64,000 nucleotides of DNA from Vicinamibacterales bacterium (lineage in GTDB: Bacteria > Acidobacteriota > Vicinamibacteria > Vicinamibacterales > UBA2999). Every line of letters starts with the position of its first letter. Position 1 is the first letter of the stretch. The translations under genes were made by a program, and so were the position numbers. Below, in pieces: positions 1 through 64,000 of this stretch. The DNA lies in assembly GCA_035711805.1 (NCBI GenBank), contig DASTBV010000055.1:380-64379 (forward strand). Direction: 5' to 3'. The notes below the pieces were generated by a model. That model ran no database searches and was not told the DNA's origin. It saw only the letters and a program-made list of their open reading frames with translations.

Positions 1-154
1 TCCTGTCTGACTGCCCATTCGCGGATGTTCATGCGCAACCGTCCTCTCATTAGCTGTCATCGCCAGCCGGTGAAGTCCGGCCATGAGCGCGACAGCGATG
101 AGCCATCCTGCGCCTTTACAAGATCGATTCGCACAGGTGACGAGAGCGAAGAAC

Positions 155-841
155 CTAGCGGGTTTTTCTGGATGCGTCCCTGCGCTGTGATCGAACGCGG
201 GATTTGCGAATGGCATTGGACCCACGAGCGCCGCGCCGATCCTTCATCGGTAGCCACTCGTCATCTATCTTCACGTTCCACCAGCCGAGAGCGTTTCCCA
301 CGAGCGCAATGTTGCGATCTGCTTCGCGTGGGCGTAGCTTGCACGTCTTTGCAAAAAACTCCAGCAGTTCTTCGCGGGCCACAGACGTTGGGTCTGACGC
401 AAATGACTTACCGAAGGGAGTGAGCCTGGCAGCAACAGTTCTATTCAGGCGACCACTCTTTGTCGGAATGGCGGCGAGTGACTGGCGGGCACTCTTCAGG
501 TGGGGAATCGCAATCTGTTTGAAAATGCGTCCGATTAGCTCATTTCCTCGGCTGATTTTGGCCACGTAGTCGAGAACTTCGTCCACTGCGTCGAGAGCCT
601 TGGCAACCTTCCGGATAAGAACGCGGCGACTGGCTTCACCATGCTCTGCATCCACGCGCAGGTTCCGTTGTACGCCTGGGTATTCGCGCCACGTCCTGAA
701 CGCGGCATCATGACGTGCAACTAACCGGGTCAGTTTTTCCAGCGCAGCAGTGTCCAGCGACAGATCCATTTCCCGCAGGTGCGTGTAGATGCGGCCGTGT
801 TCAGCTGCAAACGGATCATCCAGTTCTACTTCTTGTTCCAC
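155..841 (-). CDS. hypothetical protein, no recognisable family
   Basis: 228-aa track ORF. It lies in a stretch that looks lower in G+C than the rest of the window. No motif recognised. Confidence 0.35.
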   Translation of the reverse strand: MEQEVELDDPFAAEHGRIYTHLREMDLSLDTAALEKLTRLVARHDAAFRTWREYPGVQRNLRVDAEHGEASRRVLIRKVAKALDAVDEVLDYVAKISRGNELIGRIFKQIAIPHLKSARQSLAAIPTKSGRLNRTVAARLTPFGKSFASDPTSVAREELLEFFAKTCKLRPREADRNIALVGNALGWWNVKIDDEWLPMKDRRGARGSNAIRKSRVRSQRRDASRKTR

Positions 842-1116
842 CTCCTGATTCTTCCTCGGATCGCAACCGTGATCACCCCGCCCGTCTATTTTTTGACCCC
901 GGTCGTTAACCTAATGGCCCGGAACTGGCGCAGGTTGCTGCCAAGTGTTTGACGGCTGGCCAGGGTGACGAAGGCGGCGTAGACAAGGGACGGACGGGGG
1001 TGACAACGCCCAGCGATAATCAAGCGCGTGCAGATGTTGGAAGCTGGAACTCGCCGGAACCGCAAGGGATGCTACAGTTACCGTATCTTCGCGCCCACCA
1101 GCAAGTGAGGCTGACC

Positions 1117-1599
1117 ATGAGTGGACAATCGCAAGGGTCGCTGAGCTTCGTCGAACGCACTCCTTGGGCCCGATATGCGTTTGTCGTCCTCCTGCTCGTC
1201 ATCGGCACAGTCGGCATTTCGTTGACATGGAATGATGCAGGTGCTTCGATCAGCCTCCTTCAGCACCGGATATTCCTGGCAGGTGTTGCCCTCGTGTGGG
1301 CAGTCGTTGCTGTCACGCTCGCCCTGGTTCCATGGTGGGGACAGGCGAGAACGTGGCTTATCGGCGCGCATCTGCTGATCATGGGGTCGTATATCGGCCT
1401 TGCCATTGCAACGACCAACTGGACCGGTTTGACCATGCGCGGATGGTGGCAGTTTTGGTGGGCGTATCCGTTGATAGCGGGACAGATTCAGCAGGTTCTA
1501 AAGCTCCTGCGTGTTCGACCAGATCCACAGGGGAGATCACCACGACTGGTCAGAACGTCCACGAATGCTCTGCCTGAAACCGGTGGATTGCATCCGTGA
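1117..1599 (+). CDS. hypothetical integral membrane protein (about 4 TM helices)
   Basis: Track ORF 949..1599 trimmed to the ATG at 1117, which is preceded by GAGG. Hydrophobic segments: AFVVLLLVIGTVGISL, IFLAGVALVWAVVAVTLALV, LIGAHLLIMGSYIGLAIA. Confidence 0.4.
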   Translation: MSGQSQGSLSFVERTPWARYAFVVLLLVIGTVGISLTWNDAGASISLLQHRIFLAGVALVWAVVAVTLALVPWWGQARTWLIGAHLLIMGSYIGLAIATTNWTGLTMRGWWQFWWAYPLIAGQIQQVLKLLRVRPDPQGRSPRLVRTSTNALPETGGLHP

Positions 1600-1703
1600 T
1601 CGAACGACAGTAGCATCGCCAGCGACAACATTATCTGTTAACCCGCTGGCGTATCCCGATTCGCTAAGCTGTTGATTCTGTTGGCCTCAATTCGATCCGC
1701 GCC

Positions 1704-1753
1704 ACACCTGACTTTTAATCAGGGTGTCCCGGGTTCGATCCCCGGGGGGCCCA
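1704..1753 (+). tRNA. partial tRNA-Lys(UUU): anticodon arm, variable loop, T arm and 3' acceptor strand only
   Basis: Anticodon arm CCTGA-CTTTTAA-TCAGG (anticodon TTT). T arm CCGGG-TTCGATC-CCCGG. 3' acceptor strand GGGGCCC plus A. The 25 nt upstream give no D arm and only imperfect acceptor pairing. Confidence 0.55.
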
Positions 1754-1958
1754 TACCATTTCAGATTTGAGATTGATGATCTGAGATTGAGTGGTCACCG
1801 CGGCCGCGCCGCGACCAGGTGACCTTCTGGCTTTTCTCGCCATAGCGGCGTAAGCCGCGTCCGCGGACGTCAAGCCTCTCCCGGTGGAGTCTTTGTCATA
1901 GACTGATCCTCGCACCGTAGCCTTTGGAGGCTTTCGCAAGAAGGCGAAGGAGCCGGGT

Positions 1959-2891
1959 ATGCGACCGCAGATAGTTCGCACTGTGTCCTGTGCAGCGCTC
2001 GCGTTTTGTGCCGCAGCCACCGTCCTCGCCCAAGTCGAGCAAGCGCTTTCATTTGACGTAGCCAGTGTCCGTCTCTCAGCTCCAACAACGAGACGGTCGC
2101 AACGCATCACGGACACACGGGTTGACCTGATCAGGATCGATCTGAGGCAGCTGCTATGGCTGGCATTCGAGATCGAGCCCCTGTGCTGCCGTGACCGGCT
2201 GGTCGCACCTGACTGGCTGCCCGGCGTCGCCGTCGACATCCAGGCCACCCTTCCGGCTGGTGGTACTCGCAAGCAGGTTCCCGGGATGTTGAGGTCGCTG
2301 CTGATGGAGCGATTGGGGCTTCGCACGCATGTAGAGCCTCGCCCTGCCGACGGCTACGAGCTCGTCGTCGGCGGCGGCGGAATGCGGATGCAGGAAGTCC
2401 AGCCCGCCAATGAGCTCGACAAGGATTTTTCGAGCGATGCCTCGAAGACTCTGAGCGACAGCGTGAATGAGACCGTAAACGGTCCCGTGAGGACCATGGG
2501 CATCACCCTTGGTATGAGAACGATCACGGACCGAACGATGTACGAAAGAAGATTCACGGCTCAGCGGACGCAACGGATCGAGGCCGCCCGCCTGACGATG
2601 GCCGAATTTGTTTCGATTCTGACGCAGAACACAGGTCGCCCGGTGCTCGACAGGACCGGATTGACGGGCCTCTATAGGTTCAGCATCGAACTCCCATCGG
2701 ATGCCTTTGTCGTGCCGGGACTTCTCGCCGCCGGAATCACCACGACTGTGCAAGGAACCCCTCTTACCGAACCGACAGGCGTGTCGACGGTCAAGGCCGT
2801 CGAAGAATTGGGGCTGAAACTGGAGCCACGACGCATGATGGTGGACACAATCGTGGTTGACAGGATCGAAAGAACTCCGACCGACAACTGA
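1959..2891 (+). CDS. TIGR03435-family secreted protein (Solibacter uncharacterised C-terminal domain)
   Basis: AAGGAG RBS and a signal peptide. Family motifs VLDRTGLTGLYRFSIELP and EELGLKLEPRRMMVDTIVVDRIERTPTDN. Confidence 0.85.
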   Translation: MRPQIVRTVSCAALAFCAAATVLAQVEQALSFDVASVRLSAPTTRRSQRITDTRVDLIRIDLRQLLWLAFEIEPLCCRDRLVAPDWLPGVAVDIQATLPAGGTRKQVPGMLRSLLMERLGLRTHVEPRPADGYELVVGGGGMRMQEVQPANELDKDFSSDASKTLSDSVNETVNGPVRTMGITLGMRTITDRTMYERRFTAQRTQRIEAARLTMAEFVSILTQNTGRPVLDRTGLTGLYRFSIELPSDAFVVPGLLAAGITTTVQGTPLTEPTGVSTVKAVEELGLKLEPRRMMVDTIVVDRIERTPTDN

Positions 2892-3058
2892 ACGTTGGTT
2901 AGGGGCCCCTACGACCCGTACCCAAGCGCCCGAGACCAAGCTGCACCCAACATCGACCGCCCGAGATCGTTCGCGGCGCTGTGTCACCACACGTACGGCA
3001 GTGGATGTCTTGCTGGCTGCCAACGGACAGAAGTACAAAGCGTGCCCGAGGTGAGCCG

Positions 3059-3274
3059 ATGCGTCGAATTCATGCGCTCCGCGGGCTGCTCATTGCCCTC
3101 GCGTACTTCGGGTTCGATCAGAAATGGACCGAGGCACAAACGCAAAACCAATGCGATCAATTCTGCGGTCAGTGTTACGCAATGCTGAAGGTGTATTGCT
3201 CGGAGTCTACGCCGTACTGTGACTGCGACCAGGGACACTGCTGGGGAACCGACCCGTATTGCACGGTGACCTGA
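3059..3274 (+). CDS. small secreted cysteine-rich peptide (71 aa, 8 Cys)
   Basis: Track ORF 2981..3274 trimmed to the ATG at 3059, preceded by GAGGTG. Hydrophobic N-terminus MRRIHALRGLLIALAYFGF. Cys pattern C-x3-C-x2-C-x7-C-x6-C-x-C-x4-C-x7-C. Locally lower G+C. Confidence 0.55.
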   Translation: MRRIHALRGLLIALAYFGFDQKWTEAQTQNQCDQFCGQCYAMLKVYCSESTPYCDCDQGHCWGTDPYCTVT

Positions 3275-3293
3275 CGAGCGCCTGATTCCACTG

Positions 3294-4193
3294 GTGACGT
3301 CGAGGGACATGCGTCATCTGCCCCTGTTCGTCAGCGGCATCGCCGCCCTGGCCGTCAGCATCCCGACCGACGGCCAGGTCCGCCTGCCCCCGGAGCCGCG
3401 CGGCGCCGATGTGTCCGGAGCCGCGTTCGACAGCGTGGTCGTCCGGGAAAATCGAGACAGGTCCGAATCGAACCCCCTGTCGCGCGCAACCATTGACGAT
3501 GCCGGCCGCTTCATCGCCGTGCGGGTCAACGTGCTGCAGCTCATCATCGCCGCGTACAGCACCAGAGTGGACCGCATCGTTGGTTACCCGGATTGGGCAC
3601 GACACGATCTCTTCGACATCAGTGCTCTTGCTCCAGAGCGCTTCAATCCCGGTTCGTCGCGTGGGATGTTGCGCGCACTATTGCGGGACCATTTCCGCAT
3701 TGTCGCCAAAAAGGAAAAGCGTACGGTGCCCGCGTATGCACTCGAGCGCGAGGAGCGAAACCAGCCGCTCGGTCGAGCGCTGCAGCCGGCAGCGGAGAAA
3801 TGCGATCAGCGGGATGTCGCGTCCAAGCCGCGGGCCGGAGTGCCGCCACGAGGCGGATGTGAAGGCGCCTCCGGCACCGGAATCAGCACGATATTCACCC
3901 GGCGGGCGCCGATTGGAGCGCTCATCGTGTTTCTCCAGATGGCGGTCGGCCGTCCCGTCGTCGATCGGACAGGGCTCGTGGGCCTCTACGACATCGACCT
4001 GAAATTCTCACCAGAGCCGGGGTCAGGCTTTCCGTTTGAATTGCCCGGCGTCCCTGATCAGGGCGGTGGCGTCTCGGTGTTTACGGCGGTGAAAGAACAG
4101 CTGGGCCTCATGTTGCGGCCTGTCACGACCGAGCTGGAGATGCTCGTCATCGAGCGCCTCGAACGGCCGCAGCTCGATCGGACCGTGCAGTAA
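3294..4193 (+). CDS. TIGR03435-family secreted protein
   Basis: Motifs VVDRTGLVGLYDIDLKF and VFTAVKEQLGLMLRPVTTELEMLVIERLERPQLD. Alternative ATG start at 3309. Confidence 0.85.
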   Translation: MTSRDMRHLPLFVSGIAALAVSIPTDGQVRLPPEPRGADVSGAAFDSVVVRENRDRSESNPLSRATIDDAGRFIAVRVNVLQLIIAAYSTRVDRIVGYPDWARHDLFDISALAPERFNPGSSRGMLRALLRDHFRIVAKKEKRTVPAYALEREERNQPLGRALQPAAEKCDQRDVASKPRAGVPPRGGCEGASGTGISTIFTRRAPIGALIVFLQMAVGRPVVDRTGLVGLYDIDLKFSPEPGSGFPFELPGVPDQGGGVSVFTAVKEQLGLMLRPVTTELEMLVIERLERPQLDRTVQ

Positions 4194-4643
4194 GGTGTCG
4201 ATAGAGTTCCTTCGAGTCGCGTCCTGTCATTCCGCGAGAGACGCGTCCTGCCCGAGCGACATTCCACGATCGCGAAGGTGCTGCTGCCCACGTTGCACAC
4301 AGAGTGTTTTTTCGCGCCGTTAGTGGTTCGGTTTCCGTCCAGGACGCGTTGACTCTCGTGGAGGAGGTGCCTAGGATCACGCGCGCTTCCTTCCGCATGA
4401 GAGCCGGCGATGATCGCTTGCGCGCACTCGCTATTCTTCAATCCCGATCCGCCGGGCTGGCGCGCCGTCGTCTCGGCGCGTGCGCGCGGCGGCGTCGAGA
4501 TCGCTGACGCATCGTCGCCGCGTCGACCGTTTCGATCGTCCGGCCGTTACAACCAATCCTTCTCTCGCCGCGCCGCCGTCGAGAGAATTTTCCCTCTGTT
4601 CAACAGGCAATTTGAGAGCTGCTTCTGAAGCAGGAGGCGACGC

Positions 4644-5507
4644 ATGGCCAACACAACTCCGAACCCGCCGGGAACTCCCGGAGCTCCCGGCACAGGCCCA
4701 ACACCCGGAACCCACGGAACAGTACCACCCGGAGCCCCCCCGGGGACGCCACATCCGCCGGCGCGCAGCTACCGCTATAGCGTCAAGTTCGTCTGCGGGA
4801 AGTGCGAGGGAAAGATTCTCGCGCGCGGCCACTACTTCACCGCCATCAACGTCCACAATCCGTCGCGGAAGCCGATCAAGATCCACAAGGTGATCTCGAC
4901 CGCGCTTCCCGGTGAAACGCCGGGCCACGTCGTGGATGCCGGCTGGTCCGAGCTTGGACCGCTCGAATCGTTCGAGATCGATTGCCCCGACGTGCACCGC
5001 CACGCGCGGCTGATGCCTGGATGCCTGGCCAAGGGTTTCGTGATTCTCACCAGCCGCACGCCGCTGGAGGTCGTCGCCGTATACACCGCCGCTGGCGCGG
5101 ACAAGGAAGTCGAAACTCTTCACACCGAGCGGGTGCCGCCGCTCGACATGGACGGCGACGAGGAGCTGCCGAATCTCGTTCCGCTGCCGCCGCATCCGCA
5201 GGGACGACAGCCGTTTCCAAGCGGCTTCTGCAAATCGCGCGTCGAGCTCGACGTCATCGTCCGCAATCTCGGACCAGGGGATGCGCCCGCGTCCACGCTG
5301 CGCGTCGAATTCCTCGATTGCAACCAGACAACCGACTTGCCCGTGAATCCGCTGCCGGCGAATCAGCAGGTGCTCGTTTCTGTCCCGGTCCCGACGAACT
5401 GCTGGCATGGCGAGATCCTTCGCTTCAAAATCACGGCAAATGCGCTGATGGCATTTCCTGAAACGGACATGTCGAACAACAGCGTCATGGGGCAATGTCA
5501 TCTGTGA
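4644..5507 (+). CDS. hypothetical protein: Pro/Gly-rich N-terminus, conserved-looking core, CARDB-like C-terminal domain
   Basis: AGGAGG RBS 6 nt before the ATG. N-terminus PNPPGTPGAPGTGPTPGT. Core YSVKFVCGKCEG...YFTAINVHNP. C-terminus LPNLVP...VELDVIVRNLGPGDAP...ETDMSNNS resembles CARDB. Confidence 0.6.
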   Translation: MANTTPNPPGTPGAPGTGPTPGTHGTVPPGAPPGTPHPPARSYRYSVKFVCGKCEGKILARGHYFTAINVHNPSRKPIKIHKVISTALPGETPGHVVDAGWSELGPLESFEIDCPDVHRHARLMPGCLAKGFVILTSRTPLEVVAVYTAAGADKEVETLHTERVPPLDMDGDEELPNLVPLPPHPQGRQPFPSGFCKSRVELDVIVRNLGPGDAPASTLRVEFLDCNQTTDLPVNPLPANQQVLVSVPVPTNCWHGEILRFKITANALMAFPETDMSNNSVMGQCHL

Positions 5508-5559
5508 GCTCGTGATGGAGTGACGGCAGCCGTCGATGACATGCCCGTGCGGTCGACGG

Positions 5560-5789
5560 CTGCGTCCGCGTACGAACTAGAGCATCTACCAGCGACCCGG
5601 ACTGGGCACGGCGCGATCGCTTCGACATCAACGCCCTGGCTCCGCAACGCTACGATCCCGGTTCACGAGGGCGGCGGCGTATCGGTGTTCACGGCTGCGA
5701 AGGAACAGCTGGGTCCGACGTTGAAACCGATCACGACAGAGATTGACGTGCTCGCCATCGAACGCCTGGAGCGCCCACGGTTCGACTGA
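5560..5789 (+). pseudogene. decayed TIGR03435 paralogue (internal deletion plus frame change)
   Basis: One frame reads DWARRDRFDINALAPQRYDPGSRG, matching DWARHDLFDISALAPERFNPGSSRG of 3294..4193. Another frame then continues directly as GGGVSVFTAAKEQLGPTLKPITTEIDVLAIERLERPRFD, which is the family C-terminus. Confidence 0.7.
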
Positions 5790-5805
5790 AGCTACGGCGC
5801 ACCCG

Positions 5806-5928
5806 TCAGGCGGGCCCGCTTGGATGGCTTCTCTGATCGCGCACCAGCACCACCGCTGCGTACACGACGACCACTAGGAGCGCAAAGGTTCCCGTATGGG
5901 TCGCGATGAAATCCAGCAGAGCCAGCAT
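5806..5928 (-). CDS. possible 40-aa membrane peptide
   Basis: ATG-started ORF MLALLDFIATHTGTFALLVVVVYAAVVLVRDQRSHPSGPA. It is below the ORF-track size cutoff and has no clear RBS. Confidence 0.2.
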   Translation of the reverse strand: MLALLDFIATHTGTFALLVVVVYAAVVLVRDQRSHPSGPA

Positions 5929-6151
5929 CACGACACTCCCCGTTATGGCAGGCGATGGCGTTCCTAGGATAACGATGAGTTCAGACGAACCTGCACAACT
6001 TCGAGCGGACTCGACGTGTCTTGATGTGACTCTTTGTGATCAGAATTGTAAAAACTGAGTCGGTAGTTACACGCTTCGCGGCAGAGGTTCGGGAAACCGC
6101 TCCATAGTTCAGCTGGCTCGGCTGGGCCTGCCGATTGCAATTGGGGCGGGC

Positions 6152-7237
6152 ATGGTAAGGCTCTTCACTGCCAGCGCGCTTCTCGTTGCCGTCGTTGGAT
6201 GCGGGGCAATCAGTTCGTCGGCGTTGCCGGGCATCTCGCAGGGGACGAAAGGCGCGGATTCTCGGGCGCGTGCGGATGCACTCGCACGAGCGCAGATCTG
6301 GTCACCGACGAACGTGCGTGCCATGGACATTCGGACCGGCCCGAAGGAGAAGGGCGCGTTCCCATTCCAGGCGACGGTGACGTGTGACTATTCGCCGAAG
6401 CAACTGGCGGGAGGCTCGCCCAAGTTCGCGTGCGTCGCCGGCGACGATGAGCTGAAGGTGAAGTTCGGCGGCAGCAACGCCGAGGTGTTCGGTGAAGTAG
6501 CGGCCACGCGGCTGATGTGGGCGCTGGGATTCGGCGCCGATCGCATGTACCCGGTGCGTGTCATCTGCCGCGGGTGCCCGTCCAGCCTCGGCGGCATCGC
6601 GCGCGAGAACAAGGAATTCCTGTTCGATCCGGCGACGATCGAACGGAAGATGCCGGGCCGCGAGTTCGAGCCCGACAGCTCCTGGTCCTGGACCGAGCTC
6701 GACACCGATGCGGTCCGCGGCGCGCCACGGGCGCACCGCGACGCACTGAAGCTCCTCGCGGTGTTCATGCAGCACACCGATACGAAGCCCCAGCAGCAGC
6801 GGCTGATGTGCCTGGACGCCGCGCCCGACGCCGAAGGCCCGACGGCCGTCTGCAAGAGCCCGTTCATGATGGTCAGCGACGTCGGCCTGACGTTCGGCAA
6901 GGCCAACTTCATGAACACCAACGGCAAGGGGATGAATTACGTGGCGTGGGCGGCAACTCCGATCTGGAAAGAAGGCGCGACCGGGTGCGTCGGCAATCTG
7001 CCCAAGTCATTCACCGGGACGCTGAAGGATCCGGTCATCAGCGAAGAGGGCCGCGCCTTTCTCGCAAACCTGCTGGGGCAGCTGTCCGATGCGCAGATAC
7101 GCGCCCTGTTCGAAGTGTCGCGCGTGACGCTGCGGCTGCGCGACCCGGCGAAGGCTCGTTCCGGCTTTGCGACGATCGACGAATGGACCGAGCTGTTCAA
7201 GGCCAAGCGCGCGGAGATTCTCGAACGCCGCTGCTGA
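6152..7237 (+). CDS. lipoprotein with protein-kinase-like motifs (unnamed family; paralogue of 32572..33738)
   Basis: Lipobox LLVAVVGC. Motifs KVKFG, EVAATRLMWALGF, LLAVFMQHTDTKPQQQ and MVSDVGLTFG. Several conserved Cys. Clear similarity to 32572..33738. Confidence 0.7.
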   Translation: MVRLFTASALLVAVVGCGAISSSALPGISQGTKGADSRARADALARAQIWSPTNVRAMDIRTGPKEKGAFPFQATVTCDYSPKQLAGGSPKFACVAGDDELKVKFGGSNAEVFGEVAATRLMWALGFGADRMYPVRVICRGCPSSLGGIARENKEFLFDPATIERKMPGREFEPDSSWSWTELDTDAVRGAPRAHRDALKLLAVFMQHTDTKPQQQRLMCLDAAPDAEGPTAVCKSPFMMVSDVGLTFGKANFMNTNGKGMNYVAWAATPIWKEGATGCVGNLPKSFTGTLKDPVISEEGRAFLANLLGQLSDAQIRALFEVSRVTLRLRDPAKARSGFATIDEWTELFKAKRAEILERRC

Positions 7238-8176
7238 ATGTTCGACGTCGATCCCGTCATCTGGCTGCAGTCGTGGGCGTCGCCTGCCTTGACCGCCGCG
7301 ATGAACGGGATCTCCACGCTTGGCTACACCCGCGCGTATGTCGCCATCGCCGCGCTGCTCGCGTTCGGGTTTCGCCTGCGCGCCGCCGTTCCTGTGCTGG
7401 TCCTTCTGGCGTTGAACGGCGCATTCACCGACATCGCCAAGACTTCCGCTTCTCTCGAGCGGCCTGACGCCGACACCCGCGTTCAGTCGCTGTCGCTCTG
7501 GGCATCGGAGCTGCGGCATCGCGACGCGGACACACCAACCGAGGTCGAGGACAGCTACGGGTTCCCCTCCGGCCATGTGAGCACGACGACGACGTTCGCC
7601 GTCGGGCTGGCGATGCTGCTCGGATGGCGGCGGCGTGGATGGGCGATGGCCATTGTCTGGATTGCGGCAATGGGCGTCTCGCGGATGTATCTCGGCCGCC
7701 ATTTTCTCGGCGATGTGATCGGCGGCGTGTTGGTTGGACTGGGCACCATCGCCGTGGCGTTTGCGGTGCTGAAGATCGCGCACCTCGTCCGCGAATCGCG
7801 CAAGCATCATCCCTGGCCGGCGCACCGCATCATGGCCGTCGCGATCGTCTTTGCCGCCGGCGCGCTGCTCGTCGGGTTGCCTGATGCCGGCGATGCCGGG
7901 CGTCTCCTGGGCACGGCCATTGGGGCGCTGTACCTCGTCCGCCATGATCTGTTCGAGCGTCAGGTCACGGTGACGGCGCGGGCCGTCCTGGTGATCTCGG
8001 CGGCGGCCGGGTTTGCCGGGGCCTGGGCGGTGATGTCTGCCGCGCTCGAACAGGCCTCGCCGGACAGCGTCAGCGCGTTGCGCCTGGCGGCGAGCGCACT
8101 GCCGAACGCCGCTCTCCTGATTGTTCCCGCGCTCGTTCCCGCGCGTCTGTACGCCGCGCGGGAGCAACAGGCGTGA
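7238..8176 (+). CDS. PAP2-family (type 2 phosphatidic acid phosphatase-like) membrane phosphatase
   Basis: All three PAP2 motifs are present: KTSASLERP (KX6RP), PSGH and SRMYLGRHFLGD (SRX5HX3D). The ATG directly abuts the stop of the upstream gene. Confidence 0.85.
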   Translation: MFDVDPVIWLQSWASPALTAAMNGISTLGYTRAYVAIAALLAFGFRLRAAVPVLVLLALNGAFTDIAKTSASLERPDADTRVQSLSLWASELRHRDADTPTEVEDSYGFPSGHVSTTTTFAVGLAMLLGWRRRGWAMAIVWIAAMGVSRMYLGRHFLGDVIGGVLVGLGTIAVAFAVLKIAHLVRESRKHHPWPAHRIMAVAIVFAAGALLVGLPDAGDAGRLLGTAIGALYLVRHDLFERQVTVTARAVLVISAAAGFAGAWAVMSAALEQASPDSVSALRLAASALPNAALLIVPALVPARLYAAREQQA

Positions 8177-8195
8177 TCGAGGCGCCCTTCTGTGG

Positions 8196-8238
8196 CGCGA
8201 ACCCTTCGAGTTCGCGAGGCGAGCGTGAAAGGCTCGCC
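8196..8238. terminator. two adjacent GC-rich hairpins between convergent genes
   Basis: GCGAAC-ccttcga-GTTCGC followed by GGCGAGC-gtgaaag-GCTCGCC. They sit between the PAP2 gene and the response regulator gene, which converge. Confidence 0.45.
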
Positions 8239-8252
8239 CCACGAAATCCGAG

Positions 8253-8948
8253 CTACGACGGGATCGAGCCAGTGGGCTCGAAGCGGTAGCCGATTTCCCG
8301 GATGGTCTGGATGTAGATCGGATTGTGCGCGTCGGGTTCGACCTTCGAGCGCAGCGTCGCGACACAGCGATCGATGCTGCGCGGTGTGACGAACACCGCC
8401 GCCCCCCAGACGGCATTCAGGATCGTGTCGCGCGCCAGCGCGCGGCCGGGCCTGGACGCGAAGTAGGCGAGCAGGGCGAACTCCCGCGCTGTCAGATCAA
8501 CCGGCGCGCCATTGCGCAGCACGCGGCGGGCAGCCATGTCGATTTCGCAGTCGCCAAACCGCTGCACCGCGCGATCCGTGCCGCGCCGTCGCAGCAGCGC
8601 CTTCGCCCGCGCGATCAGCTCGCCGGTGCGGAACGGCTTGGTGATGTAGTCGTCGGCGCCGAGATTCAAGCCGAGGATGACGTCCTCTTCCTGTCCCTTG
8701 GCCGTCAGCATGACGATCGGCACATCGATCCCCTGGCCGCGCAGCGTACGGCACACGTCGAAACCGTTCACCTTCGGCAGCATGATGTCGAGGAGGATCA
8801 GGTCTGGCTTCACGGTGGCGGCCATGTCGAGGCCGCGTTGCCCGTCGGCGGCGATGTGCACGTCGAATCCCTGCGCGCGCAGCGTATCGGACAGGCCGCG
8901 GGCCAGCGCCGGCTCGTCTTCGACGAGCAGGAGGCGCCCTTCGCTCAC
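8253..8948 (-). CDS. OmpR-family response regulator
   Basis: Receiver domain (LLLVEDE, ILLDIMLP, MLTAK, ITKPF) plus a winged-helix output domain (IQTIREIGYRF). Confidence 0.9.
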   Translation of the reverse strand: MSEGRLLLVEDEPALARGLSDTLRAQGFDVHIAADGQRGLDMAATVKPDLILLDIMLPKVNGFDVCRTLRGQGIDVPIVMLTAKGQEEDVILGLNLGADDYITKPFRTGELIARAKALLRRRGTDRAVQRFGDCEIDMAARRVLRNGAPVDLTAREFALLAYFASRPGRALARDTILNAVWGAAVFVTPRSIDRCVATLRSKVEPDAHNPIYIQTIREIGYRFEPTGSIPS

Positions 8949-10528
8949 GCAGATGCCTCTTCGGTTGGTAGCTTGGCCGCCGTCGCTTCAGCGGAGGCGG
9001 CAGGCCGACGTTCACGTCGGCCTTTCACCTCTTTCATCCCCTCCGCGTACGGCAGGCGCAGCGTGAAGGTGCTGCCCGCGCCTTCCATGCTGCGCACCGT
9101 GACCGACCCGCCGTGCGCCCGCGCGATCAGGTCGACGATGCTCAGGCCGAGACCGACGCCGGAGGTGGCGCTGGCCAGCCGCTGATCGACGCGGTAGAAG
9201 CGCTTGAAAATCCGCCGGTGCTCGCGCGGCGCGATCCCGATGCCGTTGTCCTGAATGTCGAAGGCGATGCCATCCGGCGTACGCGTCACCCTCACCAAAA
9301 CGCGTTTCTCGTCCGGCGTGTACTTCAGCGCGTTGTCGAGCAGATTGATCAACGCCGAAACCACGGCTCCCTCGTCCGCGCGGACCGGCGGCAGCTCTGG
9401 CGCGATCTCCAGCGTCAACTCGCAATCGGCCGGGACACGTTCGCGGATCGCGGCGATGGCGGTATGCACGAGCGTGGATGGCGACACGGCCGCGAAGGCG
9501 AATCGCTCGCGGCCGCGCTCGAGCCGCGAGAACGTCAGGAAGTTCTCGATCAGGCGCGTGAGCCGCGCGTTCTCGCTGGCAAGGAGGTGCAGATAGTCAC
9601 GCGTTTTCGTCTCGTCCAGGTGCGCGTCCGCGAGCAGGCCGTCAACCAGCACGCGCATGGACGCCAGAGGCGTGCGCAGCTCGTGCGAGACGGCGGCGAC
9701 GAGGTCTGTCTTGAGACGGGCCAGGCGCAGCTGGCGGCGGAACGCGCTGCCGGTGATGACCGCGATGAGCACGGTCGCGAAGAGACCTGACGCAGCCACG
9801 GCAATGTACGCCATCGCCTGCCGCTTCGCGCCCGAGTCGTCGACCGGCAGCGTTTCGAGCGGCTCGAAGAACGACAGCTGCCAGCCGGGCAGAGCCGCGC
9901 CGGCGGCGATGGCCTCCATGTCGGCCCGCTCGCCCGGCGCAAACGTGTTGAAGAGGATTCCGGACGGCTGCACCTCGTGCAGCATGTCGTGCATCATCGA
10001 CTGGATGGTGTCGGTCCGATAGAGGAGGACCGTCATCCCGTCCGCTGACGGAAACGCCCACACGTCGCGCAGGGCGGTCTGCTGAAACACCCCGGGCTCG
10101 AGCGCCAGCCCGCCACGCGCGGCGACTTCCGACGACAGGTCCAGCGCCGGCTGCACCTCGTTCCGGACGCCGGGTTCGAGCTCGCGCAGCCGCCCGGTGA
10201 CCGGGAAGGCGATCCGCCCGTATTCATCGAGCAGGATGGCGCCGTCGCCTTCGACCGCGAGCATCAATTCGCCGAAGCGCTTCACCGGATCGCCGCGGCC
10301 GTTGAGCCGTGCGGCGTGCGCATCCCATAACGCCTCGACCCGCGAGCGAACGAGACGCAGCTGCGCGCGGTAGCCCTCGAGCGTGCTGCGGCGGCTGGCT
10401 TCGGCCTGCACCTGAACCGCCTCGTTCATGAACCAGACGACGAATGCGGCGGGCAGCAGCGTCAGCAGCACCAGCAGGACGATGAGCGAGGTGTGGCGAT
10501 CGCGTCCGTCAGCCATGGGAGTCCACAC
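8945..10528 (-). CDS. sensor histidine kinase
   Basis: H-box SHELRTPL, N-box LLDNALKY, G-boxes DNGIGI and GVGLGLSIV. Two TM segments. 4-nt overlap with the response regulator gene. Confidence 0.9.
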   Translation of the reverse strand: MWTPMADGRDRHTSLIVLLVLLTLLPAAFVVWFMNEAVQVQAEASRRSTLEGYRAQLRLVRSRVEALWDAHAARLNGRGDPVKRFGELMLAVEGDGAILLDEYGRIAFPVTGRLRELEPGVRNEVQPALDLSSEVAARGGLALEPGVFQQTALRDVWAFPSADGMTVLLYRTDTIQSMMHDMLHEVQPSGILFNTFAPGERADMEAIAAGAALPGWQLSFFEPLETLPVDDSGAKRQAMAYIAVAASGLFATVLIAVITGSAFRRQLRLARLKTDLVAAVSHELRTPLASMRVLVDGLLADAHLDETKTRDYLHLLASENARLTRLIENFLTFSRLERGRERFAFAAVSPSTLVHTAIAAIRERVPADCELTLEIAPELPPVRADEGAVVSALINLLDNALKYTPDEKRVLVRVTRTPDGIAFDIQDNGIGIAPREHRRIFKRFYRVDQRLASATSGVGLGLSIVDLIARAHGGSVTVRSMEGAGSTFTLRLPYAEGMKEVKGRRERRPAASAEATAAKLPTEEASA

Positions 10529-10534
10529 GGGCCG

Positions 10535-11392
10535 TCAGTTCTCCGCCGGCATCTCGAGGCGATCGATCACGAGCACCTCGACCGGCGCACGGCCCTGAAC
10601 CAGCTTCAGTCCAAGTTGATCCTCCACCGCCGTGAAGAGAGATGGCAGCTCCGCCAACCGTGATCCGGCGATGCCGGGGCCGGTCCGCGGCGGGGCCGCC
10701 CTGAAGTCGATGTCAAAACGTCCGGTCAGGCCGGTGGCGTTCACGACGGGACGTCCGAGCGCACCGGCGAGCATCCCGGTGAGGATCGTGAGCTCGACGG
10801 CGCCTCCGGTCAAGCTGGCGGCTCCTCCAATCGCGCCGCACGTCGGGCGCACACCTGGAGCCGGCGGATCCGGCCGTTCGCCGGCAAGACTGCGCTTGCG
10901 AGCGGCTTCGATCGCCGCATCGCAGTTGACGTCGGAGCGCCGGAGATTGGGTCCCAGCCGTCCGTCGCTGCGCGCGAGCGTCAGAGTGTAGACATCCATT
11001 TCCCGTTGTTCAACGTGCGCGGCCAGCTTGAACCGTTCGACCAAGAGACCGCGATAATAGGCTGGGCGTTCTTCAATCGCCACGTCGCGACCGGCGGTGG
11101 CGTTGATGGCGAAGAGAGTCGTCCGTGCCCAGTCGGGCAGCCCTTCGATGCGATAGACCGGCACGAGATATCCGATCGAGACGAGGCTGAGAACGGGCAA
11201 TCCGCCGGCGAATCGGCCGCCCGGCTGCCACTGCATCGGGACGCGATCCTGCCGGGTGATCGGCCGCACGGCTGCGACGTCGAACGACTTGATCGGTCCG
11301 AGAGTTGGCCCCGCCTGCGCGGTCAGCGGGACCGGTCCTGCGGCGAGGACGACGACGGCGGCCGCCACCATGCCGATGATTCGCAAACGCAC
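10535..11392 (-). CDS. TIGR03435-family secreted protein, co-transcribed with the two-component system
   Basis: Motifs VVNATGLTGRFDIDF and FTAVEDQLGLKLVQGRAPVEVLVIDRLEMPAEN. 6-nt gap to the histidine kinase start. Confidence 0.85.
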   Translation of the reverse strand: MRLRIIGMVAAAVVVLAAGPVPLTAQAGPTLGPIKSFDVAAVRPITRQDRVPMQWQPGGRFAGGLPVLSLVSIGYLVPVYRIEGLPDWARTTLFAINATAGRDVAIEERPAYYRGLLVERFKLAAHVEQREMDVYTLTLARSDGRLGPNLRRSDVNCDAAIEAARKRSLAGERPDPPAPGVRPTCGAIGGAASLTGGAVELTILTGMLAGALGRPVVNATGLTGRFDIDFRAAPPRTGPGIAGSRLAELPSLFTAVEDQLGLKLVQGRAPVEVLVIDRLEMPAEN

Positions 11393-11433
11393 CTCAAAGG
11401 CAGGTTAGCGGTGGGGTGTTACGGAATTGTTAC

Positions 11434-11576
11434 CGTTCGAATCGTTCGAATCGTTCGAATCGTTCGAACCGTTCGAACGTTCTGAAGGCGAACGCCTCGA
11501 ACGACCCGAACGTTCCGAACGTTCCGAACGTTCCGAACGTTCCGAACGTTCCGAACGTTCCGAACGTTCCGAACGA
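11434..11576. repeat. 9-nt tandem repeat array
   Basis: (CGTTCGAAT) x3 plus 2 variant units, a 28-nt bridge, then (CGAACGTTC) x7 at 11507-11569. The units contain the palindromes TTCGAA and GAACGTTC. Confidence 0.9.
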
Positions 11577-12404
11577 CTATTTCACCTTCGTCAGCGTCAT
11601 CTGCTGCGCGGCACCGCCGCCGTTCGGGCGCTGCGTTCCCTCGATCACGCCACCTTTGACGCGGCCGTTGAACTCCTGTTTTCCGGTGGACAGCATCACG
11701 TCATTCCCGCGCAGGCGGCCGGTGATGTTGATCGTCTGCCCGTCGGATCCTCTCGAGGTTCCCGACAGCATCTGGAACTGCTGTGTCAGGGTGAACTCCC
11801 GGCCGTCGCCGGTCCGCCACGTGCCGGCGATCTTGGCCGGGACGATGTTCAGCATCACCGTGCACCACTGCGAGCAGTTCTCCACGGTCGTCTGCTCGTC
11901 CGGCGTCCAGTCGGGGATGCTGAAGGTATTCAGCACCACGCGCGTGCCGGCGGGCAGATTGAAAATCTTGTCGCGCAGCGTCGTCAGGTTGCTCGGCAGG
12001 AGGAACAGCGCCAGCGCCGTGGCCTTCGAGAAGTCCGCCTCGTACATGTCGCCCTGCACGAACTGGGCTCGCTCCGCCACGCCCTCCTTGGCGGCGATCC
12101 GCTTCGACAGCGCCACCATGTCCGGGTTGTATTCCACGCCGAGGCCGCGCGCGCCCAGCTTGGCCGCCGCGATCACATTCCGCCCGTCGCCCGATCCAAG
12201 GTCGACGACGAAGTCCTGCGGCGTAATCTTGCCGACCTCCATCATCTTGGCGACCGTCTCTTCCGGAGACGGGACCCAGACGACGTCCTTGCCAGGCTGC
12301 CCGACCTGGGGAACGAATTCTTCCTTTGTCTGCGCCGCGGCAGGATGCACGTAAGCGGCGGTCACGATAATTGCGACGACAACGCGTCCGACGGATTTCA
12401 ACAT
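11577..12404 (-). CDS. class I SAM-dependent methyltransferase with signal peptide
   Basis: Motif I VVDLGSGDGRNV. N-terminal signal MLKSVGRVVVAIIVTAAYVHPAAAQ. Confidence 0.75.
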   Translation of the reverse strand: MLKSVGRVVVAIIVTAAYVHPAAAQTKEEFVPQVGQPGKDVVWVPSPEETVAKMMEVGKITPQDFVVDLGSGDGRNVIAAAKLGARGLGVEYNPDMVALSKRIAAKEGVAERAQFVQGDMYEADFSKATALALFLLPSNLTTLRDKIFNLPAGTRVVLNTFSIPDWTPDEQTTVENCSQWCTVMLNIVPAKIAGTWRTGDGREFTLTQQFQMLSGTSRGSDGQTINITGRLRGNDVMLSTGKQEFNGRVKGGVIEGTQRPNGGGAAQQMTLTKVK

Positions 12405-12409
12405 CTCAG

Positions 12410-12659
12410 TCCCCCGAAAGGCCGACGGTCCGCCTCCGCGCTGCGCGCTTCGGCGAGACGGCCTCTACCATCCCCCGAAAGGCCGACCTGAAACGTCGGC
12501 CTCTACCATCCCCCGAAAGGCCGACCTGAAGGTCGGCCTCTACCAACCACCAACCACCAACTACCAACTAGAAAGGCGACACTACATATACCCGAAACTG
12601 GGACTAGAATGACCCACCTTCGCTGCTTTCCGCCTCCGCGCTCGGCGCTTCGGCGGGAC
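12410..12659. repeat. mosaic of nested repeats in a divergent spacer
   Basis: CCCCCGAAAGGCCGAC occurs 3 times (12411, 12472, 12510), each as part of a 38-nt hairpin unit AGGCCGAC-ctgaa-GTCGGCCT. The first copy is interrupted by a 31-nt element that recurs exactly 200 bp downstream (12429-12459 vs 12629-12659, 28/31 identical). CCAACYA repeats at 12541-12570. Confidence 0.85.
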
Positions 12660-12699
12660 AGGCTGCAGCTACGGTGGGCAAGCGCCCCTTGGAGGACGT

Positions 12700-13551
12700 A
12701 TGACTCGACGCACTGTTCCCGCTCTGCTGATGGCGGTTAGCTTGGCCGCGGCCACGGGATATGCGCAGGCTCCGGCTGGCGGCGGCCGGGGAGGGCGTGG
12801 CGCAGGTCCGGCTCAACCGGCGGCGGAGGTTCCGGCCGACCCTCTGAGCGCCCTGGCGCCGGCAAATCTCGCGAAAGCGCGGCCAAAGGCGCCCTTTGAC
12901 CTGACCGGTAACTGGTTCATCAACGGAGGTGTTCCCGGCGGTGGCTGGCTGTTCGGCCGGACGCCCGCGGTTCTTCCCAAGCTGACCCCGGCGGCGCAGA
13001 AGCACTTCGACGCCTACGCGGCTGCGGCGAAGGACGGCAAGGTCTATCGCGACGACATCGGCAAGTGCTGGCCGGCGGGAATGCCGGTGATCATGACGCG
13101 CGTCTGGCCGATCGCGATGATCCAGCTGCCGACGGCGATCTACATGATCAGCGAGTTCATGAACAGCCTGCGCGTGATCTATCTCGACGGCCGGTCGCAT
13201 ACGGATCCGGACATCGTCGTCCGCAGCTTCAACGGCGAGTCGATCGGCCGCTGGGAGGGCGACACGCTGGTTGTGGACACGCGCAATTTCACTGACCTCG
13301 ACAAGCACTGGGTCGATCAGGGAATACCGGCGAGCAAGGACTTCCGGATGATCGAGCGCTACAAGTTGATCAACAACGGCAACACGCTGCAGGGTGAGTG
13401 GACGTTGATCGACCCGCAGAACTGGGAAGGCGAGTGGAAGGGGACGCGCACCTGGAATCGCGTCACGGATCACGATATTCAGGAAGTCGAATGTCTGCCC
13501 GACCTGAACGAGCATCTCCAGAGTACGAAATCGGGAGTTCATGTCCGTTAA
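12700..13551 (+). CDS. secreted protein of unnamed family (paralogue of 14029..14838)
   Basis: GGAGG RBS and signal peptide. Motifs FDLTGNWF, CWPAGMPVIMTRVWPIAMIQLPTAIYMISEF and SIGRWEGDTLVVDT. Confidence 0.8.
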   Translation: MTRRTVPALLMAVSLAAATGYAQAPAGGGRGGRGAGPAQPAAEVPADPLSALAPANLAKARPKAPFDLTGNWFINGGVPGGGWLFGRTPAVLPKLTPAAQKHFDAYAAAAKDGKVYRDDIGKCWPAGMPVIMTRVWPIAMIQLPTAIYMISEFMNSLRVIYLDGRSHTDPDIVVRSFNGESIGRWEGDTLVVDTRNFTDLDKHWVDQGIPASKDFRMIERYKLINNGNTLQGEWTLIDPQNWEGEWKGTRTWNRVTDHDIQEVECLPDLNEHLQSTKSGVHVR

Positions 13552-13558
13552 TCGGGCC

Positions 13559-13632
13559 GGTTCACGAGGTTCAGTGGGTGCAAGGGGTTCAGTGGGTGCA
13601 AGGGGTTCAGTAGGTGCAAGGGGTTCAGGAGG
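13559..13632. repeat. 18-nt tandem repeat (GGTTCAGTGGGTGCAAGG) x3 plus partial copies
   Basis: Full units at 13568-13585, 13586-13603 and 13604-13621. The last partial unit, GGTTCAGGAGG, supplies the RBS of the next gene. Confidence 0.9.
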
Positions 13633-13636
13633 ACAG

Positions 13637-14029
13637 ATGAAGAAGCTCATAATCGCGTCGACCCTTATGCTGAGCGTCGTCGCGCCCGCGTTCGCGCATC
13701 ACTCGCCCGCGGCGTTCGAGGCACAGAAGACTGTGACGCTGACCGGCGTCATCAAGGAGTTCCGCTGGCAGAACCCGCACACGTGGATCGAGCTCTACGT
13801 GCCGAACGAAAAGGGCGAGGAGGTTCTGTGGGCGGTGGAGCTGACCAGCCCCACCTACCTCGTTCGCGCCGGCTGGAAGTCGAATACGCTCAAGCCGGGC
13901 GACAAGGTGACGGTGGTCGGCCGCCCGCTGAAATCGGGTGAGCCGGGCTCGGCAATCTTTACGTCGGTGACGCTCGCGGATGGACGCACCCTGGTCGAAC
14001 GGCCGGCGCGGCAGGGCGGTGCCAAGTAA
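13637..14029 (+). CDS. DUF6152-like small secreted protein
   Basis: Track ORF trimmed to the ATG at 13637, which follows AGGAGG. Signal peptide ending AFAHHS. Motif FRWQNPHTWIEL. Confidence 0.7.
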   Translation: MKKLIIASTLMLSVVAPAFAHHSPAAFEAQKTVTLTGVIKEFRWQNPHTWIELYVPNEKGEEVLWAVELTSPTYLVRAGWKSNTLKPGDKVTVVGRPLKSGEPGSAIFTSVTLADGRTLVERPARQGGAK

Positions 14030-14838
14030 TGTTCCGCCGCGTTGCGGTTGCAGGCGCCGTTGCCGCCGTCATCGCCGGGATGCCGGCGTCTCTCGTCGCG
14101 CAGCGCGGGCAGGCGCCTCCGCCGGCCGAGCCGTTGAGCGCGCTGGCGCCTGAAAACCTGGCCAAGCCGCGGCCGAAGGCGCCGTTCGATCTGACCGGGA
14201 ACTGGTTCGTCGACACCAGCGCAGGCCCCGACGCGTGGCGTTTCGGCCCGCCGTATCCGAAGCTGACCGCGAAGGCGCAGAAGGAATTCGACACCGGGAT
14301 GAAGTTGCTCAAGGAAGGCAAGGTCTACAAGGACGACATCGGCCAGTGCTGGCCGGCAGGCCTTCCGCTCATCATGACGCGCTACTGGCCGATGGCGATG
14401 ATTCAGCTGCCAACGGCGATCTACATGGTCAGCGAGTTCATGAACAGCTTCCGGACGGTCTTCCTCGACGGCCGTCAGCACACCGACCCCGACATCGTCG
14501 TCCGCACGTTCAACGGCGAATCGATTGGCCGCTGGGACGGCGACACGCTCGTCGTCGACACGCGTCACTTCCGCGGCGATCACCACTGGATGGACCAGGG
14601 TGGCGCGTCCATTCCGGCGGGCGAACAGCTGCGCATCGTGGAGCGCTTCCGGCTCCTCCCGGGCGGCAAGCAGCTGCAGATCGAGTACACGATGACGGAC
14701 CCCGAGCACTGGGAAGGCGAGTGGAAGAGCACGAAGCGATTCAACCGGGTCAACGACAGCGACATCAAGGAAGTCGTGTGCCTTCCGGATCTGAATGACC
14801 ACCTGAAGAGCACGCGATCGAAAACGCAGGTTCAATGA
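14029..14838 (+). CDS. secreted protein, paralogue of 12700..13551
   Basis: TAATG stop/start overlap with the upstream gene. Motifs FDLTGNWF, CWPAGLPLIMTRYWPMAMIQLPTAIYMVSEF and SIGRWDGDTLVVDT. Confidence 0.8.
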   Translation: MFRRVAVAGAVAAVIAGMPASLVAQRGQAPPPAEPLSALAPENLAKPRPKAPFDLTGNWFVDTSAGPDAWRFGPPYPKLTAKAQKEFDTGMKLLKEGKVYKDDIGQCWPAGLPLIMTRYWPMAMIQLPTAIYMVSEFMNSFRTVFLDGRQHTDPDIVVRTFNGESIGRWDGDTLVVDTRHFRGDHHWMDQGGASIPAGEQLRIVERFRLLPGGKQLQIEYTMTDPEHWEGEWKSTKRFNRVNDSDIKEVVCLPDLNDHLKSTRSKTQVQ

Positions 14839-14894
14839 CAGGCCTCAGGGATCAGGCCGCAGGCCTCAGGGCCTCAGGCCTCAGAGGAATTTCG

Positions 14895-16661
14895 ATGACC
14901 CGCTTTATTCTCGCCGCACTCGTCCTTGCGGTCACCGCGTCGCCTGCATTGGCGCAGGTCAGCTTCGTCGGCGACTGGTCGGGCCGCTACCACGAAGATC
15001 AACCCGATCGCGTGCCCGGCGAGGAGCCGGGCGACTTCAGCGGCATACCGCTCAACGAAGCGGCGCGCCGGTTCGGCGACGCCTGGGACGTCGCGCGGCA
15101 TTCGGTGATCGAGCATCAGTGCGCGCCGTACACGCTGCCGTACATGTTCTTCGGGCCAAACCAGTTCCGCATCTGGGAAGAACGCCATCCGGACACGCAG
15201 GAGCTGATCGCGATCCAGATGTACATGGGCACGTATCAGCAACGGCGGACGATCTGGCTCGATGGCCGTCCGCATCCGCCCGAATACGCGCCGCATACGT
15301 TCATGGGGTTTTCGACGGGCGAGTGGAACGGCGACGTCCTGACGATCACCACGACGCACATCAAGGCCGGCTACTACCGCCGGACCGGGGTGCCGCAGAG
15401 CGACCGGTCGACTGTCGTCGAACACTGGATGCGCCACGGCAACCTGCTCTCGCAGGTCACGATTGCGAGCGATCCCGTCTACCTGAGCGAGCCATACATC
15501 CGCAGCCAGGAATTCGTGACGATGGAGCGCGGCAACACCAACTGGCTCTACAACTGCGAGTACGTGCAGGAGCTGCCCACCGACAAGAACGACGTGCCTC
15601 ACTTCCTCCCCGGACAGAATCCATTCATCGGAGAGTTCGCCGCGCGGCACGCGATGCCCGAGGGAGGCGTGCGCGGGGGCGTCGAGACGCTGCTGCCGGA
15701 GTGGCGGCCCGGGGCCAAGCCCGTGGCACCACGTCCGAACGCGAACGGAGGTTTCCGGCCCGAGCATCAGCCGTCGAAGCTGGCCGCCGGCGAGGTGAAA
15801 GCCGTTCCCGTCCAGGGCAACGTCCACATGATCGTCGGCGCCGGCGCGAACATCGCCGTGCAGGTCGGGCAGGACGGCCTCTTGGTCGTTGACGCGGGTG
15901 CGGCGGGAACGAGCGACAAGGTCCTCGCCGCCATCAAGGCCCTCGCGCCGGGCAAGGAAATCCGGTGGATGGTGAACACCACCTTCCGTCCGGATCACAC
16001 CGCCGGCAACGAGCCGATCTCGAAGGCCGGGCGGACCGTCAACGGCAACACCGCGGACATCATCGCGCACGAAAACGTGGCGGCGCGGATGATCAAGGCG
16101 GGCATTCCGGATTCCAGCCGGCCGTTCAAGACGTTCTTCGAATCGGGCCGCGATCTTCCGTTCAATGGCGAAGCCGTAATCATCTATCACCCCGACTCGG
16201 CGACGACCGACACGGATTCGATCGTGATGTTCCGCCGGTCCGATGTGATCGCCGCGGGCGACGTGTACAGGACCGACAGCTTCCCGGTGATCGACCCGGA
16301 CAACGGCGGCACCACGCAGGGGACGATCGACGCCCTCAATCACATCCTGTCGCTGACCGTTCCGAGCAAGATGCTCCAGGAAGGCGGCACCTACGTCATC
16401 CCCGGCCACGGCCGGATCAGCGACGAGCACGACGTCGTGATGTACCGCGACATGGTGCTGATTATTCGCGACCGTATCCGCGACATGGTCGAGAAGAACA
16501 TGACGCTGGAGCAGGTCAAGGCGGCACGGCCGGCGCTGGACTACGAAGGCCGCTACGGGTCCGATACCGGGTCGTGGACGACGGCGATGTTCATCGAAGC
16601 GATCTACAAGGATCTCTCCGCTGCCCGGAAGGCCGGTGCGGCGACACGGAGCGCGAGGTAG
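14895..16661 (+). CDS. secreted fusion: N-terminal domain related to the operon paralogues plus a C-terminal MBL-fold domain with a degenerate metal motif
   Basis: Trimmed to the ATG at 14895 (signal MTRFILAALVLAVTASPALAQ). N-domain motifs FVGDWSG and TGEWNGDVLTITT. MBL-like motifs VVDAGAAG, NTTFRPDHTAGN (where HxHxDH is expected), IIAHEN and VIPGHG. Confidence 0.75.
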   Translation: MTRFILAALVLAVTASPALAQVSFVGDWSGRYHEDQPDRVPGEEPGDFSGIPLNEAARRFGDAWDVARHSVIEHQCAPYTLPYMFFGPNQFRIWEERHPDTQELIAIQMYMGTYQQRRTIWLDGRPHPPEYAPHTFMGFSTGEWNGDVLTITTTHIKAGYYRRTGVPQSDRSTVVEHWMRHGNLLSQVTIASDPVYLSEPYIRSQEFVTMERGNTNWLYNCEYVQELPTDKNDVPHFLPGQNPFIGEFAARHAMPEGGVRGGVETLLPEWRPGAKPVAPRPNANGGFRPEHQPSKLAAGEVKAVPVQGNVHMIVGAGANIAVQVGQDGLLVVDAGAAGTSDKVLAAIKALAPGKEIRWMVNTTFRPDHTAGNEPISKAGRTVNGNTADIIAHENVAARMIKAGIPDSSRPFKTFFESGRDLPFNGEAVIIYHPDSATTDTDSIVMFRRSDVIAAGDVYRTDSFPVIDPDNGGTTQGTIDALNHILSLTVPSKMLQEGGTYVIPGHGRISDEHDVVMYRDMVLIIRDRIRDMVEKNMTLEQVKAARPALDYEGRYGSDTGSWTTAMFIEAIYKDLSAARKAGAATRSAR

Positions 16662-16663
16662 TT

Positions 16664-17608
16664 ATGCGACGGAACTCCCTTCTCCTATCTACTGCCTCCT
16701 TCCTCCTGGTCGCTGCCATTGCATTCGGGCGCTCGGACGTCGCCGCACAGCGCGGCGCGGGTGGTCAGCGTGGTGCGGGCCCGGCCGCCGCGCCGCAGAC
16801 GGCGCGCACGCGCGGCCCTGTGGACTTCACCGGCACGTGGGTCTCGGTGGTGACGGAGGACTGGCGCTGGCGCATGGTCACGCCGCCGAAGGATCAGAGC
16901 GCAGCCGCCAGCATCCCGGTCAACCAGGAGGCGCGCCGGGTGGCCCAGTCCTGGGATCTCGAGGCCGACAACAAGGGTGGCAACCAGTGCCGTGCGTTCG
17001 GCGTCGGCGGCATCAACCGTCAGCCGGGACGGCTTCGGATCTCGTGGCAGGACGACAACACGCTGAAATTCGAATACGACGCGGGAACGCAGACCCGGCT
17101 GCTGTACTTCGACCGCGCGGCGCAGCCGCCGGCGGAGAAGACGTGGCAGGGCTTCTCGCGCGCCGATTGGGAAGGCCCCGGCGTGGGCCGCGGCGCTGCG
17201 CCGGTGGGTGACAACCGCGTGACCGGAGGTGGTTTGCCCGGGGCGGCAGGTGTTCCCGGCGGCGGCGGTCAGGGACTGCGCGGCGGTCCGCCTCCGCGCG
17301 GCCAGGCGCGCATCAACACCGGCGCCAATCTGAAGATCGTCACCACGAACTTCCGCGAGGGCTACCTCCGGAAGAACGGCATTCCTTACAGCGAGCAGGC
17401 GGTCATTACCGAATACATCCATCGGCTGCCGACACATCCCAACGGCGACAACTGGCTGCAGGTGATCACCATCGTCGAGGATCCGCGCTACCTGACGCAG
17501 CCGTACTACACGAGCACGAACTTCCGTCTCGAGCCGAACGACGCCGGCTTCCGGCCGACGCCATGCCAGACTGCGCCGCCGCTGCCGGTGAAGACTCCGT
17601 CGAAATAG
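16664..17608 (+). CDS. secreted Gly-rich protein related to the N-domain of 14895..16661
   Basis: ATG at 16664, 3 nt after the upstream stop. Signal peptide. FTGTWVSV. YLRKNGIPYSEQAVITEY and VEDPRYLTQPYYTSTNF parallel YYRRTGVPQSDRSTVVEHW and ASDPVYLSEPYIRSQEF in the upstream gene. Confidence 0.75.
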   Translation: MRRNSLLLSTASFLLVAAIAFGRSDVAAQRGAGGQRGAGPAAAPQTARTRGPVDFTGTWVSVVTEDWRWRMVTPPKDQSAAASIPVNQEARRVAQSWDLEADNKGGNQCRAFGVGGINRQPGRLRISWQDDNTLKFEYDAGTQTRLLYFDRAAQPPAEKTWQGFSRADWEGPGVGRGAAPVGDNRVTGGGLPGAAGVPGGGGQGLRGGPPPRGQARINTGANLKIVTTNFREGYLRKNGIPYSEQAVITEYIHRLPTHPNGDNWLQVITIVEDPRYLTQPYYTSTNFRLEPNDAGFRPTPCQTAPPLPVKTPSK

Positions 17609-17611
17609 CGC

Positions 17612-17685
17612 GGCAGCAATTCAGAATTCAGGATTCAGAATGCAGACATCGGCCTGCATTCTGCATTCTGAACTCTGCATTCCGA
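17612..17685. repeat. heptamer (TGCATTC / GAATGCA) hairpin
   Basis: TTCAGAATGCAG pairs with CTGCATTCTGCATTCTGAA. The same unit appears at 35230-35308 and 62462-62543. Confidence 0.8.
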
Positions 17686-18441
17686 ATGTCTGACTTCCCC
17701 TACCAGATACTCGACGACGTGACGCATCGCCCGTGGCCGATTCCGGAGGGGCCGTGGGTGATGACGCAGAGCTGGCACGATCTCCTGTTTGCCCACTGGC
17801 CGGTTGACGCGCGGGCCCTGCAGGAAAAGCTGCCGGCGGGTCTCCCGCTCGATACGTTCGACGGGCAGGCGTGGATCGGCGTCGTCCCGTTTCGCATGAC
17901 GAACGTCGCGCCGCGCGGTGTGCCCGCCGTCCCGTTCGTCTCGTCCTTCATCGAGTTGAACGTGCGCACGTACGTCACGCTGCACGGCAAGCCGGGCGTC
18001 TATTTCTTCAGCCTCGATGCGAACAGCGCGCTCGCGGTTGCGGCGGCGCGCGCCCTGTTCGGTCTGCCGTACTACACGGCGACCATGCAGATCGAGCGGC
18101 GCGGCGCGCAGCTCGTCTACACCAGCGCGCGCGAGACTCGCATGGACGGCATCGCGGAGTTCGCCGCGACCTACCGGCCAATCGGCGCCACGGTGACGCC
18201 GCAACCCGGCTCGCTCGAGTACTTCCTCAGCGAGCGCTACTGCTTGTACACCGTGGACAAAGACTTCCGTGCGAAGCGGCTGGACATTCACCACCTGCCC
18301 TGGCCGTTACAGGCCGCGGAGGCCACGATCGCGGTGAACACGATGGCCGACGCCGCCGGCATCCGCCTGCCGGCCACCGCGCCGCTGCTGCACTTCGTGC
18401 GCAGGCAGGACATGGTGGCGTGGCCGTTGCGGGACGCCTGA
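17686..18441 (+). CDS. DUF2071 (YqjF-like) family protein
   Basis: Trimmed to the ATG at 17686. N-terminus RPWPIPEGPWVMTQSWHDLLFAHWPV is typical of this family as I recall it. Confidence 0.7.
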   Translation: MSDFPYQILDDVTHRPWPIPEGPWVMTQSWHDLLFAHWPVDARALQEKLPAGLPLDTFDGQAWIGVVPFRMTNVAPRGVPAVPFVSSFIELNVRTYVTLHGKPGVYFFSLDANSALAVAAARALFGLPYYTATMQIERRGAQLVYTSARETRMDGIAEFAATYRPIGATVTPQPGSLEYFLSERYCLYTVDKDFRAKRLDIHHLPWPLQAAEATIAVNTMADAAGIRLPATAPLLHFVRRQDMVAWPLRDA

Positions 18442-18517
18442 CTAGTTGGATAGTTAGACAGTTAGTAGTTCGTAGTTAGTTCGTAGTTAGTTCGTAGTTG
18501 GACAGTTCGTAGTTCTA
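18442..18517. repeat. left arm of the inverted repeat flanking the four-helix-bundle gene (CGTAGTT-type units)
   Basis: TAGTTGGATAGTTAGACAGTT...CGTAGTTAGTTCGTAGTT matches the reverse complement of 19022-19085. Confidence 0.85.
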
Positions 18518-18640
18518 CCCCTAGCACAAACTGCGTACCCGCGCCGGCGGGGACGTTGCAGTTTCTCAAACCCTCCGCGGCACAAGTGGCTGAAACCCGC
18601 TTGAATTCGCACGCGAACGAAACGTGCATGGCCTTGAGCC

Positions 18641-19021
18641 ATGGCGCACAGCAAAGCGTTTCGTGATCTCATGGTCTGGCAACGTTCGATGGCCCTCGTC
18701 CAGCGTATTTACGAAATCAGTGCCGCGTTCCCAAGGGATGAACGATTCGGTCTCACCGCTCAGATCAGGCGGGCCGCAGTGTCGGTGCCGCCGAACATCG
18801 GCGAAGGATCGCGTCGGAAGAGACGGAAGACATTCCTGAATCACCTGGACATCGCGCTCGGCTCCCAGGCCGAAGTGGAAGTCCAGCTTGAAATCGCACA
18901 GCGGCTGCGGTTCGTGAAGATGGCTGATTACAAGCAGACGCAGATTGCGGTGGAAGAGATTGGCCGGATGCTGAATGGGCTCATCGTTTCGCTTCAGCCC
19001 GATGGCGACGCCGAACTATGA
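18641..19021 (+). CDS. four-helix-bundle protein (23S rRNA intervening-sequence protein / Avd-like, TIGR02436-type)
   Basis: Family signature FRDLMVWQRSMALVQRIYEISAAFPRDERFGLTAQIRRAAVSVPPNIGEG...LDIALGSQAEVEVQLEIA. Lower G+C than the neighbouring genes. Confidence 0.85.
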   Translation: MAHSKAFRDLMVWQRSMALVQRIYEISAAFPRDERFGLTAQIRRAAVSVPPNIGEGSRRKRRKTFLNHLDIALGSQAEVEVQLEIAQRLRFVKMADYKQTQIAVEEIGRMLNGLIVSLQPDGDAEL

Positions 19022-19085
19022 ACTCCGAACTACCAACTACGAACCAACTACGAACTATCTAACTATCCAACTACCGACTAACCGC
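19022..19085. repeat. right arm of the inverted repeat
   Basis: Its reverse complement reads TAGTTGGATAGTTAGATAGTTCGTAGTTGGTTCGTAGTTGGTAGTT, matching the left arm. Confidence 0.85.
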
Positions 19086-19102
19086 GCTACCATCCCGCCG
19101 GC

Positions 19103-19810
19103 TTGTCCTTCGACACAACCAGGTGGAGCGTGATCGCGGCGGCGCGTGGAACGGATCCGGAGGCTGCCCGGGCGGCGCTCTCGACGCTCTGCGAGGCGTA
19201 CTGGTACCCGCTCTATGCATTCATCCGCCGCTGGGGCGCCGACCCCGACGCGGCGCGCGATCTGACGCAGGGATTCTTCGCGTCGCTGCTGGAGCGCCGC
19301 GATATCGAGCAGGTGCGGCCGGAGCGTGGCCGCTTCCGCACGTTCCTCCTCGCCTCGGCCAAGCACTTCCTGCTCAATGAAGCAGCGCGCGGCCGTGCGG
19401 CCAAGCGCGGGGGAGGGGTGTCGCCGCTGCCGCTGGCGTTTGACGAAGCCGAAGGGCGCTATCAGATCGAGCCGGCCGATCTGATGACGCCCGAGACGCT
19501 GTATGAGAGGCGGTGGGCGCTGACCATCGTGGAGCGGGTCGTCGCCGCCGTGCAGGCGAAATGGCAGAAGACCGGCCGCGGGACAGAGTTCGACGTACTC
19601 AAGACGAGCTTGCTTGGCGAAGGCCCGCCAGGCGGCTACGCGGCCGCGGCGCAGACGCTCGGAACGAGCGAAGGCGCCGTCAAGGTCGCGGTGCACCGGC
19701 TGCGCAAGGCCTTCCGGACCGAGCTGCGGGCCGCCATCGCCGAGACCGTCTCCGACCCGGCCGATGTGGACGAAGAGCTGAAATACCTCGAGCGCGCCCT
19801 GCGCATGTAA
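19103..19810 (+). CDS. ECF-type RNA polymerase sigma factor (kinase-associated type)
   Basis: TTG start. N-terminus TTRWSVI. Region 2 YWYPLYAFIRRWG...DLTQGFF. Region 4 LGTSEGAVKVAVHRLRKAF. Confidence 0.8.
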   Translation: MSFDTTRWSVIAAARGTDPEAARAALSTLCEAYWYPLYAFIRRWGADPDAARDLTQGFFASLLERRDIEQVRPERGRFRTFLLASAKHFLLNEAARGRAAKRGGGVSPLPLAFDEAEGRYQIEPADLMTPETLYERRWALTIVERVVAAVQAKWQKTGRGTEFDVLKTSLLGEGPPGGYAAAAQTLGTSEGAVKVAVHRLRKAFRTELRAAIAETVSDPADVDEELKYLERALRM

Positions 19811-19852
19811 CCTTCTGCTCCCGGTTTGTCTAATCACACCGAGGAGAGATTC

Positions 19853-22800
19853 GTGGAGATCCCAGGCACAACCTGCCCGCGCTGTGGACGACCGCTGGCG
19901 GCCGATGCACCGGACGGCCTTTGCGCCGCCTGCCTGCTCCAGGCCGGGGCGGATACGCTCTCGGCCGGATCCGGCTCCACCGACTTCATGCCGACCGTCT
20001 CGTCGGCGGTCGCGTCGCGGGTCCTCAGGAGCGCTCCGCGCCTGACTGAAGGGGACCGGTGGGGCAGCTACGCGATCGGACGGCTCCTCGGACGTGGCGG
20101 CATGGGCGAGGTGTACGACGCCGAGCATCTGCCGTCGGGCCGGCGCGTCGCACTGAAGGTGTTGAGCAGCCGCCTGCAGAACGCAGAAGAACGCGCGCGG
20201 TTCCTCCGCGAAGGCCAGCTCGCCGCGTCGGTCAGTCATCCGCACACGGTCTACATCTTCGGCAGCGAGGAGATCGACGGTACGCCCGTGATCTCGATGG
20301 AGCTGCTGCCTGGCGGCACGCTGAAGGATCGTGTCGTCGCGGAGGGCCCGATGCGGCCCGGTGAAGCCGTCGCAGCGGTCATGGAGCTGATCGGCGGCCT
20401 GGACGCCGCGGCCGCCGCCGGCATCCTGCACCGCGACATCAAGCCGTCGAACTGTTTCGTCGATCGCGACGGCGTCGTGAAGGTCGGCGACTTCGGTCTG
20501 TCGATCTCGACGCTGGCGCGCGATGTCCATCAGCAGCTGGTGACGTCCGGTTTCGAAGGCACGCCGCAATTTGCGCCCCCGGAGCAGCTGCGAGGCGAGC
20601 CGCTCGACGTGCGGGCGGACATTTATGCCGTCGGCGCGACGCTGTATTACCTGCTGACCGGCCGGGCGCCGTTCGACGCACCCGATCTGCGCGACCTCTT
20701 TGCGAAAGTGACGAAGGAGACTCCGGTTCCGCCGCGTCAGTTGCGGCGCGACATTCCGGCGCGCCTGTCGGCCGTCGTGATGCGGTGTCTGGCAAAGAGT
20801 CCCGACAACAGGCCATCGTCGTACCCGGCGCTGGCGGATGCGCTGCGGCCGTTTCTCGCGCGCCACGACCGGCCGGCGCCGCTCGCCACGCGCACGCTGG
20901 CAGGCCTGGTCGACAGCTGGGTCATCCTGGGCATTCCGGTCACGCTGGTGACGATGATGGTTGCCGACCCGCTGTCCGGGTCGCCTGCCGGCGCTGTTGC
21001 CGTCGCCAACCTGTCGTGGCTCGCGACGCTGGTCTACTACCTGGCACTCGAAGGCGCGACCGGCGCATCGCTGGGCAAGCGGCTGTTCGGGTTGCGGGTC
21101 GTGTCCGCAACGGCCTCCTCGGCGGGCTGGGTGCAATTCGCCATCAGAGTTGCCCTGTTCTACGCGCCCAACATGCTCGTGACCGCGACGGTCACCGCTG
21201 GTCTGTGGCCCGACTTTCTGTCAGCGCCGTCCTCGAGTGGCTTTTACATCAACTGGCAGCAGACGGGACCGCCGCTTCTGACACTCCTGATGTTCTTCGC
21301 GACGGCTCGACCGAGCAACGGCTGGACCGGCCTGCACGACGTGCTGAGCGGCACACGTGTGATTGCGCGTCCCGCCGCGATCGAGCGGCAGACCCGTGTC
21401 ACACAGCAGGCGGCCGCTGCCGTCCCAGCCGGACCGGCTCGGCGCTATGGGCCCTATGTCGCTCTCGATTCCGCCGAGCCGCGGCCCGGGGCCGTCGTGC
21501 GCGCCTTCGATCAGGTGCTTCGCCGGCAGGTCTGGATTGCGATCGCCGACGTCTCGACGCCGCCAGTCGGCGGTGCCCGCCACGACCTGTCCCGGCCAAC
21601 CCGGCTGCACTGGCTGGCTGGACGCCGATCAGCCGACGAGAACTGGGATGCGTACGAAGCCCCGGACGGCGTTGCATGGACCACGGCCGTTGAGGCGGGT
21701 GCGTGGTCGCAGGTGAGACTGCAGCTGCTCGACCTTGCGACTGAGCTGGCGTACTCCTCTGAAGAAGGCACCCGGCCGCCGCTCGCGCTCGATCGCATCT
21801 GGATGCGCGATAACGGCCGCGTGGTGCTGCTCGATTTCGCACCGCCGGGAGCCTCGTCGCATACAACCGTCGATCTGTCGCCAGAGCAGCTGCTGCAGAC
21901 GGCGGCCGCGCGCGTGCCTCGACATCCGTCCGAGCCGACGGCGCTTCCGCTGTCGGCACGCGCGTTCCTGGACAGATGGTCAGCGCTTGCCCTGAGCGAG
22001 CGAACGCCTGCCGGGCGAGTCGAAGGGCCAACCGTTGCGGATGCCCGGGCCGCGCTGCTGGTCATGGCGACGGCTCCGAGCCACGTGCACTGGTGGCGCC
22101 GTGCGGTGCCCGGCGCGCTGGCGGCCGCGCCGGTCGCGCTGATGCTGCTGATGAGCATCGCCATCGTTCCCGCGCTCGCGCAGTTCGTCAGCCCCGAGAC
22201 GAACAGCATGATGAATCTCCTCGGAGCGCTCAGGAGCACGACGCTGCCCGCGAACAGTCCGCTGCGCCAGCCCGGGGTGCGAGCCGCCGCGGAGGTCGCG
22301 ATTGCGGGACGTTACGCTCACGTGATTCGTGACGAGGAGTTCTGGAGCGCCGGACTGGTACGCGGCCTTGCGCCTGGCTACCGCCCGATGGCCGAGGACA
22401 TTCTTGCCAGGCATCCCGTTGTGTCGCCGGAGCAGTTGGCAGCGGCTGAAGGCGTCTTGAACGAGGCACGCGCCCGTCCTCTGTCGCGGGGAAGGAGTCA
22501 AACGATGGCGGTCGAGCTCGGGGGCGTCCTCGTCTCCACGATCACGGCGGGCGCGCTGGCGCTCGTGCTCCTCGTGTGCGTCATCTCGTCGCTGCTGGTG
22601 CCAGGCGGCCTCGTATTGCGGCAGATGGGGCTGGCGGCAGTTACGCAATCCGGGAAGGAAATTACGCGAGTGCGTTCGGTGATGCGAGCGCTGGTGGCCG
22701 GCATCCCGGCAATCGGGTGGCTGACGTATCTGGCGGTTTCGCCGAAGGTGCATGGATTCGTGCCGACGCCGCCGAATCCGCTCACAGCAACCCTCGTCAC

Positions 22801-22897
22801 CGTCGGCATGCTTGCCGTTGGACTTGCGTGGACGATCGTGGGGCGCACACGCGGGCCGCACGATCTGCTGACCGGGACGTGGGTGGCACCGCGATGA
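19853..22897 (+). CDS. Ser/Thr protein kinase with N-terminal Cys cluster, RDD-like membrane domain and long multi-TM C-terminus
   Basis: GTG at 19853 follows GAGGAG (the track start 19826 is also possible). Motifs CPRCG...CAAC, GRGGMGEVY, HRDIKPSN and DFGLS. LVDSWVILGIPV resembles an RDD domain. Confidence 0.85.
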   Translation: MEIPGTTCPRCGRPLAADAPDGLCAACLLQAGADTLSAGSGSTDFMPTVSSAVASRVLRSAPRLTEGDRWGSYAIGRLLGRGGMGEVYDAEHLPSGRRVALKVLSSRLQNAEERARFLREGQLAASVSHPHTVYIFGSEEIDGTPVISMELLPGGTLKDRVVAEGPMRPGEAVAAVMELIGGLDAAAAAGILHRDIKPSNCFVDRDGVVKVGDFGLSISTLARDVHQQLVTSGFEGTPQFAPPEQLRGEPLDVRADIYAVGATLYYLLTGRAPFDAPDLRDLFAKVTKETPVPPRQLRRDIPARLSAVVMRCLAKSPDNRPSSYPALADALRPFLARHDRPAPLATRTLAGLVDSWVILGIPVTLVTMMVADPLSGSPAGAVAVANLSWLATLVYYLALEGATGASLGKRLFGLRVVSATASSAGWVQFAIRVALFYAPNMLVTATVTAGLWPDFLSAPSSSGFYINWQQTGPPLLTLLMFFATARPSNGWTGLHDVLSGTRVIARPAAIERQTRVTQQAAAAVPAGPARRYGPYVALDSAEPRPGAVVRAFDQVLRRQVWIAIADVSTPPVGGARHDLSRPTRLHWLAGRRSADENWDAYEAPDGVAWTTAVEAGAWSQVRLQLLDLATELAYSSEEGTRPPLALDRIWMRDNGRVVLLDFAPPGASSHTTVDLSPEQLLQTAAARVPRHPSEPTALPLSARAFLDRWSALALSERTPAGRVEGPTVADARAALLVMATAPSHVHWWRRAVPGALAAAPVALMLLMSIAIVPALAQFVSPETNSMMNLLGALRSTTLPANSPLRQPGVRAAAEVAIAGRYAHVIRDEEFWSAGLVRGLAPGYRPMAEDILARHPVVSPEQLAAAEGVLNEARARPLSRGRSQTMAVELGGVLVSTITAGALALVLLVCVISSLLVPGGLVLRQMGLAAVTQSGKEITRVRSVMRALVAGIPAIGWLTYLAVSPKVHGFVPTPPNPLTATLVTVGMLAVGLAWTIVGRTRGPHDLLTGTWVAPR

Positions 22898-22949
22898 GAA
22901 ATTTCAGGTTCGGATCGGCCAGAAGCGGATGTTCTCAGGAGGCAAGGTA

Positions 22950-23738
22950 ATGATCAGATTCCTCGTCCTGGCGCTCGTGTTCTCACTTCTCACCGCCCCG
23001 GCAATCGCGCAGGCGGCGGATGGAATTCTCATTACTCAGCGAGTGACGTCCGGGGGCGCGCCGATCACGGTACGGACGCAGATCGAGGCGACACGCACGC
23101 GTACCGAGATGGCCGGCCCGGATGGCGTCGTCAACGTGACGATCTTCGACGGCGGCAAGCAAGTGCTCTACATCGTCGATCCGGCTCGCAAGACGTATAT
23201 GGAAATGACGAAAGCCGATGTCGACCGACTGAGCGCACAGATGCAGGGATCGATGGCCCAGGTTCAGGCGCAGCTCGAGAAGATGCCGCCGGCGCAGCGC
23301 GCCCAGATGGAAGCGATGATGAAAGGCGTCCAATTCACGCGCACCGGCTCGGACACCGTCGGCCGGTGGATGTGCGACAAGTACGACCTGACGCAGGGCG
23401 GGCAGAAGATCGGTGAAGTGTGCAGCGTGAGCCCGGCGACGCTCGGCTTCGGCGCGACGGATTTCGACGTGATGCGTCAGATGGGGGCGTTTTACTCGGC
23501 GATGGCCCCACTAATGCCGAGTCAGCTTACCGGCGTGAGCGGTATCGATCAGCGCGGCAGCTCGGACTTCCCGGTGAAAACCGTCATGATGGTCCCGGGT
23601 GGCGGCACCGTGACGACGGAGGTCGTCGAGGCGGGTCGGCAGACGTTCCCCGACTCGTTGTTTGCCGTGCCCGCTGGCTTCACGAAACAGGACATCATGG
23701 GCGCGATGGGCGGGCGCGGCACCGCGGCAGAACGCTGA
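22950..23738 (+). CDS. secreted protein, DUF4412-like
   Basis: Trimmed to the ATG at 22950, which follows GGAGG. Signal peptide present. The family call is from overall resemblance only. Confidence 0.55.
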   Translation: MIRFLVLALVFSLLTAPAIAQAADGILITQRVTSGGAPITVRTQIEATRTRTEMAGPDGVVNVTIFDGGKQVLYIVDPARKTYMEMTKADVDRLSAQMQGSMAQVQAQLEKMPPAQRAQMEAMMKGVQFTRTGSDTVGRWMCDKYDLTQGGQKIGEVCSVSPATLGFGATDFDVMRQMGAFYSAMAPLMPSQLTGVSGIDQRGSSDFPVKTVMMVPGGGTVTTEVVEAGRQTFPDSLFAVPAGFTKQDIMGAMGGRGTAAER

Positions 23739-23747
23739 TTAGTTGCT

Positions 23748-23808
23748 GATCGTGGGGCGCGCCTTGTCAGGCGCGCCACGCGGACCTGACAAGGTCCGCG
23801 CCACGATC
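23748..23808. terminator. 24-bp imperfect hairpin between convergent genes
   Basis: GATCGTGGGGCGCGCCTTGTCAGG pairs with CCTGACAAGGTCCGCGCCACGATC. Confidence 0.6.
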
Positions 23809-23827
23809 GTCATTCTGATCCGCGCTG

Positions 23828-25096
23828 CTACGGTGTACTCGAAACGCTTTGCCTGGAGAAGTGTTCGGCGAGGTCCGGTTTCGTTTCGCTGAGAATCTCC
23901 CGAATCGCCCGACGATCGGCAGCCGTCAGCACGTCGTAGCGGCGGTCGCGCTCCTGGCCCGACAGGATCTCCCACAGACGGTCGTAGACGGCGGCCTTCG
24001 CGTTCGGCGGCATGCCATCGAACGGCTCCGAGTAGATCAGGTAGCTGCAGGGATAGCGGAGCAGCCGCTTCTCCAGACTCAGTTCGCGCAGAGAACGGCC
24101 GCGGCTGTCGCGCGGGCCCTGCGCCGTGAAGACCTCGGCAAACCGCGACGTCCCGGTAATCGGCCCCGGGAGGGTCGCCTCGTCGACAAACAGGAGGTAG
24201 TCGACGAGCTCCGCGGCCGCCTGATCGAGCGTGCGGCCCGACTCCTTCGCGCCGATGCGCGCTTCCCAGCCGACGCGGGTGATCAGGTTCAGCATCTTCG
24301 CCTGGTGCTCGATGACGAGCAGCGCGACGAGATCGCTGTGCGGCGAGAGGTATCCGGTCTTGTCGAAGCGCCCCTCGAGATCCGTCACGTGGACGGTCTG
24401 CGGCGTGATCATCGCGGTGAGATCGGACGCGTCGCTGGCGACGGCATTGCCCATGTGGCGCGTCGCCTTGTGCGTCCCGGTCACGAACCAGCCACCCCAG
24501 CGAATCTCGAAAGGGGAGCGGTGGTCGGTCGTATAGGCCGGACCGTACATCGTTGTGCCGTCCACGCCCGGGAAGACGCTGCCGATGAACATCCCCGGCA
24601 CGTAGTGCGTGGCCTCGGAGGCGTGGCACGAGACGCACGAGTCGCTCCGCTCGAAGAGCGGCTTGTCGCTCGCCTGCGACAGCGTGTAGAAGACCGCGCC
24701 CTGCGTCGGATCCTGCCCGACGAATTCCAGGACCTCGCCGCCGCGAACCCAGCCAACCGACGTGGTGTCGTTGAAGTAGATCGCGCGCGGATTCTTCGGA
24801 CCGATCTTCGGCGCCTGGAAACTGGTCTTCGAGAAGACCAGCATCTGCGATTCGACCGGCACGCGCAGGGCCTCGAGCACCGACTGCAGGTATCCGGACG
24901 GACCGCGCCGTTCGAGCGTCACCTCGCCGCGCGTGAGCCGCTCATTCAGCTGCGCGATAGGATCGCGCGCCGCGGTGCTGTCGTAGCGGATCGCCGAATG
25001 GTTGCGCAGCAGCGTCGGATGCTGGAGCTGTCCGGCGACGGCGCCAACCGAGCCCAGCCACACCGCGGCCGCGATAAGAAGTCCCTTGTGTGTCAT
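23828..25096 (-). CDS. secreted protein with a single CxxCH haem-c motif, unnamed family
   Basis: Trimmed to the ATG at 25096 (signal MTHKGLLIAAAVWLGSVGAVAG). Motif DSCVSCHASE. Confidence 0.65.
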   Translation of the reverse strand: MTHKGLLIAAAVWLGSVGAVAGQLQHPTLLRNHSAIRYDSTAARDPIAQLNERLTRGEVTLERRGPSGYLQSVLEALRVPVESQMLVFSKTSFQAPKIGPKNPRAIYFNDTTSVGWVRGGEVLEFVGQDPTQGAVFYTLSQASDKPLFERSDSCVSCHASEATHYVPGMFIGSVFPGVDGTTMYGPAYTTDHRSPFEIRWGGWFVTGTHKATRHMGNAVASDASDLTAMITPQTVHVTDLEGRFDKTGYLSPHSDLVALLVIEHQAKMLNLITRVGWEARIGAKESGRTLDQAAAELVDYLLFVDEATLPGPITGTSRFAEVFTAQGPRDSRGRSLRELSLEKRLLRYPCSYLIYSEPFDGMPPNAKAAVYDRLWEILSGQERDRRYDVLTAADRRAIREILSETKPDLAEHFSRQSVSSTP

Positions 25097-25223
25097 GAGA
25101 TTCGTAGCTTCCGCCTTCAGGCGGAAGTTACCGCGTACTCGGCAAGAAGCGATCCCGATCGTACGGGACGAAAAGCCCGCAATCAATCACGTCCGCGGCC
25201 GATAGGGCCGCTCCGGTCGCGGA

Positions 25224-26810
25224 TTAATTCGCGGCAGCCCGGAAATTCTCCGCCGCGGAGCCATCCACCCGCAGCGCCGCCGCGCCAGGCACTGTCCGCC
25301 CGAGCAGAAACGCCCTGCGGCGGTCGAGGAACGACTTCAACGGGTTGTCTTCGGTCGAAGCCGCCATTGCGGCCTCAAACCCCTCCACGTCGTAGAGCTT
25401 GCGCGTGTCCAGCCGAACTTCCGGCCCGATGAGGTCGTGGGCCGACTTCAGCATCGGATACACCGTTTTCCAGTCGAGCCAGTGGGTCGCGATGTCGCGC
25501 ACGTAGCTCATGTACTTCGCGCGCAGCGCAGGAACGGCGAGCAGCTTCGCGCGCAGCGGCTTGCTCGGGTCGTTGGTGGCGACCAGTGGATCGAGCTGCG
25601 GGCCGCCGCCTCCGAACCCGAATCCGCCCCCGCCGCCTTCGCCACCGAGCCCCTCGTTCACGTCGTGCGGGATGACGTGAAATCGCCCGTCGGGGTCGCG
25701 ATAGAGGTTGTAATCGCTGGCGCGCGACCAGTATCCGTCGCTGTTGACCAGCGCCACCTCGATGGCGAGGAACTTCAGCGTGCCGTCGATGTCGAGGAGC
25801 GGGGCGAGGGCGGCCTCGAGCTTTTCAGCCGGGGTCTCGTTGAGCACTCTGGTGAGCTGCACCAGCGCCTTCCACGACTCGTCGTCGTCCTTGGTTTTGA
25901 TCTCGTAAATCTGCCTGTAGGCGGCGATGTTTTCTCCCAGATACTCGAGCCCGCCGCGTCCGCCGGGCCGGCCTGGCACTTTCCAACGTGCCCCCTTCGC
26001 GGTCTTGAAATCGTCCCGGAGCAGGTCGCCGTTGAACTGCTGCGTGTTGAGGTACACACCCCAGCTCCGACCGTTGATGACCACGCGCATGAAATTCATC
26101 CTCGGCGCCGGGATGTACGCGCGTGCAATTTGCGTGTAGAGAAACGCGCGCAGGAACGTGGGATCGTTGGTCGCGTTCAGCAGGTTGAACGTCCGGTAGC
26201 CGCCGAGATCCTGATCCTCGACGGTGAAATCGGTCGAGACATTCAGCGATCGTTTCAGGCCCGCGGGCACCATCATGAACGACGAGGCGCCGCGGAAGTG
26301 CACCCCGACGCCTTTGTACGTCCGACCGTCCACCGTCATCGTCGCCGGCACCTCGACGTCGGTGTTATTGAACGCCGCGAGCTCTTCTTCCCAGTCCTCG
26401 TGCTCGAACTGCAGGAACATCGTGCGCATCGTGCCGAGGTCGTAGATCGGCGTCGTTGGATACGGCCGGACGTCGGCCGGTGTCAGCGCCCGTCCGGGCG
26501 ATCCCTCCGCCGCGAATCGGAACCCGCGCATGAAGCCTCCGCGCGGCATGGTGCTCGAACGCGCCGCATCGCGTTCCTGCCGGTTCAGGCGGCCATCGCC
26601 GTCCTTGTCGTGCTGCGGGACGAGTTCCTGCTCTCGATTCGCTCCGCCGAAGCCTTGTCCGGGAAAGCCGGGAAAACCCTGTGCGGCCAGGACGCGTGGC
26701 GATATTCGACTCGGAGCCTCGGCACGATCCGCATGGCTCGACAACAATCCGAGCCGCCCGGCAACGATGACGGCGCCAACGAGAGCGATGACGGCGATCC
26801 GAACCTGCAT
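25224..26810 (-). CDS. cotH: CotH-family atypical kinase with signal peptide and EF-hand-like loop
   Basis: CotH-like core GVGVHFRGASS...RSLNVSTDF...FNLLNATNDPTFLRAFL...RVVINGRSWGVYLN. DKDGDGRLNRQE resembles an EF-hand loop. Confidence 0.8.
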   Translation of the reverse strand: MQVRIAVIALVGAVIVAGRLGLLSSHADRAEAPSRISPRVLAAQGFPGFPGQGFGGANREQELVPQHDKDGDGRLNRQERDAARSSTMPRGGFMRGFRFAAEGSPGRALTPADVRPYPTTPIYDLGTMRTMFLQFEHEDWEEELAAFNNTDVEVPATMTVDGRTYKGVGVHFRGASSFMMVPAGLKRSLNVSTDFTVEDQDLGGYRTFNLLNATNDPTFLRAFLYTQIARAYIPAPRMNFMRVVINGRSWGVYLNTQQFNGDLLRDDFKTAKGARWKVPGRPGGRGGLEYLGENIAAYRQIYEIKTKDDDESWKALVQLTRVLNETPAEKLEAALAPLLDIDGTLKFLAIEVALVNSDGYWSRASDYNLYRDPDGRFHVIPHDVNEGLGGEGGGGGFGFGGGGPQLDPLVATNDPSKPLRAKLLAVPALRAKYMSYVRDIATHWLDWKTVYPMLKSAHDLIGPEVRLDTRKLYDVEGFEAAMAASTEDNPLKSFLDRRRAFLLGRTVPGAAALRVDGSAAENFRAAAN

Positions 26811-26816
26811 GATGGC

Positions 26817-26879
26817 CTCAGTCTTCAGTTCTCAGTCTTCAGTTCTCAGTCTTCAGCTTTCAGTCTTCAGTTCTCAGTC
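26817..26879. repeat. heptamer tandem repeat (TCAGTYY) x9 filling the DUF4956-CotH spacer
   Basis: TCAGTCT TCAGTTC TCAGTCT TCAGTTC TCAGTCT TCAGCTT TCAGTCT TCAGTTC TCAGTCG. Confidence 0.9.
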
Positions 26880-27569
26880 GTCGTCGTCGTCGGTGATCCG
26901 CTTCAGGCTGACGCTTTGTACGCCTTCCGTCGTATTCAACGCGCGAAGCAGCGCGTCCGCGGCGGCCACGTCGCGAAGCGACGCCCGGAACGTCGCGTCG
27001 ACGGCGAGTCCCTGGCGCGCAGTGGCCAGCGACATCAGCCGTCGGTCGCTGACATGAAGATCCAGAGCCGGCCTGACGATGACCTGTGGATCATGACCGA
27101 TTCCGACCCTGACCTGAAGCTCGAAGGGCTCGGTTCCGGCTGGGGTGGCGATCTGCGCATCGCCCCGTTTCATTGCAAACGCGGCTATGGCCACCACGGC
27201 GATTCCCGCGACCGCCAGCCAGGGATACCCCGCGCCAACCGCCATGCCGACGCCGACCGCGAAGATCACGAACGCCGTGTCCTGGGTGTCGCGCACCACC
27301 GTGCGGAAGCGCACAATCGACAGCGCGCCCACCAGGCTGAACGCCCGCGCCACGTTGTCGCCGATCACCTGCGTGACCATGGCGATCAGTATGGACAGAA
27401 GGACCAGCGTGGCCGTGAACGACGGCGCGACCTCGGCCTTGGAACGGGTGAATCGGTAAACCAGCGCGGCGACGCCGCCGAGCAGGAGGGCGGCAAGGAG
27501 TCGTACCAGAACGACGAGCGGCGGTAGGGCTTCGAAATCGAGCAGCGACTCTCGAAAGAGGTCAGGCAT
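26874..27569 (-). CDS. DUF4956 membrane protein
   Basis: Motifs FSLVGALSIVRFRTVVRDTQDTAFVIFAVGVGMAVG, plus TM helices. Confidence 0.75.
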   Translation of the reverse strand: MPDLFRESLLDFEALPPLVVLVRLLAALLLGGVAALVYRFTRSKAEVAPSFTATLVLLSILIAMVTQVIGDNVARAFSLVGALSIVRFRTVVRDTQDTAFVIFAVGVGMAVGAGYPWLAVAGIAVVAIAAFAMKRGDAQIATPAGTEPFELQVRVGIGHDPQVIVRPALDLHVSDRRLMSLATARQGLAVDATFRASLRDVAAADALLRALNTTEGVQSVSLKRITDDDDD

Positions 27570-28284
27570 GAAGCGTGTACGGCGCGCCCTCCTCGGGAGC
27601 GAGCCGCGCGATGCCTAGAATATCCGCCGCCGTTCTGTATTTCGAGGTCCGCCCCGGTGCGAGCGCAAATTCGTCTGCCAGCTGGCGAAACACCGTCGGC
27701 ATCGCACCGCGGAATTTCAGCTCGAGGATCATGTAGCCGGTGAGAAAGGCCGCCGGCCCCGGGCCGTCGAGCGCGAACGTATCGGACGGCGAGGCCGTGA
27801 GCGAGTAATCCAGCGTCATGCGCATCCTGCCCTCCGGCGTCTCCGCGAGCCGGGCGGTGCGCAAATACGACACACGGCAGACCGGGTGAAGCTGCCGGAC
27901 CAACACGCGGCGGCGGAACCACTTGGTCTGCCCGTCGTTTCCCTCCGGCGTTTTCAGCAGTCCAAGCGCGTCGAGCGGGATGTCCGTACGGCGCTTCGCG
28001 AGCCGTGCCGACGTGCGGAGCTTGCGCTCGAGGAAGACCCGCGCTTCATCGCCGTACCGTCGCACGCGGTATTTGCTCCGTCCGTACGAGCCGCGGCGGT
28101 GGAAGACGTCGCGATCCGCCGTGTCGAGATACAGCGTCGAGACCCGGTATTCGTCCGCGTGCGGACCGGTGCCATGCGGGTCGGCGACGAGCCGTTCGCG
28201 TGCCCACTCGCGGATCTGAGTGCCGGTCGCTTCGTTTACCAGGAATTTGGTTTCGGCCGTATACCCGTTGTCGCCCACGCCCAT
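27562..28284 (-). CDS. VTC-domain (polyphosphate polymerase-like, CYTH-like fold) protein
   Basis: Motifs YRVSTLYLDT, KYRVRRYG and VFLERKLR. 8-nt overlap with the DUF4956 gene. Confidence 0.75.
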   Translation of the reverse strand: MGVGDNGYTAETKFLVNEATGTQIREWARERLVADPHGTGPHADEYRVSTLYLDTADRDVFHRRGSYGRSKYRVRRYGDEARVFLERKLRTSARLAKRRTDIPLDALGLLKTPEGNDGQTKWFRRRVLVRQLHPVCRVSYLRTARLAETPEGRMRMTLDYSLTASPSDTFALDGPGPAAFLTGYMILELKFRGAMPTVFRQLADEFALAPGRTSKYRTAADILGIARLAPEEGAPYTLHA

Positions 28285-28409
28285 GGATGTAACGTTAGCG
28301 TAACTCAGCTGCGACGCCCGCCTCCCGGAATTCCGCGACTTTTACATTTATTTGACACCGCCCGATTGCGGGACGATTCGCGGGGCGGATGAGAATCCCA
28401 GCTGAGGAG

Positions 28410-29432
28410 TCAGCCCGTCCGGGCCGGCTCCCAGCGAAGGCCCAGCGCAACGATTCGTTCGAGCAGGCGCTCGTACGACAGGCCGCTGACCTCGGCCGAC
28501 TCGGCGAAGTCTTCGCCGTAGGCGATGTTGGGGTTCGGATTTGCCTCGAGGACGAACATCCGCCCCTCGTCGTCCATACGGAAATCGACGCGGGCGTAGC
28601 CGTTCAGATCCAGCGCGCGGTACGTGCGCTTGGCGATGCGCTGCATCTGTTCGGCCAGGGCCGGGTCAAGGCGCGCACGGTCGGTCATGATTCCGTGCTT
28701 CTTCTGATACTGCGTGCTCCATTTCACCCGTTCGGTCGCGATCTTCCAGCGGTTGTCCGGCATCCTGTCGAACGACATCTCCCAGGCGGGGAAGGCCTCG
28801 AGCCGCTCGTTGCCGAGGACTCCAACGTAAATCTCGCGGCCGTCGACGAACTGCTCGACGATGGCTGCCGTGCCCAGCTTTTCGTGGATGAAGCTCACGC
28901 GGCGCGCGAGCTGGTCGTGATTCTCGACGACGGACGCCTGCGAGATGCCGGCGGACGCCTCGAAGAACAGCGATTTGACGATCATCGGGAACGCGAGGCG
29001 CTTCGGCAGCACCGGCTTGCGCCCCGGGCGCACAACCACGAACTCGGGGACCCGAATACGGTGGTAGGCGAGCAGCTTCTTCGACAGCGCCTTGTCGCGC
29101 GCCAGCACGAGCCCGCGCGGATTACATCCCGTGTACGGCAGCCGCAGCAGTTCGAGGTAACTGACGACATTCTGATCGAAGGTCGTCACTCCGGCGAATG
29201 CCTCCATCAGGTTGACGACGATATGCGGCTTGAAGTCCTCCGCGCTGGGACGGATGCCGCTCAGGTCGTCGTGGATGCCGAGCACCTGCACGGTGTGCCC
29301 CCGCTCGCGGAGAGTTTCGATGACGTCGTACTCCATCTTCCACTCCGCCTCGAGAATATCGATGCCGGTCGTATCCTCCGGCGGCACGAGATGGTCGTGG
29401 ACGAGTGCGAGGATGCGGACTTTCTTAGGCAT
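28410..29432 (-). CDS. ATP-grasp enzyme, D-alanine--D-alanine ligase-like family
   Basis: Trimmed to the ATG at 29432. Motifs KVRILALVH, ARDKALSKKLL, MIVKSLFFEASAGI and LEANPNPNI. Confidence 0.75.
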   Translation of the reverse strand: MPKKVRILALVHDHLVPPEDTTGIDILEAEWKMEYDVIETLRERGHTVQVLGIHDDLSGIRPSAEDFKPHIVVNLMEAFAGVTTFDQNVVSYLELLRLPYTGCNPRGLVLARDKALSKKLLAYHRIRVPEFVVVRPGRKPVLPKRLAFPMIVKSLFFEASAGISQASVVENHDQLARRVSFIHEKLGTAAIVEQFVDGREIYVGVLGNERLEAFPAWEMSFDRMPDNRWKIATERVKWSTQYQKKHGIMTDRARLDPALAEQMQRIAKRTYRALDLNGYARVDFRMDDEGRMFVLEANPNPNIAYGEDFAESAEVSGLSYERLLERIVALGLRWEPARTG

Positions 29433-29440
29433 GCGATCAC

Positions 29441-29500
29441 GACACACCGACGCACTGAGGCACTGAGATCAACAGGAGCCTCGGTGCCTCAGTGTGTCGC
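29441..29500. repeat. imperfect hairpin (CACTGAGGCAC / GTGCCTCAGTG)
   Basis: GACACACCGACGCACTGAGGCAC pairs with GTGCCTCAGTGTGTCGC. It lies between co-directional genes. Confidence 0.7.
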
Positions 29501-29509
29501 ATCATGAAT

Positions 29510-30559
29510 CTAAAGCAACAGCCGGTGCCCGCCGCTGTGCAGGTAGTTCATGACCTGCACGGTGAGCAGCACCGTGAACTCGTGGCGTGCCTGTTCCTCG
29601 GAGCCGCGCAGGCGCAGCTTCAGCTCGCGGCAGCGCGCGATCATGTCTTCGAGAACCTGGTCGATCGTGTACTGGTAAATTCCCGTCCAGCTGGCGACGA
29701 CGCGGCGGACCGGGCGGCGGATGCGGGCGATGAACTGTGCCGCGGTGATGTTGGTGGCGTGCTCGGGCGCATCCGAGAAGATGCGCCGGAGATCGCGATC
29801 GTAGAAGTTCGGGTGATCCACGCCGTAGTGGCGGCGCTTGTTCCGGTAATGCTGCCGCAGCGTTGTCGTCGCATCGCGCAGCGCTTCGATCTCAGCCGGG
29901 TTGTCCACCCGCGGTGCCTGGCCACTGAGCGAGCGCATCAGCGCATCCATGTATTCGAGCTTCCGCAGCGCCTTCCACCCTTTGTAGCGCTGGGCCCATT
30001 CGCTGTTTGGCGTCAGCCACACGGCAAACGTCTCGGCGAAGTCTTCGTCCGGGTGGCTCTGCGCGTACCAGGCGTCGAGGTGCAGGACGAAGCTCTTGCT
30101 GTACGGCTTCGGCGTATAGAACTCGGGGTACGCGCGCGATGGCAGGCCGAAGATCTCGCGGCGCGCGCGGCGCAACCGCAGCTTGTAGGCGTTGTCGATG
30201 GCGTGGGCCGCTTCGTGGCGCAGGATGCGCATGCACCACTCGTGCTCACCCCCTTCGACTTCGAACATCTGCGCCTCCTCCAGCCGCTGCAGCCGGGGAT
30301 GCGCCAGGTAGAAGGGGATGGCGATGGCCGTGGCGCCATCCGGCGTGAACCACTCCTCGGCGATGTAGAAGTGCAGCGGGAAGCGAAGGCCACGGTCGTC
30401 GAGCTCGGCGCGAAGCTGAGCGATACGGTCGGCCAGCGCACCTTCGATCGTCAGCGGCAAATCGGCCATCCGGAGATCGAGCAGTTCTTCGTCGCCGAGT
30501 TCGGCCCAATCCTCTCGTAACGGACGTCGCGCCATCGTATCGTGTAGTGCGGGGGGCAC
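29510..30559 (-). CDS. putative zinc metallopeptidase (HExxH)
   Basis: Motifs ILRHEAAHAIDN and HPDEDFAETFAVWL. Confidence 0.7.
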   Translation of the reverse strand: MPPALHDTMARRPLREDWAELGDEELLDLRMADLPLTIEGALADRIAQLRAELDDRGLRFPLHFYIAEEWFTPDGATAIAIPFYLAHPRLQRLEEAQMFEVEGGEHEWCMRILRHEAAHAIDNAYKLRLRRARREIFGLPSRAYPEFYTPKPYSKSFVLHLDAWYAQSHPDEDFAETFAVWLTPNSEWAQRYKGWKALRKLEYMDALMRSLSGQAPRVDNPAEIEALRDATTTLRQHYRNKRRHYGVDHPNFYDRDLRRIFSDAPEHATNITAAQFIARIRRPVRRVVASWTGIYQYTIDQVLEDMIARCRELKLRLRGSEEQARHEFTVLLTVQVMNYLHSGGHRLLL

Positions 30560-30620
30560 CTCTTCCAGGGTGCCGCCCGTATAGGGTACAGGTAATAGGT
30601 CTCAGGGGGTTCAAGCGGCT

Positions 30621-32498
30621 ATGTCACACGTTCGCATCGGGTTGGCGGTTGTCGTGGCCGCGGTGACGTGCATGTCTGTGCTGACAATCGGGCAGGAACG
30701 CGACCGCGCCAAGGTCGCCGACGAATACAAGTGGAACCTCGCCGACATCTATCCGGATGCGGCCGCCTGGCGGACACAGAAGGAAACCGTGACCGCCCAG
30801 ATTCCCAAGCTGCGTGAATTCCGCGGCAAGCTGGGATCGTCGCCGCAGTCGCTCGCGTCGGCGCTGGAAATGGCGACGCGGCTCAACAAGGAGCTGACGC
30901 GCCTGTACGTGTACGCCAGCATGCTGGCCGACACCGACACGCGGGTCTCCGAACCGCAGGGCATGCAGCAGGAGATGCAGCAGATCTATGCCCAGTTCGG
31001 GGCCGAGGCGTCGTTCATCGAGCCCGAAGTCCTGAAAGTGGGCACGGCGACGATTGAGAAGTTCATCGGCGCCGAGCCGCGGCTGAAGACCTACACCTTC
31101 TATCTGCGCGACATCGTCCGCCGGGCGCCCCACACGCTCACCGACGCGGAGGAGAAGCTGCTCGCGGACGCGGCGCCGCTGGCCGGCTCCGCCTCGAACA
31201 TCTACGGGATCCTGACCAACGCGGATTTCCCGTACCCGACGATCACGATCAGCGACGGCCGCATGGTGAAGGTCGATCAGGCTGGCTACAGCGAGCTGCG
31301 CACGTCGAAGAACCGCGCCGACCGCAAGGCGGCGATGTCGTCGTTCTTCGGCTCGCTGGGCGGATTCAGCCGCACGTTCGGCACGACGATCAATTCGGAA
31401 GTCCAGAAGGTGCTGTTCTACGCCAGGGCGCGGAAGTACGCGTCGAACCTGGAAGCGTCGCTCGATCCCGCGAATATCCCCGTCACCGTGTACACGCGCC
31501 TCGTGGCCGGCGTGAACCGCCACCTGCCGACGTTCCACCGCTACCTCAAGCTGCGCAAGCGGATGATGGAGATCTCCGACGATCTCCACTACTACGATCT
31601 GTATGCGCCGCTCGTCTCGTCCGTCGATCTCCGCTACAGCCCCGAGGAAGCGCAGAAGCACGTTCTCGCCGCGTTCGCCCCCCTCGGCAGCGACTACCAG
31701 GCCGTCGTCCACCGCGCGTTCAAGGAGCGGTGGCTCGACTGGCACCCGACCGAAGGCAAGCGGTCGGGTGCATACTCGAACGGCGGCGCCTACGACGTGC
31801 ATCCGTACATGCTGCTCAATTACCTCGGGCAGTACAACGACGTCAGCACGCTGGCCCATGAACTCGGCCACACGATGCACAGCTACTACTCGAACAAGAC
31901 GCAGCCGTTCCAGACCGCCGACTACGCCACGTTCGTGGCCGAGGTGGCGTCGACGTTCAACGAAGCGCTGCTCATCGACCACATGCTGAAGCAGATCAAG
32001 GACACGCCGACGCGGCTGTCGCTGCTCGGCAACTACCTGGAGAACATCAAGGCAACGGTCTTCCGCCAGACCCAGTTCGCCGAGTTCGAGCTGCGGATGC
32101 ACGAGATGGCGGAGAAGCGGCAGCCGATCACCGGCGACGCGCTGGCGAAGCTGTATCTCGACATCACCCGCCGCTACTACGGGCACGATCAGAACGTGAC
32201 CGTCGTTGACGACTACATCGCGCACGAGTGGAGCTTCGTGCCGCACTTCTACCGTGACTTCTACGTCTTCCAGTACGCCACGTCGTTCACCGCCGCGGAA
32301 GCGCTGTCGGCGAAGGTGCTGAGCGGAGACAGGGAAGCGACGAAGCGCTACCTGACGTTCCTGGGCGCCGGCGGCTCGGACTATCCGGTGGAGCTGCTGA
32401 AGAAGGCGGGTGTCGACATGACGACCGACGAGCCGCTCGACCTGACCATCCGCAAGATGAACGCCGTGATGGACGAGATGGAGAAGCTGCTGCGGTGA
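30621..32498 (+). CDS. pepF: oligoendopeptidase F (M3B) with signal peptide
   Basis: Motif HELGHTMHSYY. Length and overall pattern fit M3B. Confidence 0.85.
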   Translation: MSHVRIGLAVVVAAVTCMSVLTIGQERDRAKVADEYKWNLADIYPDAAAWRTQKETVTAQIPKLREFRGKLGSSPQSLASALEMATRLNKELTRLYVYASMLADTDTRVSEPQGMQQEMQQIYAQFGAEASFIEPEVLKVGTATIEKFIGAEPRLKTYTFYLRDIVRRAPHTLTDAEEKLLADAAPLAGSASNIYGILTNADFPYPTITISDGRMVKVDQAGYSELRTSKNRADRKAAMSSFFGSLGGFSRTFGTTINSEVQKVLFYARARKYASNLEASLDPANIPVTVYTRLVAGVNRHLPTFHRYLKLRKRMMEISDDLHYYDLYAPLVSSVDLRYSPEEAQKHVLAAFAPLGSDYQAVVHRAFKERWLDWHPTEGKRSGAYSNGGAYDVHPYMLLNYLGQYNDVSTLAHELGHTMHSYYSNKTQPFQTADYATFVAEVASTFNEALLIDHMLKQIKDTPTRLSLLGNYLENIKATVFRQTQFAEFELRMHEMAEKRQPITGDALAKLYLDITRRYYGHDQNVTVVDDYIAHEWSFVPHFYRDFYVFQYATSFTAAEALSAKVLSGDREATKRYLTFLGAGGSDYPVELLKKAGVDMTTDEPLDLTIRKMNAVMDEMEKLLR

Positions 32499-32504
32499 TC
32501 GATT

Positions 32505-32571
32505 TCGTGGCCACTGAGGCACGAAAACACGACGGCTGACCAGTGTTCTCCGTGCCTTCGTGTCTCCGTGG
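32505..32571. terminator. imperfect hairpin between convergent genes; right arm shared with 34264-34291
   Basis: GCCACTGAGGCACGAAAACACGACGG pairs with CCGTGCCTTCGTGTCTCCGTGGC. Confidence 0.6.
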
Positions 32572-33738
32572 CTAAGAAGTGCAGCGCGCGTCTGCGATCT
32601 GGCGAACGCGGTCGCGGAACGCGGCGGTCCACGCCTTCAAGTCGCGCTCGTCGGCCGTGCCTGCCTGAAACTGCGGAAAGCGGGCGTCGGCAAACAGGCG
32701 TTCGATCTGCTGCACGGTGATCGCGCCGAGGCGCTCGGCGGCCAGCATCCGCCCCGACTCGGACACGCGCACGTCCTCGAAGGTGGCGCCCTCGAATGGC
32801 AGCGCGCGCATGCTGAGCGTGCACCTCGTGCGGTCGTGCCACACCGGCAGATCGCGCCACCGTGCCAGGTTCACCTTCGGCGGTCCGAACGAGGCGCCGA
32901 GGTCCTGGATCATCGCCAGCGGCTGCTGGCATCCGCCGTCGCCCGCCTCCGCCGGGGCCTGATCCAGGCACACCAGCCGCTGGTTCTGGCTCTTGTTGTC
33001 CCAGTGCGCCAGGAAGACCGCCAGGAGCCGGAACGCGTCGACCTCCGCGCGCGGCGCGTCAACCTGGTCGAGTTCCCTCCAATCCCAGCCGACGACGACG
33101 TCGGTCTCGATCGACGGCGCCGGAAAGCGCTGCTCGACCGATACCCACTCGAAGTCGGTAAAGCCCTCCGGAATCTCTGCGAAGAGCAGCGGCATCAAGA
33201 ACGTCCGCCGCAGGTGAGCGGCCACGAAGGGGTGCCGGGGGCAGCCGTAGCACCGAAGGCGCGGGACAATCGTGACGGTGTCGGCCGCGTATCCGAGCAT
33301 CCGCAGCAGCGCAGTCGCCGCCGCTTCGCCGTGGATTTCCGCATCGCGCCCGTACTTCACCTTCACCGTGGGGCCGTTCGCGAACACGCAGTCGAACTTC
33401 GGCGTCGTCCCCGATGGCTCCGACGGAACGAATCGGCAGGAGGGCACCGGGCGCCGCAGCGGATGGGGCAGGCGAGTGGAAGGTGAAGAAGCGTGCAGCG
33501 ACTGAACGTCCGCCGGGACGATGAAGGTGGCACGGCGCAGCGCGTCGGCCCGGCGGGACTTGCCGGCGGCGCCTGTGAGCACGATGGCTGGCGCGTCGCG
33601 TTCGTGGAAATCGCCGCGCGGCGGAATCGTCGCGTAGTCCGCGGCAGCGAGCCACGTCGAAATGCCGATCGCGGAGACCAGGAGAGCCGTCACCAGCAGC
33701 AGGCCTGGGCGCACGCCTTTGACGTCAGCAAATAGCAA
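32572..33738 (-). CDS. secreted protein with protein-kinase-like motifs (paralogue of 6152..7237)
   Basis: Motifs KVKYG, EAAATALLRMLGY, LLAVFLAHWDNKSQNQ (HxDxKxxN) and MIQDLGASFG. N-terminal hydrophobic anchor. Confidence 0.7.
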   Translation of the reverse strand: MLFADVKGVRPGLLLVTALLVSAIGISTWLAAADYATIPPRGDFHERDAPAIVLTGAAGKSRRADALRRATFIVPADVQSLHASSPSTRLPHPLRRPVPSCRFVPSEPSGTTPKFDCVFANGPTVKVKYGRDAEIHGEAAATALLRMLGYAADTVTIVPRLRCYGCPRHPFVAAHLRRTFLMPLLFAEIPEGFTDFEWVSVEQRFPAPSIETDVVVGWDWRELDQVDAPRAEVDAFRLLAVFLAHWDNKSQNQRLVCLDQAPAEAGDGGCQQPLAMIQDLGASFGPPKVNLARWRDLPVWHDRTRCTLSMRALPFEGATFEDVRVSESGRMLAAERLGAITVQQIERLFADARFPQFQAGTADERDLKAWTAAFRDRVRQIADARCTS

Positions 33739-33828
33739 GCCGGACGGGCGGCGGTCCTCCGGCTAAGCTGGCCCACCGCAGCGGGACAGGTGAGCCCGGC
33801 CATATCGCCGTCCTTTTTTCCGGCCGAT

Positions 33829-34212
33829 ATGCGAATTGTGCGCGACACGTCGGGAACGGTTCTGCTTCTCGAAGACGAAGCCAACCTGCGCGAGCCGCTG
33901 GCTCACCTTCTTCGCCTCCGCCGCTACACCGTCATCGAAGTCGATACGGTTGACGCCGCGCTGGCGGCGATTCGCACCGAGCGGCCCGACGCCGCCATCG
34001 TCGATCTCCACGTCAAGGACCAGTCCGGACGCGACGTCATCGTGCGCATGCCGTCGCGGGCGCCGGTGATTATCTTTTCGGGGATGGGCGGGGCCGCCGG
34101 CGATTTGGCGCGCCTCCGGCCGCGAACGCGTCTGGTGGAAAAGCCGGCGTCGCTGACGTGGGTGATCGATTCGCTCGACGAGATGCTTCAGAGGACGCGC
34201 GAGTTCGCCTGA
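33829..34212 (+). CDS. single-domain response regulator (receiver only)
   Basis: Receiver residues in LLLEDE, AAIVDLHV, IIFSG and VEKP. GTG at 33790 is an alternative start. Confidence 0.75.
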   Translation: MRIVRDTSGTVLLLEDEANLREPLAHLLRLRRYTVIEVDTVDAALAAIRTERPDAAIVDLHVKDQSGRDVIVRMPSRAPVIIFSGMGGAAGDLARLRPRTRLVEKPASLTWVIDSLDEMLQRTREFA

Positions 34213-34215
34213 GCA

Positions 34216-34291
34216 CGGGCCACGGAGTCACAGGGACACGGAGACGTTCTTCTCTCCGTGCCTTTGTGTCTCCGTGGCTACGCATCACCTA
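34216..34291. terminator. about 26-bp imperfect hairpin between convergent genes
   Basis: GCCACGGAGTCACAGGGACACGGAGA, loop cgttctt, then CTCTCCGTGCCTTTGTGTCTCCGTGGC. Confidence 0.65.
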
Positions 34292-34296
34292 GGTAG

Positions 34297-35229
34297 CTAG
34301 AGAATTCTTTTGCCGAGCGCCGACAGTGCGAGCTCGGTGGCGAACTCCGCCGTCGCATTCCGATTGTCCAGCGTTGGGTTCACTTCCACCAGATCGAGCG
34401 CGACGAGCTGATTCGAGTCGGCCACCAGTTCCATGATCACGTGCGATTCGCGGTAATCGAGGCCGCCGCGCACCGGGGTTCCGACGCCCGGCGCAATCGT
34501 CGGGTCGCAGACATCCAGGTCGAATGAGACGTGAATGCCTCCCGTCCCGGAGGAGGCCAGCGTCAGCGCGCGTTCGGCGATCGCGGCCGCGCCGTCGCGA
34601 TCGATGTCCTTCATCGTGAAGACATGAACGCCCGATGCGCGAATCTGCTCTTTCTCCTCGTCGTCGAGATTGCGAATGCCGACCAGCACGGTGTGTTCGG
34701 GCCGTACGCTTGGCGACGCGCCGATCGACGCCAGCTCCTGAGGCTCCTGTCCGAGCAGCGCGGCGAGCGGCATTCCGTGCACGTTGCCGCTGGTCGTGGT
34801 TTCCGGCGTGTTCATGTCGCCGTGCGCGTCCACCCAGATCAGGCCGAGCGGCTTGCCGTTAATCCGGCGGATGTAGTCGGCGCTCGCCGCGACCGACCCG
34901 GCCGCGATGCTGTGGTCGCCGCCGAGCACCAGCGGGAGGGCGCCCGCCTCGAGCGACGCCGAGCAGCTGGCATACAGCGATCGGCACACCTCCGCGATTG
35001 GCTCGATGTATTTCTTCCGCCGGTCGAGCGCGTCCTCGGTTTCGGCGATTGGCGCGGGCAGATTGCCTTTGTCGATCGCCTGGCGGCCGAGCCGCGCGAT
35101 CGCTTCGCCGAGACCCGCGATGCGGACCGCCGACGGACCCATGTCCACCCCGCGGCGCGCGCCACCGAGATCGAGGGGGACTCCAATGATGTGTATGGGT
35201 TTCAAAGTGCGCCGTAATTGGAAATGCAA
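34297..35229 (-). CDS. rocF: arginase
   Basis: Motifs GGDHSIA, WVDAHGDMNTP and SFDLDVCDP. An internal TTG at 35205 would give the typical MKPIHIIGVP N-terminus. Confidence 0.9.
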   Translation of the reverse strand: MHFQLRRTLKPIHIIGVPLDLGGARRGVDMGPSAVRIAGLGEAIARLGRQAIDKGNLPAPIAETEDALDRRKKYIEPIAEVCRSLYASCSASLEAGALPLVLGGDHSIAAGSVAASADYIRRINGKPLGLIWVDAHGDMNTPETTTSGNVHGMPLAALLGQEPQELASIGASPSVRPEHTVLVGIRNLDDEEKEQIRASGVHVFTMKDIDRDGAAAIAERALTLASSGTGGIHVSFDLDVCDPTIAPGVGTPVRGGLDYRESHVIMELVADSNQLVALDLVEVNPTLDNRNATAEFATELALSALGKRIL

Positions 35230-35308
35230 AATTCAAAATTCAAAATGCAAAATGCAAACTGAAGCTGCGGCCATTTTGCATTTTGCATCTTGCATTCTGC
35301 ATTCTGCA
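35230..35308. repeat. heptamer hairpin (AAATGCA / TGCATTY)
   Basis: AAAATGCAAAATGCAAA pairs with TTTTGCATTTTGCAT, followed by CTTGCATTCTGCATTCTGCATT. Confidence 0.8.
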
Positions 35309-35941
35309 TTACTTGATCCTGTACGACACCGACATCCCCTCGCCGGACGGCGAGACGATTGTCGTGAAGAGCGACGAATGTCCCTGGACCGTCCGCAGGA
35401 ACGGTTCCATGTCCTTCTTCTTGTTCACGACGTTGTGCGCCGTGAAGACGCCGCCCGGCGTGAGGCGCGGGAACACCATGTCGAAGAATTTCTTGTAGTC
35501 CGGCTTCCAGGCGTCGAGGAAGACGAAGTCGAAGGTTCCCGTCAGCTTCGGAATTTCCTTGAACGCGTCGCCATGCACCACGCGCACGACGTCGTCCAGG
35601 CCCGCCCGCCTGATGTTCGCGGCCGCCTCCATGGCGCGGGCCGCGTCGTATTCGATCGCCACCACGCGGCCGCCGGATTCGCGCGCGCCAAGGCCGAGCC
35701 AGATACCGCTGTAGCCGCTGGCCGCGCCTATTTCGAGGATCGACTTCGCGCCGCGCGTGGCGACGAGCACGCGAAGAAACCGCCCGTCCTCCTCGGACAC
35801 GGCGAGCTGTCCTTTGTCGGCGGCCTTGATGCTGCGCAGGATCGATTCGATCTGCGGAGTCAGTGCGCCCGAGGGACGCTGCCCTGTGGCGGCGTCGGAC
35901 GTGAGAAGGAGAGCGGCGATCAGCACGGCCACGAAGCGCAT
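35309..35941 (-). CDS. class I SAM-dependent O-methyltransferase (family 3-like) with signal peptide
   Basis: Motifs ILEIGAASGYSGIW and FDFVFLDAWKPDY. Confidence 0.8.
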   Translation of the reverse strand: MRFVAVLIAALLLTSDAATGQRPSGALTPQIESILRSIKAADKGQLAVSEEDGRFLRVLVATRGAKSILEIGAASGYSGIWLGLGARESGGRVVAIEYDAARAMEAAANIRRAGLDDVVRVVHGDAFKEIPKLTGTFDFVFLDAWKPDYKKFFDMVFPRLTPGGVFTAHNVVNKKKDMEPFLRTVQGHSSLFTTIVSPSGEGMSVSYRIK

Positions 35942-35990
35942 GCGGCGATTCTATGTCACTGGAGACTTGCGATCTGCGCGCTCTTCGGGG

Positions 35991-37391
35991 TTAAAGTTTC
36001 GCGGCCGCGCCAGCAACATACGCAGCGGCCTTGGCCGCCGTCTCGCGCCCGTCGGCGATGCAATCGGGAATACCGATGGCGCGGAACCCGCTGCCGGTGA
36101 TGAAGACGCCGGGAATCGCGGCCAGCAGGCGCTCGATTGTCGCCACGCGCTGGAGGTGGCCAACTTCGTACTGCGGGCTCTGCTTCGTCCACCGGAACAG
36201 CCGTGTGAAGAGCGGCGCTCCCTTGATGTCGAGCAGATGCGTCAACTCGTCGACCACCGTACTGACCAGCTCCTCATCCCCCGCATCCAGCCGCCGTGGA
36301 TCGCGGCCGCCGCCGAGGAACCCGCGCAGCAGCACGTGGCCGTCCGGCGCGCGATGCGGCCACTTCGAGGTGACCCAGGTCGCCGCCAGCAGCGGACTGC
36401 GCTCGACGCGCGGCACCACGAAGCCGCTCCCTTCCATCGGGTGCGCGAGCTGACCACGTTCATATCCGAGCGCGACCGTGGCGGTCGAGGCGTAGGGAAT
36501 CGCTTCCGCGAGCGCGGCGATGGTCGTGTCGAATGTCCGCAGCAGCGACGCGGCGACATACGCCGGAACGGCAAGGATGATCGCGCGCGCCTCGATGGGC
36601 CCTGCGGGCGTTTCGGCGCGATAGCTCGCATGGCGGTGAAGTTCGAGCACGCGGGTCGACGTGCGGACCGTGCCCGCGACAAGCGCCTCCACCAGGGCCT
36701 CCACCAGTTCGCCCGTGCCGCCAGGAAACGACACGAACGCGCCCTGTGGCGACGGCCGCGCACGCATCGCCCGAAAGGCCCGCAAGACGCTGCCGGACTG
36801 CCGCTCGGCTTCGAGCAGCCGCGGGAAGAGCGCCTGCAGCGAGAGGCGATCGACGTCTCCGGCGTGGATACCGGCCAGGAGCGGCTCAGCGAGGTAATCC
36901 ACGGCCTCCTGACCGAACCTCCGCCGGACGAACGTCCCGATCGACTCGTCTTCATCGCCGCCGTGGCGCGGCATGAACAGCTCGCACGCCATCCTGAAGC
37001 GCCCGCCGAGGCTGAAAACCGAGGAACGTGCCAGCGACCGGGCGTCCAGCGGAAAGCCGAGGAACGACCCTTCGGCAATCCGGTGAAGCCGATCGTCGCG
37101 AAGGATGTACGCGGTGCGTGGCGGCAGCGTCGAGACCAGTCGATCGGCAATGCCGAGTTCCCGGCAGAGCGCTACCGCTGCCGGCTTCTGCACGAGAATC
37201 GCATCCGGCCCACCGTCCACGACCCAGCCGTCGAACCGCTCGGTCGAGATCACGCCGCCGGCTCGCGGACCGGACTCGAGAACGCGCACATTGAGGCCAC
37301 GGCGCTGCAATTCGTAAGCGGCCGCAAGGCCACTGATGCCACCACCGACGATGGCTACGTCGAGGACGCTGGAACCAGGAACATCGCTCAA
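35991..37391 (-). CDS. hemY: protoporphyrinogen/coproporphyrinogen oxidase (FAD)
   Basis: Motif VAIVGGGISGLAAAYEL. Length 466 aa. Lies next to hemE. Confidence 0.85.
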   Translation of the reverse strand: MSDVPGSSVLDVAIVGGGISGLAAAYELQRRGLNVRVLESGPRAGGVISTERFDGWVVDGGPDAILVQKPAAVALCRELGIADRLVSTLPPRTAYILRDDRLHRIAEGSFLGFPLDARSLARSSVFSLGGRFRMACELFMPRHGGDEDESIGTFVRRRFGQEAVDYLAEPLLAGIHAGDVDRLSLQALFPRLLEAERQSGSVLRAFRAMRARPSPQGAFVSFPGGTGELVEALVEALVAGTVRTSTRVLELHRHASYRAETPAGPIEARAIILAVPAYVAASLLRTFDTTIAALAEAIPYASTATVALGYERGQLAHPMEGSGFVVPRVERSPLLAATWVTSKWPHRAPDGHVLLRGFLGGGRDPRRLDAGDEELVSTVVDELTHLLDIKGAPLFTRLFRWTKQSPQYEVGHLQRVATIERLLAAIPGVFITGSGFRAIGIPDCIADGRETAAKAAAYVAGAAAKL

Positions 37392-37465
37392 TGCAGAACC
37401 CGGAGCCGAACTCGAACACGAACACGAACCGAGAAGCGGGCACTCGGACGCGTGAACGGTCGCAT
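37392..37465. repeat. intra-operon repeat sharing about 48 nt with 57402-57450
   Basis: CGAACACGAACACGAACC...GGACGCGTGAACGGT; see the corresponding finding. Confidence 0.75.
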
Positions 37466-38500
37466 TTACCTTATCCGTCTTCCAGCCGAGTGCACGTACT
37501 GGGCGAGCATCTGAACATGTTCAACCGGAGTGGACGGCAGGATTCCGTGGCCCAGATTGAAGATGTGTCCCGTCTTTCCGGCAGCACGGCGAAGCACCTC
37601 GTCTGTCTGCTCGAACATCCGTGACGTCGGGCCCAGCAGCAGGGTGGGATCGAGATTGCCCTGGACGGCGCGGTCGCTGCCGATGCGATCCCACGCCTGG
37701 TCCAGCGGGATGCGCCAGTCCACGCCGATCACGTCGCCGCCTGCCTCGCGCAGTTCCTCGAGGATCGTGGACGTGCCGGTGCCGAAATGGATGGTCGGCA
37801 CGCGTGTGCCGATCGTCTGGAAGATTCGCTGCGTGTGGGGGAAGGCGAACTCGCGATAGTCGGCGGCGTTCAACGTGCCGACCCACGAGTCGAACAGCTG
37901 CACGGCGTCGACTCCGGCCTCGATCTGTGCGGTCAGGTAGGTCGAGACGACCGTCGCGAACTTTTCGCACAGCCGATGCCACGCGTCCGGATGACCGTAC
38001 ATCAACGCCTTGGTCCGCGCGAAGTTGTTCGAGTGCCCGCCTTCAATCGCATAGGAGGCGAGCGTGAACGGCGCCCCGGCAAAGCCGATCAGCGGCACCG
38101 CGCCGGCAAGCTCCTGCTGGATCTGACCGATGGCGGTGAGCACGTGCGCAAGCGCCTCGCGCGGTTCGAAGAGGCGCAGCCGTTCGATATCCTCCGGACC
38201 GCCGATCGGCTGCTCGATCTGCGGTCCTTCACCCTTGACGAAGTCGAAGGGCAGGCCCATCGGCTCGAGCGGAAGCAGCAGATCCGAAAAGAGGATGGCG
38301 GCATCGACGTCGATCCGCCGGACGGGCTGCAGCGTGACTTCGGTTGCGAGGTCGGGCTGGCGGCAGATCTCGAGCAGGGAGTGCCGTTCGCGCAGCGCCC
38401 GGTACTCCGCCATGTAGCGCCCCGCCTGGCGCATGAACCACACCGGTGTCGTGTCTACCGGCTCGCGCCTGCAGGCCTTCAGGAACCTCGAGTTCGTCAC
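37466..38500 (-). CDS. hemE: uroporphyrinogen decarboxylase
   Basis: Motif PVWFMRQAGRYMAEYR. Length 344 aa. Confidence 0.92.
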   Translation of the reverse strand: MTNSRFLKACRREPVDTTPVWFMRQAGRYMAEYRALRERHSLLEICRQPDLATEVTLQPVRRIDVDAAILFSDLLLPLEPMGLPFDFVKGEGPQIEQPIGGPEDIERLRLFEPREALAHVLTAIGQIQQELAGAVPLIGFAGAPFTLASYAIEGGHSNNFARTKALMYGHPDAWHRLCEKFATVVSTYLTAQIEAGVDAVQLFDSWVGTLNAADYREFAFPHTQRIFQTIGTRVPTIHFGTGTSTILEELREAGGDVIGVDWRIPLDQAWDRIGSDRAVQGNLDPTLLLGPTSRMFEQTDEVLRRAAGKTGHIFNLGHGILPSTPVEHVQMLAQYVHSAGRRIR

Positions 38501-38902
38501 TTAGGGTTTGACTGGGACACGGAGGAGCTCGCGGGCGAGCGTGACGAGCTCCTCGATCCAGATCGGCTTGAAGCGCAGTTCCGCCCCCAACGCCCTGATT
38601 TCGTCGCGGACCTCGTCATCGAGCCCATAGTCGCCGGTCACGATGGCGACCGGGGTGGTGGCCAGGCCCTCAATCGCCCGAATCGCGCGAAGGAACTGCA
38701 GACCGCTCGTCAACGGCATCCGCAGGTCGAGCACGACGGCGTGTGGCTGGTGAGTCTGGGCAAGGGTCAACCCTTCCTCCGCGGACAGCCCGGCCCACAC
38801 TTCGTACCCTTCCAGACGAAGCGTTCGCGAAAACGAATCCGCCGTCGCCCCGTCGTCGTCGACAATCAGGACGCGCGGCGCCGTCGAGCTGTCGCCAAGC
38901 AC
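38501..38902 (-). CDS. single-domain response regulator directly abutting hemE
   Basis: Receiver residues in LIVDDD, VVLDLRMP, AIVTG and RFKP. Its stop codon is immediately adjacent to the hemE ATG. Confidence 0.8.
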   Translation of the reverse strand: MLGDSSTAPRVLIVDDDGATADSFSRTLRLEGYEVWAGLSAEEGLTLAQTHQPHAVVLDLRMPLTSGLQFLRAIRAIEGLATTPVAIVTGDYGLDDEVRDEIRALGAELRFKPIWIEELVTLARELLRVPVKP

Positions 38903-39056
38903 CTGGCCATTCTGACATTAACGCGCCGGTTTGGTTTCCCAGCCCGTCAGGGTTTGCTGGAAAAGTGCTATATTCACCCGTCTTCGCCAGCTTTCTGGCC
39001 CGTTTTCAGCCGCCAGAGGGTCTGGGTACCGTTATGTACACTCGCCGGAGGTTGTA

Positions 39057-39704
39057 TTGAGCCCGATTCTCGTGCGGCCGGTCCGCGAGCAGCTCGAGCA
39101 CGATCGCGTCATCCGGCTGCTACAGGCGAAATACAAGAGGAAGTTCGAGACGGCAATCAACCCCGGCCACGAACAGAACGCCCCGGTAGGCGACCCGCCT
39201 CCCTGGTTTCCCGACCTCGTCCTGCAGTCTTCGGAAAAGACCCGCCGGCTGCTCGGCGTCGTCGAGGTCGAAACGACCGAATCGATCAACCACCTCGAGG
39301 CGATGTCGCAGTGGGGCGCGTTCTCGCGCCTCCGCGTCCCGTTCCACCTGTACGTTCCCGCGGGGTCGGTCGACACCGCGCGGCGGTTGTTCACGGACCT
39401 GCAGATTCCGGTCTCCGAGCTGTGGAGCTACAGCTCGTTCGGCGATCAGATCCGCTTTACGCTGGTGCAGCGGCAGGGCCCGGAGCCGAAAGTTCCGGCG
39501 AGGCCGGCGAAAGCTGCGGCTGTCCCTCGTACCCGCAGCGCTGCGCCGCCAGCGGCGAGGAGCGCGCGGCGGCCGGCGGCGGCTGCGCCCGCGCGGCGGA
39601 AACCAGCCGCCACCGCCAAGGCGAAGGCAGCCCCCGCACGGCGCGGGACCGCCAAGGCTGCAAAACCCGCGGCTCGTTCCACCAGAACACAGAAGCGCCG
39701 GTAG
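39057..39704 (+). CDS. hypothetical protein: restriction-endonuclease-like N-domain plus Ala/Lys/Arg/Pro-rich histone-H1-like tail
   Basis: TTG at 39057 follows GGAGG. Motif FPDLVL...GVVEVETTES. Tail PARPAKAAAVPRTRSAAPPAARSARRPAAAAPARRKPAATAKAKAAPARRGTAKAAKPAARS. Confidence 0.6.
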   Translation: MSPILVRPVREQLEHDRVIRLLQAKYKRKFETAINPGHEQNAPVGDPPPWFPDLVLQSSEKTRRLLGVVEVETTESINHLEAMSQWGAFSRLRVPFHLYVPAGSVDTARRLFTDLQIPVSELWSYSSFGDQIRFTLVQRQGPEPKVPARPAKAAAVPRTRSAAPPAARSARRPAAAAPARRKPAATAKAKAAPARRGTAKAAKPAARSTRTQKRR

Positions 39705-39710
39705 GCCGCC

Positions 39711-40391
39711 GTGCCTTTCCTGCGCGTGATTCGCGACAAGCGTGGGTACGAGACCACGTACCTCATGCACTGGTTCCGCGACGGGAACCGGCAGCGGACG
39801 CGCATCCTCTATGCGTTTCGCACCCCGGGCGGCGTTCGCGTTGGTCGGGATCCGCTGGAGCCGGCCGTGCTGCGGGAAATCGAAGCACAACATCCTGACA
39901 TCGCGTTCGAATGGAAGGTGATCCGGGACAATCAGCAGATCATCGAGCCAGCGATCGAGCAGCGCCGCCGGCGGCCGAAGGCGAGCGATGGCGCGGCCGC
40001 TGCGGCGCCTGCCGTTTCGCCGGCGCGGGCTGCGCCCGCCGGTGCACCGGACCCGGCGCGTGAGACTGCCGACCGTCCGAAGCCTGTGCCCTCGACGATT
40101 GCCGGAGCAACGCCGGACGAACAGGTCGCGTTCCTGACCGAGTGGTACGGCGCCATCCGCGAGCGCATCGACAAGCGGATCAGCGATCCGGCGCGTCGCG
40201 TCACCCTGCACGCGCTGGCCGAACGCCTGAACCCCGCCGCGTGGACCGACGCCGATCAGATCACCGCCGGGCTGCAGCAGGCCGGCGAGGCGCTCGAACG
40301 GCTGGCGCGCGTATTCGCCCGTCGCCGCCGGCGCGGCCGCCGGCGGGCCGTGGAACAACAACCACCACCCCCTACGTCTGAAGCTTCCTGA
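39711..40391 (+). CDS. hypothetical protein
   Basis: GTG start 6 nt after the upstream stop. Structured N-terminus (FLRVIRDKRGYETTYLMHWF), low-complexity middle, Arg-rich C-terminus. Confidence 0.55.
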   Translation: MPFLRVIRDKRGYETTYLMHWFRDGNRQRTRILYAFRTPGGVRVGRDPLEPAVLREIEAQHPDIAFEWKVIRDNQQIIEPAIEQRRRRPKASDGAAAAAPAVSPARAAPAGAPDPARETADRPKPVPSTIAGATPDEQVAFLTEWYGAIRERIDKRISDPARRVTLHALAERLNPAAWTDADQITAGLQQAGEALERLARVFARRRRRGRRRAVEQQPPPPTSEAS

Positions 40392-41008
40392 TGGAGTGGA
40401 TTGCGCCCCTGGTGCGGCAACTTGCAGATCTTGGCAGCTGGGGACCGGTCCTGTTCATCCTTCTCTACGTCGTTGCGGCGATTACGCTCGCCCCGGCGTT
40501 TGTCCTGACGTTTTCCGCCGGCGCGGTCTTCGGCCTCTGGCGCGGGACGCTCCTGACCTTCATCGGCGCCTCGCTCGGAGCGTCGGCCGTGTACGCGGTG
40601 GCCGGGCCGCTGGGCCGGTCCCGCGTGTTGCGCTGGATCGATCGCGACCCGCGCGTGGCGGCGACGCGCCGCGCGGTCGTCCGGGAGAACGCGGCATGGA
40701 TCATGTTCCTGCTGCGCCTGTCGCCGCTGGTGCCATACAACCTCCTGAACTATGCGCTATCGCTGAGCGGCGTCAGCTTTCGCCAGTATCTCGTTGCGTT
40801 GACAGGTATGTTCCCGGCCATCGTCATGTACGCCTATTACGGGAAGGTTGCCGGCGATGTGACGCGCATCGCGGCCGGCGTTTCACCACCCCGCGGAACG
40901 GAGTACTACGCGATGATGGTCGTGGGGTTGATGGCGACCTTCGCCGCCACGCATCTGATCGGACGCGCCGCGAAGAAAGCGATGGCTCAAGAGGGCGGTG
41001 TCACGTAG
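40391..41008 (+). CDS. TVP38/TMEM64 (DedA-related) membrane protein
   Basis: Motif LRLSPLVPYNLLNYALSLSGVSF. TGATG overlap with the upstream gene. Confidence 0.8.
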   Translation: MEWIAPLVRQLADLGSWGPVLFILLYVVAAITLAPAFVLTFSAGAVFGLWRGTLLTFIGASLGASAVYAVAGPLGRSRVLRWIDRDPRVAATRRAVVRENAAWIMFLLRLSPLVPYNLLNYALSLSGVSFRQYLVALTGMFPAIVMYAYYGKVAGDVTRIAAGVSPPRGTEYYAMMVVGLMATFAATHLIGRAAKKAMAQEGGVT

Positions 41009-41038
41009 CTTCCGCCTTCAGGCGGACGGAGCAGGCAT

Positions 41039-41518
41039 ATGAAATACGCCATTCGAGTGCTGCTGGTTGTTCTCTCGGCCGTCTCGCTGGGTGCACAGGG
41101 CGCAGGCGAACTGCGGACGACGCCGTCCGAGGTGAAATGGCCGGCTCCCGCTGCCGGCGGTGCCGGCACGTCAGGCGTCTCGGGAACGCAGACCGTGATT
41201 CTGAAGGGCGATCCGGCGAAGCCCGGACTCTACACCATGCTCCTTCGCGTCGGCCCGAACACGAAGATCGACGCGCACGCGCATCCCGACGATCGCGTCG
41301 CGACCGTCATCTCGGGCACGTGGTACTTCGGTTACGGACCGAAGTTCGACGAACAGGCACTGAAGATGCTGCCAGCGGGCAGCGTCTATACGGAACCGCC
41401 GAACGCGAATCATTTCGCCATGACGCGCACCGAAGGGGTGACGATCCAGATCACCGGGACCGGGCCGTCCGGGACCACCTACGTCGATCCGGCAAACGAT
41501 CCGGCGCGGAAGAAGTAG
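41039..41518 (+). CDS. secreted cupin-domain protein
   Basis: Signal peptide. Motifs KIDAHAHPDDRVATVISGTWYFGYG and NANHFAMT. Confidence 0.7.
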   Translation: MKYAIRVLLVVLSAVSLGAQGAGELRTTPSEVKWPAPAAGGAGTSGVSGTQTVILKGDPAKPGLYTMLLRVGPNTKIDAHAHPDDRVATVISGTWYFGYGPKFDEQALKMLPAGSVYTEPPNANHFAMTRTEGVTIQITGTGPSGTTYVDPANDPARKK

Positions 41519-41529
41519 CGTCGGCGTGA

Positions 41530-41640
41530 TTATCTGCTTCGTTGTTTCCGCTCCTGCCGGCGGCCCAGGATGTCGACGACAAAGAGGATCACACTGAAAG
41601 CAGCCAGCCAGCCGAAGATGATAAGCAGGTTGGTTTCCAT
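41530..41640 (-). CDS. possible 36-aa membrane peptide
   Basis: METNLLIIFGWLAAFSVILFVVDILGRRQERKQRSR. Its ATG overlaps the stop of the upstream small ORF (ATGA). Confidence 0.3.
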   Translation of the reverse strand: METNLLIIFGWLAAFSVILFVVDILGRRQERKQRSR

Positions 41641-41831
41641 CAGACGGGCTCGGCGAAATGAAGTGCAACGGCCATAATCAAAGTCCGAAGGGCCATTCCG
41701 GGAATCAGAAGAGCAATCGAAAAACTCGCCGCCAGGAACTGCGCGAACACCAGCGCTCCGGGCGCGAGGTTTGCTGTGTCCGGGAGCTTGTCGGCAAGCA
41801 TCTCCCGCCGCGTCCGTTTCAATCGTAGCAT
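41640..41831 (-). CDS. possible 63-aa membrane protein
   Basis: MLRLKRTRREMLADKLPDTANLAPGALVFAQFLAASFSIALLIPGMALRTLIMAVALHF. Locally lower G+C. Confidence 0.3.
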   Translation of the reverse strand: MLRLKRTRREMLADKLPDTANLAPGALVFAQFLAASFSIALLIPGMALRTLIMAVALHFAEPV

Positions 41832-42004
41832 CGTCGCTTCGATGGCATGCGCATGTCGTGCCGCTGCGAATCCCGGCACGAATCAGCGTCCACGGCCCAC
41901 GCACCGCGCATTGTCTGCGCGTCGCTCGTGGCGGTCGTTGTGTGATTGCTGCGTACCGGTGAGTTGTGTCGAGCGCATATAATTCGCGCGGCCTTTCCCC
42001 AGAC

Positions 42005-44689
42005 ATGGTTCTTGCGTCGGGCACCCGCGTCGGCCCATACGAGGTCGTCTCACCGCTTGGCGCCGGCGGCATGGGCGAGGTGTACCGCGCGCGGGACACG
42101 AAACTCCACCGCGAGGTCGCCGTCAAGGTCCTGCCGGAGCATCTCGCCACCGATCGCGACCGGCTTGCCAGATTCGAGCGCGAAGCGCAGGTTCTCGCCG
42201 CGCTCAATCATCCGCACATCGCCCAGATCTACGGCTTCGAAGAATCCGCGAATACGCGCGCGCTCATCCTCGAGCTCGTGGAGGGCGATACCCTGGCGGA
42301 GCGGATTTCGCGCGGTCCGCTGCCGCTCGACGAGGCGGTGCCGATCGCAGGCCAGATCGCGGAGGCGCTCGAGGCCGCGCACGATCAGGGGATCATCCAT
42401 CGCGATCTGAAGCCGGCGAACATCAAGATCACCACTGCGGGCGCCGTGAAGGTGCTCGACTTCGGTCTTGCCAAGCTTGCGGACCGCGCGTCCGGATCGA
42501 CCGCGCACTCATCTCACACCATCTCGCCGACGCTGACGTCACCGGTGATGACGGGCGTGGGCACCATTCTCGGGACGGCCGCATACATGGCACCGGAGCA
42601 GGCAAAAGGACGGCCTGCCGACAAGCGCAGCGATATGTGGGCGTTTGGCTGCGTGCTTTACGAGATGCTGACCGGCACGCGTCCCTTCGAGGGCGGCGAC
42701 ATCGCCGACACCATGGCGGCAGTGCTGCGCGCGGAACCGGACTGGGCGAAGCTTCCTGCCGCGTTGCCGCCGGCTCTGCGCGCGTTCATCCAGCGGTGTC
42801 TCGAAAAGGAACGGGGAAAGCGCGTCGTCGACGCCGGCGCGGCGTTGTTCGTCCTGAACGACCTGACGGCGCCCGTTTCAACTGCGGCACCAAGGGCGAC
42901 GCGATTGCCACGATCGGGCGTCTGGATGATCGGCGGCGCGGCCGCCGTGCTCCTTGCCGCAGTCCTGGCAGCCGCGGGCACGTGGTTCGCCAGGCGGCCG
43001 GATCCGCCGCGGGTCGTTCGATTCGATGTCACGCCGCCGCCGGATGCGGCGCTGACCGTCGGCCCCGCCGGTGTCAACCTCGTGATTTCCCCGGAGGGCA
43101 CGCGCATCGTCTATCACGCGAGGCACGGAAGCGCGAACGCGCTCGACATCCGCAGCCTGGATACGGGAGAGAGCGTCGCGCTCGCGCAGACGGAGGGTGC
43201 GACCCATGCGTCGTTTTCGCCGGATGGCTCGCATATCGCCTTCTTCAAATCAGGGAAACTGTACAAGCTCGCTATCGAGGCGCGTGTCCTGACGGCGCTC
43301 GCCGACGTATCCGATGGCAGCGGGATCAGTTGGGGACACGCCGACACGATTCTGTATACGCGCCCGGGCCCGAAGGGCGGCCTGTTTCGGATCGCAGCCG
43401 GCGGTGGTGCTCCGGCCCTGGTCGCGGCACCCGATACCAAGACCGGAGAACAGGACTATCTGTCTCCTGAACTCCTCCCGGACGGTGCCACCGCGGTCTT
43501 TGTCGTTCGAATCGCGACGAACGACAATTCCCGTCTCGCCATTGCCGCTCGCGCGCTGGCGTCGGGCGAACACAAGATCGTCGTCGACAGTGGGGTCTCT
43601 CCCCGCTATGTGCGCGATGGATATCTCCTCTACGTTCAGGGGAGTGTGCTGACCGGCGTCCGCTTCGATTCCGCGCAACTCGCAACCGCTGGACCGGCCG
43701 TGCCTCTACTGAACGGAATCATTACCAAGGCCTCGATTGCGAACTTCGGCGTCAGCCGCGATGGGACCCTTACGTATATTCCGGGAAGCACGGTTAATTA
43801 CGTCAGCCGCTTTATTTGGAGGGGCCGCGACGGGAAGCTGCTTGCGCGGGTCAGTCCGGCGGAGCTCGAGTACCCGAGATACCCGCGTATTTCACCGGAT
43901 GGCCGCCGTTTCGCGGCCACTATCGGCCCGGCGCAGGAAGGCCACGTCTGGATTTATGACATGGCAGGCGCGGCGCAGCCGTACAAGATCACGTTCAACG
44001 CTCACAACACGTTCCCGACGTGGTCGCCGGACGCGTCCCGCATTGCGTTCTCGACCACACGCGACGGTCCGACGCGAAACCTGTTCACCGTCGTCGCGGA
44101 TGGCAGCGCCGTCGAGCCGAGCCGCCTCGTCGCGAACGACCGCGACAAGACCAACTTCGACTGGTCGCGGGAGGGAGTCGTGATGTATCAGGCGCTCGGC
44201 GACGCGACGCGATCGGACCTCTGGATCCATCCCGTCACGGCCGGCGGAAAAAGCACGCCATGGCTGCAGACGCCGTTCGCGGAAATCAATCCCGCCTTTT
44301 CGCCGGACGGGAAGTGGGTCGCGTTCGTGGCCGACACGACAGGCCCGGACGAAATCTGGGTGCGCCCGTTCCCGGGACCCGGCTCGCCGGTCCGCGTGTC
44401 GTCGGCGGGCGGTCACGACCCTGTCTGGGCACGCGACGGCAAGGAGCTCTTCTACCAGGAAGGGACGAAGCTGATGGCGGCGGCGCTGTTATCGATCGCG
44501 CCGATGCGCTTCGAGGCGCCGCGCGTGCTGTTCGAAGGCGGGTTCGTCCCGTGGGAGCCGAATACCCCGCGCACCTACGACGTTGCCGCCGACGGACGGT
44601 TTCTGATGATCGAACCGTCTACGACCAACTCGCAGCGCTTCAATGTCGTCCTGAACTGGGTCGAAGAGTTGAAGCGGCTCGTTCCCTGA
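42005..44689 (+). CDS. Ser/Thr protein kinase with TM segment and TolB-like beta-propeller C-terminus
   Basis: Motifs [18 protein letters not shown] and DFGLAK. Repeated FSPDG / ISPDG / WSPDA / FSPDG blades. Confidence 0.9.
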
Positions 44690-44705
44690 ATCGTTCGAAT
44701 CGTTC

Positions 44706-45437
44706 TCAATACAAACGTTCGGCGGCGGCCCGATCGACGAACCATTCCACCCGGTCGCCGGCGCTCCGGAGCAGCTGCGCGGGATACTTCTTGACGTCCA
44801 GCGGTGCATCGAGCGCGGCGCGAACCGCGTCTGCTTTTCCCGTCCCGGCGACGAGGACGACGATCGCGCGCGAGTCCAGGATCGCATCGGGCGTCAAGGT
44901 GATACGCCACGCCGACAGGTGGGGTGCCCATATCGCGGCCACGCGGCGTACCGTCGGAGGGCGCTCGAGGGGCGACTCGAGGAGTTCGCTGCCGGGAAAG
45001 ATTGAAGCGATGTGGCCGTCGCCGCCAACGCCGAGAAGCATCAGATCAAAAGGATCGTTCAACGTGCGCTCGTAGTCGGCGGCGGCTTCGTGCGCGTCGG
45101 GGAGTTCTCCGCGCATCCGGTGCACGTGCTCGGCCGGAATCGAAACGTGGTCGAGCAGCGTGACTTTCGCCATCCGGTAGTTGCTGTCGGCATCGTCCGG
45201 AGGCACGTGCCGCTCGTCGCCCCAGAACAGCTGTACCTGCGTCCAGGGGATGCGGTTGCGCCATGGTTGCCGCGAATCCGCGAGCGTTGAATACAACAGG
45301 CGGGGCGTCGTCCCTCCGGTCAGCGAGACGATCGCGCTTCCGCGTGCCGCGGCGGCATCAGCGATCAGCTGTGCGATGCGTTCGGCGGCGCGCGACGCGA
45401 GGTCGACCTCGTCGTCCGCAACCGTCAGCCGCGCCAT
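44706..45437 (-). CDS. pgl: 6-phosphogluconolactonase
   Basis: Motifs LTGGTTP and LFWGDERHVPPDDADSNY. Confidence 0.9.
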   Translation of the reverse strand: MARLTVADDEVDLASRAAERIAQLIADAAAARGSAIVSLTGGTTPRLLYSTLADSRQPWRNRIPWTQVQLFWGDERHVPPDDADSNYRMAKVTLLDHVSIPAEHVHRMRGELPDAHEAAADYERTLNDPFDLMLLGVGGDGHIASIFPGSELLESPLERPPTVRRVAAIWAPHLSAWRITLTPDAILDSRAIVVLVAGTGKADAVRAALDAPLDVKKYPAQLLRSAGDRVEWFVDRAAAERLY

Positions 45438-46912
45438 TGCCGGCCGTCGCGTTCGACGAGCAGGTCCGCCTCGGGCGGGCCCATGGTTCCGGCGCCATAT
45501 TCGGGCACCGCTTCACGTCGTAGGGGCCGGCCCTCAGGTCGGCCCTTTGTGTCATGCGCCCAGCGGCGCAGGATCGGTGCGATCACCTCCCATCCCGCTT
45601 CGACCATGTCCATGCGGTGGAACAGCGTCTGGTCTCCGGTCATCGCGTCGAACAGGAGCGTCTCGTACCCCGTCGAGGCTTCCTGCCTGAAGTGCTTCGC
45701 GTAACTGAAGTCCATCGTCACGGTTTCGAGCCGCTCGAGCGGTCCCGGCACCTTGGCATCGAAGGACAGCGAGATGCCCTCGTCCGGCTGGATGCGCAGC
45801 TCCAGGACATTTGGATTCAGGCACTCAACCGGCGTATCGCGAAACAGCATGAACGGAGCCCGCTTGAAGTGCACGGCAACGTGAGTGTCCCGGCGCGCGA
45901 GCTTCTTGCCGGTTCTCAGATAGAACGGCACTCCGGCCCAGCGCCAGTTATCCACCTGGAGGCGCATCCCGACGAACGTTTCGGTGCGCGACTCGGGATC
46001 GACATTCGGTTCACGCCGATAACCCTCGTACTGGCCTCGCACAACGTTGTGGGCGACCGCGTCATCCGCCAGCGGGGGGACAGCGTGCAGAACTTTGACT
46101 TTCTCGTCGCGCACGGCCTCTGAACCAAACGAAATCGGAGGCTCCATCGCGACCAGCGTCAGCAGCTGGAACATATGATTCTGGACAATGTCGCGGAGCG
46201 CGCCGGCCTTGTCGTAGTACGCGCCTCTCGACCCGATCCCCTCGTTCTCGGCAACCGTCATCTGCACGTGATCGACGTAACGACGGTTCCAGATCGGCTC
46301 GAAGATGCCGTTGGCGAACCGGAACGCGAGGATGTTCTGGACGGTCTCCTTGCCGAGGTAGTGATCGATTCGGTAGATCTGCGACTCGCGGAACCCTGCG
46401 ATCAGTCGTGCGTTGAGCGATCGTGCCGATTCCAGGTCGTACCCGAACGGCTTCTCGACGATGACGCGCCGCCAGCCGTCGTGCTCCTTCGCCAGCCCCG
46501 ATGCCGCCAGACGATCCGCGACCGTGGCGAAGAGATCCGGCGGGACAGCGAGATAGAAAAGATAGTTCGGCGGGATGGAGTGGCGGGACCCGAGCTCCTG
46601 CAGCGTCGCGGCGAGACCCTCATACAGCCGCTCGTCGTGGAACTCGCCCGACACGTACTGCAGGCGTTCTTCGATGCGCCTCCATTTGTCCAGGTCGAGC
46701 GGCTCGCCTTCCGCGTTCGCGACGCGTTCACGCATCTGCCCGCGGTAGGCGTCGAAATGGATCCGCGGCCGCGCGACGCCGACAATGGCGAACCGCTCTG
46801 GTAAATGGCCAGCCTCCGCCAGGTTGTAGATCGCGGGCAGCAGCTTGCGGCGAGTCAGATCGCCGGACGCGCCGAAAATGACCAGGATGCAGTCGTCAGC
46901 GCGGCTCGGCAT
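45425..46912 (-). CDS. zwf: glucose-6-phosphate dehydrogenase
   Basis: Motifs [13 protein letters not shown] and RIDHYLGKE. Confidence 0.95.
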
Positions 46913-47819
46913 GACCGCCGAATTGGGCGCGGAGCGCCGACAGCAGCTTCTCGGCGAAGGTGTGATCGCGCCGTGAGCGGAACCGTGTGAACAACGCGGT
47001 GGTCAGCACGTTCGCCGGCACGTCTTCCTCGATGGCGGCGGCGACGGTCCAGCGGCCCTCGCCGGAATCACCAACGGTTCCGGTGAATCCTTCGAGGCGT
47101 GGATCCTTCCGCAAAGCGATCGCCGCCAGATCGAGCAGCCACGAGCTGACCACGCTCCCGTGACGCCACACCTCGGCAATCGCTGCCAGGTCGAAGGTAT
47201 AGCGGTGGTCGGCGGGCAGCGCCGGACTGTCCGCATTCCGAAGGATGTCGAAGCCCTCCGCGTACGACTGCATCAGCCCGTACTCGATGCCGTTGTGGAT
47301 CATCTTGACGAAGTGGCCGGCGCCCGACGGGCCGCAGTGCAGGTACCCCTCGCGCGTCGGCGCGAGCGCCTCGAACACTGGTGTCAGGCGATCCACGGCC
47401 TGGGGTGTGCCGCCAATCATCAGGCAGTAGCCACGCTCCGCACCCCACACACCGCCGGAGGTGCCAACATCGACGTAGTCGATCCCCTGTGCGGCAAGCA
47501 TCCGGGCCCGCCGGACGTCGTCCTTGAAATGCGTGTTGCCGCCGTCGATGACCACGTCGCCCGCGGACAGGAGGGATCCGAGTGAGCTGACGGTTTCTTC
47601 CGTCGGCGCACCGGCAGGAACCATGATCCACACGGCGCGGGGTGCCTGCAGCTGTGTGACGAGATCGTTCACCGACGACGACCCTGCGACGCCTCCCGTG
47701 GCCGCGCGCCGCACGGCGTCAACGCTGCGATCCCACGCCACCACCGTATGGCCCGCTTCAGCCAGACGACGGGTCATGCTGCCACCCATCCGGCCGAGAC
47801 CGATGAAGCCGATCTGCAT
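46896..47819 (-). CDS. gnd: 6-phosphogluconate dehydrogenase (decarboxylating, short form)
   Basis: Motif [15 protein letters not shown]. Length 307 aa. Confidence 0.9.
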
Positions 47820-49009
47820 CAGGCCCGTCCTGGCGAGAGCAGCGATTCGAGCTCTTCGGGATGTGCCGCGCGCAGCTGCGCGTCCGCACGTTCCAGTGTG
47901 CCGTGTCTCACGAGCCGCGCGAGCGACTCCTCGAACGAGAAGGAGCCGCTCTTGCGCGTAATCGTGATCTCCTGATTGAGGTGCTGCAGCGCGTTCTTGC
48001 GCACGTGCTGCCGCGCGCCGTAGCTCACCATCAGCAGCTCCGCGACCGGCACGACCCCGCCGGTCTTTGCCGGCACGAGCGTCTGCGTGAGGATGGCCGC
48101 GAGCGCCATCGACAGTTCCTGCCGTACCGCGTTCTGGCGCTCGGTCGGAAACGCGTCGGCGATGCGCGAGATGGCCGCGGACACGTCGGTCGTATGGACC
48201 GTGGCGAATACGAGGTGGCCTGTTTCAGCCGCCGAGAGCGCGATCCGCATCGTCTCGGGGTCACGCATCTCGCCGACGACGATGACGTCGGGAGCCTGGC
48301 GGACGGCAGAGCGGAGCGCAGAAGGGAAGTCGGGGGCATCGATGCCGATTTCCACCTGTTCGATGAGACTCCGGCCGTGCGGATGCTCGTACTCGATGGG
48401 ATCCTCGACGGTGATGATGTGCCGCTCATCCCGCTCGTTGATGGCCGAGACCAGCGCTGCCAGCGTGGTCGTCTTGCCGGATCCGGTTGGTCCGCCGATC
48501 AGCACGAGACCCCGCGGCAGCGCGGCGAGCAGGCTGATGTCGTGGGAGAAGTGCAGATCGGCGAGCCGCGGAATCTTCCGCGGCAGCGCGCGGATCGATG
48601 CGGCGGTTCGGCCACGCTCGCGGTGGAGGTTCATTCTGAAGCGGCCCAGCCCGGGCCGGGTGAATGCCAGATCGACCGCATGACCGGCGCCGAACCGCTG
48701 CAGCAGCCGCGGTCCAGCGGCGGGGCGTACGGCGTTTTCGATGTCCTCGCTGCCGAGCGGCTCGGTGGAAATACGGAGCAGCCGGCCGGGGGCACGCACG
48801 ATCGGCGGCGAGCCCGAGACGAGCAGCAGGTCGCTGCCGCCGTCCTCGTTGCGCACGCGCTCGAGCCACGAATCGAGACGCGCGAAATCAGTATCGACGA
48901 ATGAGCGATCGGAGGGCACCGCGTTAGCGGTGCCGTCCGTCGGATCGAGCAGATTGAGCTCGGTGACAAGACGATCGAGATCGTTGAACCGCTCGTCGAA
49001 GCCGCTCAC
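47819..49009 (-). CDS. PilT-family hexameric ATPase (twitching-motility-type) embedded in the pentose-phosphate operon
   Basis: GTG at 49009 overlaps the rpiB stop (GTGA). Walker [10 protein letters not shown], Asp box ITVEDPIE, Walker [11 protein letters not shown], His box [10 protein letters not shown]. Confidence 0.85.
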
Positions 49010-49473
49010 CGCGGCACGCTCCCGCCGGTGAAGCGCTCTTCGATCCGTGTCACCTTGTCGAGCCGGCGCTGAAACCGTTCCTCGCCCGCGTAGCGGGCGC
49101 CGAGAAACGCGCTGACGAGGTCGAGGGCCAGCGCGCCGCCGATGACCCGCGCGCCGAGGCACAACACGTTCATGTCGTCGTGCTCGACGGCCTGGTGCGC
49201 CGTGTAGGTGTCGTGGCAGACCGCCGCGCGGATACCGGGGAACTTGTTCGCGGCAATCGACACACCCGCGCCGCTGCCGCAGACGATGATCCCGCGTTCC
49301 GCTTGTCCGTCCCGGATGGCGGCGGCTACTGCCTCCGCGGAGTCGGGGTAGTCCACGGGTGCCGGCGAATCGGTGCCGAGGTCCAGGACGTCGTGTCCCT
49401 GAGCGGACAGCTTGGCTTTGACCTCGTTCTTCAGAAGGTAACCGGCATGATCGGCCGCCAGGGCAATGCGCAT
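49006..49473 (-). CDS. rpiB: ribose-5-phosphate isomerase B
   Basis: Motifs MRIALAADHAGY and IVCGSGAGVSIAANK. Confidence 0.92.
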   Translation of the reverse strand: MRIALAADHAGYLLKNEVKAKLSAQGHDVLDLGTDSPAPVDYPDSAEAVAAAIRDGQAERGIIVCGSGAGVSIAANKFPGIRAAVCHDTYTAHQAVEHDDMNVLCLGARVIGGALALDLVSAFLGARYAGEERFQRRLDKVTRIEERFTGGSVPR

Positions 49474-49487
49474 GGGGGTAATAGGTT

Positions 49488-49726
49488 ACAGGGATCAGGG
49501 ATCAGGGATCAGGGATCGGGGATCGGGATGGGGGACCGCGGGATCGGATGGGGGACCGCGGGATCGGATGGGAGACCGGGGATTGGGGGAATCGGTTATG
49601 AATCTGAAACGACCAAACCGGGCGACGTATCGTCGAAAACTGCGAAAGGCTGGCAGGACCCGGTTCCATCCCGATCCCTGGTCCCGGATCCCTGGTCCCG
49701 GATCCCTGGTCCCGGATCCCTGTCAG
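49488..49726. repeat. about 240-bp compound inverted repeat built of GGGATCA-type units
   Basis: Left arm: (CAGGGAT) x4, CGGGGAT, CGGGAT, then (GGGGGACCGCGGGATCGGAT) x2. Right arm: (CCCTGGTCCCGGAT) x3, ending CCCTGTCAG. About 65-nt central loop. Confidence 0.85.
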
Positions 49727-49727
49727 T

Positions 49728-49733
49728 TATAAT
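49728..49733 (+). promoter_or_regulatory. perfect TATAAT box 6 nt upstream of the ATG at 49740
   Basis: GTTATAATTTGCCCATG. No room for an SD sequence; suggests a leaderless transcript. Confidence 0.4.
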
Positions 49734-49739
49734 TTGCCC

Positions 49740-51044
49740 ATGCGTACAGCAGCTAAGTTCTTGACAGCAGGCGCGTTCGCGCTGCTGCTCGCACTCGGCG
49801 CCCCGCCGGCGCCCAACACCATTCACGCGCAGGCCGGCGCTCAGGCGCCCGCTCCGAACCAGCCGCCCACGTTCCGTGCGTCGGTCGACCTCATCACGAC
49901 CGACATGATCGCGCGCGATTCGCGGACCGAGCAGTTCATCGCCGACCTCAAGCCGCACGAGATCGAGATCCTCGAGGACGGCGTCAAGCAGGAAATCGTG
50001 TCGTTCGTGCTGACGCACGGCGGACGCGTGTTCAACACCCTCGCGCCTCCGCCGGCTCCGGTCCAGGAAGGCATCATCCTGCCGCAGCGCCGGCCGACCA
50101 ACGACGCCGCCGGACGCATCTTCCTGATCTTCATCGACGACTTCCACCTGCAGTTCCGCGAGACCCCGCGGACCCGCGAGCTGATCAAGAAGATGCTTCG
50201 CCTTCTCATTCACGAAGGCGACATGTTCGGCATCGTCAGCACCGGCCACTCGTCGATCTCCGAGCAGCTGACCTACGACCGTCAGGTGCTCGAGTCGTCG
50301 ATCGAGCGCATTACCGGCGGCGGGCTGACCCCGAAGGACATCATGCAGGGGATGGCGACGTCGCAGGGTCCGGCCGAGCTCCGCCATCGCGCCCACGTGG
50401 CGTTCTCGACCGCCTACGACCTGATGCGCAACCTGGAGAAGGTGCAGAATCGCCGCAAGGCCGTCATCTACATCAGCAGCGGCTACGACTTCGATCCGTT
50501 CGTCGAAGGCCGGCTCGAGGAGCAGGCGCGGCGCATGGGGATCGACAGCTCGTCGGATGAGGGCGGCGGACTGGGTTCGGCAGCGGACCGGCTGCGCGAA
50601 GATCCGACATATCGGGACCAGCGCTCGAGCCAGCAGCTGGCCGCCACGGATCTGATCCGGGAAGTGTACGACCTGACGAAAGCCGCCAATCGCGCCAACG
50701 CGACGCTGTACACCATCGATCCGCGCGGCCTGATTGCCGGTCCCGACATCGATCAGGAAGTGAACATGACCGACTGGAACGCCTACGTGCGCGAGACGCA
50801 GGACAGCCTGCGCATGCTGGCGGAACAGACCGGCGGCATCGCCATCGTCAACCAGAACGACTTCGACAAGGGGCTCAAGCGGATCGACAACGAGACCAGC
50901 GATTACTACGTGCTGGGCTACTACTCGAGCAACCCCGACCCGACGCGCCGCACGCGCAAGATCGAGGTGCGCACAACGCGGCAGGGTGTGGCCCTCAAGG
51001 CCCGCGAGAGCTACTCGCTGCGTCCGACGAATCTCCGCCGCTGA
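49740..51044 (+). CDS. VWFA-related acidobacterial-domain protein (TIGR03436-type)
   Basis: Signal peptide. Motifs FRASVDLITTDMIARD and IEILEDGVKQEIVSF. VWA-like core IFLIFIDD. Confidence 0.8.
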   Translation: MRTAAKFLTAGAFALLLALGAPPAPNTIHAQAGAQAPAPNQPPTFRASVDLITTDMIARDSRTEQFIADLKPHEIEILEDGVKQEIVSFVLTHGGRVFNTLAPPPAPVQEGIILPQRRPTNDAAGRIFLIFIDDFHLQFRETPRTRELIKKMLRLLIHEGDMFGIVSTGHSSISEQLTYDRQVLESSIERITGGGLTPKDIMQGMATSQGPAELRHRAHVAFSTAYDLMRNLEKVQNRRKAVIYISSGYDFDPFVEGRLEEQARRMGIDSSSDEGGGLGSAADRLREDPTYRDQRSSQQLAATDLIREVYDLTKAANRANATLYTIDPRGLIAGPDIDQEVNMTDWNAYVRETQDSLRMLAEQTGGIAIVNQNDFDKGLKRIDNETSDYYVLGYYSSNPDPTRRTRKIEVRTTRQGVALKARESYSLRPTNLRR

Positions 51045-51063
51045 CCTGCGCGGCGGAGGCCGC

Positions 51064-51975
51064 CTATTTCGCCCGCGTCGCGGCTTCGAGGCGCGGGCGA
51101 ATCGCTTCGAAAATCCTGATCACTTCCGACACGGTGCGAGGCAGCCGGCTCATCTTCGGATAGAGCCAGCCTGTCTGCCGCACGAGCGAGTGCCCGGCGA
51201 TGCGGCTGCGGAACAGCTGCCCGGCCTTGACGTCGGACGCGGCTGCCTGCGACGGGATGATGCTGATGCCGAGACCGCTTCGAACCATCGCCTTGATGAT
51301 TTCGACGTTCTCGGTCTCCATGATCACGTCCGGATTGACGCCTTCGCGCGCAAAAAACTGTTCAACCAGCCGGCGGGTGATCGATCCCGTTTCGAAGAGG
51401 ACGAAATCCTGCTTGTCGAGGTCGGCGGGCGAGATCGACTTTTTCTTCGCCAGCGGATGCGCCGGATAGGTAATCAGCAGCAGCTCTTCCTGCAGCACGG
51501 GAACCGAGACGAGATCCGTGGCTTCAACCGGCAGCGTGATCATGCCCAGGTCGCCCGCGCCCGAGCGCAGCATGGCGATCGAGCGTTCGGCGCTGCCGAC
51601 GGTGACTTTCAGATCGAGGTGCGGATGCACGCGCCGCACTTCGGCGAGGAGCGTCGGGAACACGTACAGGCAGACGGTCATGCCCCCGACCAGGCGAATC
51701 GTGCCGCTCAGCGAGTCGCGTTTCTCGCTGATCGTGGATACCGTTTCCTGCAAATCCTGGAAGACGCGATGACTGAGCTGGAGGAGCGACTCGCCGGCCG
51801 GCGTGATACGGATGCGCCGCCCGATCCGGTGGAACACCGGCTCGCCGAGTTCGTCCTCGAGGAGCAGGATCTGGCGGCTGATCGCCGACTGGGAGACGTG
51901 CAGCTTCTCGCCGGCGGCCGTGAACGAGCCGGTGTCCGCAATGGCCCGGATGATCTCCAGCTGCCGCAGATCCAT
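51064..51975 (-). CDS. LysR-family transcriptional regulator
   Basis: HTH region LRQLEIIRAIADTGSFTAAGEKLHVSQSAISRQI. Length 303 aa. Confidence 0.9.
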   Translation of the reverse strand: MDLRQLEIIRAIADTGSFTAAGEKLHVSQSAISRQILLLEDELGEPVFHRIGRRIRITPAGESLLQLSHRVFQDLQETVSTISEKRDSLSGTIRLVGGMTVCLYVFPTLLAEVRRVHPHLDLKVTVGSAERSIAMLRSGAGDLGMITLPVEATDLVSVPVLQEELLLITYPAHPLAKKKSISPADLDKQDFVLFETGSITRRLVEQFFAREGVNPDVIMETENVEIIKAMVRSGLGISIIPSQAAASDVKAGQLFRSRIAGHSLVRQTGWLYPKMSRLPRTVSEVIRIFEAIRPRLEAATRAK

Positions 51976-51979
51976 GGCG

Positions 51980-52903
51980 TCAGGATACTCTGAGCGCGGC
52001 GCGCGTCCTTTCGATCGCGTCCTTCAGATACCCTTCGTCCATCTCGATCCCGACGAAACTGACCCCGAGCTGCGCGCAGGCCACCGCGGTCGATCCCAGC
52101 CCCAGAAAAGGATCGGCCACGACCTGCAGCCGCTCGAGCCCGTGCAGGCGGAGGCACATCTCGGGGAGCTTCGGCGGAAAGGTGGCCGGGTGGGGGCGAT
52201 CCTTCTCGCGGCTCTGAATGGTCTCGTAGGGGATGAACCAGGTGTTGCCACGGCATCGCACGCCCGACGCAGCCGTCCGCCAGCGTCCGACGTTGGACTG
52301 GTCCTGGTACTTCACGCCGATCGCCTGACGTTCGATGGGCGTGGTGCCCGCCGGGCTGAAGTGGAAGACGAACTCATGGCAGTCGTGCAGAAATCGCCGG
52401 CTGTTAATCGGCTTGTAGTGGCCGACCGCCAGATCGTCCGCCAGTCCCGCGCGGGTGCCGGCAAGCGCCTTCTCGATGGCGATCGACTTGATCCAGTGAA
52501 TGGTGTTCTGCAGGTGCAGGTGCGAGCGTGCCGCCTGGGCGACGTCGATCGCCGTCCACGGGTCGGTGGGCTTTGCTCCCACGTTCAGAAACAGCGAGCC
52601 GTCCGCAGACAGAGCGCGAGCGGCCCGGCCGACCCATAGGGACGTCCATTCCAGGTAGCGCTCGCGCGGAAGCGTGTCCTCGTAGGTCCGGTAACGGATG
52701 CCCAGATTGTACGGAGGTGACGTGACAATCGCGGAGATCGACCCCGCCGCGAGCCTGCCGAGCACGTCAACCGAGTCGCCCAGATAGAAGCGGAAGACCG
52801 TGCTGCCGGATTTGAAGGTTGTATGGGGGTGTGGGTAACGCGGCACCGCCGCAGATCTTATCGTGTGGGGATCAACTCCCAACTTCCAATTCCCAACTCC
52901 CAA
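51980..52903 (-). CDS. beta-class DNA methyltransferase (N4-C or N6-A), no partner endonuclease seen
   Basis: Motif IV IVTSPPYNLG precedes motif I DPFLGLGSTAVA. The true start is probably the GTG near 52846, because the first about 19 codons translate the hairpin repeat. Confidence 0.8.
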   Translation of the reverse strand: MGVGNWKLGVDPHTIRSAAVPRYPHPHTTFKSGSTVFRFYLGDSVDVLGRLAAGSISAIVTSPPYNLGIRYRTYEDTLPRERYLEWTSLWVGRAARALSADGSLFLNVGAKPTDPWTAIDVAQAARSHLHLQNTIHWIKSIAIEKALAGTRAGLADDLAVGHYKPINSRRFLHDCHEFVFHFSPAGTTPIERQAIGVKYQDQSNVGRWRTAASGVRCRGNTWFIPYETIQSREKDRPHPATFPPKLPEMCLRLHGLERLQVVADPFLGLGSTAVACAQLGVSFVGIEMDEGYLKDAIERTRAALRVS

Positions 52904-52949
52904 ACACTCCCGTCAGCTACTGGGAGTTGGAAGTTGGCAGTTGGGAGTT
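52874..52949. repeat. heptamer hairpin (AAYTYCC / GGRARTT)
   Basis: AACTCCCAACTTCCAATTCCCAACTCCCAAACACTCCC, 8-nt loop, then CTGGGAGTTGGAAGTTGGCAGTTGGGAGTT. Confidence 0.85.
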
Positions 52950-52952
52950 TCC

Positions 52953-53153
52953 TTACGAAGCGCGGGTAACGAGCGACGGGACGGCCGAAGCGGGCTCGTG
53001 AATCGTGTGGTTGCGCCGGTGGCTGTGCGCGTCGCACGCGCCGCCTTTTTCCTCGACGTAAGAGACTTCGCGGCTCGTGGCGAGCTCGCGATAGCGTCCG
53101 ATGACGCACCCGCAATTCAGCGTCCGAAATCCGAGGAGTCGAACCAGGCTCAT
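52953..53153 (-). CDS. small Cys/His-rich protein (66 aa)
   Basis: ATG at 53153 follows GGAGGG. Sequence MSLVRLLGFRTLNCGCVIGRYRELATSREVSYVEEKGGACDAHSHRRNH. Confidence 0.45.
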   Translation of the reverse strand: MSLVRLLGFRTLNCGCVIGRYRELATSREVSYVEEKGGACDAHSHRRNHTIHEPASAVPSLVTRAS

Positions 53154-53386
53154 CGCCGCACCCTCCGTTCGAACCATGCGCAAAGCAAACGATGTGCCTT
53201 CGGTTGCTGGTAACACATCCTGCGAATTCGCGTTTGGTGGGTGCTCTGATTTCCGGGCATTTGGAAAGAAAAGGCCGGCCGCAGTCAGTATTTCCAGACG
53301 CGTCCCGCGGGCGGCGTTGGGCCTGATTGGATCGCGTTCAAAGCGTTGGAGTCCGCCGGCCATGTGTCAGGGCGGGTCCCGCGTAG

Positions 53387-54670
53387 TTGGCGTCTCGAGC
53401 GCAGGCGGACCCGCCATGGTACTCTCGGCGCTTGCGAGTGGCTCTGGCCGTTCTGCTGACGCTGATTGCCCCGCGCGGTGTGGCGCCGCAGGAACGCTTC
53501 GCGCCTGGCGGGGACGCGCGCGAGCGGGCGGCACTCGACGCCATCGAGAAGATTGAGCCGGCGACGATCGCCGCGCAGGTGCGGTTGTGTGAAGTTCCGG
53601 CGCCGCCGTTCGGCGAACGGGCAAGGGCCGGGGTCGTGCGGGACATGCTTGAGTCGGCCGGGCTGAAGAACGTTCGCCTCGATCGCGAGGGCAACGTCGT
53701 TGGCGAACGTCCTGGACGCTCGCCCCAGCCGCACGTCGTGCTTGCGGCTCACCTCGACACGGTCTTCCCTGTGGGGACGGACGTCACGGTGACGCGCCGC
53801 GGCGCGGTCCTCCGCGGTCCGGGAATCGGCGACAACTGCCGCGGACTGGCTGTGTTGATCGCGGTGGCGCGCGCGCTCAACGCCGCCGGGGTCGAGACTG
53901 ACGGGTCGGTGACCTTCGCGGCGACGGTCGGCGAGGAGGGCCTGAGCAATCTACGCGGGGCTAGAGTCCTCGTCACCGAGACGCTGAAGGGACGCATCGA
54001 CTATTTCGTGGCCCTCGACGGAAGCGGAAGTTCGATTACAAATGTCGCCGTCGGCAGCCGCCGTTACCGTGTCGCGTTTCGCGGTCCTGGCGGTCACAGT
54101 TACAACAATTTCGGTCGCGCCAATCCCGCGAACGCTCTTGGCCGTGCGATCGCCCGGATCTCCGACATCCAGGTCCCGTCTGCACCGCGGACAACGTTCA
54201 ACGTTGGCCGGATTGGGGGCGGCACGGCCGTGAACGCCATCCCGGAGGAGGCCTGGATGGAAGTAGACCTCCGGTCCACCGACCAGGCAGCTCTGGAGCA
54301 GCTGGACCGTTCGGTTCAGCAGGCGTTCCGGCAGGCCGCTGAAGCGGAGAACGCGCGGTGGAAACAGAACCGCGCGGTGACGGTAACGTTCGAACGGCTC
54401 GGCGAGCGGCCCGGCGGGCGGACGGATGAGCGCTCACGCATTGTCCAGGCGGCGCTTGCGGCGTCGAAAACGGTCAAGCTGCCGGCACGTCTGGTGGAAA
54501 ACTCGACCGATGCAAACGTTCCCATGCAGCTGGGCATCCCGGCGATCTCGATTGGCGGCGGCGGCACTGGAGCCAACACGCATTCGCTGGCAGAGACCTT
54601 CGACAGTACCGATTCTGTCCGCGGTACTGCCAGGGCGCTCCTGCTGACAATTGCACTCAGCCGCCGCTAA
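53387..54670 (+). CDS. M20-family metallopeptidase
   Basis: Motifs AAHLDTVFP, GIGDNCRG and ATVGEEG. Start codon uncertain. Confidence 0.8.
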   Translation: MASRAQADPPWYSRRLRVALAVLLTLIAPRGVAPQERFAPGGDARERAALDAIEKIEPATIAAQVRLCEVPAPPFGERARAGVVRDMLESAGLKNVRLDREGNVVGERPGRSPQPHVVLAAHLDTVFPVGTDVTVTRRGAVLRGPGIGDNCRGLAVLIAVARALNAAGVETDGSVTFAATVGEEGLSNLRGARVLVTETLKGRIDYFVALDGSGSSITNVAVGSRRYRVAFRGPGGHSYNNFGRANPANALGRAIARISDIQVPSAPRTTFNVGRIGGGTAVNAIPEEAWMEVDLRSTDQAALEQLDRSVQQAFRQAAEAENARWKQNRAVTVTFERLGERPGGRTDERSRIVQAALAASKTVKLPARLVENSTDANVPMQLGIPAISIGGGGTGANTHSLAETFDSTDSVRGTARALLLTIALSRR

Positions 54671-55218
54671 TCATGCCTGGCGTGATCCTGCCCGGACTTG
54701 ACGGCCCGGAACGTTTCGAGGTCGACGGCACGCTGGCGGGCGGCGGCGCCCCGCGCGCGGATCACGCGTATCCAGAAAATCGCGTGCACCGGAATGACCG
54801 TGACGAGCTCTGTCATCGTGCGAAGTTCCGGGACCGCCAGCGCCAGGTTCAGCGCGCTCGCCGCGACGAAGACAACCGTAAACAGCGGGTCGATTCCGCC
54901 TCCCGGCAGCCCCGGGCCGACGGACATGGCCGTCGTTTCCCACATTGGCCCGTCGGCGGCCCGTCCCTCGTAGTAGACCTGTAGATAGCGGCCGATTCGC
55001 TCCACGCCGACGTTCAGCGCATGAATCGCTTCGAAGCCGGCAATCAGGACGCTCAGCGAGACCAACGAGAGCAGGCCGGGGACCGTCGAACCTTGCAGCA
55101 GGGCCGCGGTGATCGACGTCCAACCGATCACAGTGACCGGCAGAAGGGCCATCCGTACCGTTCCGCGCGCGGCGATTGTCTGGCGCAGAACCGTGAACTC
55201 CGACTGACTGGGGCTCAT
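54667..55218 (-). CDS. hypothetical membrane protein
   Basis: 183 aa with about 4 hydrophobic helices. No family recognised. Confidence 0.45.
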   Translation of the reverse strand: MSPSQSEFTVLRQTIAARGTVRMALLPVTVIGWTSITAALLQGSTVPGLLSLVSLSVLIAGFEAIHALNVGVERIGRYLQVYYEGRAADGPMWETTAMSVGPGLPGGGIDPLFTVVFVAASALNLALAVPELRTMTELVTVIPVHAIFWIRVIRARGAAARQRAVDLETFRAVKSGQDHARHD

Positions 55219-55355
55219 GTGTATGGCACCTTTTTTGGAATGGCTGGGCGCTTCGCGCCTGCCGAGGTGACGCGAAAGGATACATTAACGCTTGCGCGTT
55301 AAAGATTGTTTGCTACAATGCCGACACACGCCGTAACAAACTGTCTCGCAAAGGG

Positions 55356-56420
55356 TTGCCCGTGAACCGAGCCCGTCTGTTCAGGAAACTTAGGTCCCTC
55401 TGTCTCGTTGCGGCTGTGCTGTCGTTCGGTCTGCCGGAGGTGTCGGCCGCCCAGACGGCCGCCGCCAAGAAGCCGGCAGCGACCAAGAAAACCACAACCA
55501 CCTACTCGGCGAAGCAGGCCCGGTCGCGCCGGGCGGCACGGGCCAGGGCCCGCGCAGCCGCGGCGCAGCGGGCAGCGGCGGCGCTCAAAGAGGCACAGCA
55601 GCCGCGCTTCAAGTTCGACGACACCGGCGCCCTGGTTCCCGACCCCCGGGCCGAAGCCGCGATTATCTATAACCCGCAGACCGGCAAGGTTCTGTGGGAG
55701 TCGCACGCACAGGATCAGCGCTCGATCGCCAGCATCACCAAAGTGATGACCGCGGTGGTGTTCCTGGAAGACTCACCGGACCTCTCGCAGACGGTTGTCG
55801 TCCAGCGCGCCGATATGCGGGGCGCCTCGACGACCTATTTGAAGGCCGGCGACAAGGTGACGAAGGAAGATCTGCTCCATCTGATGCTGATCGCGTCCGA
55901 CAACGCCGCGTCACGCGTGCTTGCCCGCAGCTCGTCGTACGGGGCGGAAGGCTTCGTCGCCCGCATGAACCAGAAGGCCATCGACCTGGGCCTGACGAGC
56001 ACGAAGTACGCGGACACATCGGGTCTGCTGGCCGCGAACGTCTCGTCCGCCTACGACATGGCGCGGCTCATCACTTTCGTGTCCACCGTGCCGCAAATCT
56101 CGAACGTCATGCAGAAGCAGGAATACACCGCGACGGCCGGACGGCGAAAGATCAATATCCACTCGACCAATCAGCTTGTCCGTCAGGGCGACGTGGACGT
56201 GCAGGCCGGAAAGACCGGATTCATCACCAAGGCGGGCTACTGCCTGGCCACGCTGCTGAAGCTCCCGCAGGGCGGCCCGCAGGTCGCCGTCGTCGTGCTC
56301 GGTGCCAAATCGAACGCCGGCCGTTTCTGGGAGACGCGCCACCTGTTCAACTGGCTCTCGTCGAAGGCGCAGGATCTGATCGGCGGCACGCCGGTCGAAG
56401 CCGCGGCCGCCGCGAATTAG
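55356..56420 (+). CDS. D-alanyl-D-alanine carboxypeptidase (S11, low-molecular-weight PBP)
   Basis: SxxK (SITK), SxN (SDN) and KTG motifs. Ala/Lys-rich linker after the signal peptide. Confidence 0.85.
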   Translation: MPVNRARLFRKLRSLCLVAAVLSFGLPEVSAAQTAAAKKPAATKKTTTTYSAKQARSRRAARARARAAAAQRAAAALKEAQQPRFKFDDTGALVPDPRAEAAIIYNPQTGKVLWESHAQDQRSIASITKVMTAVVFLEDSPDLSQTVVVQRADMRGASTTYLKAGDKVTKEDLLHLMLIASDNAASRVLARSSSYGAEGFVARMNQKAIDLGLTSTKYADTSGLLAANVSSAYDMARLITFVSTVPQISNVMQKQEYTATAGRRKINIHSTNQLVRQGDVDVQAGKTGFITKAGYCLATLLKLPQGGPQVAVVVLGAKSNAGRFWETRHLFNWLSSKAQDLIGGTPVEAAAAAN

Positions 56421-57304
56421 CTCGAATACCCGCGCTGCATGGCTGCCGCATCCAGCGGCAGCGTCGCCACCGTATCGACCATCGGCATCACCGGGCGCGT
56501 CGCCCGGCGGCCGTCATACGCCTTCAAGTACCGCTTGCACGCGTCGCACGCGTAGACACGATACTTTCCGTCCGGCGTCGCGAACGACGTGATCCGCGAT
56601 CGGTCGGCGTTGCGGCAGTACGGACACGTGAGTGCCTCGTACTTCCATCGCAGCGTGCATCGCCCGCAGATCAGATGGCGCTCGGCGGCGGGCGTGATCA
56701 CGGCAAAGTCCGGCTCCCCGCCGCACAGCCCGCAGTGCGGGTGCGTCCACAGCGCGAGCTCCTCGCGCTGCTGCAGCACTTCCGCGCAGCGCGAGAGAAA
56801 CGGCCGCATCGCCAATCCCAGGACCTGGCCGACGACCGCGTCGTCTCCTGCGGATTCAGCGGAGATGGCCGTCACGCCCACGGACGCCACCGCGTGCGAT
56901 TCGGCGGCGCTGCGATACCAGTCGCCGGCCGCGGCGAGAAGCGCCATGTCGCGGCCAAGCGCCTGCACGCGCTGATGATCGGCATCCTCGAGCGCGCCAT
57001 GGCGGCGGAGGATGTCGGCCGTCTGCCGGACCAGGAGCCGGAGGTCCGTCAGGTCGAGCGGGATGTCCTCGAAGCGCAGGAGCGGGCGTGCCTCCGCCGT
57101 ATGGCGCTTGACGACCTCGGCGGTGATGGCCAGCGAGGGCAGCGTGACCCGGCCCTGCACGCGCCGGAACAGCTCGACCAGCTCCAGGTGCATGTCGACC
57201 GCTTCGCCGAGCTCCGGATGCTCCGCTTTAATCGCACGGAGCGCGGCGGCTTCGCGCGACTCGGCACGCTGCGGCCGCGCCGGGCGTTCTCCCTGATCGG
57301 TCAC
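56417..57304 (-). CDS. fdhE: FdhE-like protein
   Basis: Four CxxC pairs: CGLCGG, CGRC, CPYC and CDAC. Motif YRVYACDACKRYLK. Confidence 0.75.
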   Translation of the reverse strand: MTDQGERPARPQRAESREAAALRAIKAEHPELGEAVDMHLELVELFRRVQGRVTLPSLAITAEVVKRHTAEARPLLRFEDIPLDLTDLRLLVRQTADILRRHGALEDADHQRVQALGRDMALLAAAGDWYRSAAESHAVASVGVTAISAESAGDDAVVGQVLGLAMRPFLSRCAEVLQQREELALWTHPHCGLCGGEPDFAVITPAAERHLICGRCTLRWKYEALTCPYCRNADRSRITSFATPDGKYRVYACDACKRYLKAYDGRRATRPVMPMVDTVATLPLDAAAMQRGYSS

Positions 57305-57329
57305 TCAACGAATCATACACACGGCGGCG

Positions 57330-57450
57330 ACGAGTGTTCACGCTTCCAGGTGCTCTCTTCCCGGTTCGTGTTCAGGTTCCGTTCAAACCAAGAACGGCCG
57401 CCGAACACAGAACACGAACCGGGCACCGAGAATGCGGACGCGTGAACGGT
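57330..57450. repeat. nested hairpins; 3' part shared with 37413-37460
   Basis: CCCGGTTCGTGTTC pairs with GAACACGAACCGGG. Outer GTTCACGC pairs with GCGTGAAC. The shared 15-mer is GGACGCGTGAACGGT. Confidence 0.75.
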
Positions 57451-57465
57451 GTTAGGGTGTGATGG

Positions 57466-58917
57466 ATGCGCGTGCTCATGGTGGCGTCGGAGGCGGCTCC
57501 GTTCGCCAAAACCGGCGGGTTGGCGGACGTCATCGGCGCTCTGCCGCGCGCGCTCGCCAGCCTCGGACATGAGGTGGATGTGGTGATGCCGCGCTATCGC
57601 GGCGTCGAGGCGGGCGCGCCGGAGCGTGTCATCACTGTGGCGCTCGGCAGCCTCGTGTCGGATGCGGGCTGCTACGTGATCGCCGCCGACCGCATCCGCA
57701 CAATCTTCATCGACCATCCGGGATACTTCGACCGCGATCACCTGTACGGGGCAAACGGCCACGACTACGTCGACAATCCCGAACGCTTCGCGTTTCTGTG
57801 TCAGGCGGCGCTGAACTGGGCGGCGGATTCGAGCATTCCGTATGACGTCGTGCACGCGCACGACTGGCAGGCCGGCCTGGTGTCGGTGCTTCACGCGCGG
57901 ATGGTGAAAGCGAGTACATCGCTCCGCCGCCTTGCGACCGTCTTCACCATCCACAACCTCGCGTATCAAGGCGTATTCGACGCGAGCTGGCTTCCGTATC
58001 TCGGCCTCGGCTGGGATCTCATGCGCGTGGACGCGATGGAGTATTGGGGCCGGATCAGTTATCTGAAGGCAGGAGTGGTGTTCAGTCAGCTGATTACCAC
58101 CGTGAGCCCACGCTACGCGCAGGAGATTCAGACGCCGGCGCTCGGGTTCGGCTTCGACGGGATCCTGCGTGAGCGCGGCTCCGATTTGATCGGGATCCTG
58201 AACGGGATCGACTACGATCAGTGGGATCCGGAGCGCGATCCGAACATTCCCAGGCCATATGGCGCCACCGATCTCGAGGGGAAAAGCGCGGCCAAGCGGG
58301 AACTGCTGGAGCGGTGCCGGTTGCCGGCGGGCGTCGACGCGCTGGCGCGTCCGGTCGTCGGCCTCATCTCGCGGATGGTCGATCAGAAGGGATTCGATCT
58401 CCTCGCCGACATTGCCGACGAGCTTCCGCGCCTGGGCGCTGCGGTCGTGCTGCTCGGATCGGGCGAGCGGCGGTATGAAGATTTGTGGCTGGCGCTCGCC
58501 ACCCGATATCCGGATCGCGTGGCGGTGCACATCGGGTTCGACGAACGGCTGGCGCATCTGATCGAAGCGGGGGCGGACCTGTTCCTGATGCCGTCGCGAT
58601 TCGAGCCGTGCGGGCTCAATCAGATGTACAGCCTGCGCTACGGTACGGTGCCGCTGGTGCACGCCACCGGCGGGCTGGCGGATACGGTGCGGAACTTCGA
58701 CGCGGTCACCGGGAGCGGAACCGGTTTTACGTTCGACGAGTATTCGCCTCAGGCGCTTCTTGGCACCCTGAGGTGGGCATTAGGCGTCTTTATGGATCGG
58801 CGGACCTGGCAGCGGATTCAGCAGTCCGGGATGAGGCAGGATCATTCGTGGGCAGCCTCGGCGCGGCGCTACGTCGAGGTGTACGAGCGCGCCATTGCAT
58901 CGCGCGTGGGAGTGTGA
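57466..58917 (+). CDS. glgA: glycogen synthase
   Basis: Motif [22 protein letters not shown]. Length 483 aa. Confidence 0.93.
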
Positions 58918-58924
58918 GCAAACC

Positions 58925-59251
58925 ATGGCATCGGAGAATGTGAAGACTTTCACTGACAGCAATTTCGACGAGGAGACGAAGCAGGGCGTTGTGCTGGTCG
59001 ACTTCTGGGCGGAGTGGTGCGGACCCTGCCGCCGCATCGCGCCGATCGTCGAGCAGCTGGCCACCGAGTACGCCGGGCGAGCCACCATCGGCAAGATGAA
59101 CGTCGACGAGAACCCGAACGTGCCGACCAGCCGGTTCCACGTGCGCGGCATCCCGACGCTTGTCGTGCTGAAGAACGGACAGCTCGTCGACACCATCGTC
59201 GGTCTGGTTCCCAGGGAAGACATCGTCTCCGCGCTCGAGCGTCACCTCTGA
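58925..59251 (+). CDS. trxA: thioredoxin
   Basis: Trimmed to the ATG at 58925. WCGPC active site. Confidence 0.93.
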
Positions 59252-60231
59252 TGTCCGGTTCCCACGCAGACCGCGAGGTCGTGATCATCGGCTCCGGGCC
59301 CGCCGGATTGACTGCGGCGCTCTATGCCGCGCGCGCGAACCTGAAGCCGCTGCTCATCGAGGGCCTCGAAGCCGGCGGTCAGTTGATGCTGACGACCATG
59401 GTGGAGAACTGGCCGGGGTTTCGCGACGGCATCATGGGACCGGACCTGATGGGCGAAATGCGCGCGCAGGCCGAGCGCTTCGGGACCGAAGTGGTGCAGG
59501 GCAACGTGACCTCGGTGGACCTCCGGCACCGCCCCTTCACGATTTCGCTCGACGACGGCCGTAAGGTGACGACGGCGGCGCTGATCGTCGCCACCGGCGC
59601 GTCGGCACGCTGGCTGGACATCGGGTCGGACCGGAAGCTCTCGGGCCGCGGCGTGTCCACGTGCGCCACCTGTGACGGCTACTTCTTCCGTGGGAAGCCG
59701 ATTGCCGTCGTCGGCGGCGGCGATTCCGCGATGGAAGAGGCGGTCTACCTCACGAAGTTCGCCTCGAAGGTCACCGTCGTACACCGCCGCGATACGCTGC
59801 GCGCGTCGAAGATCATGCAGGACAAAGCCTTCGCGAATCCCAAGATCGATTTCATCTGGGACTCCGAAGTCATCGACGTTTCCGATCTGGAAAAGGGCGA
59901 GGTCACCGGCATTGTTCTGCGGCATCTGAAGACCGGCGAGATCCGCCACCTCGCGGTTGACGGTGTGTTCATCGCCATCGGCCACACGCCAAACACCGCG
60001 CTCTTCAGGGGACAGATCGACCTCGATCCGAACGGATACATCGTCACCAGAGGCGGAACGCGCACGAACATTCCAGGCGTTTTTGCTGCCGGCGACGTCC
60101 AGGATCATGTGTATCGTCAGGCGGTCACGGCGGCAGGCTCCGGCTGCATGGCCGCCATCGATGCCGAACGATATCTGGAGGGGCTGCCCGCCGCCGACGC
60201 CGCGTCGGTACAGCCCAGCGCGACGGCGTAG
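59251..60231 (+). CDS. trxB: thioredoxin-disulfide reductase
   Basis: ATG at 59251 overlaps the trxA stop. Motifs GSGPAG and CATCDG. Confidence 0.93.
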   Translation: MSGSHADREVVIIGSGPAGLTAALYAARANLKPLLIEGLEAGGQLMLTTMVENWPGFRDGIMGPDLMGEMRAQAERFGTEVVQGNVTSVDLRHRPFTISLDDGRKVTTAALIVATGASARWLDIGSDRKLSGRGVSTCATCDGYFFRGKPIAVVGGGDSAMEEAVYLTKFASKVTVVHRRDTLRASKIMQDKAFANPKIDFIWDSEVIDVSDLEKGEVTGIVLRHLKTGEIRHLAVDGVFIAIGHTPNTALFRGQIDLDPNGYIVTRGGTRTNIPGVFAAGDVQDHVYRQAVTAAGSGCMAAIDAERYLEGLPAADAASVQPSATA

Positions 60232-60234
60232 ACC

Positions 60235-60771
60235 GTGGCTGCAGCCGCGTCGTCGAAGTACGCCTCGTCGGACCTTCGACAGCTGCTGTTTCTCATCGAC
60301 ACGGCGTACGACCGCGTCTCATGGCACGGTCCCAACCTGAGGGGTTCACTGCGCGGGATGACGCCCGCGCTCGCCGCATGGCGTCCCGCCGTCGAACGTC
60401 ACAACATCTGGGAGCTCATCGTGCACGCGGCGTACTGGAAGTACGTCGCATGGCGGCGCCTGACGGGGGCGAAGCGCGGCTCGTTTCCGCTCGCCGGCTC
60501 GAACTTCCTCGCGCGACCGGTCGAGAACACAAAGGCCGCCCTGCAGGCCGACCTCGATCTGCTCGACGAGATGCATCGCGTTCTGCGCGAGGCGGCGGCT
60601 GCCGTGCCGGCCGGGGCGCTCGACTTGGGCTCGGCACAGCGCGGCGTCACGAAACGCGCCTTGCTGACCGGCGTCGCGGCGCACGATCTCTATCACGCTG
60701 GTCAGATCCAACTACTGAAGCGACTCGAAAGGACCTGTCGCGCCGAAGCGCGGCAGCGCGAAGGCGGATGA
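60235..60771 (+). CDS. DinB-family protein
   Basis: Motifs WHGPNL, HAAYWKY and HDLYHAGQI. Confidence 0.75.
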   Translation: MAAAASSKYASSDLRQLLFLIDTAYDRVSWHGPNLRGSLRGMTPALAAWRPAVERHNIWELIVHAAYWKYVAWRRLTGAKRGSFPLAGSNFLARPVENTKAALQADLDLLDEMHRVLREAAAAVPAGALDLGSAQRGVTKRALLTGVAAHDLYHAGQIQLLKRLERTCRAEARQREGG

Positions 60772-61319
60772 GTGTCATTCAATCGCTCGTCGACGAATAC
60801 CGGCGTTACAAAGCGCTGGCCGAAGCCGCGATCGCCCAGGTCGGCGACGAAGAGCTCGGGCACGCGGGCCACGACGGCGGCAACTCGATCGAGATGCTGA
60901 TCCGGCACATTGCCGGCAACCTGAAATCGCGGTTCACCGAGTTCCGCACCAGTGATGGCGAGAAGCCATGGCGCCACCGGGACGACGAGTTCGAATCCGC
61001 CGGATTGAGCCGGACGGCGCTGTTACAGGTCTGGGAGGAGAGCTGGAGCGTATTGTTCGTCGAACTGGAAAAGCTGGGCGACGGCGACCTGAGCTCCACC
61101 GTGACCGTTCGGCGGCAGCCGCTGCGGATCGATGAAGCGCTGCACCGCTCGCTTGCGCACACGGCCTACCACGTCGGCCAGATCGTATTCATGGCGAAGG
61201 CGATGCGGGGCGGCGGCTGGCGCACGCTCAGTATTCCGAAGGGCAAGTCAGAGGAGTACAACCAGAAGGCCACGGGCGAGACCGCGGCAGCGCATGCGAA
61301 GAAGCTGATGGAGAGGTAG
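60768..61319 (+). CDS. DUF1572 (DinB-like) protein
   Basis: ATGA overlap with the upstream gene. Motifs NSIEMLIRHIAGNL and HTAYHVGQIVF. Confidence 0.75.
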   Translation: MSVIQSLVDEYRRYKALAEAAIAQVGDEELGHAGHDGGNSIEMLIRHIAGNLKSRFTEFRTSDGEKPWRHRDDEFESAGLSRTALLQVWEESWSVLFVELEKLGDGDLSSTVTVRRQPLRIDEALHRSLAHTAYHVGQIVFMAKAMRGGGWRTLSIPKGKSEEYNQKATGETAAAHAKKLMER

Positions 61320-61402
61320 TCTGGGTTGCCTGGGTCCGGACACCGCGCCTGACCCAGAACCACTTAGGCCACCCAGGCTACCTAGGCTGCCACCCAGGCC
61401 AC
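61320..61402. repeat. CACCCAGG / CACCTAGG-type repeat between convergent genes
   Basis: GGCCACCCAGGCTACCTAGGCTGCCACCCAGGCCACCTAG, preceded by CTGGGTTGCCTGGGT. Confidence 0.75.
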
Positions 61403-62461
61403 CTAGTCGATCCAGCCGCCGCCAACGACTACATCGTCGTGATAGAAGACCACGGCCTGGCCGGGCGTCACTGCCGACTGCGGAGTGTCGAACTCGAGTT
61501 CGGCACGGTTGCCCTCGATCGCCCGGACGCGCGCTGGTGCCGGCGTATGTCGATAGCGGATCTGTGCAGCCACCGAAAGCCAGTCCGTCGGCGCCTCGGC
61601 GGCCACCCAGTTCACGTCCGATGCGGTCAGTGTGGTGCGCTCGAGCGACGACTTCGGGCCGACGGTCACGTTGCCGGTGTCGGCGTCGATCTGCAGCACG
61701 TACAGCGGAGCCGGCCCGGACACACCCAGTCCCTTGCGCTGACCGATCGTGAAGCGGTGAACGCCGGCATGTGTGCCGAGCTGCTCGCCGCTCTCGGCAA
61801 CGATAGCGCCGTGGTGCGCGACGTGCGGTGCCTTGCGTGCGACGAAGGACGCGTAGTCGCCGTCCGGGACAAAGCAAATCTCCTGGCTGTCCGGCTTGTC
61901 GGCAACCTGTAAACCCAGGCGGTGGGCCTCGCGCCGCACCTCGGGCTTGGTCAGGGCGCCAACCGGAAACATCGCCGCCGCCAGCTGATCCTGTGTCAGC
62001 GAGAAGAGGAAGTAGGACTGATCCTTGTCCCGATCGACGCTTCGCTTCAGCATCCAGCGATTCGTGTCTCGCTCCACCTGCGCGTAATGACCGGTCGCGA
62101 CGGTGGATGCGCCGAGGCCGTGTGCGCGCTCGAGGAGCGTCGAGAACTTCAGGTCGCTGTTGCAGTGGGCGCAGGGCAGCGGGGTGCGGCCGGATGCGTA
62201 CTCGCGGACGAAATTCGAGATGACCGTCTCCTGGAACTGGCGCTCGAAATTCAGGATGTAGTGCGGAAAGCCCACGGCCGCCGCCACGCGGCGCGCATCG
62301 TTCAGATCGTCGAGCGTGCAGCAGCTGCCGAAATGCAGGCCGGGCTCGCCCTGAGCGTAGAGCTGCATCGACAGACCGATGACGTCATGACCCTGCTCGG
62401 CAAGCAGGGCCGCGGCGACGGACGAGTCGACTCCGCCGGACATTGCTACTACGACACGCAT
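61403..62461 (-). CDS. mnmA: tRNA 2-thiouridine(34) synthase
   Basis: PP-loop AMSGGVDSS. Length 352 aa. Confidence 0.93.
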   Translation of the reverse strand: MRVVVAMSGGVDSSVAAALLAEQGHDVIGLSMQLYAQGEPGLHFGSCCTLDDLNDARRVAAAVGFPHYILNFERQFQETVISNFVREYASGRTPLPCAHCNSDLKFSTLLERAHGLGASTVATGHYAQVERDTNRWMLKRSVDRDKDQSYFLFSLTQDQLAAAMFPVGALTKPEVRREAHRLGLQVADKPDSQEICFVPDGDYASFVARKAPHVAHHGAIVAESGEQLGTHAGVHRFTIGQRKGLGVSGPAPLYVLQIDADTGNVTVGPKSSLERTTLTASDVNWVAAEAPTDWLSVAAQIRYRHTPAPARVRAIEGNRAELEFDTPQSAVTPGQAVVFYHDDVVVGGGWID

Positions 62462-62543
62462 CCTTAATGCAGAATTCTGAATTCAGAATGCAGTACGTCC
62501 GTGTTCTGCCTGCATTCTGCATTCTGCATTCTGAATTGCAGGT
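62462..62543. repeat. heptamer (TGCATTC) hairpin
   Basis: TTCAGAATGCAG pairs with CTGCATTCTGCATTCTGCATTCTGAA. Confidence 0.85.
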
Positions 62544-63743
62544 TCATACTCGAGCCACTGTTCGCGTCAGGCTTCGAAGCTTCTCCACGACTCCCGGCAG
62601 AACCTCGAGCACCCTGTCGATATCGGCGTCGGTGTTCGCCGCGCCGAGGCTGAAACGAATCGAGTTCTGCGTGCGGTGCGCCGGGAATCCCATCGCCTTC
62701 AGCACGTGCGACGGTTCCAGCGTTCCAGACGAGCAGGCGGACCCTGTCGAGACCGCGATCCCCGCCAGGTCCAGCGCGATCAGGAGCGACTCGGCTTCGA
62801 TGCGGTCGAAGCTGACGTTCGTCGTGTTCGGCACGCGCGGTGAGCGGGCGCCGTTGACGGCCGTGCCGCTGACCTTGCCGAGAATTCCTTCCTCGAGCCG
62901 GTCACGCAGCGCCGCCAGGCGATCGGCTTCGGCCGTCATCTTGGCGCGCGCGAGCTGCGCGGCGACACCGAGGCCGATGATGCCGGCGACGTTTTCCGTC
63001 CCGGCGCGTCGGCTGCGCTCCTGTTTGCCTCCGGTCATCGGCGGCTGCACCCGCACGCCGCGGCGGATCCAGAGCGCGCCGGCGCCTTTCGGTCCGTAGA
63101 ACTTGTGCGCCGAGAGCGACAGCAGGTCCACGCCGAGCGCTTTCACGTCCACTGGAATCTTCCCGGCCGTCTGCACGGCATCCGTGTGAAACACCGCGCC
63201 GCGCGCCCTGGCGACGCGGGCCAGCTGAGCCACGGGCTGGATCGTGCCGATTTCGTTGTTGGCGTGCATCACCGACACGAGCGCGGTGTCGTCGGTCAGC
63301 GCGGCTTCGAGCGCGGAAATTGCGACGATTCCGGTCTGATCGACGGGCAGCAGTGTCGTCTTCCAGCCGCGGCGCGCCAGCGCCTTGAGCGTGTTGAGCA
63401 CCGCCTCGTGTTCGATGGTTGTGGCAATGAGGTGCCGCTTTCCCGTGACTTCGAGCGCCTCGGCGATGCCTCGGATCGCGAAGTTGTCGCTTTCCGTTCC
63501 GCTGCTCGTGAACACGATTTCCGACGGATCGCCCCCGATCAGCGCCGCGGCCGCGCTCCGCGCGTCATCGAGGGCCGCCTTTGCCACCTGTCCAAAGTGG
63601 TGCACGCTGGAGGGGTTGCCGAACTGCTCACGAAGCGCGGCGGCCATCCGGTCCACTACCTCTGCAGCAGGAGGCGTCGTCGCATTGTGGTCCAGATAGA
63701 TCCGCACTGGTACCACTGTAGCATTTCGCGTCAGTCCGGCCAC
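62544..63743 (-). CDS. cysteine desulfurase (NifS/IscS family), partner of mnmA
   Basis: PLP lysine in SAHKFYGPKG; active-site Cys in GSACSSG. The GTG at 63707 would give the typical VRIYLDHNATT start. Confidence 0.9.
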   Translation of the reverse strand: MAGLTRNATVVPVRIYLDHNATTPPAAEVVDRMAAALREQFGNPSSVHHFGQVAKAALDDARSAAAALIGGDPSEIVFTSSGTESDNFAIRGIAEALEVTGKRHLIATTIEHEAVLNTLKALARRGWKTTLLPVDQTGIVAISALEAALTDDTALVSVMHANNEIGTIQPVAQLARVARARGAVFHTDAVQTAGKIPVDVKALGVDLLSLSAHKFYGPKGAGALWIRRGVRVQPPMTGGKQERSRRAGTENVAGIIGLGVAAQLARAKMTAEADRLAALRDRLEEGILGKVSGTAVNGARSPRVPNTTNVSFDRIEAESLLIALDLAGIAVSTGSACSSGTLEPSHVLKAMGFPAHRTQNSIRFSLGAANTDADIDRVLEVLPGVVEKLRSLTRTVARV

Positions 63744-63823
63744 GACTGCACTTTTGCGCAGAACGCCCGATATATACTCAGTGGGCTCCGGGCCCCAGTA
63801 CAGCGGTCAGGAAAGAGGGACGC

Positions 63824-64000
63824 GTGAGTCTCGACGACGCCGCAGAAGCGTTCCCCCAGACTCAAGGAACGTCGCGGAGGCGTTCCGGCAGACAACGCGC
63901 GGAGGACATCAACATGTGGAAGCGTGACGAAGGGGTAAAGGGCAGCCAGCCGGCGCCCACGGCGCCCGCTCCGGTGCATCAGCCGGTCAGCACGGCGCCC
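63824..64000 (+). CDS. 5' end of an unidentified gene running off the window
   Basis: Open frame from the GTG at 63824; an in-frame ATG at 63914 follows GGAGG. Reads MWKRDEGVKGSQPAPTAPAPVHQPVSTAP. Too short to classify. Confidence 0.3.
   Translation, partial: MSLDDAAEAFPQTQGTSRRRSGRQRAEDINMWKRDEGVKGSQPAPTAPAPVHQPVSTAP

Follow-up and report, generated by a model that had tools for sequence, protein, structure and literature searches.

The TAACTGA repeats of Beggiatoa (PMC4679880), typically of 4-5 units, and the four- and five-heptamer elements of Geobacter metallireducens (PMC2700814) are intergenic tandem heptamers present in many copies per genome. For Xanthomonas and Nostoc, Rehm et al. 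2015 (PMC4692102) describe GGGAATC / GGGGAYT repeats, mostly of about four units and 89-93% intergenic, which lie near the upstream ORF's 3' end and vary among close species. In Xanthomonas the tandem heptamers occur as inverted pairs just 3' of genes, with 70-75 convergent pairs per genome, and in the consulted sections of that paper the repeats are not tied to a PF05635 gene. Coxiella's intervening sequence (IVS) has tandem GACAGAT heptamers beside an S23p ORF, with strain-dependent copy number, and a 28-bp terminal stem within which RNase III cuts were mapped experimentally (PMC4990558).

The window studied here is a stretch of 64,000 nucleotides from a soil Acidobacteria of the order Vicinamibacterales. 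An earlier note on this DNA had claimed that nearly every intergenic spacer was built from its own short tandem unit, followed by the reverse complement of that unit. Tandem Repeats Finder (TRF) reported every array listed in the note, and period-7 arrays with 3.5 copies or more were more frequent than in shuffled sequence, with nine non-redundant arrays in the window against a mean of 0.13 and a maximum of 1 in 30 dinucleotide shuffles of the window. However, 16 of the 29 spacers, about half, carried arrays, and the remaining spacers had ordinary hairpins or were empty. The units were also not private to one spacer: three sites had AATKCAG units and three had CACGGAG/CACTGAG-type units. The note's observation is real, if put too strongly, and is confirmed in part. 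Although the window is mostly coding, all 12 arrays with a period of 5-12 and at least 3 copies were located in spacers. Period 7 dominated (16 of 24 arrays), with about a dozen unit types in the window, mostly not G-rich, and the arrays were AT-richer than the genome (53% vs 65% GC). No T-tracts were found at the window arrays, as the note had stated for most of them, and its view that they are not CRISPR arrays was supported.

An array followed by its reverse-complement array was found in ten spacers. Nine palindromic spacers up to 150 nt were folded with RNAfold against shuffles, and seven of them reached z <= -3.7. The 9-mer arrays (CGTTCGAAT)x5.6 and then (CGAACGTTC)x~9 at 11434-11576 (TRF) are flanked by the methyltransferase gene 11577-12404(-), at its stop, and by gene 10535-11392(-), at its start, and form two long hairpins (-86 kcal/mol, z -6.35). 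The metagenome contig depth there was 545-750 vs about 15-30 nearby, therefore this array is multi-copy. A gene-less heptamer hairpin at 17618-17682, (AATTCAG)x4.1 / (CTGCATT)x4.1 (TRF; z -3.89), has a stop at 17608 on one side and the DUF2071 gene on the other, and its unit family recurs at 62466-62537 as (AATGCAG/AATTCAG)x4 / (CTGCATT)x4 (TRF; z -3.70). The hairpin at 29433-29509 (minus strand; z -6.38), which the note had not listed, is based on 8-mer GCACTGAG units. Three hairpins have convergent stops on either side: 32505-32571 (CACGRAG/CACTGAG-type; stops at 32498 and 32572; z -1.88), 34216-34291 (CACGGAGA-type; z -5.87) and the imperfect 61320-61403 (CCTGGGT/ACCCAGG-type; TRF; z -1.83). 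The 3' arms 32540-32571 and 34253-34278 of the first two are identical at 25 of 26 positions. The hairpin (AAATGCA)x5.3 / (CATTTTG)x5.6 at 35222-35310 (TRF; z -4.87) lies between an arginase-family gene and an O-methyltransferase gene, whose TAA stop it overlaps, and was met by RNA and DNA contigs with differing flanks. At 52873-52949, (CAACTCC)x4.4 / (TGGGAGT)x4.1 gave z -7.40, and its unit was also present in L004, L006, L011 and L012. The tenth is a large element at 49489-49722 in a divergent spacer, with (CAGGGAT)x6, a 130-nt centre and (ATCCCKG)x7.7 (TRF); the 287-nt spacer 49474-49760 gave -155.1 kcal/mol, an RNAfold value without shuffle comparison.

The inverted arrangement claimed in the note did not hold for three direct arrays, which were unstructured. 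These are an 18-mer x3.4 without reverse-complement partner at 13568-13628 (plus strand; TRF; z +1.49), a weakly self-complementary (CAGGCCT)x6.4 at 14839-14884 (plus strand; TRF; z -0.68), immediately 3' of the stop at 14838, and (TCAGTYY)x9 at 26817-26879 (minus strand; TRF; z -0.12), which fills the DUF4956/CotH spacer without any hairpin and whose last unit provides the TGA stop of gene 26874-27569(-).

This placement may be read as a sign of intrinsic terminators without a U-tract ('I-shaped'), or of protective 3'-end hairpins, which would be selected in place and form arrays through slippage that duplicates the stem segments of both arms. Arrays were present in 14 of the 22 spacers with a gene 3' end vs 2 of 7 divergent ones, and they begin a few bases from stop codons. 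Canonical hairpin-plus-T terminators were not above shuffles in the window (7 vs 10.8; 16 vs 12.0), therefore something else must end the transcripts. We nevertheless regard this explanation as rather unlikely, because the 3'-end enrichment was not significant (Fisher p = 0.19), several hairpins are located in operon interiors, where ending transcription would do damage, the three direct arrays are unstructured, the arrays are AT-richer than the genome, and the stems far exceed those of terminators. It also leaves unexplained the gene association and the homologous copy elsewhere described below.

In the note, 18442-18517 and 19022-19085 had counted as unrelated spacers and the gene between them had gone unseen, but both belong to a single 640-nt stem-loop as its two arms, which pair over a long range (-72.7 kcal/mol, RNAduplex). 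All parts are on the plus strand: the left arm (TAGTTNG)n at 18442-18517 begins 1 nt past the TGA of the DUF2071 gene, a leader with the inner palindrome AAACTGCG...GTTGCAGTTT follows at 18518-18640 (L081-L086 have similar leaders), the gene occupies 18641..19021, and the right arm (CNAACTA)n, reverse-complementary to the left one, runs from the first base after the stop codon at 19022 to 19085. A solo 31-nt array (CTACCAA/CCAACYA)x4.4 at 12540-12570 (TRF and sequence) has the unit type of this right arm, with a metagenome depth of 213-334. The 126-aa protein matched PF05635 (E 1e-35), TIGR02436 (120 bits) and PDB 2gsc XCC0516 (E 4.7e-22), and had 2113 homologues at E <= 1e-20. PF05635/TIGR02436, the '23S rRNA intervening-sequence protein', is a four-helix bundle and kin of Avd of diversity-generating retroelements. 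To our knowledge, no catalytic activity has been assigned to it.

The association of this gene with arrays extends across phyla. Inverted period-7 array pairs bracketed 77 of 164 distinct PF05635 homologues; by sample, inverted arrays flanked the gene at 19/25, 41/80 (period 7 in 38 of the 41; shifted-window controls 0/150) and 34/73 loci. The record labels included Acidobacteriota, Xanthomonadaceae, Bacteroidota, Planctomycetota, Clostridia, candidate-phyla-radiation lineages, Chloroflexota and Desulfobacterota. The PF05635 23S-rRNA-IVS-protein gene thereby becomes a candidate partner for a class of repeats that has been puzzling in bacteria. The cassette arms had a median of 4.4 units on either side and a length mode of 30-32 nt (~31 nt), and most often carried five in-phase AG. 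No strand-specific G-U vs A-C signature of selection for RNA pairing was detected in them (33 vs 24, p = 0.28), and seven co-directional window hairpins were mixed for it. The G-rich arm came first in 48 of 57 cassettes, whereas gene-less pairs at related loci were nearly even (about 9 G-first, 8 C-first), therefore not all gene-less hairpins are simple apical deletions.

Gene-bearing and gene-less forms can be considered as one element, because the arms of a gene-less hairpin at an unrelated locus, L276, are homologous to those of the window cassette, with the unit variants following in the same order (about 46/52 and 27/29 aligned positions identical). The deletion endpoints of L276, 18498 and 19047, are paired bases in the cassette stem, and this form occurred at single-copy depth in four metagenomes alongside the intact cassette. 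Units are shared as well: TAGTTGG between the window cassette and the hairpins of L002 and L015, AATGCTG between Terriglobales cassettes and the hairpins of L054, and the unit of 49489-49722 with the PF05635 cassette of L194, (CAGGGAT)x10.7 / (TAATCCC)x9.9. An orthologue of XCC0516 (PF05635) is flanked by GGGAATC-type units in Xanthomonas vasicola and Pseudoxanthomonas; in these genera the GGGAATC-type cassette lies between accB-like and accC-like reading frames, and its units match the repeats of PMC4692102. Against this view, just three or four of the roughly twelve unit types of the window had a cognate cassette, and none with AATGCAG, AACTCCC, CACGGAGA or CGTTCGAAT was present among about 160 sampled.

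Extragenic palindromes that are multi-copy in metagenomes and polymorphic for insertion are also expected of REP/REPIN-type elements spread by RAYT, an IS200/IS605-like tyrosine transposase. This source seems hardly probable at all: the window has many unrelated unit types and not one or few conserved REP sequences, its arms are tandem arrays, and the associated gene encodes a four-helix-bundle protein and not a Y1 transposase, a family with matches in 0 of 20 window proteins scanned against Pfam.

Comparison of spacers between relatives revealed unit turnover, insertion and loss. Among relatives 93-96% identical in the flanking genes, a spacer may have an insertion, no element or another unit, and at one site the whole spacer is missing. 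The 87-bp hairpin of the 29433-29509 site stands where four relatives show a 4-nt GTGA start/stop overlap, and it is missing in L001, L002, L004 and L068. L001, with flanking genes 93-96% identical, also lacks the 32505-32571 hairpin; its 34216-34291 site is taken by a 160-nt hairpin of CCTTGGT units, unrelated to that of the window, and its site of 26817-26879 carries a hairpin-forming (GTCAGAC)x5. Whole elements of 73-160 nt are in this way gained, lost or exchanged. Directly 3' of the M3 peptidase stop codon, many relatives have a hairpin with a different unit each time, which would suit selected terminators, as does the slippage; the insertion into the GTGA overlap and the absences in L001 do not.

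Slippage itself was demonstrated, in line with the note, since metagenome contigs with an identical 126-aa protein had upstream arrays longer by 8 and by 8+22 nt, and other cassettes range from about 9 to 16 units. The inner segment was also found inverted next to the same DUF2071 gene. Slippage in situ alone does however not account for the GTGA-site insertion, the absent spacer and the replaced units, and the note's interpretation is partly supported overall. The arrays might still be neutral, microsatellite-like by-products of polymerase slippage, immobile, functionless and kept where harmless. Copy number changes by whole units, the arrays are exclusively outside genes, and an excess of heptamer repeats in many bacteria is cited in PMC4692102. 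This reading is quite improbable, because arm length has a sharp peak at 30-32 nt (4.0-4.5 units) without decay with length, the arms are complementary and homologous across unrelated loci, whole elements come, go or swap among close relatives, and they are tied specifically to one gene family.

We therefore favour, with a probability of about 0.6, a family of mobile, slippage-prone, IVS-like stem-loops that carries the PF05635 gene in its complete form and is probably cut by RNase III. Each element would be a stem-loop with a tandem 7-nt (sometimes 8-9-nt) unit in one arm and its reverse complement in the other. The complete element would hold the PF05635/TIGR02436 gene in its loop, as in the one complete copy at 18442-19085, and the other window hairpins would be gene-less, MITE-like versions of the same kind. 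The elements would settle at gene ends, often abutting or providing a stop codon, and they are gained, lost or replaced whole between close strains; their arms lengthen and shorten by unit slippage, and recombination between arms could invert the enclosed segment. Once transcribed, an element is predicted to fold into a duplex of about 20-60 base pairs, which RNase III most likely cuts, by analogy with the 23S rRNA IVS. Such a cut would part adjacent cistrons and set RNA ends. What the data show is how the elements are built, that most of the folded palindromes are stable, that they turn over and slip, that gene-bearing and gene-less forms are homologous, and that gene and arrays go together across phyla; as with this cut, we infer the mode of movement and any role of the protein.

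The note did not recognise the arrays as any named REP or MITE family, but there are precedents, of which the Xanthomonas inverted heptamer pairs (PMC4692102) and the heptamer stem of the Coxiella 23S rRNA IVS around its S23p ORF (PMC4990558) come closest. Like Rho-independent terminators, the window elements place a hairpin shortly 3' of a stop codon, but they have no T-tract, far longer stems and an AT-richer composition than the genome, and some are intra-operon. They resemble cyanobacterial STRR heptamers, which are intergenic, tandem, typically of 4-5 units and in many copies per genome; STRR, Beggiatoa and Geobacter heptamers have however mainly been reported as direct repeats of a single unit, unlike the inverted arms here. 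As in MITEs, the gene-less L276 shares inverted ends with a longer gene-bearing cassette, but no transposase or target-site duplication was identified for the window elements, and their ends are internally repetitive and length-variable. With REP/REPIN and RAYT they share short, dispersed, strain-variable extragenic palindromes tied to a single-copy partner gene; they differ in arms that are tandem arrays of many units, in the absence of the conserved REP head sequence and in a four-helix-bundle partner. The Xanthomonas repeats have a G-rich unit similar to that of 49489-49722, but they are essentially of one type, read as G-quadruplex-forming, against the dozen mostly not G-rich types of the window. 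Unlike the 23S rRNA IVS, the window elements lie between protein-coding genes and not in 23S rRNA helix 25 or 45, the arrays in their arms are much longer, the majority of window copies are ORF-less, and RNase III cutting, experimental for Coxiella, is assigned to them by analogy. The 23S rRNA IVS with an S23p ORF, as in Coxiella burnetii and Leptospira, carries the same ORF family as the window cassette, PF05635.

The window had a G+C content of 65%, and arrays were searched in it with Tandem Repeats Finder (TRF) together with a match between each array consensus and its reverse complement, which also picks up degenerate arrays. TRF reported every array listed by the earlier note. Among 24 non-redundant arrays of period 5-12, 16 had period 7, and eight window arrays carried 4.0-4.5 copies of their unit. 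Non-redundant period-7 arrays with at least 3.5 copies numbered nine, against a mean of 0.13 in 30 dinucleotide shuffles. The arrays were poorer in G+C than the genome (53% vs 65%) and were all extragenic (12/12), located in spacers and starting only a few bases from stop codons. They occupied 14 of the 22 spacers containing a gene 3' end and two of the seven divergent spacers, a difference that is not significant.

The earlier note had described nearly every spacer as built from its own unit, followed by the reverse complement of that unit. This is too strong, because arrays were present in 16 of 29 spacers and the remainder had ordinary hairpins or nothing. Ten spacers did show an array and then its reverse complement, forming long hairpins, but three arrays were direct only. 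The suggested stability was largely borne out: nine of the ten palindromic spacers were folded against shuffles, with z from -1.8 to -7.4 and at or below -3.7 in seven of the nine. The direct arrays at 13568-13628, 14839-14884 and 26817-26879 had no more structure than shuffles. More than 60 different heptamer units were counted across the loci examined, the window accounting for about 12. Units were not always confined to one spacer, since AATKCAG occurred at three sites, CACGGAG/CACTGAG types at three, and two 3' arms were identical at 25 of 26 positions.

As had been stated, these are not CRISPR arrays: the units are contiguous, and no unique spacers of similar length separate identical repeats. 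The lack of a T-tract was also confirmed, as none follows the arrays. Canonical Rho-independent terminators were rejected on this ground and because canonical terminator calls were not commoner than in shuffles; the only part of an array hairpin that was called was the inner 34237-34260 of 34216-34291. G-quadruplexes might be thought of for 49489-49587, where the only GGG runs of the window arrays are found, but most units (AATGCAG, TAGTTCG, AACTCCC, TCAGTCT) cannot form them, and we rejected this explanation. Rfam at gathering thresholds gave no match in the whole window, rRNA included. A sigma-70-like promoter had no match in 11000-50999 (40 kb), where 1.8-2.1 were expected from shuffles. 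Sigma-70-like promoters and hairpin-plus-T terminators seem to be replaced by other transcription signals in this lineage.

Some neighboring features are of other kinds. A GC-rich, non-periodic double hairpin between convergent genes (23739-23827, z -6.1) is an ordinary hairpin, different from the arrays. At 12459-12545 there is a 38-nt unit repeated 2.3 times, and the spacer 12405-12603 around it folded at -88.9 kcal/mol on the minus strand (20 G-U pairs) and at -65.5 on the plus strand (one G-U pair); the stronger minus-strand fold hints that a structured RNA is transcribed here. The stretch 12505-12805, comprising the 3' end of this spacer and a CCAACYA array, is multi-copy in soil metagenomes, with depth 213-334 vs about 15-30. 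In metagenome contigs of the paralogous genes 12700-13551 and 14029-14838, the stretches 13107-13407 and 14311-14611 were 5-15 times deeper than their surroundings, and contig joints linked the two copies.

Many soil and root metagenomes contain sequence near-identical to the window. For the M3 oligopeptidase gene (30621-32498), protein identity is 98% to one Vicinamibacterales MAG, 87-90% to two others and 60-80% to many Acidobacteriota MAGs. BLASTN alignments to relatives stop exactly at the spacers, even in the relative L001, with 93-96% nucleotide identity in the flanking genes. Aligning orthologous spacers confirmed the proposed unit turnover, and hairpins were gained, lost or swapped for others with different units. 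After the stop codon of the M3 peptidase gene, many relatives have a tandem-unit hairpin, each with a different unit (TAGTTGG, GCTTTCG, CCAACTC, CTTCCGG, CACGAAG, GGGGCTC, CTTCCAG, GCTGAAT and others). At 32499-32571, L001 has essentially no spacer; at 34213-34296 it has a 160-nt hairpin built from CCTTGGT units, unrelated to that of the window; and at 26811-26873 it shares the flanks and the first unit with the window, with another variant unit amplified. At 29433-29509 the window has a 77-nt hairpin supplying a new stop and a new ATG, where four relatives have a GTGA start/stop overlap. At this same site another relative (L003, 8775-8860) has a short insertion with CTTCAC duplicated at the flanks and the start codon region doubled, perhaps the beginning of an uncoupling of overlapping genes. 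Vicinamibacterales/Acidobacteriota loci had palindromic array pairs, as did a MAG with the label Acidimicrobiia and an M3 protein 77% identical to that of the window. Loci of Eisenbacteria, Woeseiaceae, Bacteroidota and Terriglobales obtained with the same query yielded none.

Two arrays which had been taken as separate spacers, (TAGTTNG)n at 18442-18517 and (CNAACTA)n at 19022-19085, are instead the reverse-complement arms of one stem around a gene. Some 500 nt separate them, and their pairing energy is -72.7 kcal/mol. Between them, an ORF of 126 aa (18641-19021, plus strand) is the sole gene of this cassette and encodes a four-helix-bundle protein, matching PF05635, the "23S rRNA intervening-sequence protein" (E 1e-35), TIGR02436 ("four helix bundle protein") and PDB 2gsc (Xanthomonas XCC0516, E 4.7e-22). 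With this protein as the single query there were 2113 homologues at E <= 1e-20, and PADLOC found no defence-system match to the protein. On its two sides the cassette has a DUF2071 gene and a further protein-coding gene. The protein also matched bAvd. A diversity-generating retroelement with its Avd protein was considered and rejected, as the NCBIfam Avd model scored 54 bits vs a cut-off of 80 and the neighbors are DUF2071 and unrelated ORFs. In the relative L002, a homologous cassette sits at a different locus in opposite orientation, flanked by a TAGTTNG-type unit as in the window. The leaders of the window cassette (18518-18640) and of six other cassettes (L081-L086) have a common inner palindrome and the motif AACTGCG ... 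GTTGCAG(A/T)TT, which could be a promoter, operator or RNA element.

PF05635 homologues were taken from the genome collection in three scans, the third being profile-based and not enriched for Vicinamibacterales. Inverted tandem arrays surrounded the gene at 19/25, 41/80 and 34/73 loci (the last among matches listed), and in 0/150 control windows shifted by 800 nt. After deduplication, 77 of 164 distinct PF05635 genes among the matches listed had TRF-detectable period-7 pairs, and further ones were visible by eye. The hosts belong to many phyla, and the unit changes between loci. The anatomy of the cassettes is stereotyped: arms on either side have a median of 4.4 units, a length mode of 30-32 nt and most often five in-phase AG dinucleotides; the median distance is 50 nt from the end of the upstream array to the start codon, and 12 nt from the stop codon to the beginning of the downstream array. 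Units are enriched in AG, AGT, CAG and TAG and depleted in ATG. Period-7 arrays as a whole peak at 4.0-4.5 units, and the gene-less hairpins of the window fall inside that peak. Both this general link between gene and array and the way gene-bearing forms relate to gene-less ones appear to be new.

Several individual layouts were also recorded. One Planctomycetota gene (L180) has giant arms on both sides, (CGGTGGA)x34.7 and (CCACCGT)x34.3, with about 35 units apiece. Another Planctomycetota locus (L100) has a GACAGAA unit likened to that of the Coxiella IVS (GACAGAT), and the arrays on its two sides, AGAAGAC upstream and GGAGGCA downstream, are both rich in purines and are not mutual reverse complements. 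In Xanthomonas vasicola and Pseudoxanthomonas, the XCC0516 orthologue lies between accB-like and accC-like reading frames, judged from flanking sequence. The contigs of one clade (P0080, L297-L306) have a compound upstream arm, (TAGTTGG)5 then (TTCAGGG)3-5 with variable copy number, a direct TAGTTGG array past the gene and its reverse complement about 70 nt further, which looks like nested or adjacent elements.

Several comparisons indicate that gene-less and gene-bearing forms are one element. A contig joining 18498 to 19047 via six bases (CGATTC) was found in four DNA metagenomes, with single-copy depth equal to that of the intact cassette, and these endpoints are base-paired partners within the cassette stem. 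An exact-pattern scan found the junction on two JGI contigs, which had no further similarity to the window. There, at the locus L276, a gene-less hairpin lies between two convergent ORFs, both of which take their stop codons from its CTAG ends; the hairpin arms are identical to the cassette arms at about 46/52 and 27/29 aligned positions, including the order of unit variants. The CAGGGAT unit is common to a cassette at another locus (L194) and the gene-less 49489-49529, AATGCTG is common to Terriglobales cassettes and hairpins at three loci (L054, L016, L046), and the GGGAATC-type units flanking the XCC0516 orthologue in Xanthomonas vasicola and Pseudoxanthomonas are the unit of the published Xanthomonas repeats (PMC4692102), which were studied as a G-quadruplex motif. 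When the other window units were sought in about 160 sampled cassettes, a small sample given some 1200 possible heptamers, only CAGGGAT, TCAGTCT and TAGTTCG were found, and for most window units there was no cognate cassette in this sample. Cassettes were G-rich-first by 48:9, and gene-less hairpins occurred both ways.

This relation resembles that of MITEs, since the terminal inverted repeats of the gene-less L276 are also those of a longer cassette with a gene; the difference is that no transposase or target-site duplication was found in the elements here, with no clear duplication at 29433-29509, the cassette or L276. REP/REPIN-RAYT elements were rejected, as there are many unit types instead of one or few conserved palindromes and no Y1 transposase partner in the window (no match to a Y1 family among 20 window proteins scanned).

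Growth by slippage, as had been proposed, was shown: contigs encoding identical proteins differ by whole units in one arm, the other arm being constant. Other clades varied from 9 to 16 units, from 2 to 3, or from 3 to 5. Contigs of the P0034 clade (L287-L296) have the same DUF2071 neighbor and adjoining arm as the window, with leader and gene inverted, consistent with recombination between inverted arms. Where proteins are 75-100% identical to that of the window the unit remains of TAGTTGG type, and the variants TAGGTGG or TAGCTGG occur in Vicinamibacterales clades that are further away, so the cassette unit is far more stable than units at gene-less sites.

Duplexes of such length and regularity are a classic substrate of RNase III. 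In the Coxiella IVS, tandem GACAGAT heptamers lie beside the S23p ORF with a 28-bp terminal stem, and RNase III cuts within it (PMC4990558). The 23S rRNA IVSs are the only members of this element class with experimental study. From the duplex geometry and this precedent, RNase III would be expected to cleave read-through transcripts in the array stems and so separate the flanking cistrons. As signs of selection at the RNA level, strand bias of G-U vs A-C was not significant in 57 cassette stems, and sense vs antisense folding was mixed in seven co-directional window hairpins.

Avd is a known pentamer, and PF05635 proteins have five chains per crystal entry (2gsc, 2rld). We tentatively propose, with a probability of roughly 0.3, that PF05635 proteins bind their own heptamer arrays sequence-specifically with one subunit per 7-nt unit, that each clade has a cognate unit, and that gene-less hairpins with that unit spread or persist through the action of the protein. 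The canonical 31-nt arm with five in-phase AG cores fits one subunit per unit. Such a protein-repeat partnership would resemble RAYT-REP, except that the nucleic-acid-binding protein would be non-catalytic. This reading, if correct, would account for the long-noted bacterial heptamer excess, the heptamer families of Xanthomonas, Nostoc and Geobacter, and the origin of ORF-bearing 23S rRNA IVSs. The link between gene and arrays gives the very widespread "four helix bundle protein" family a testable nucleic-acid partner. It further suggests where fast structural change at the borders of genes may come from: stop codons newly supplied, overlapping genes uncoupled, segments inverted and RNase III sites possibly added. 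The arrays disrupt short-read assembly of abundant soil Acidobacteria, and could act as strain-level markers.

Published precedents comprise the arrays of Xanthomonas and Nostoc, in which heptamers form inverted pairs close to gene 3' ends (PMC4692102), elements of four and five heptamers in Geobacter (PMC2700814), and TAACTGA repeats in Beggiatoa (PMC4679880). The window arrays are like those of Xanthomonas and Nostoc in their 7-nt tandem units (about four), intergenic location near the 3' end of the upstream gene and convergent inverted pairs; the unit there is G-rich and G-quadruplex-capable, whereas most window units are not. In the literature searched, we found heptamers linked to an S23p/PF05635 ORF only in the Coxiella paper, for one IVS (PMC4990558). 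With these precedents, the window represents a multi-unit, very dense form of known heptamer arrays. The cassette is like the 23S rRNA IVSs in having a PF05635 ORF and terminal inverted repeats as a long stem around it, and differs in lying between protein-coding genes, not in helix 25 or 45 of 23S rRNA. The heptamer excess, the inverted arrays of Xanthomonas/Nostoc type and the enigmatic ORF-bearing IVSs were so far unconnected observations; our results suggest that all three reflect a single type of element, in which a PF05635 gene lies between stereotyped heptamer arms of about 31 nt, with abundant gene-less derivatives.
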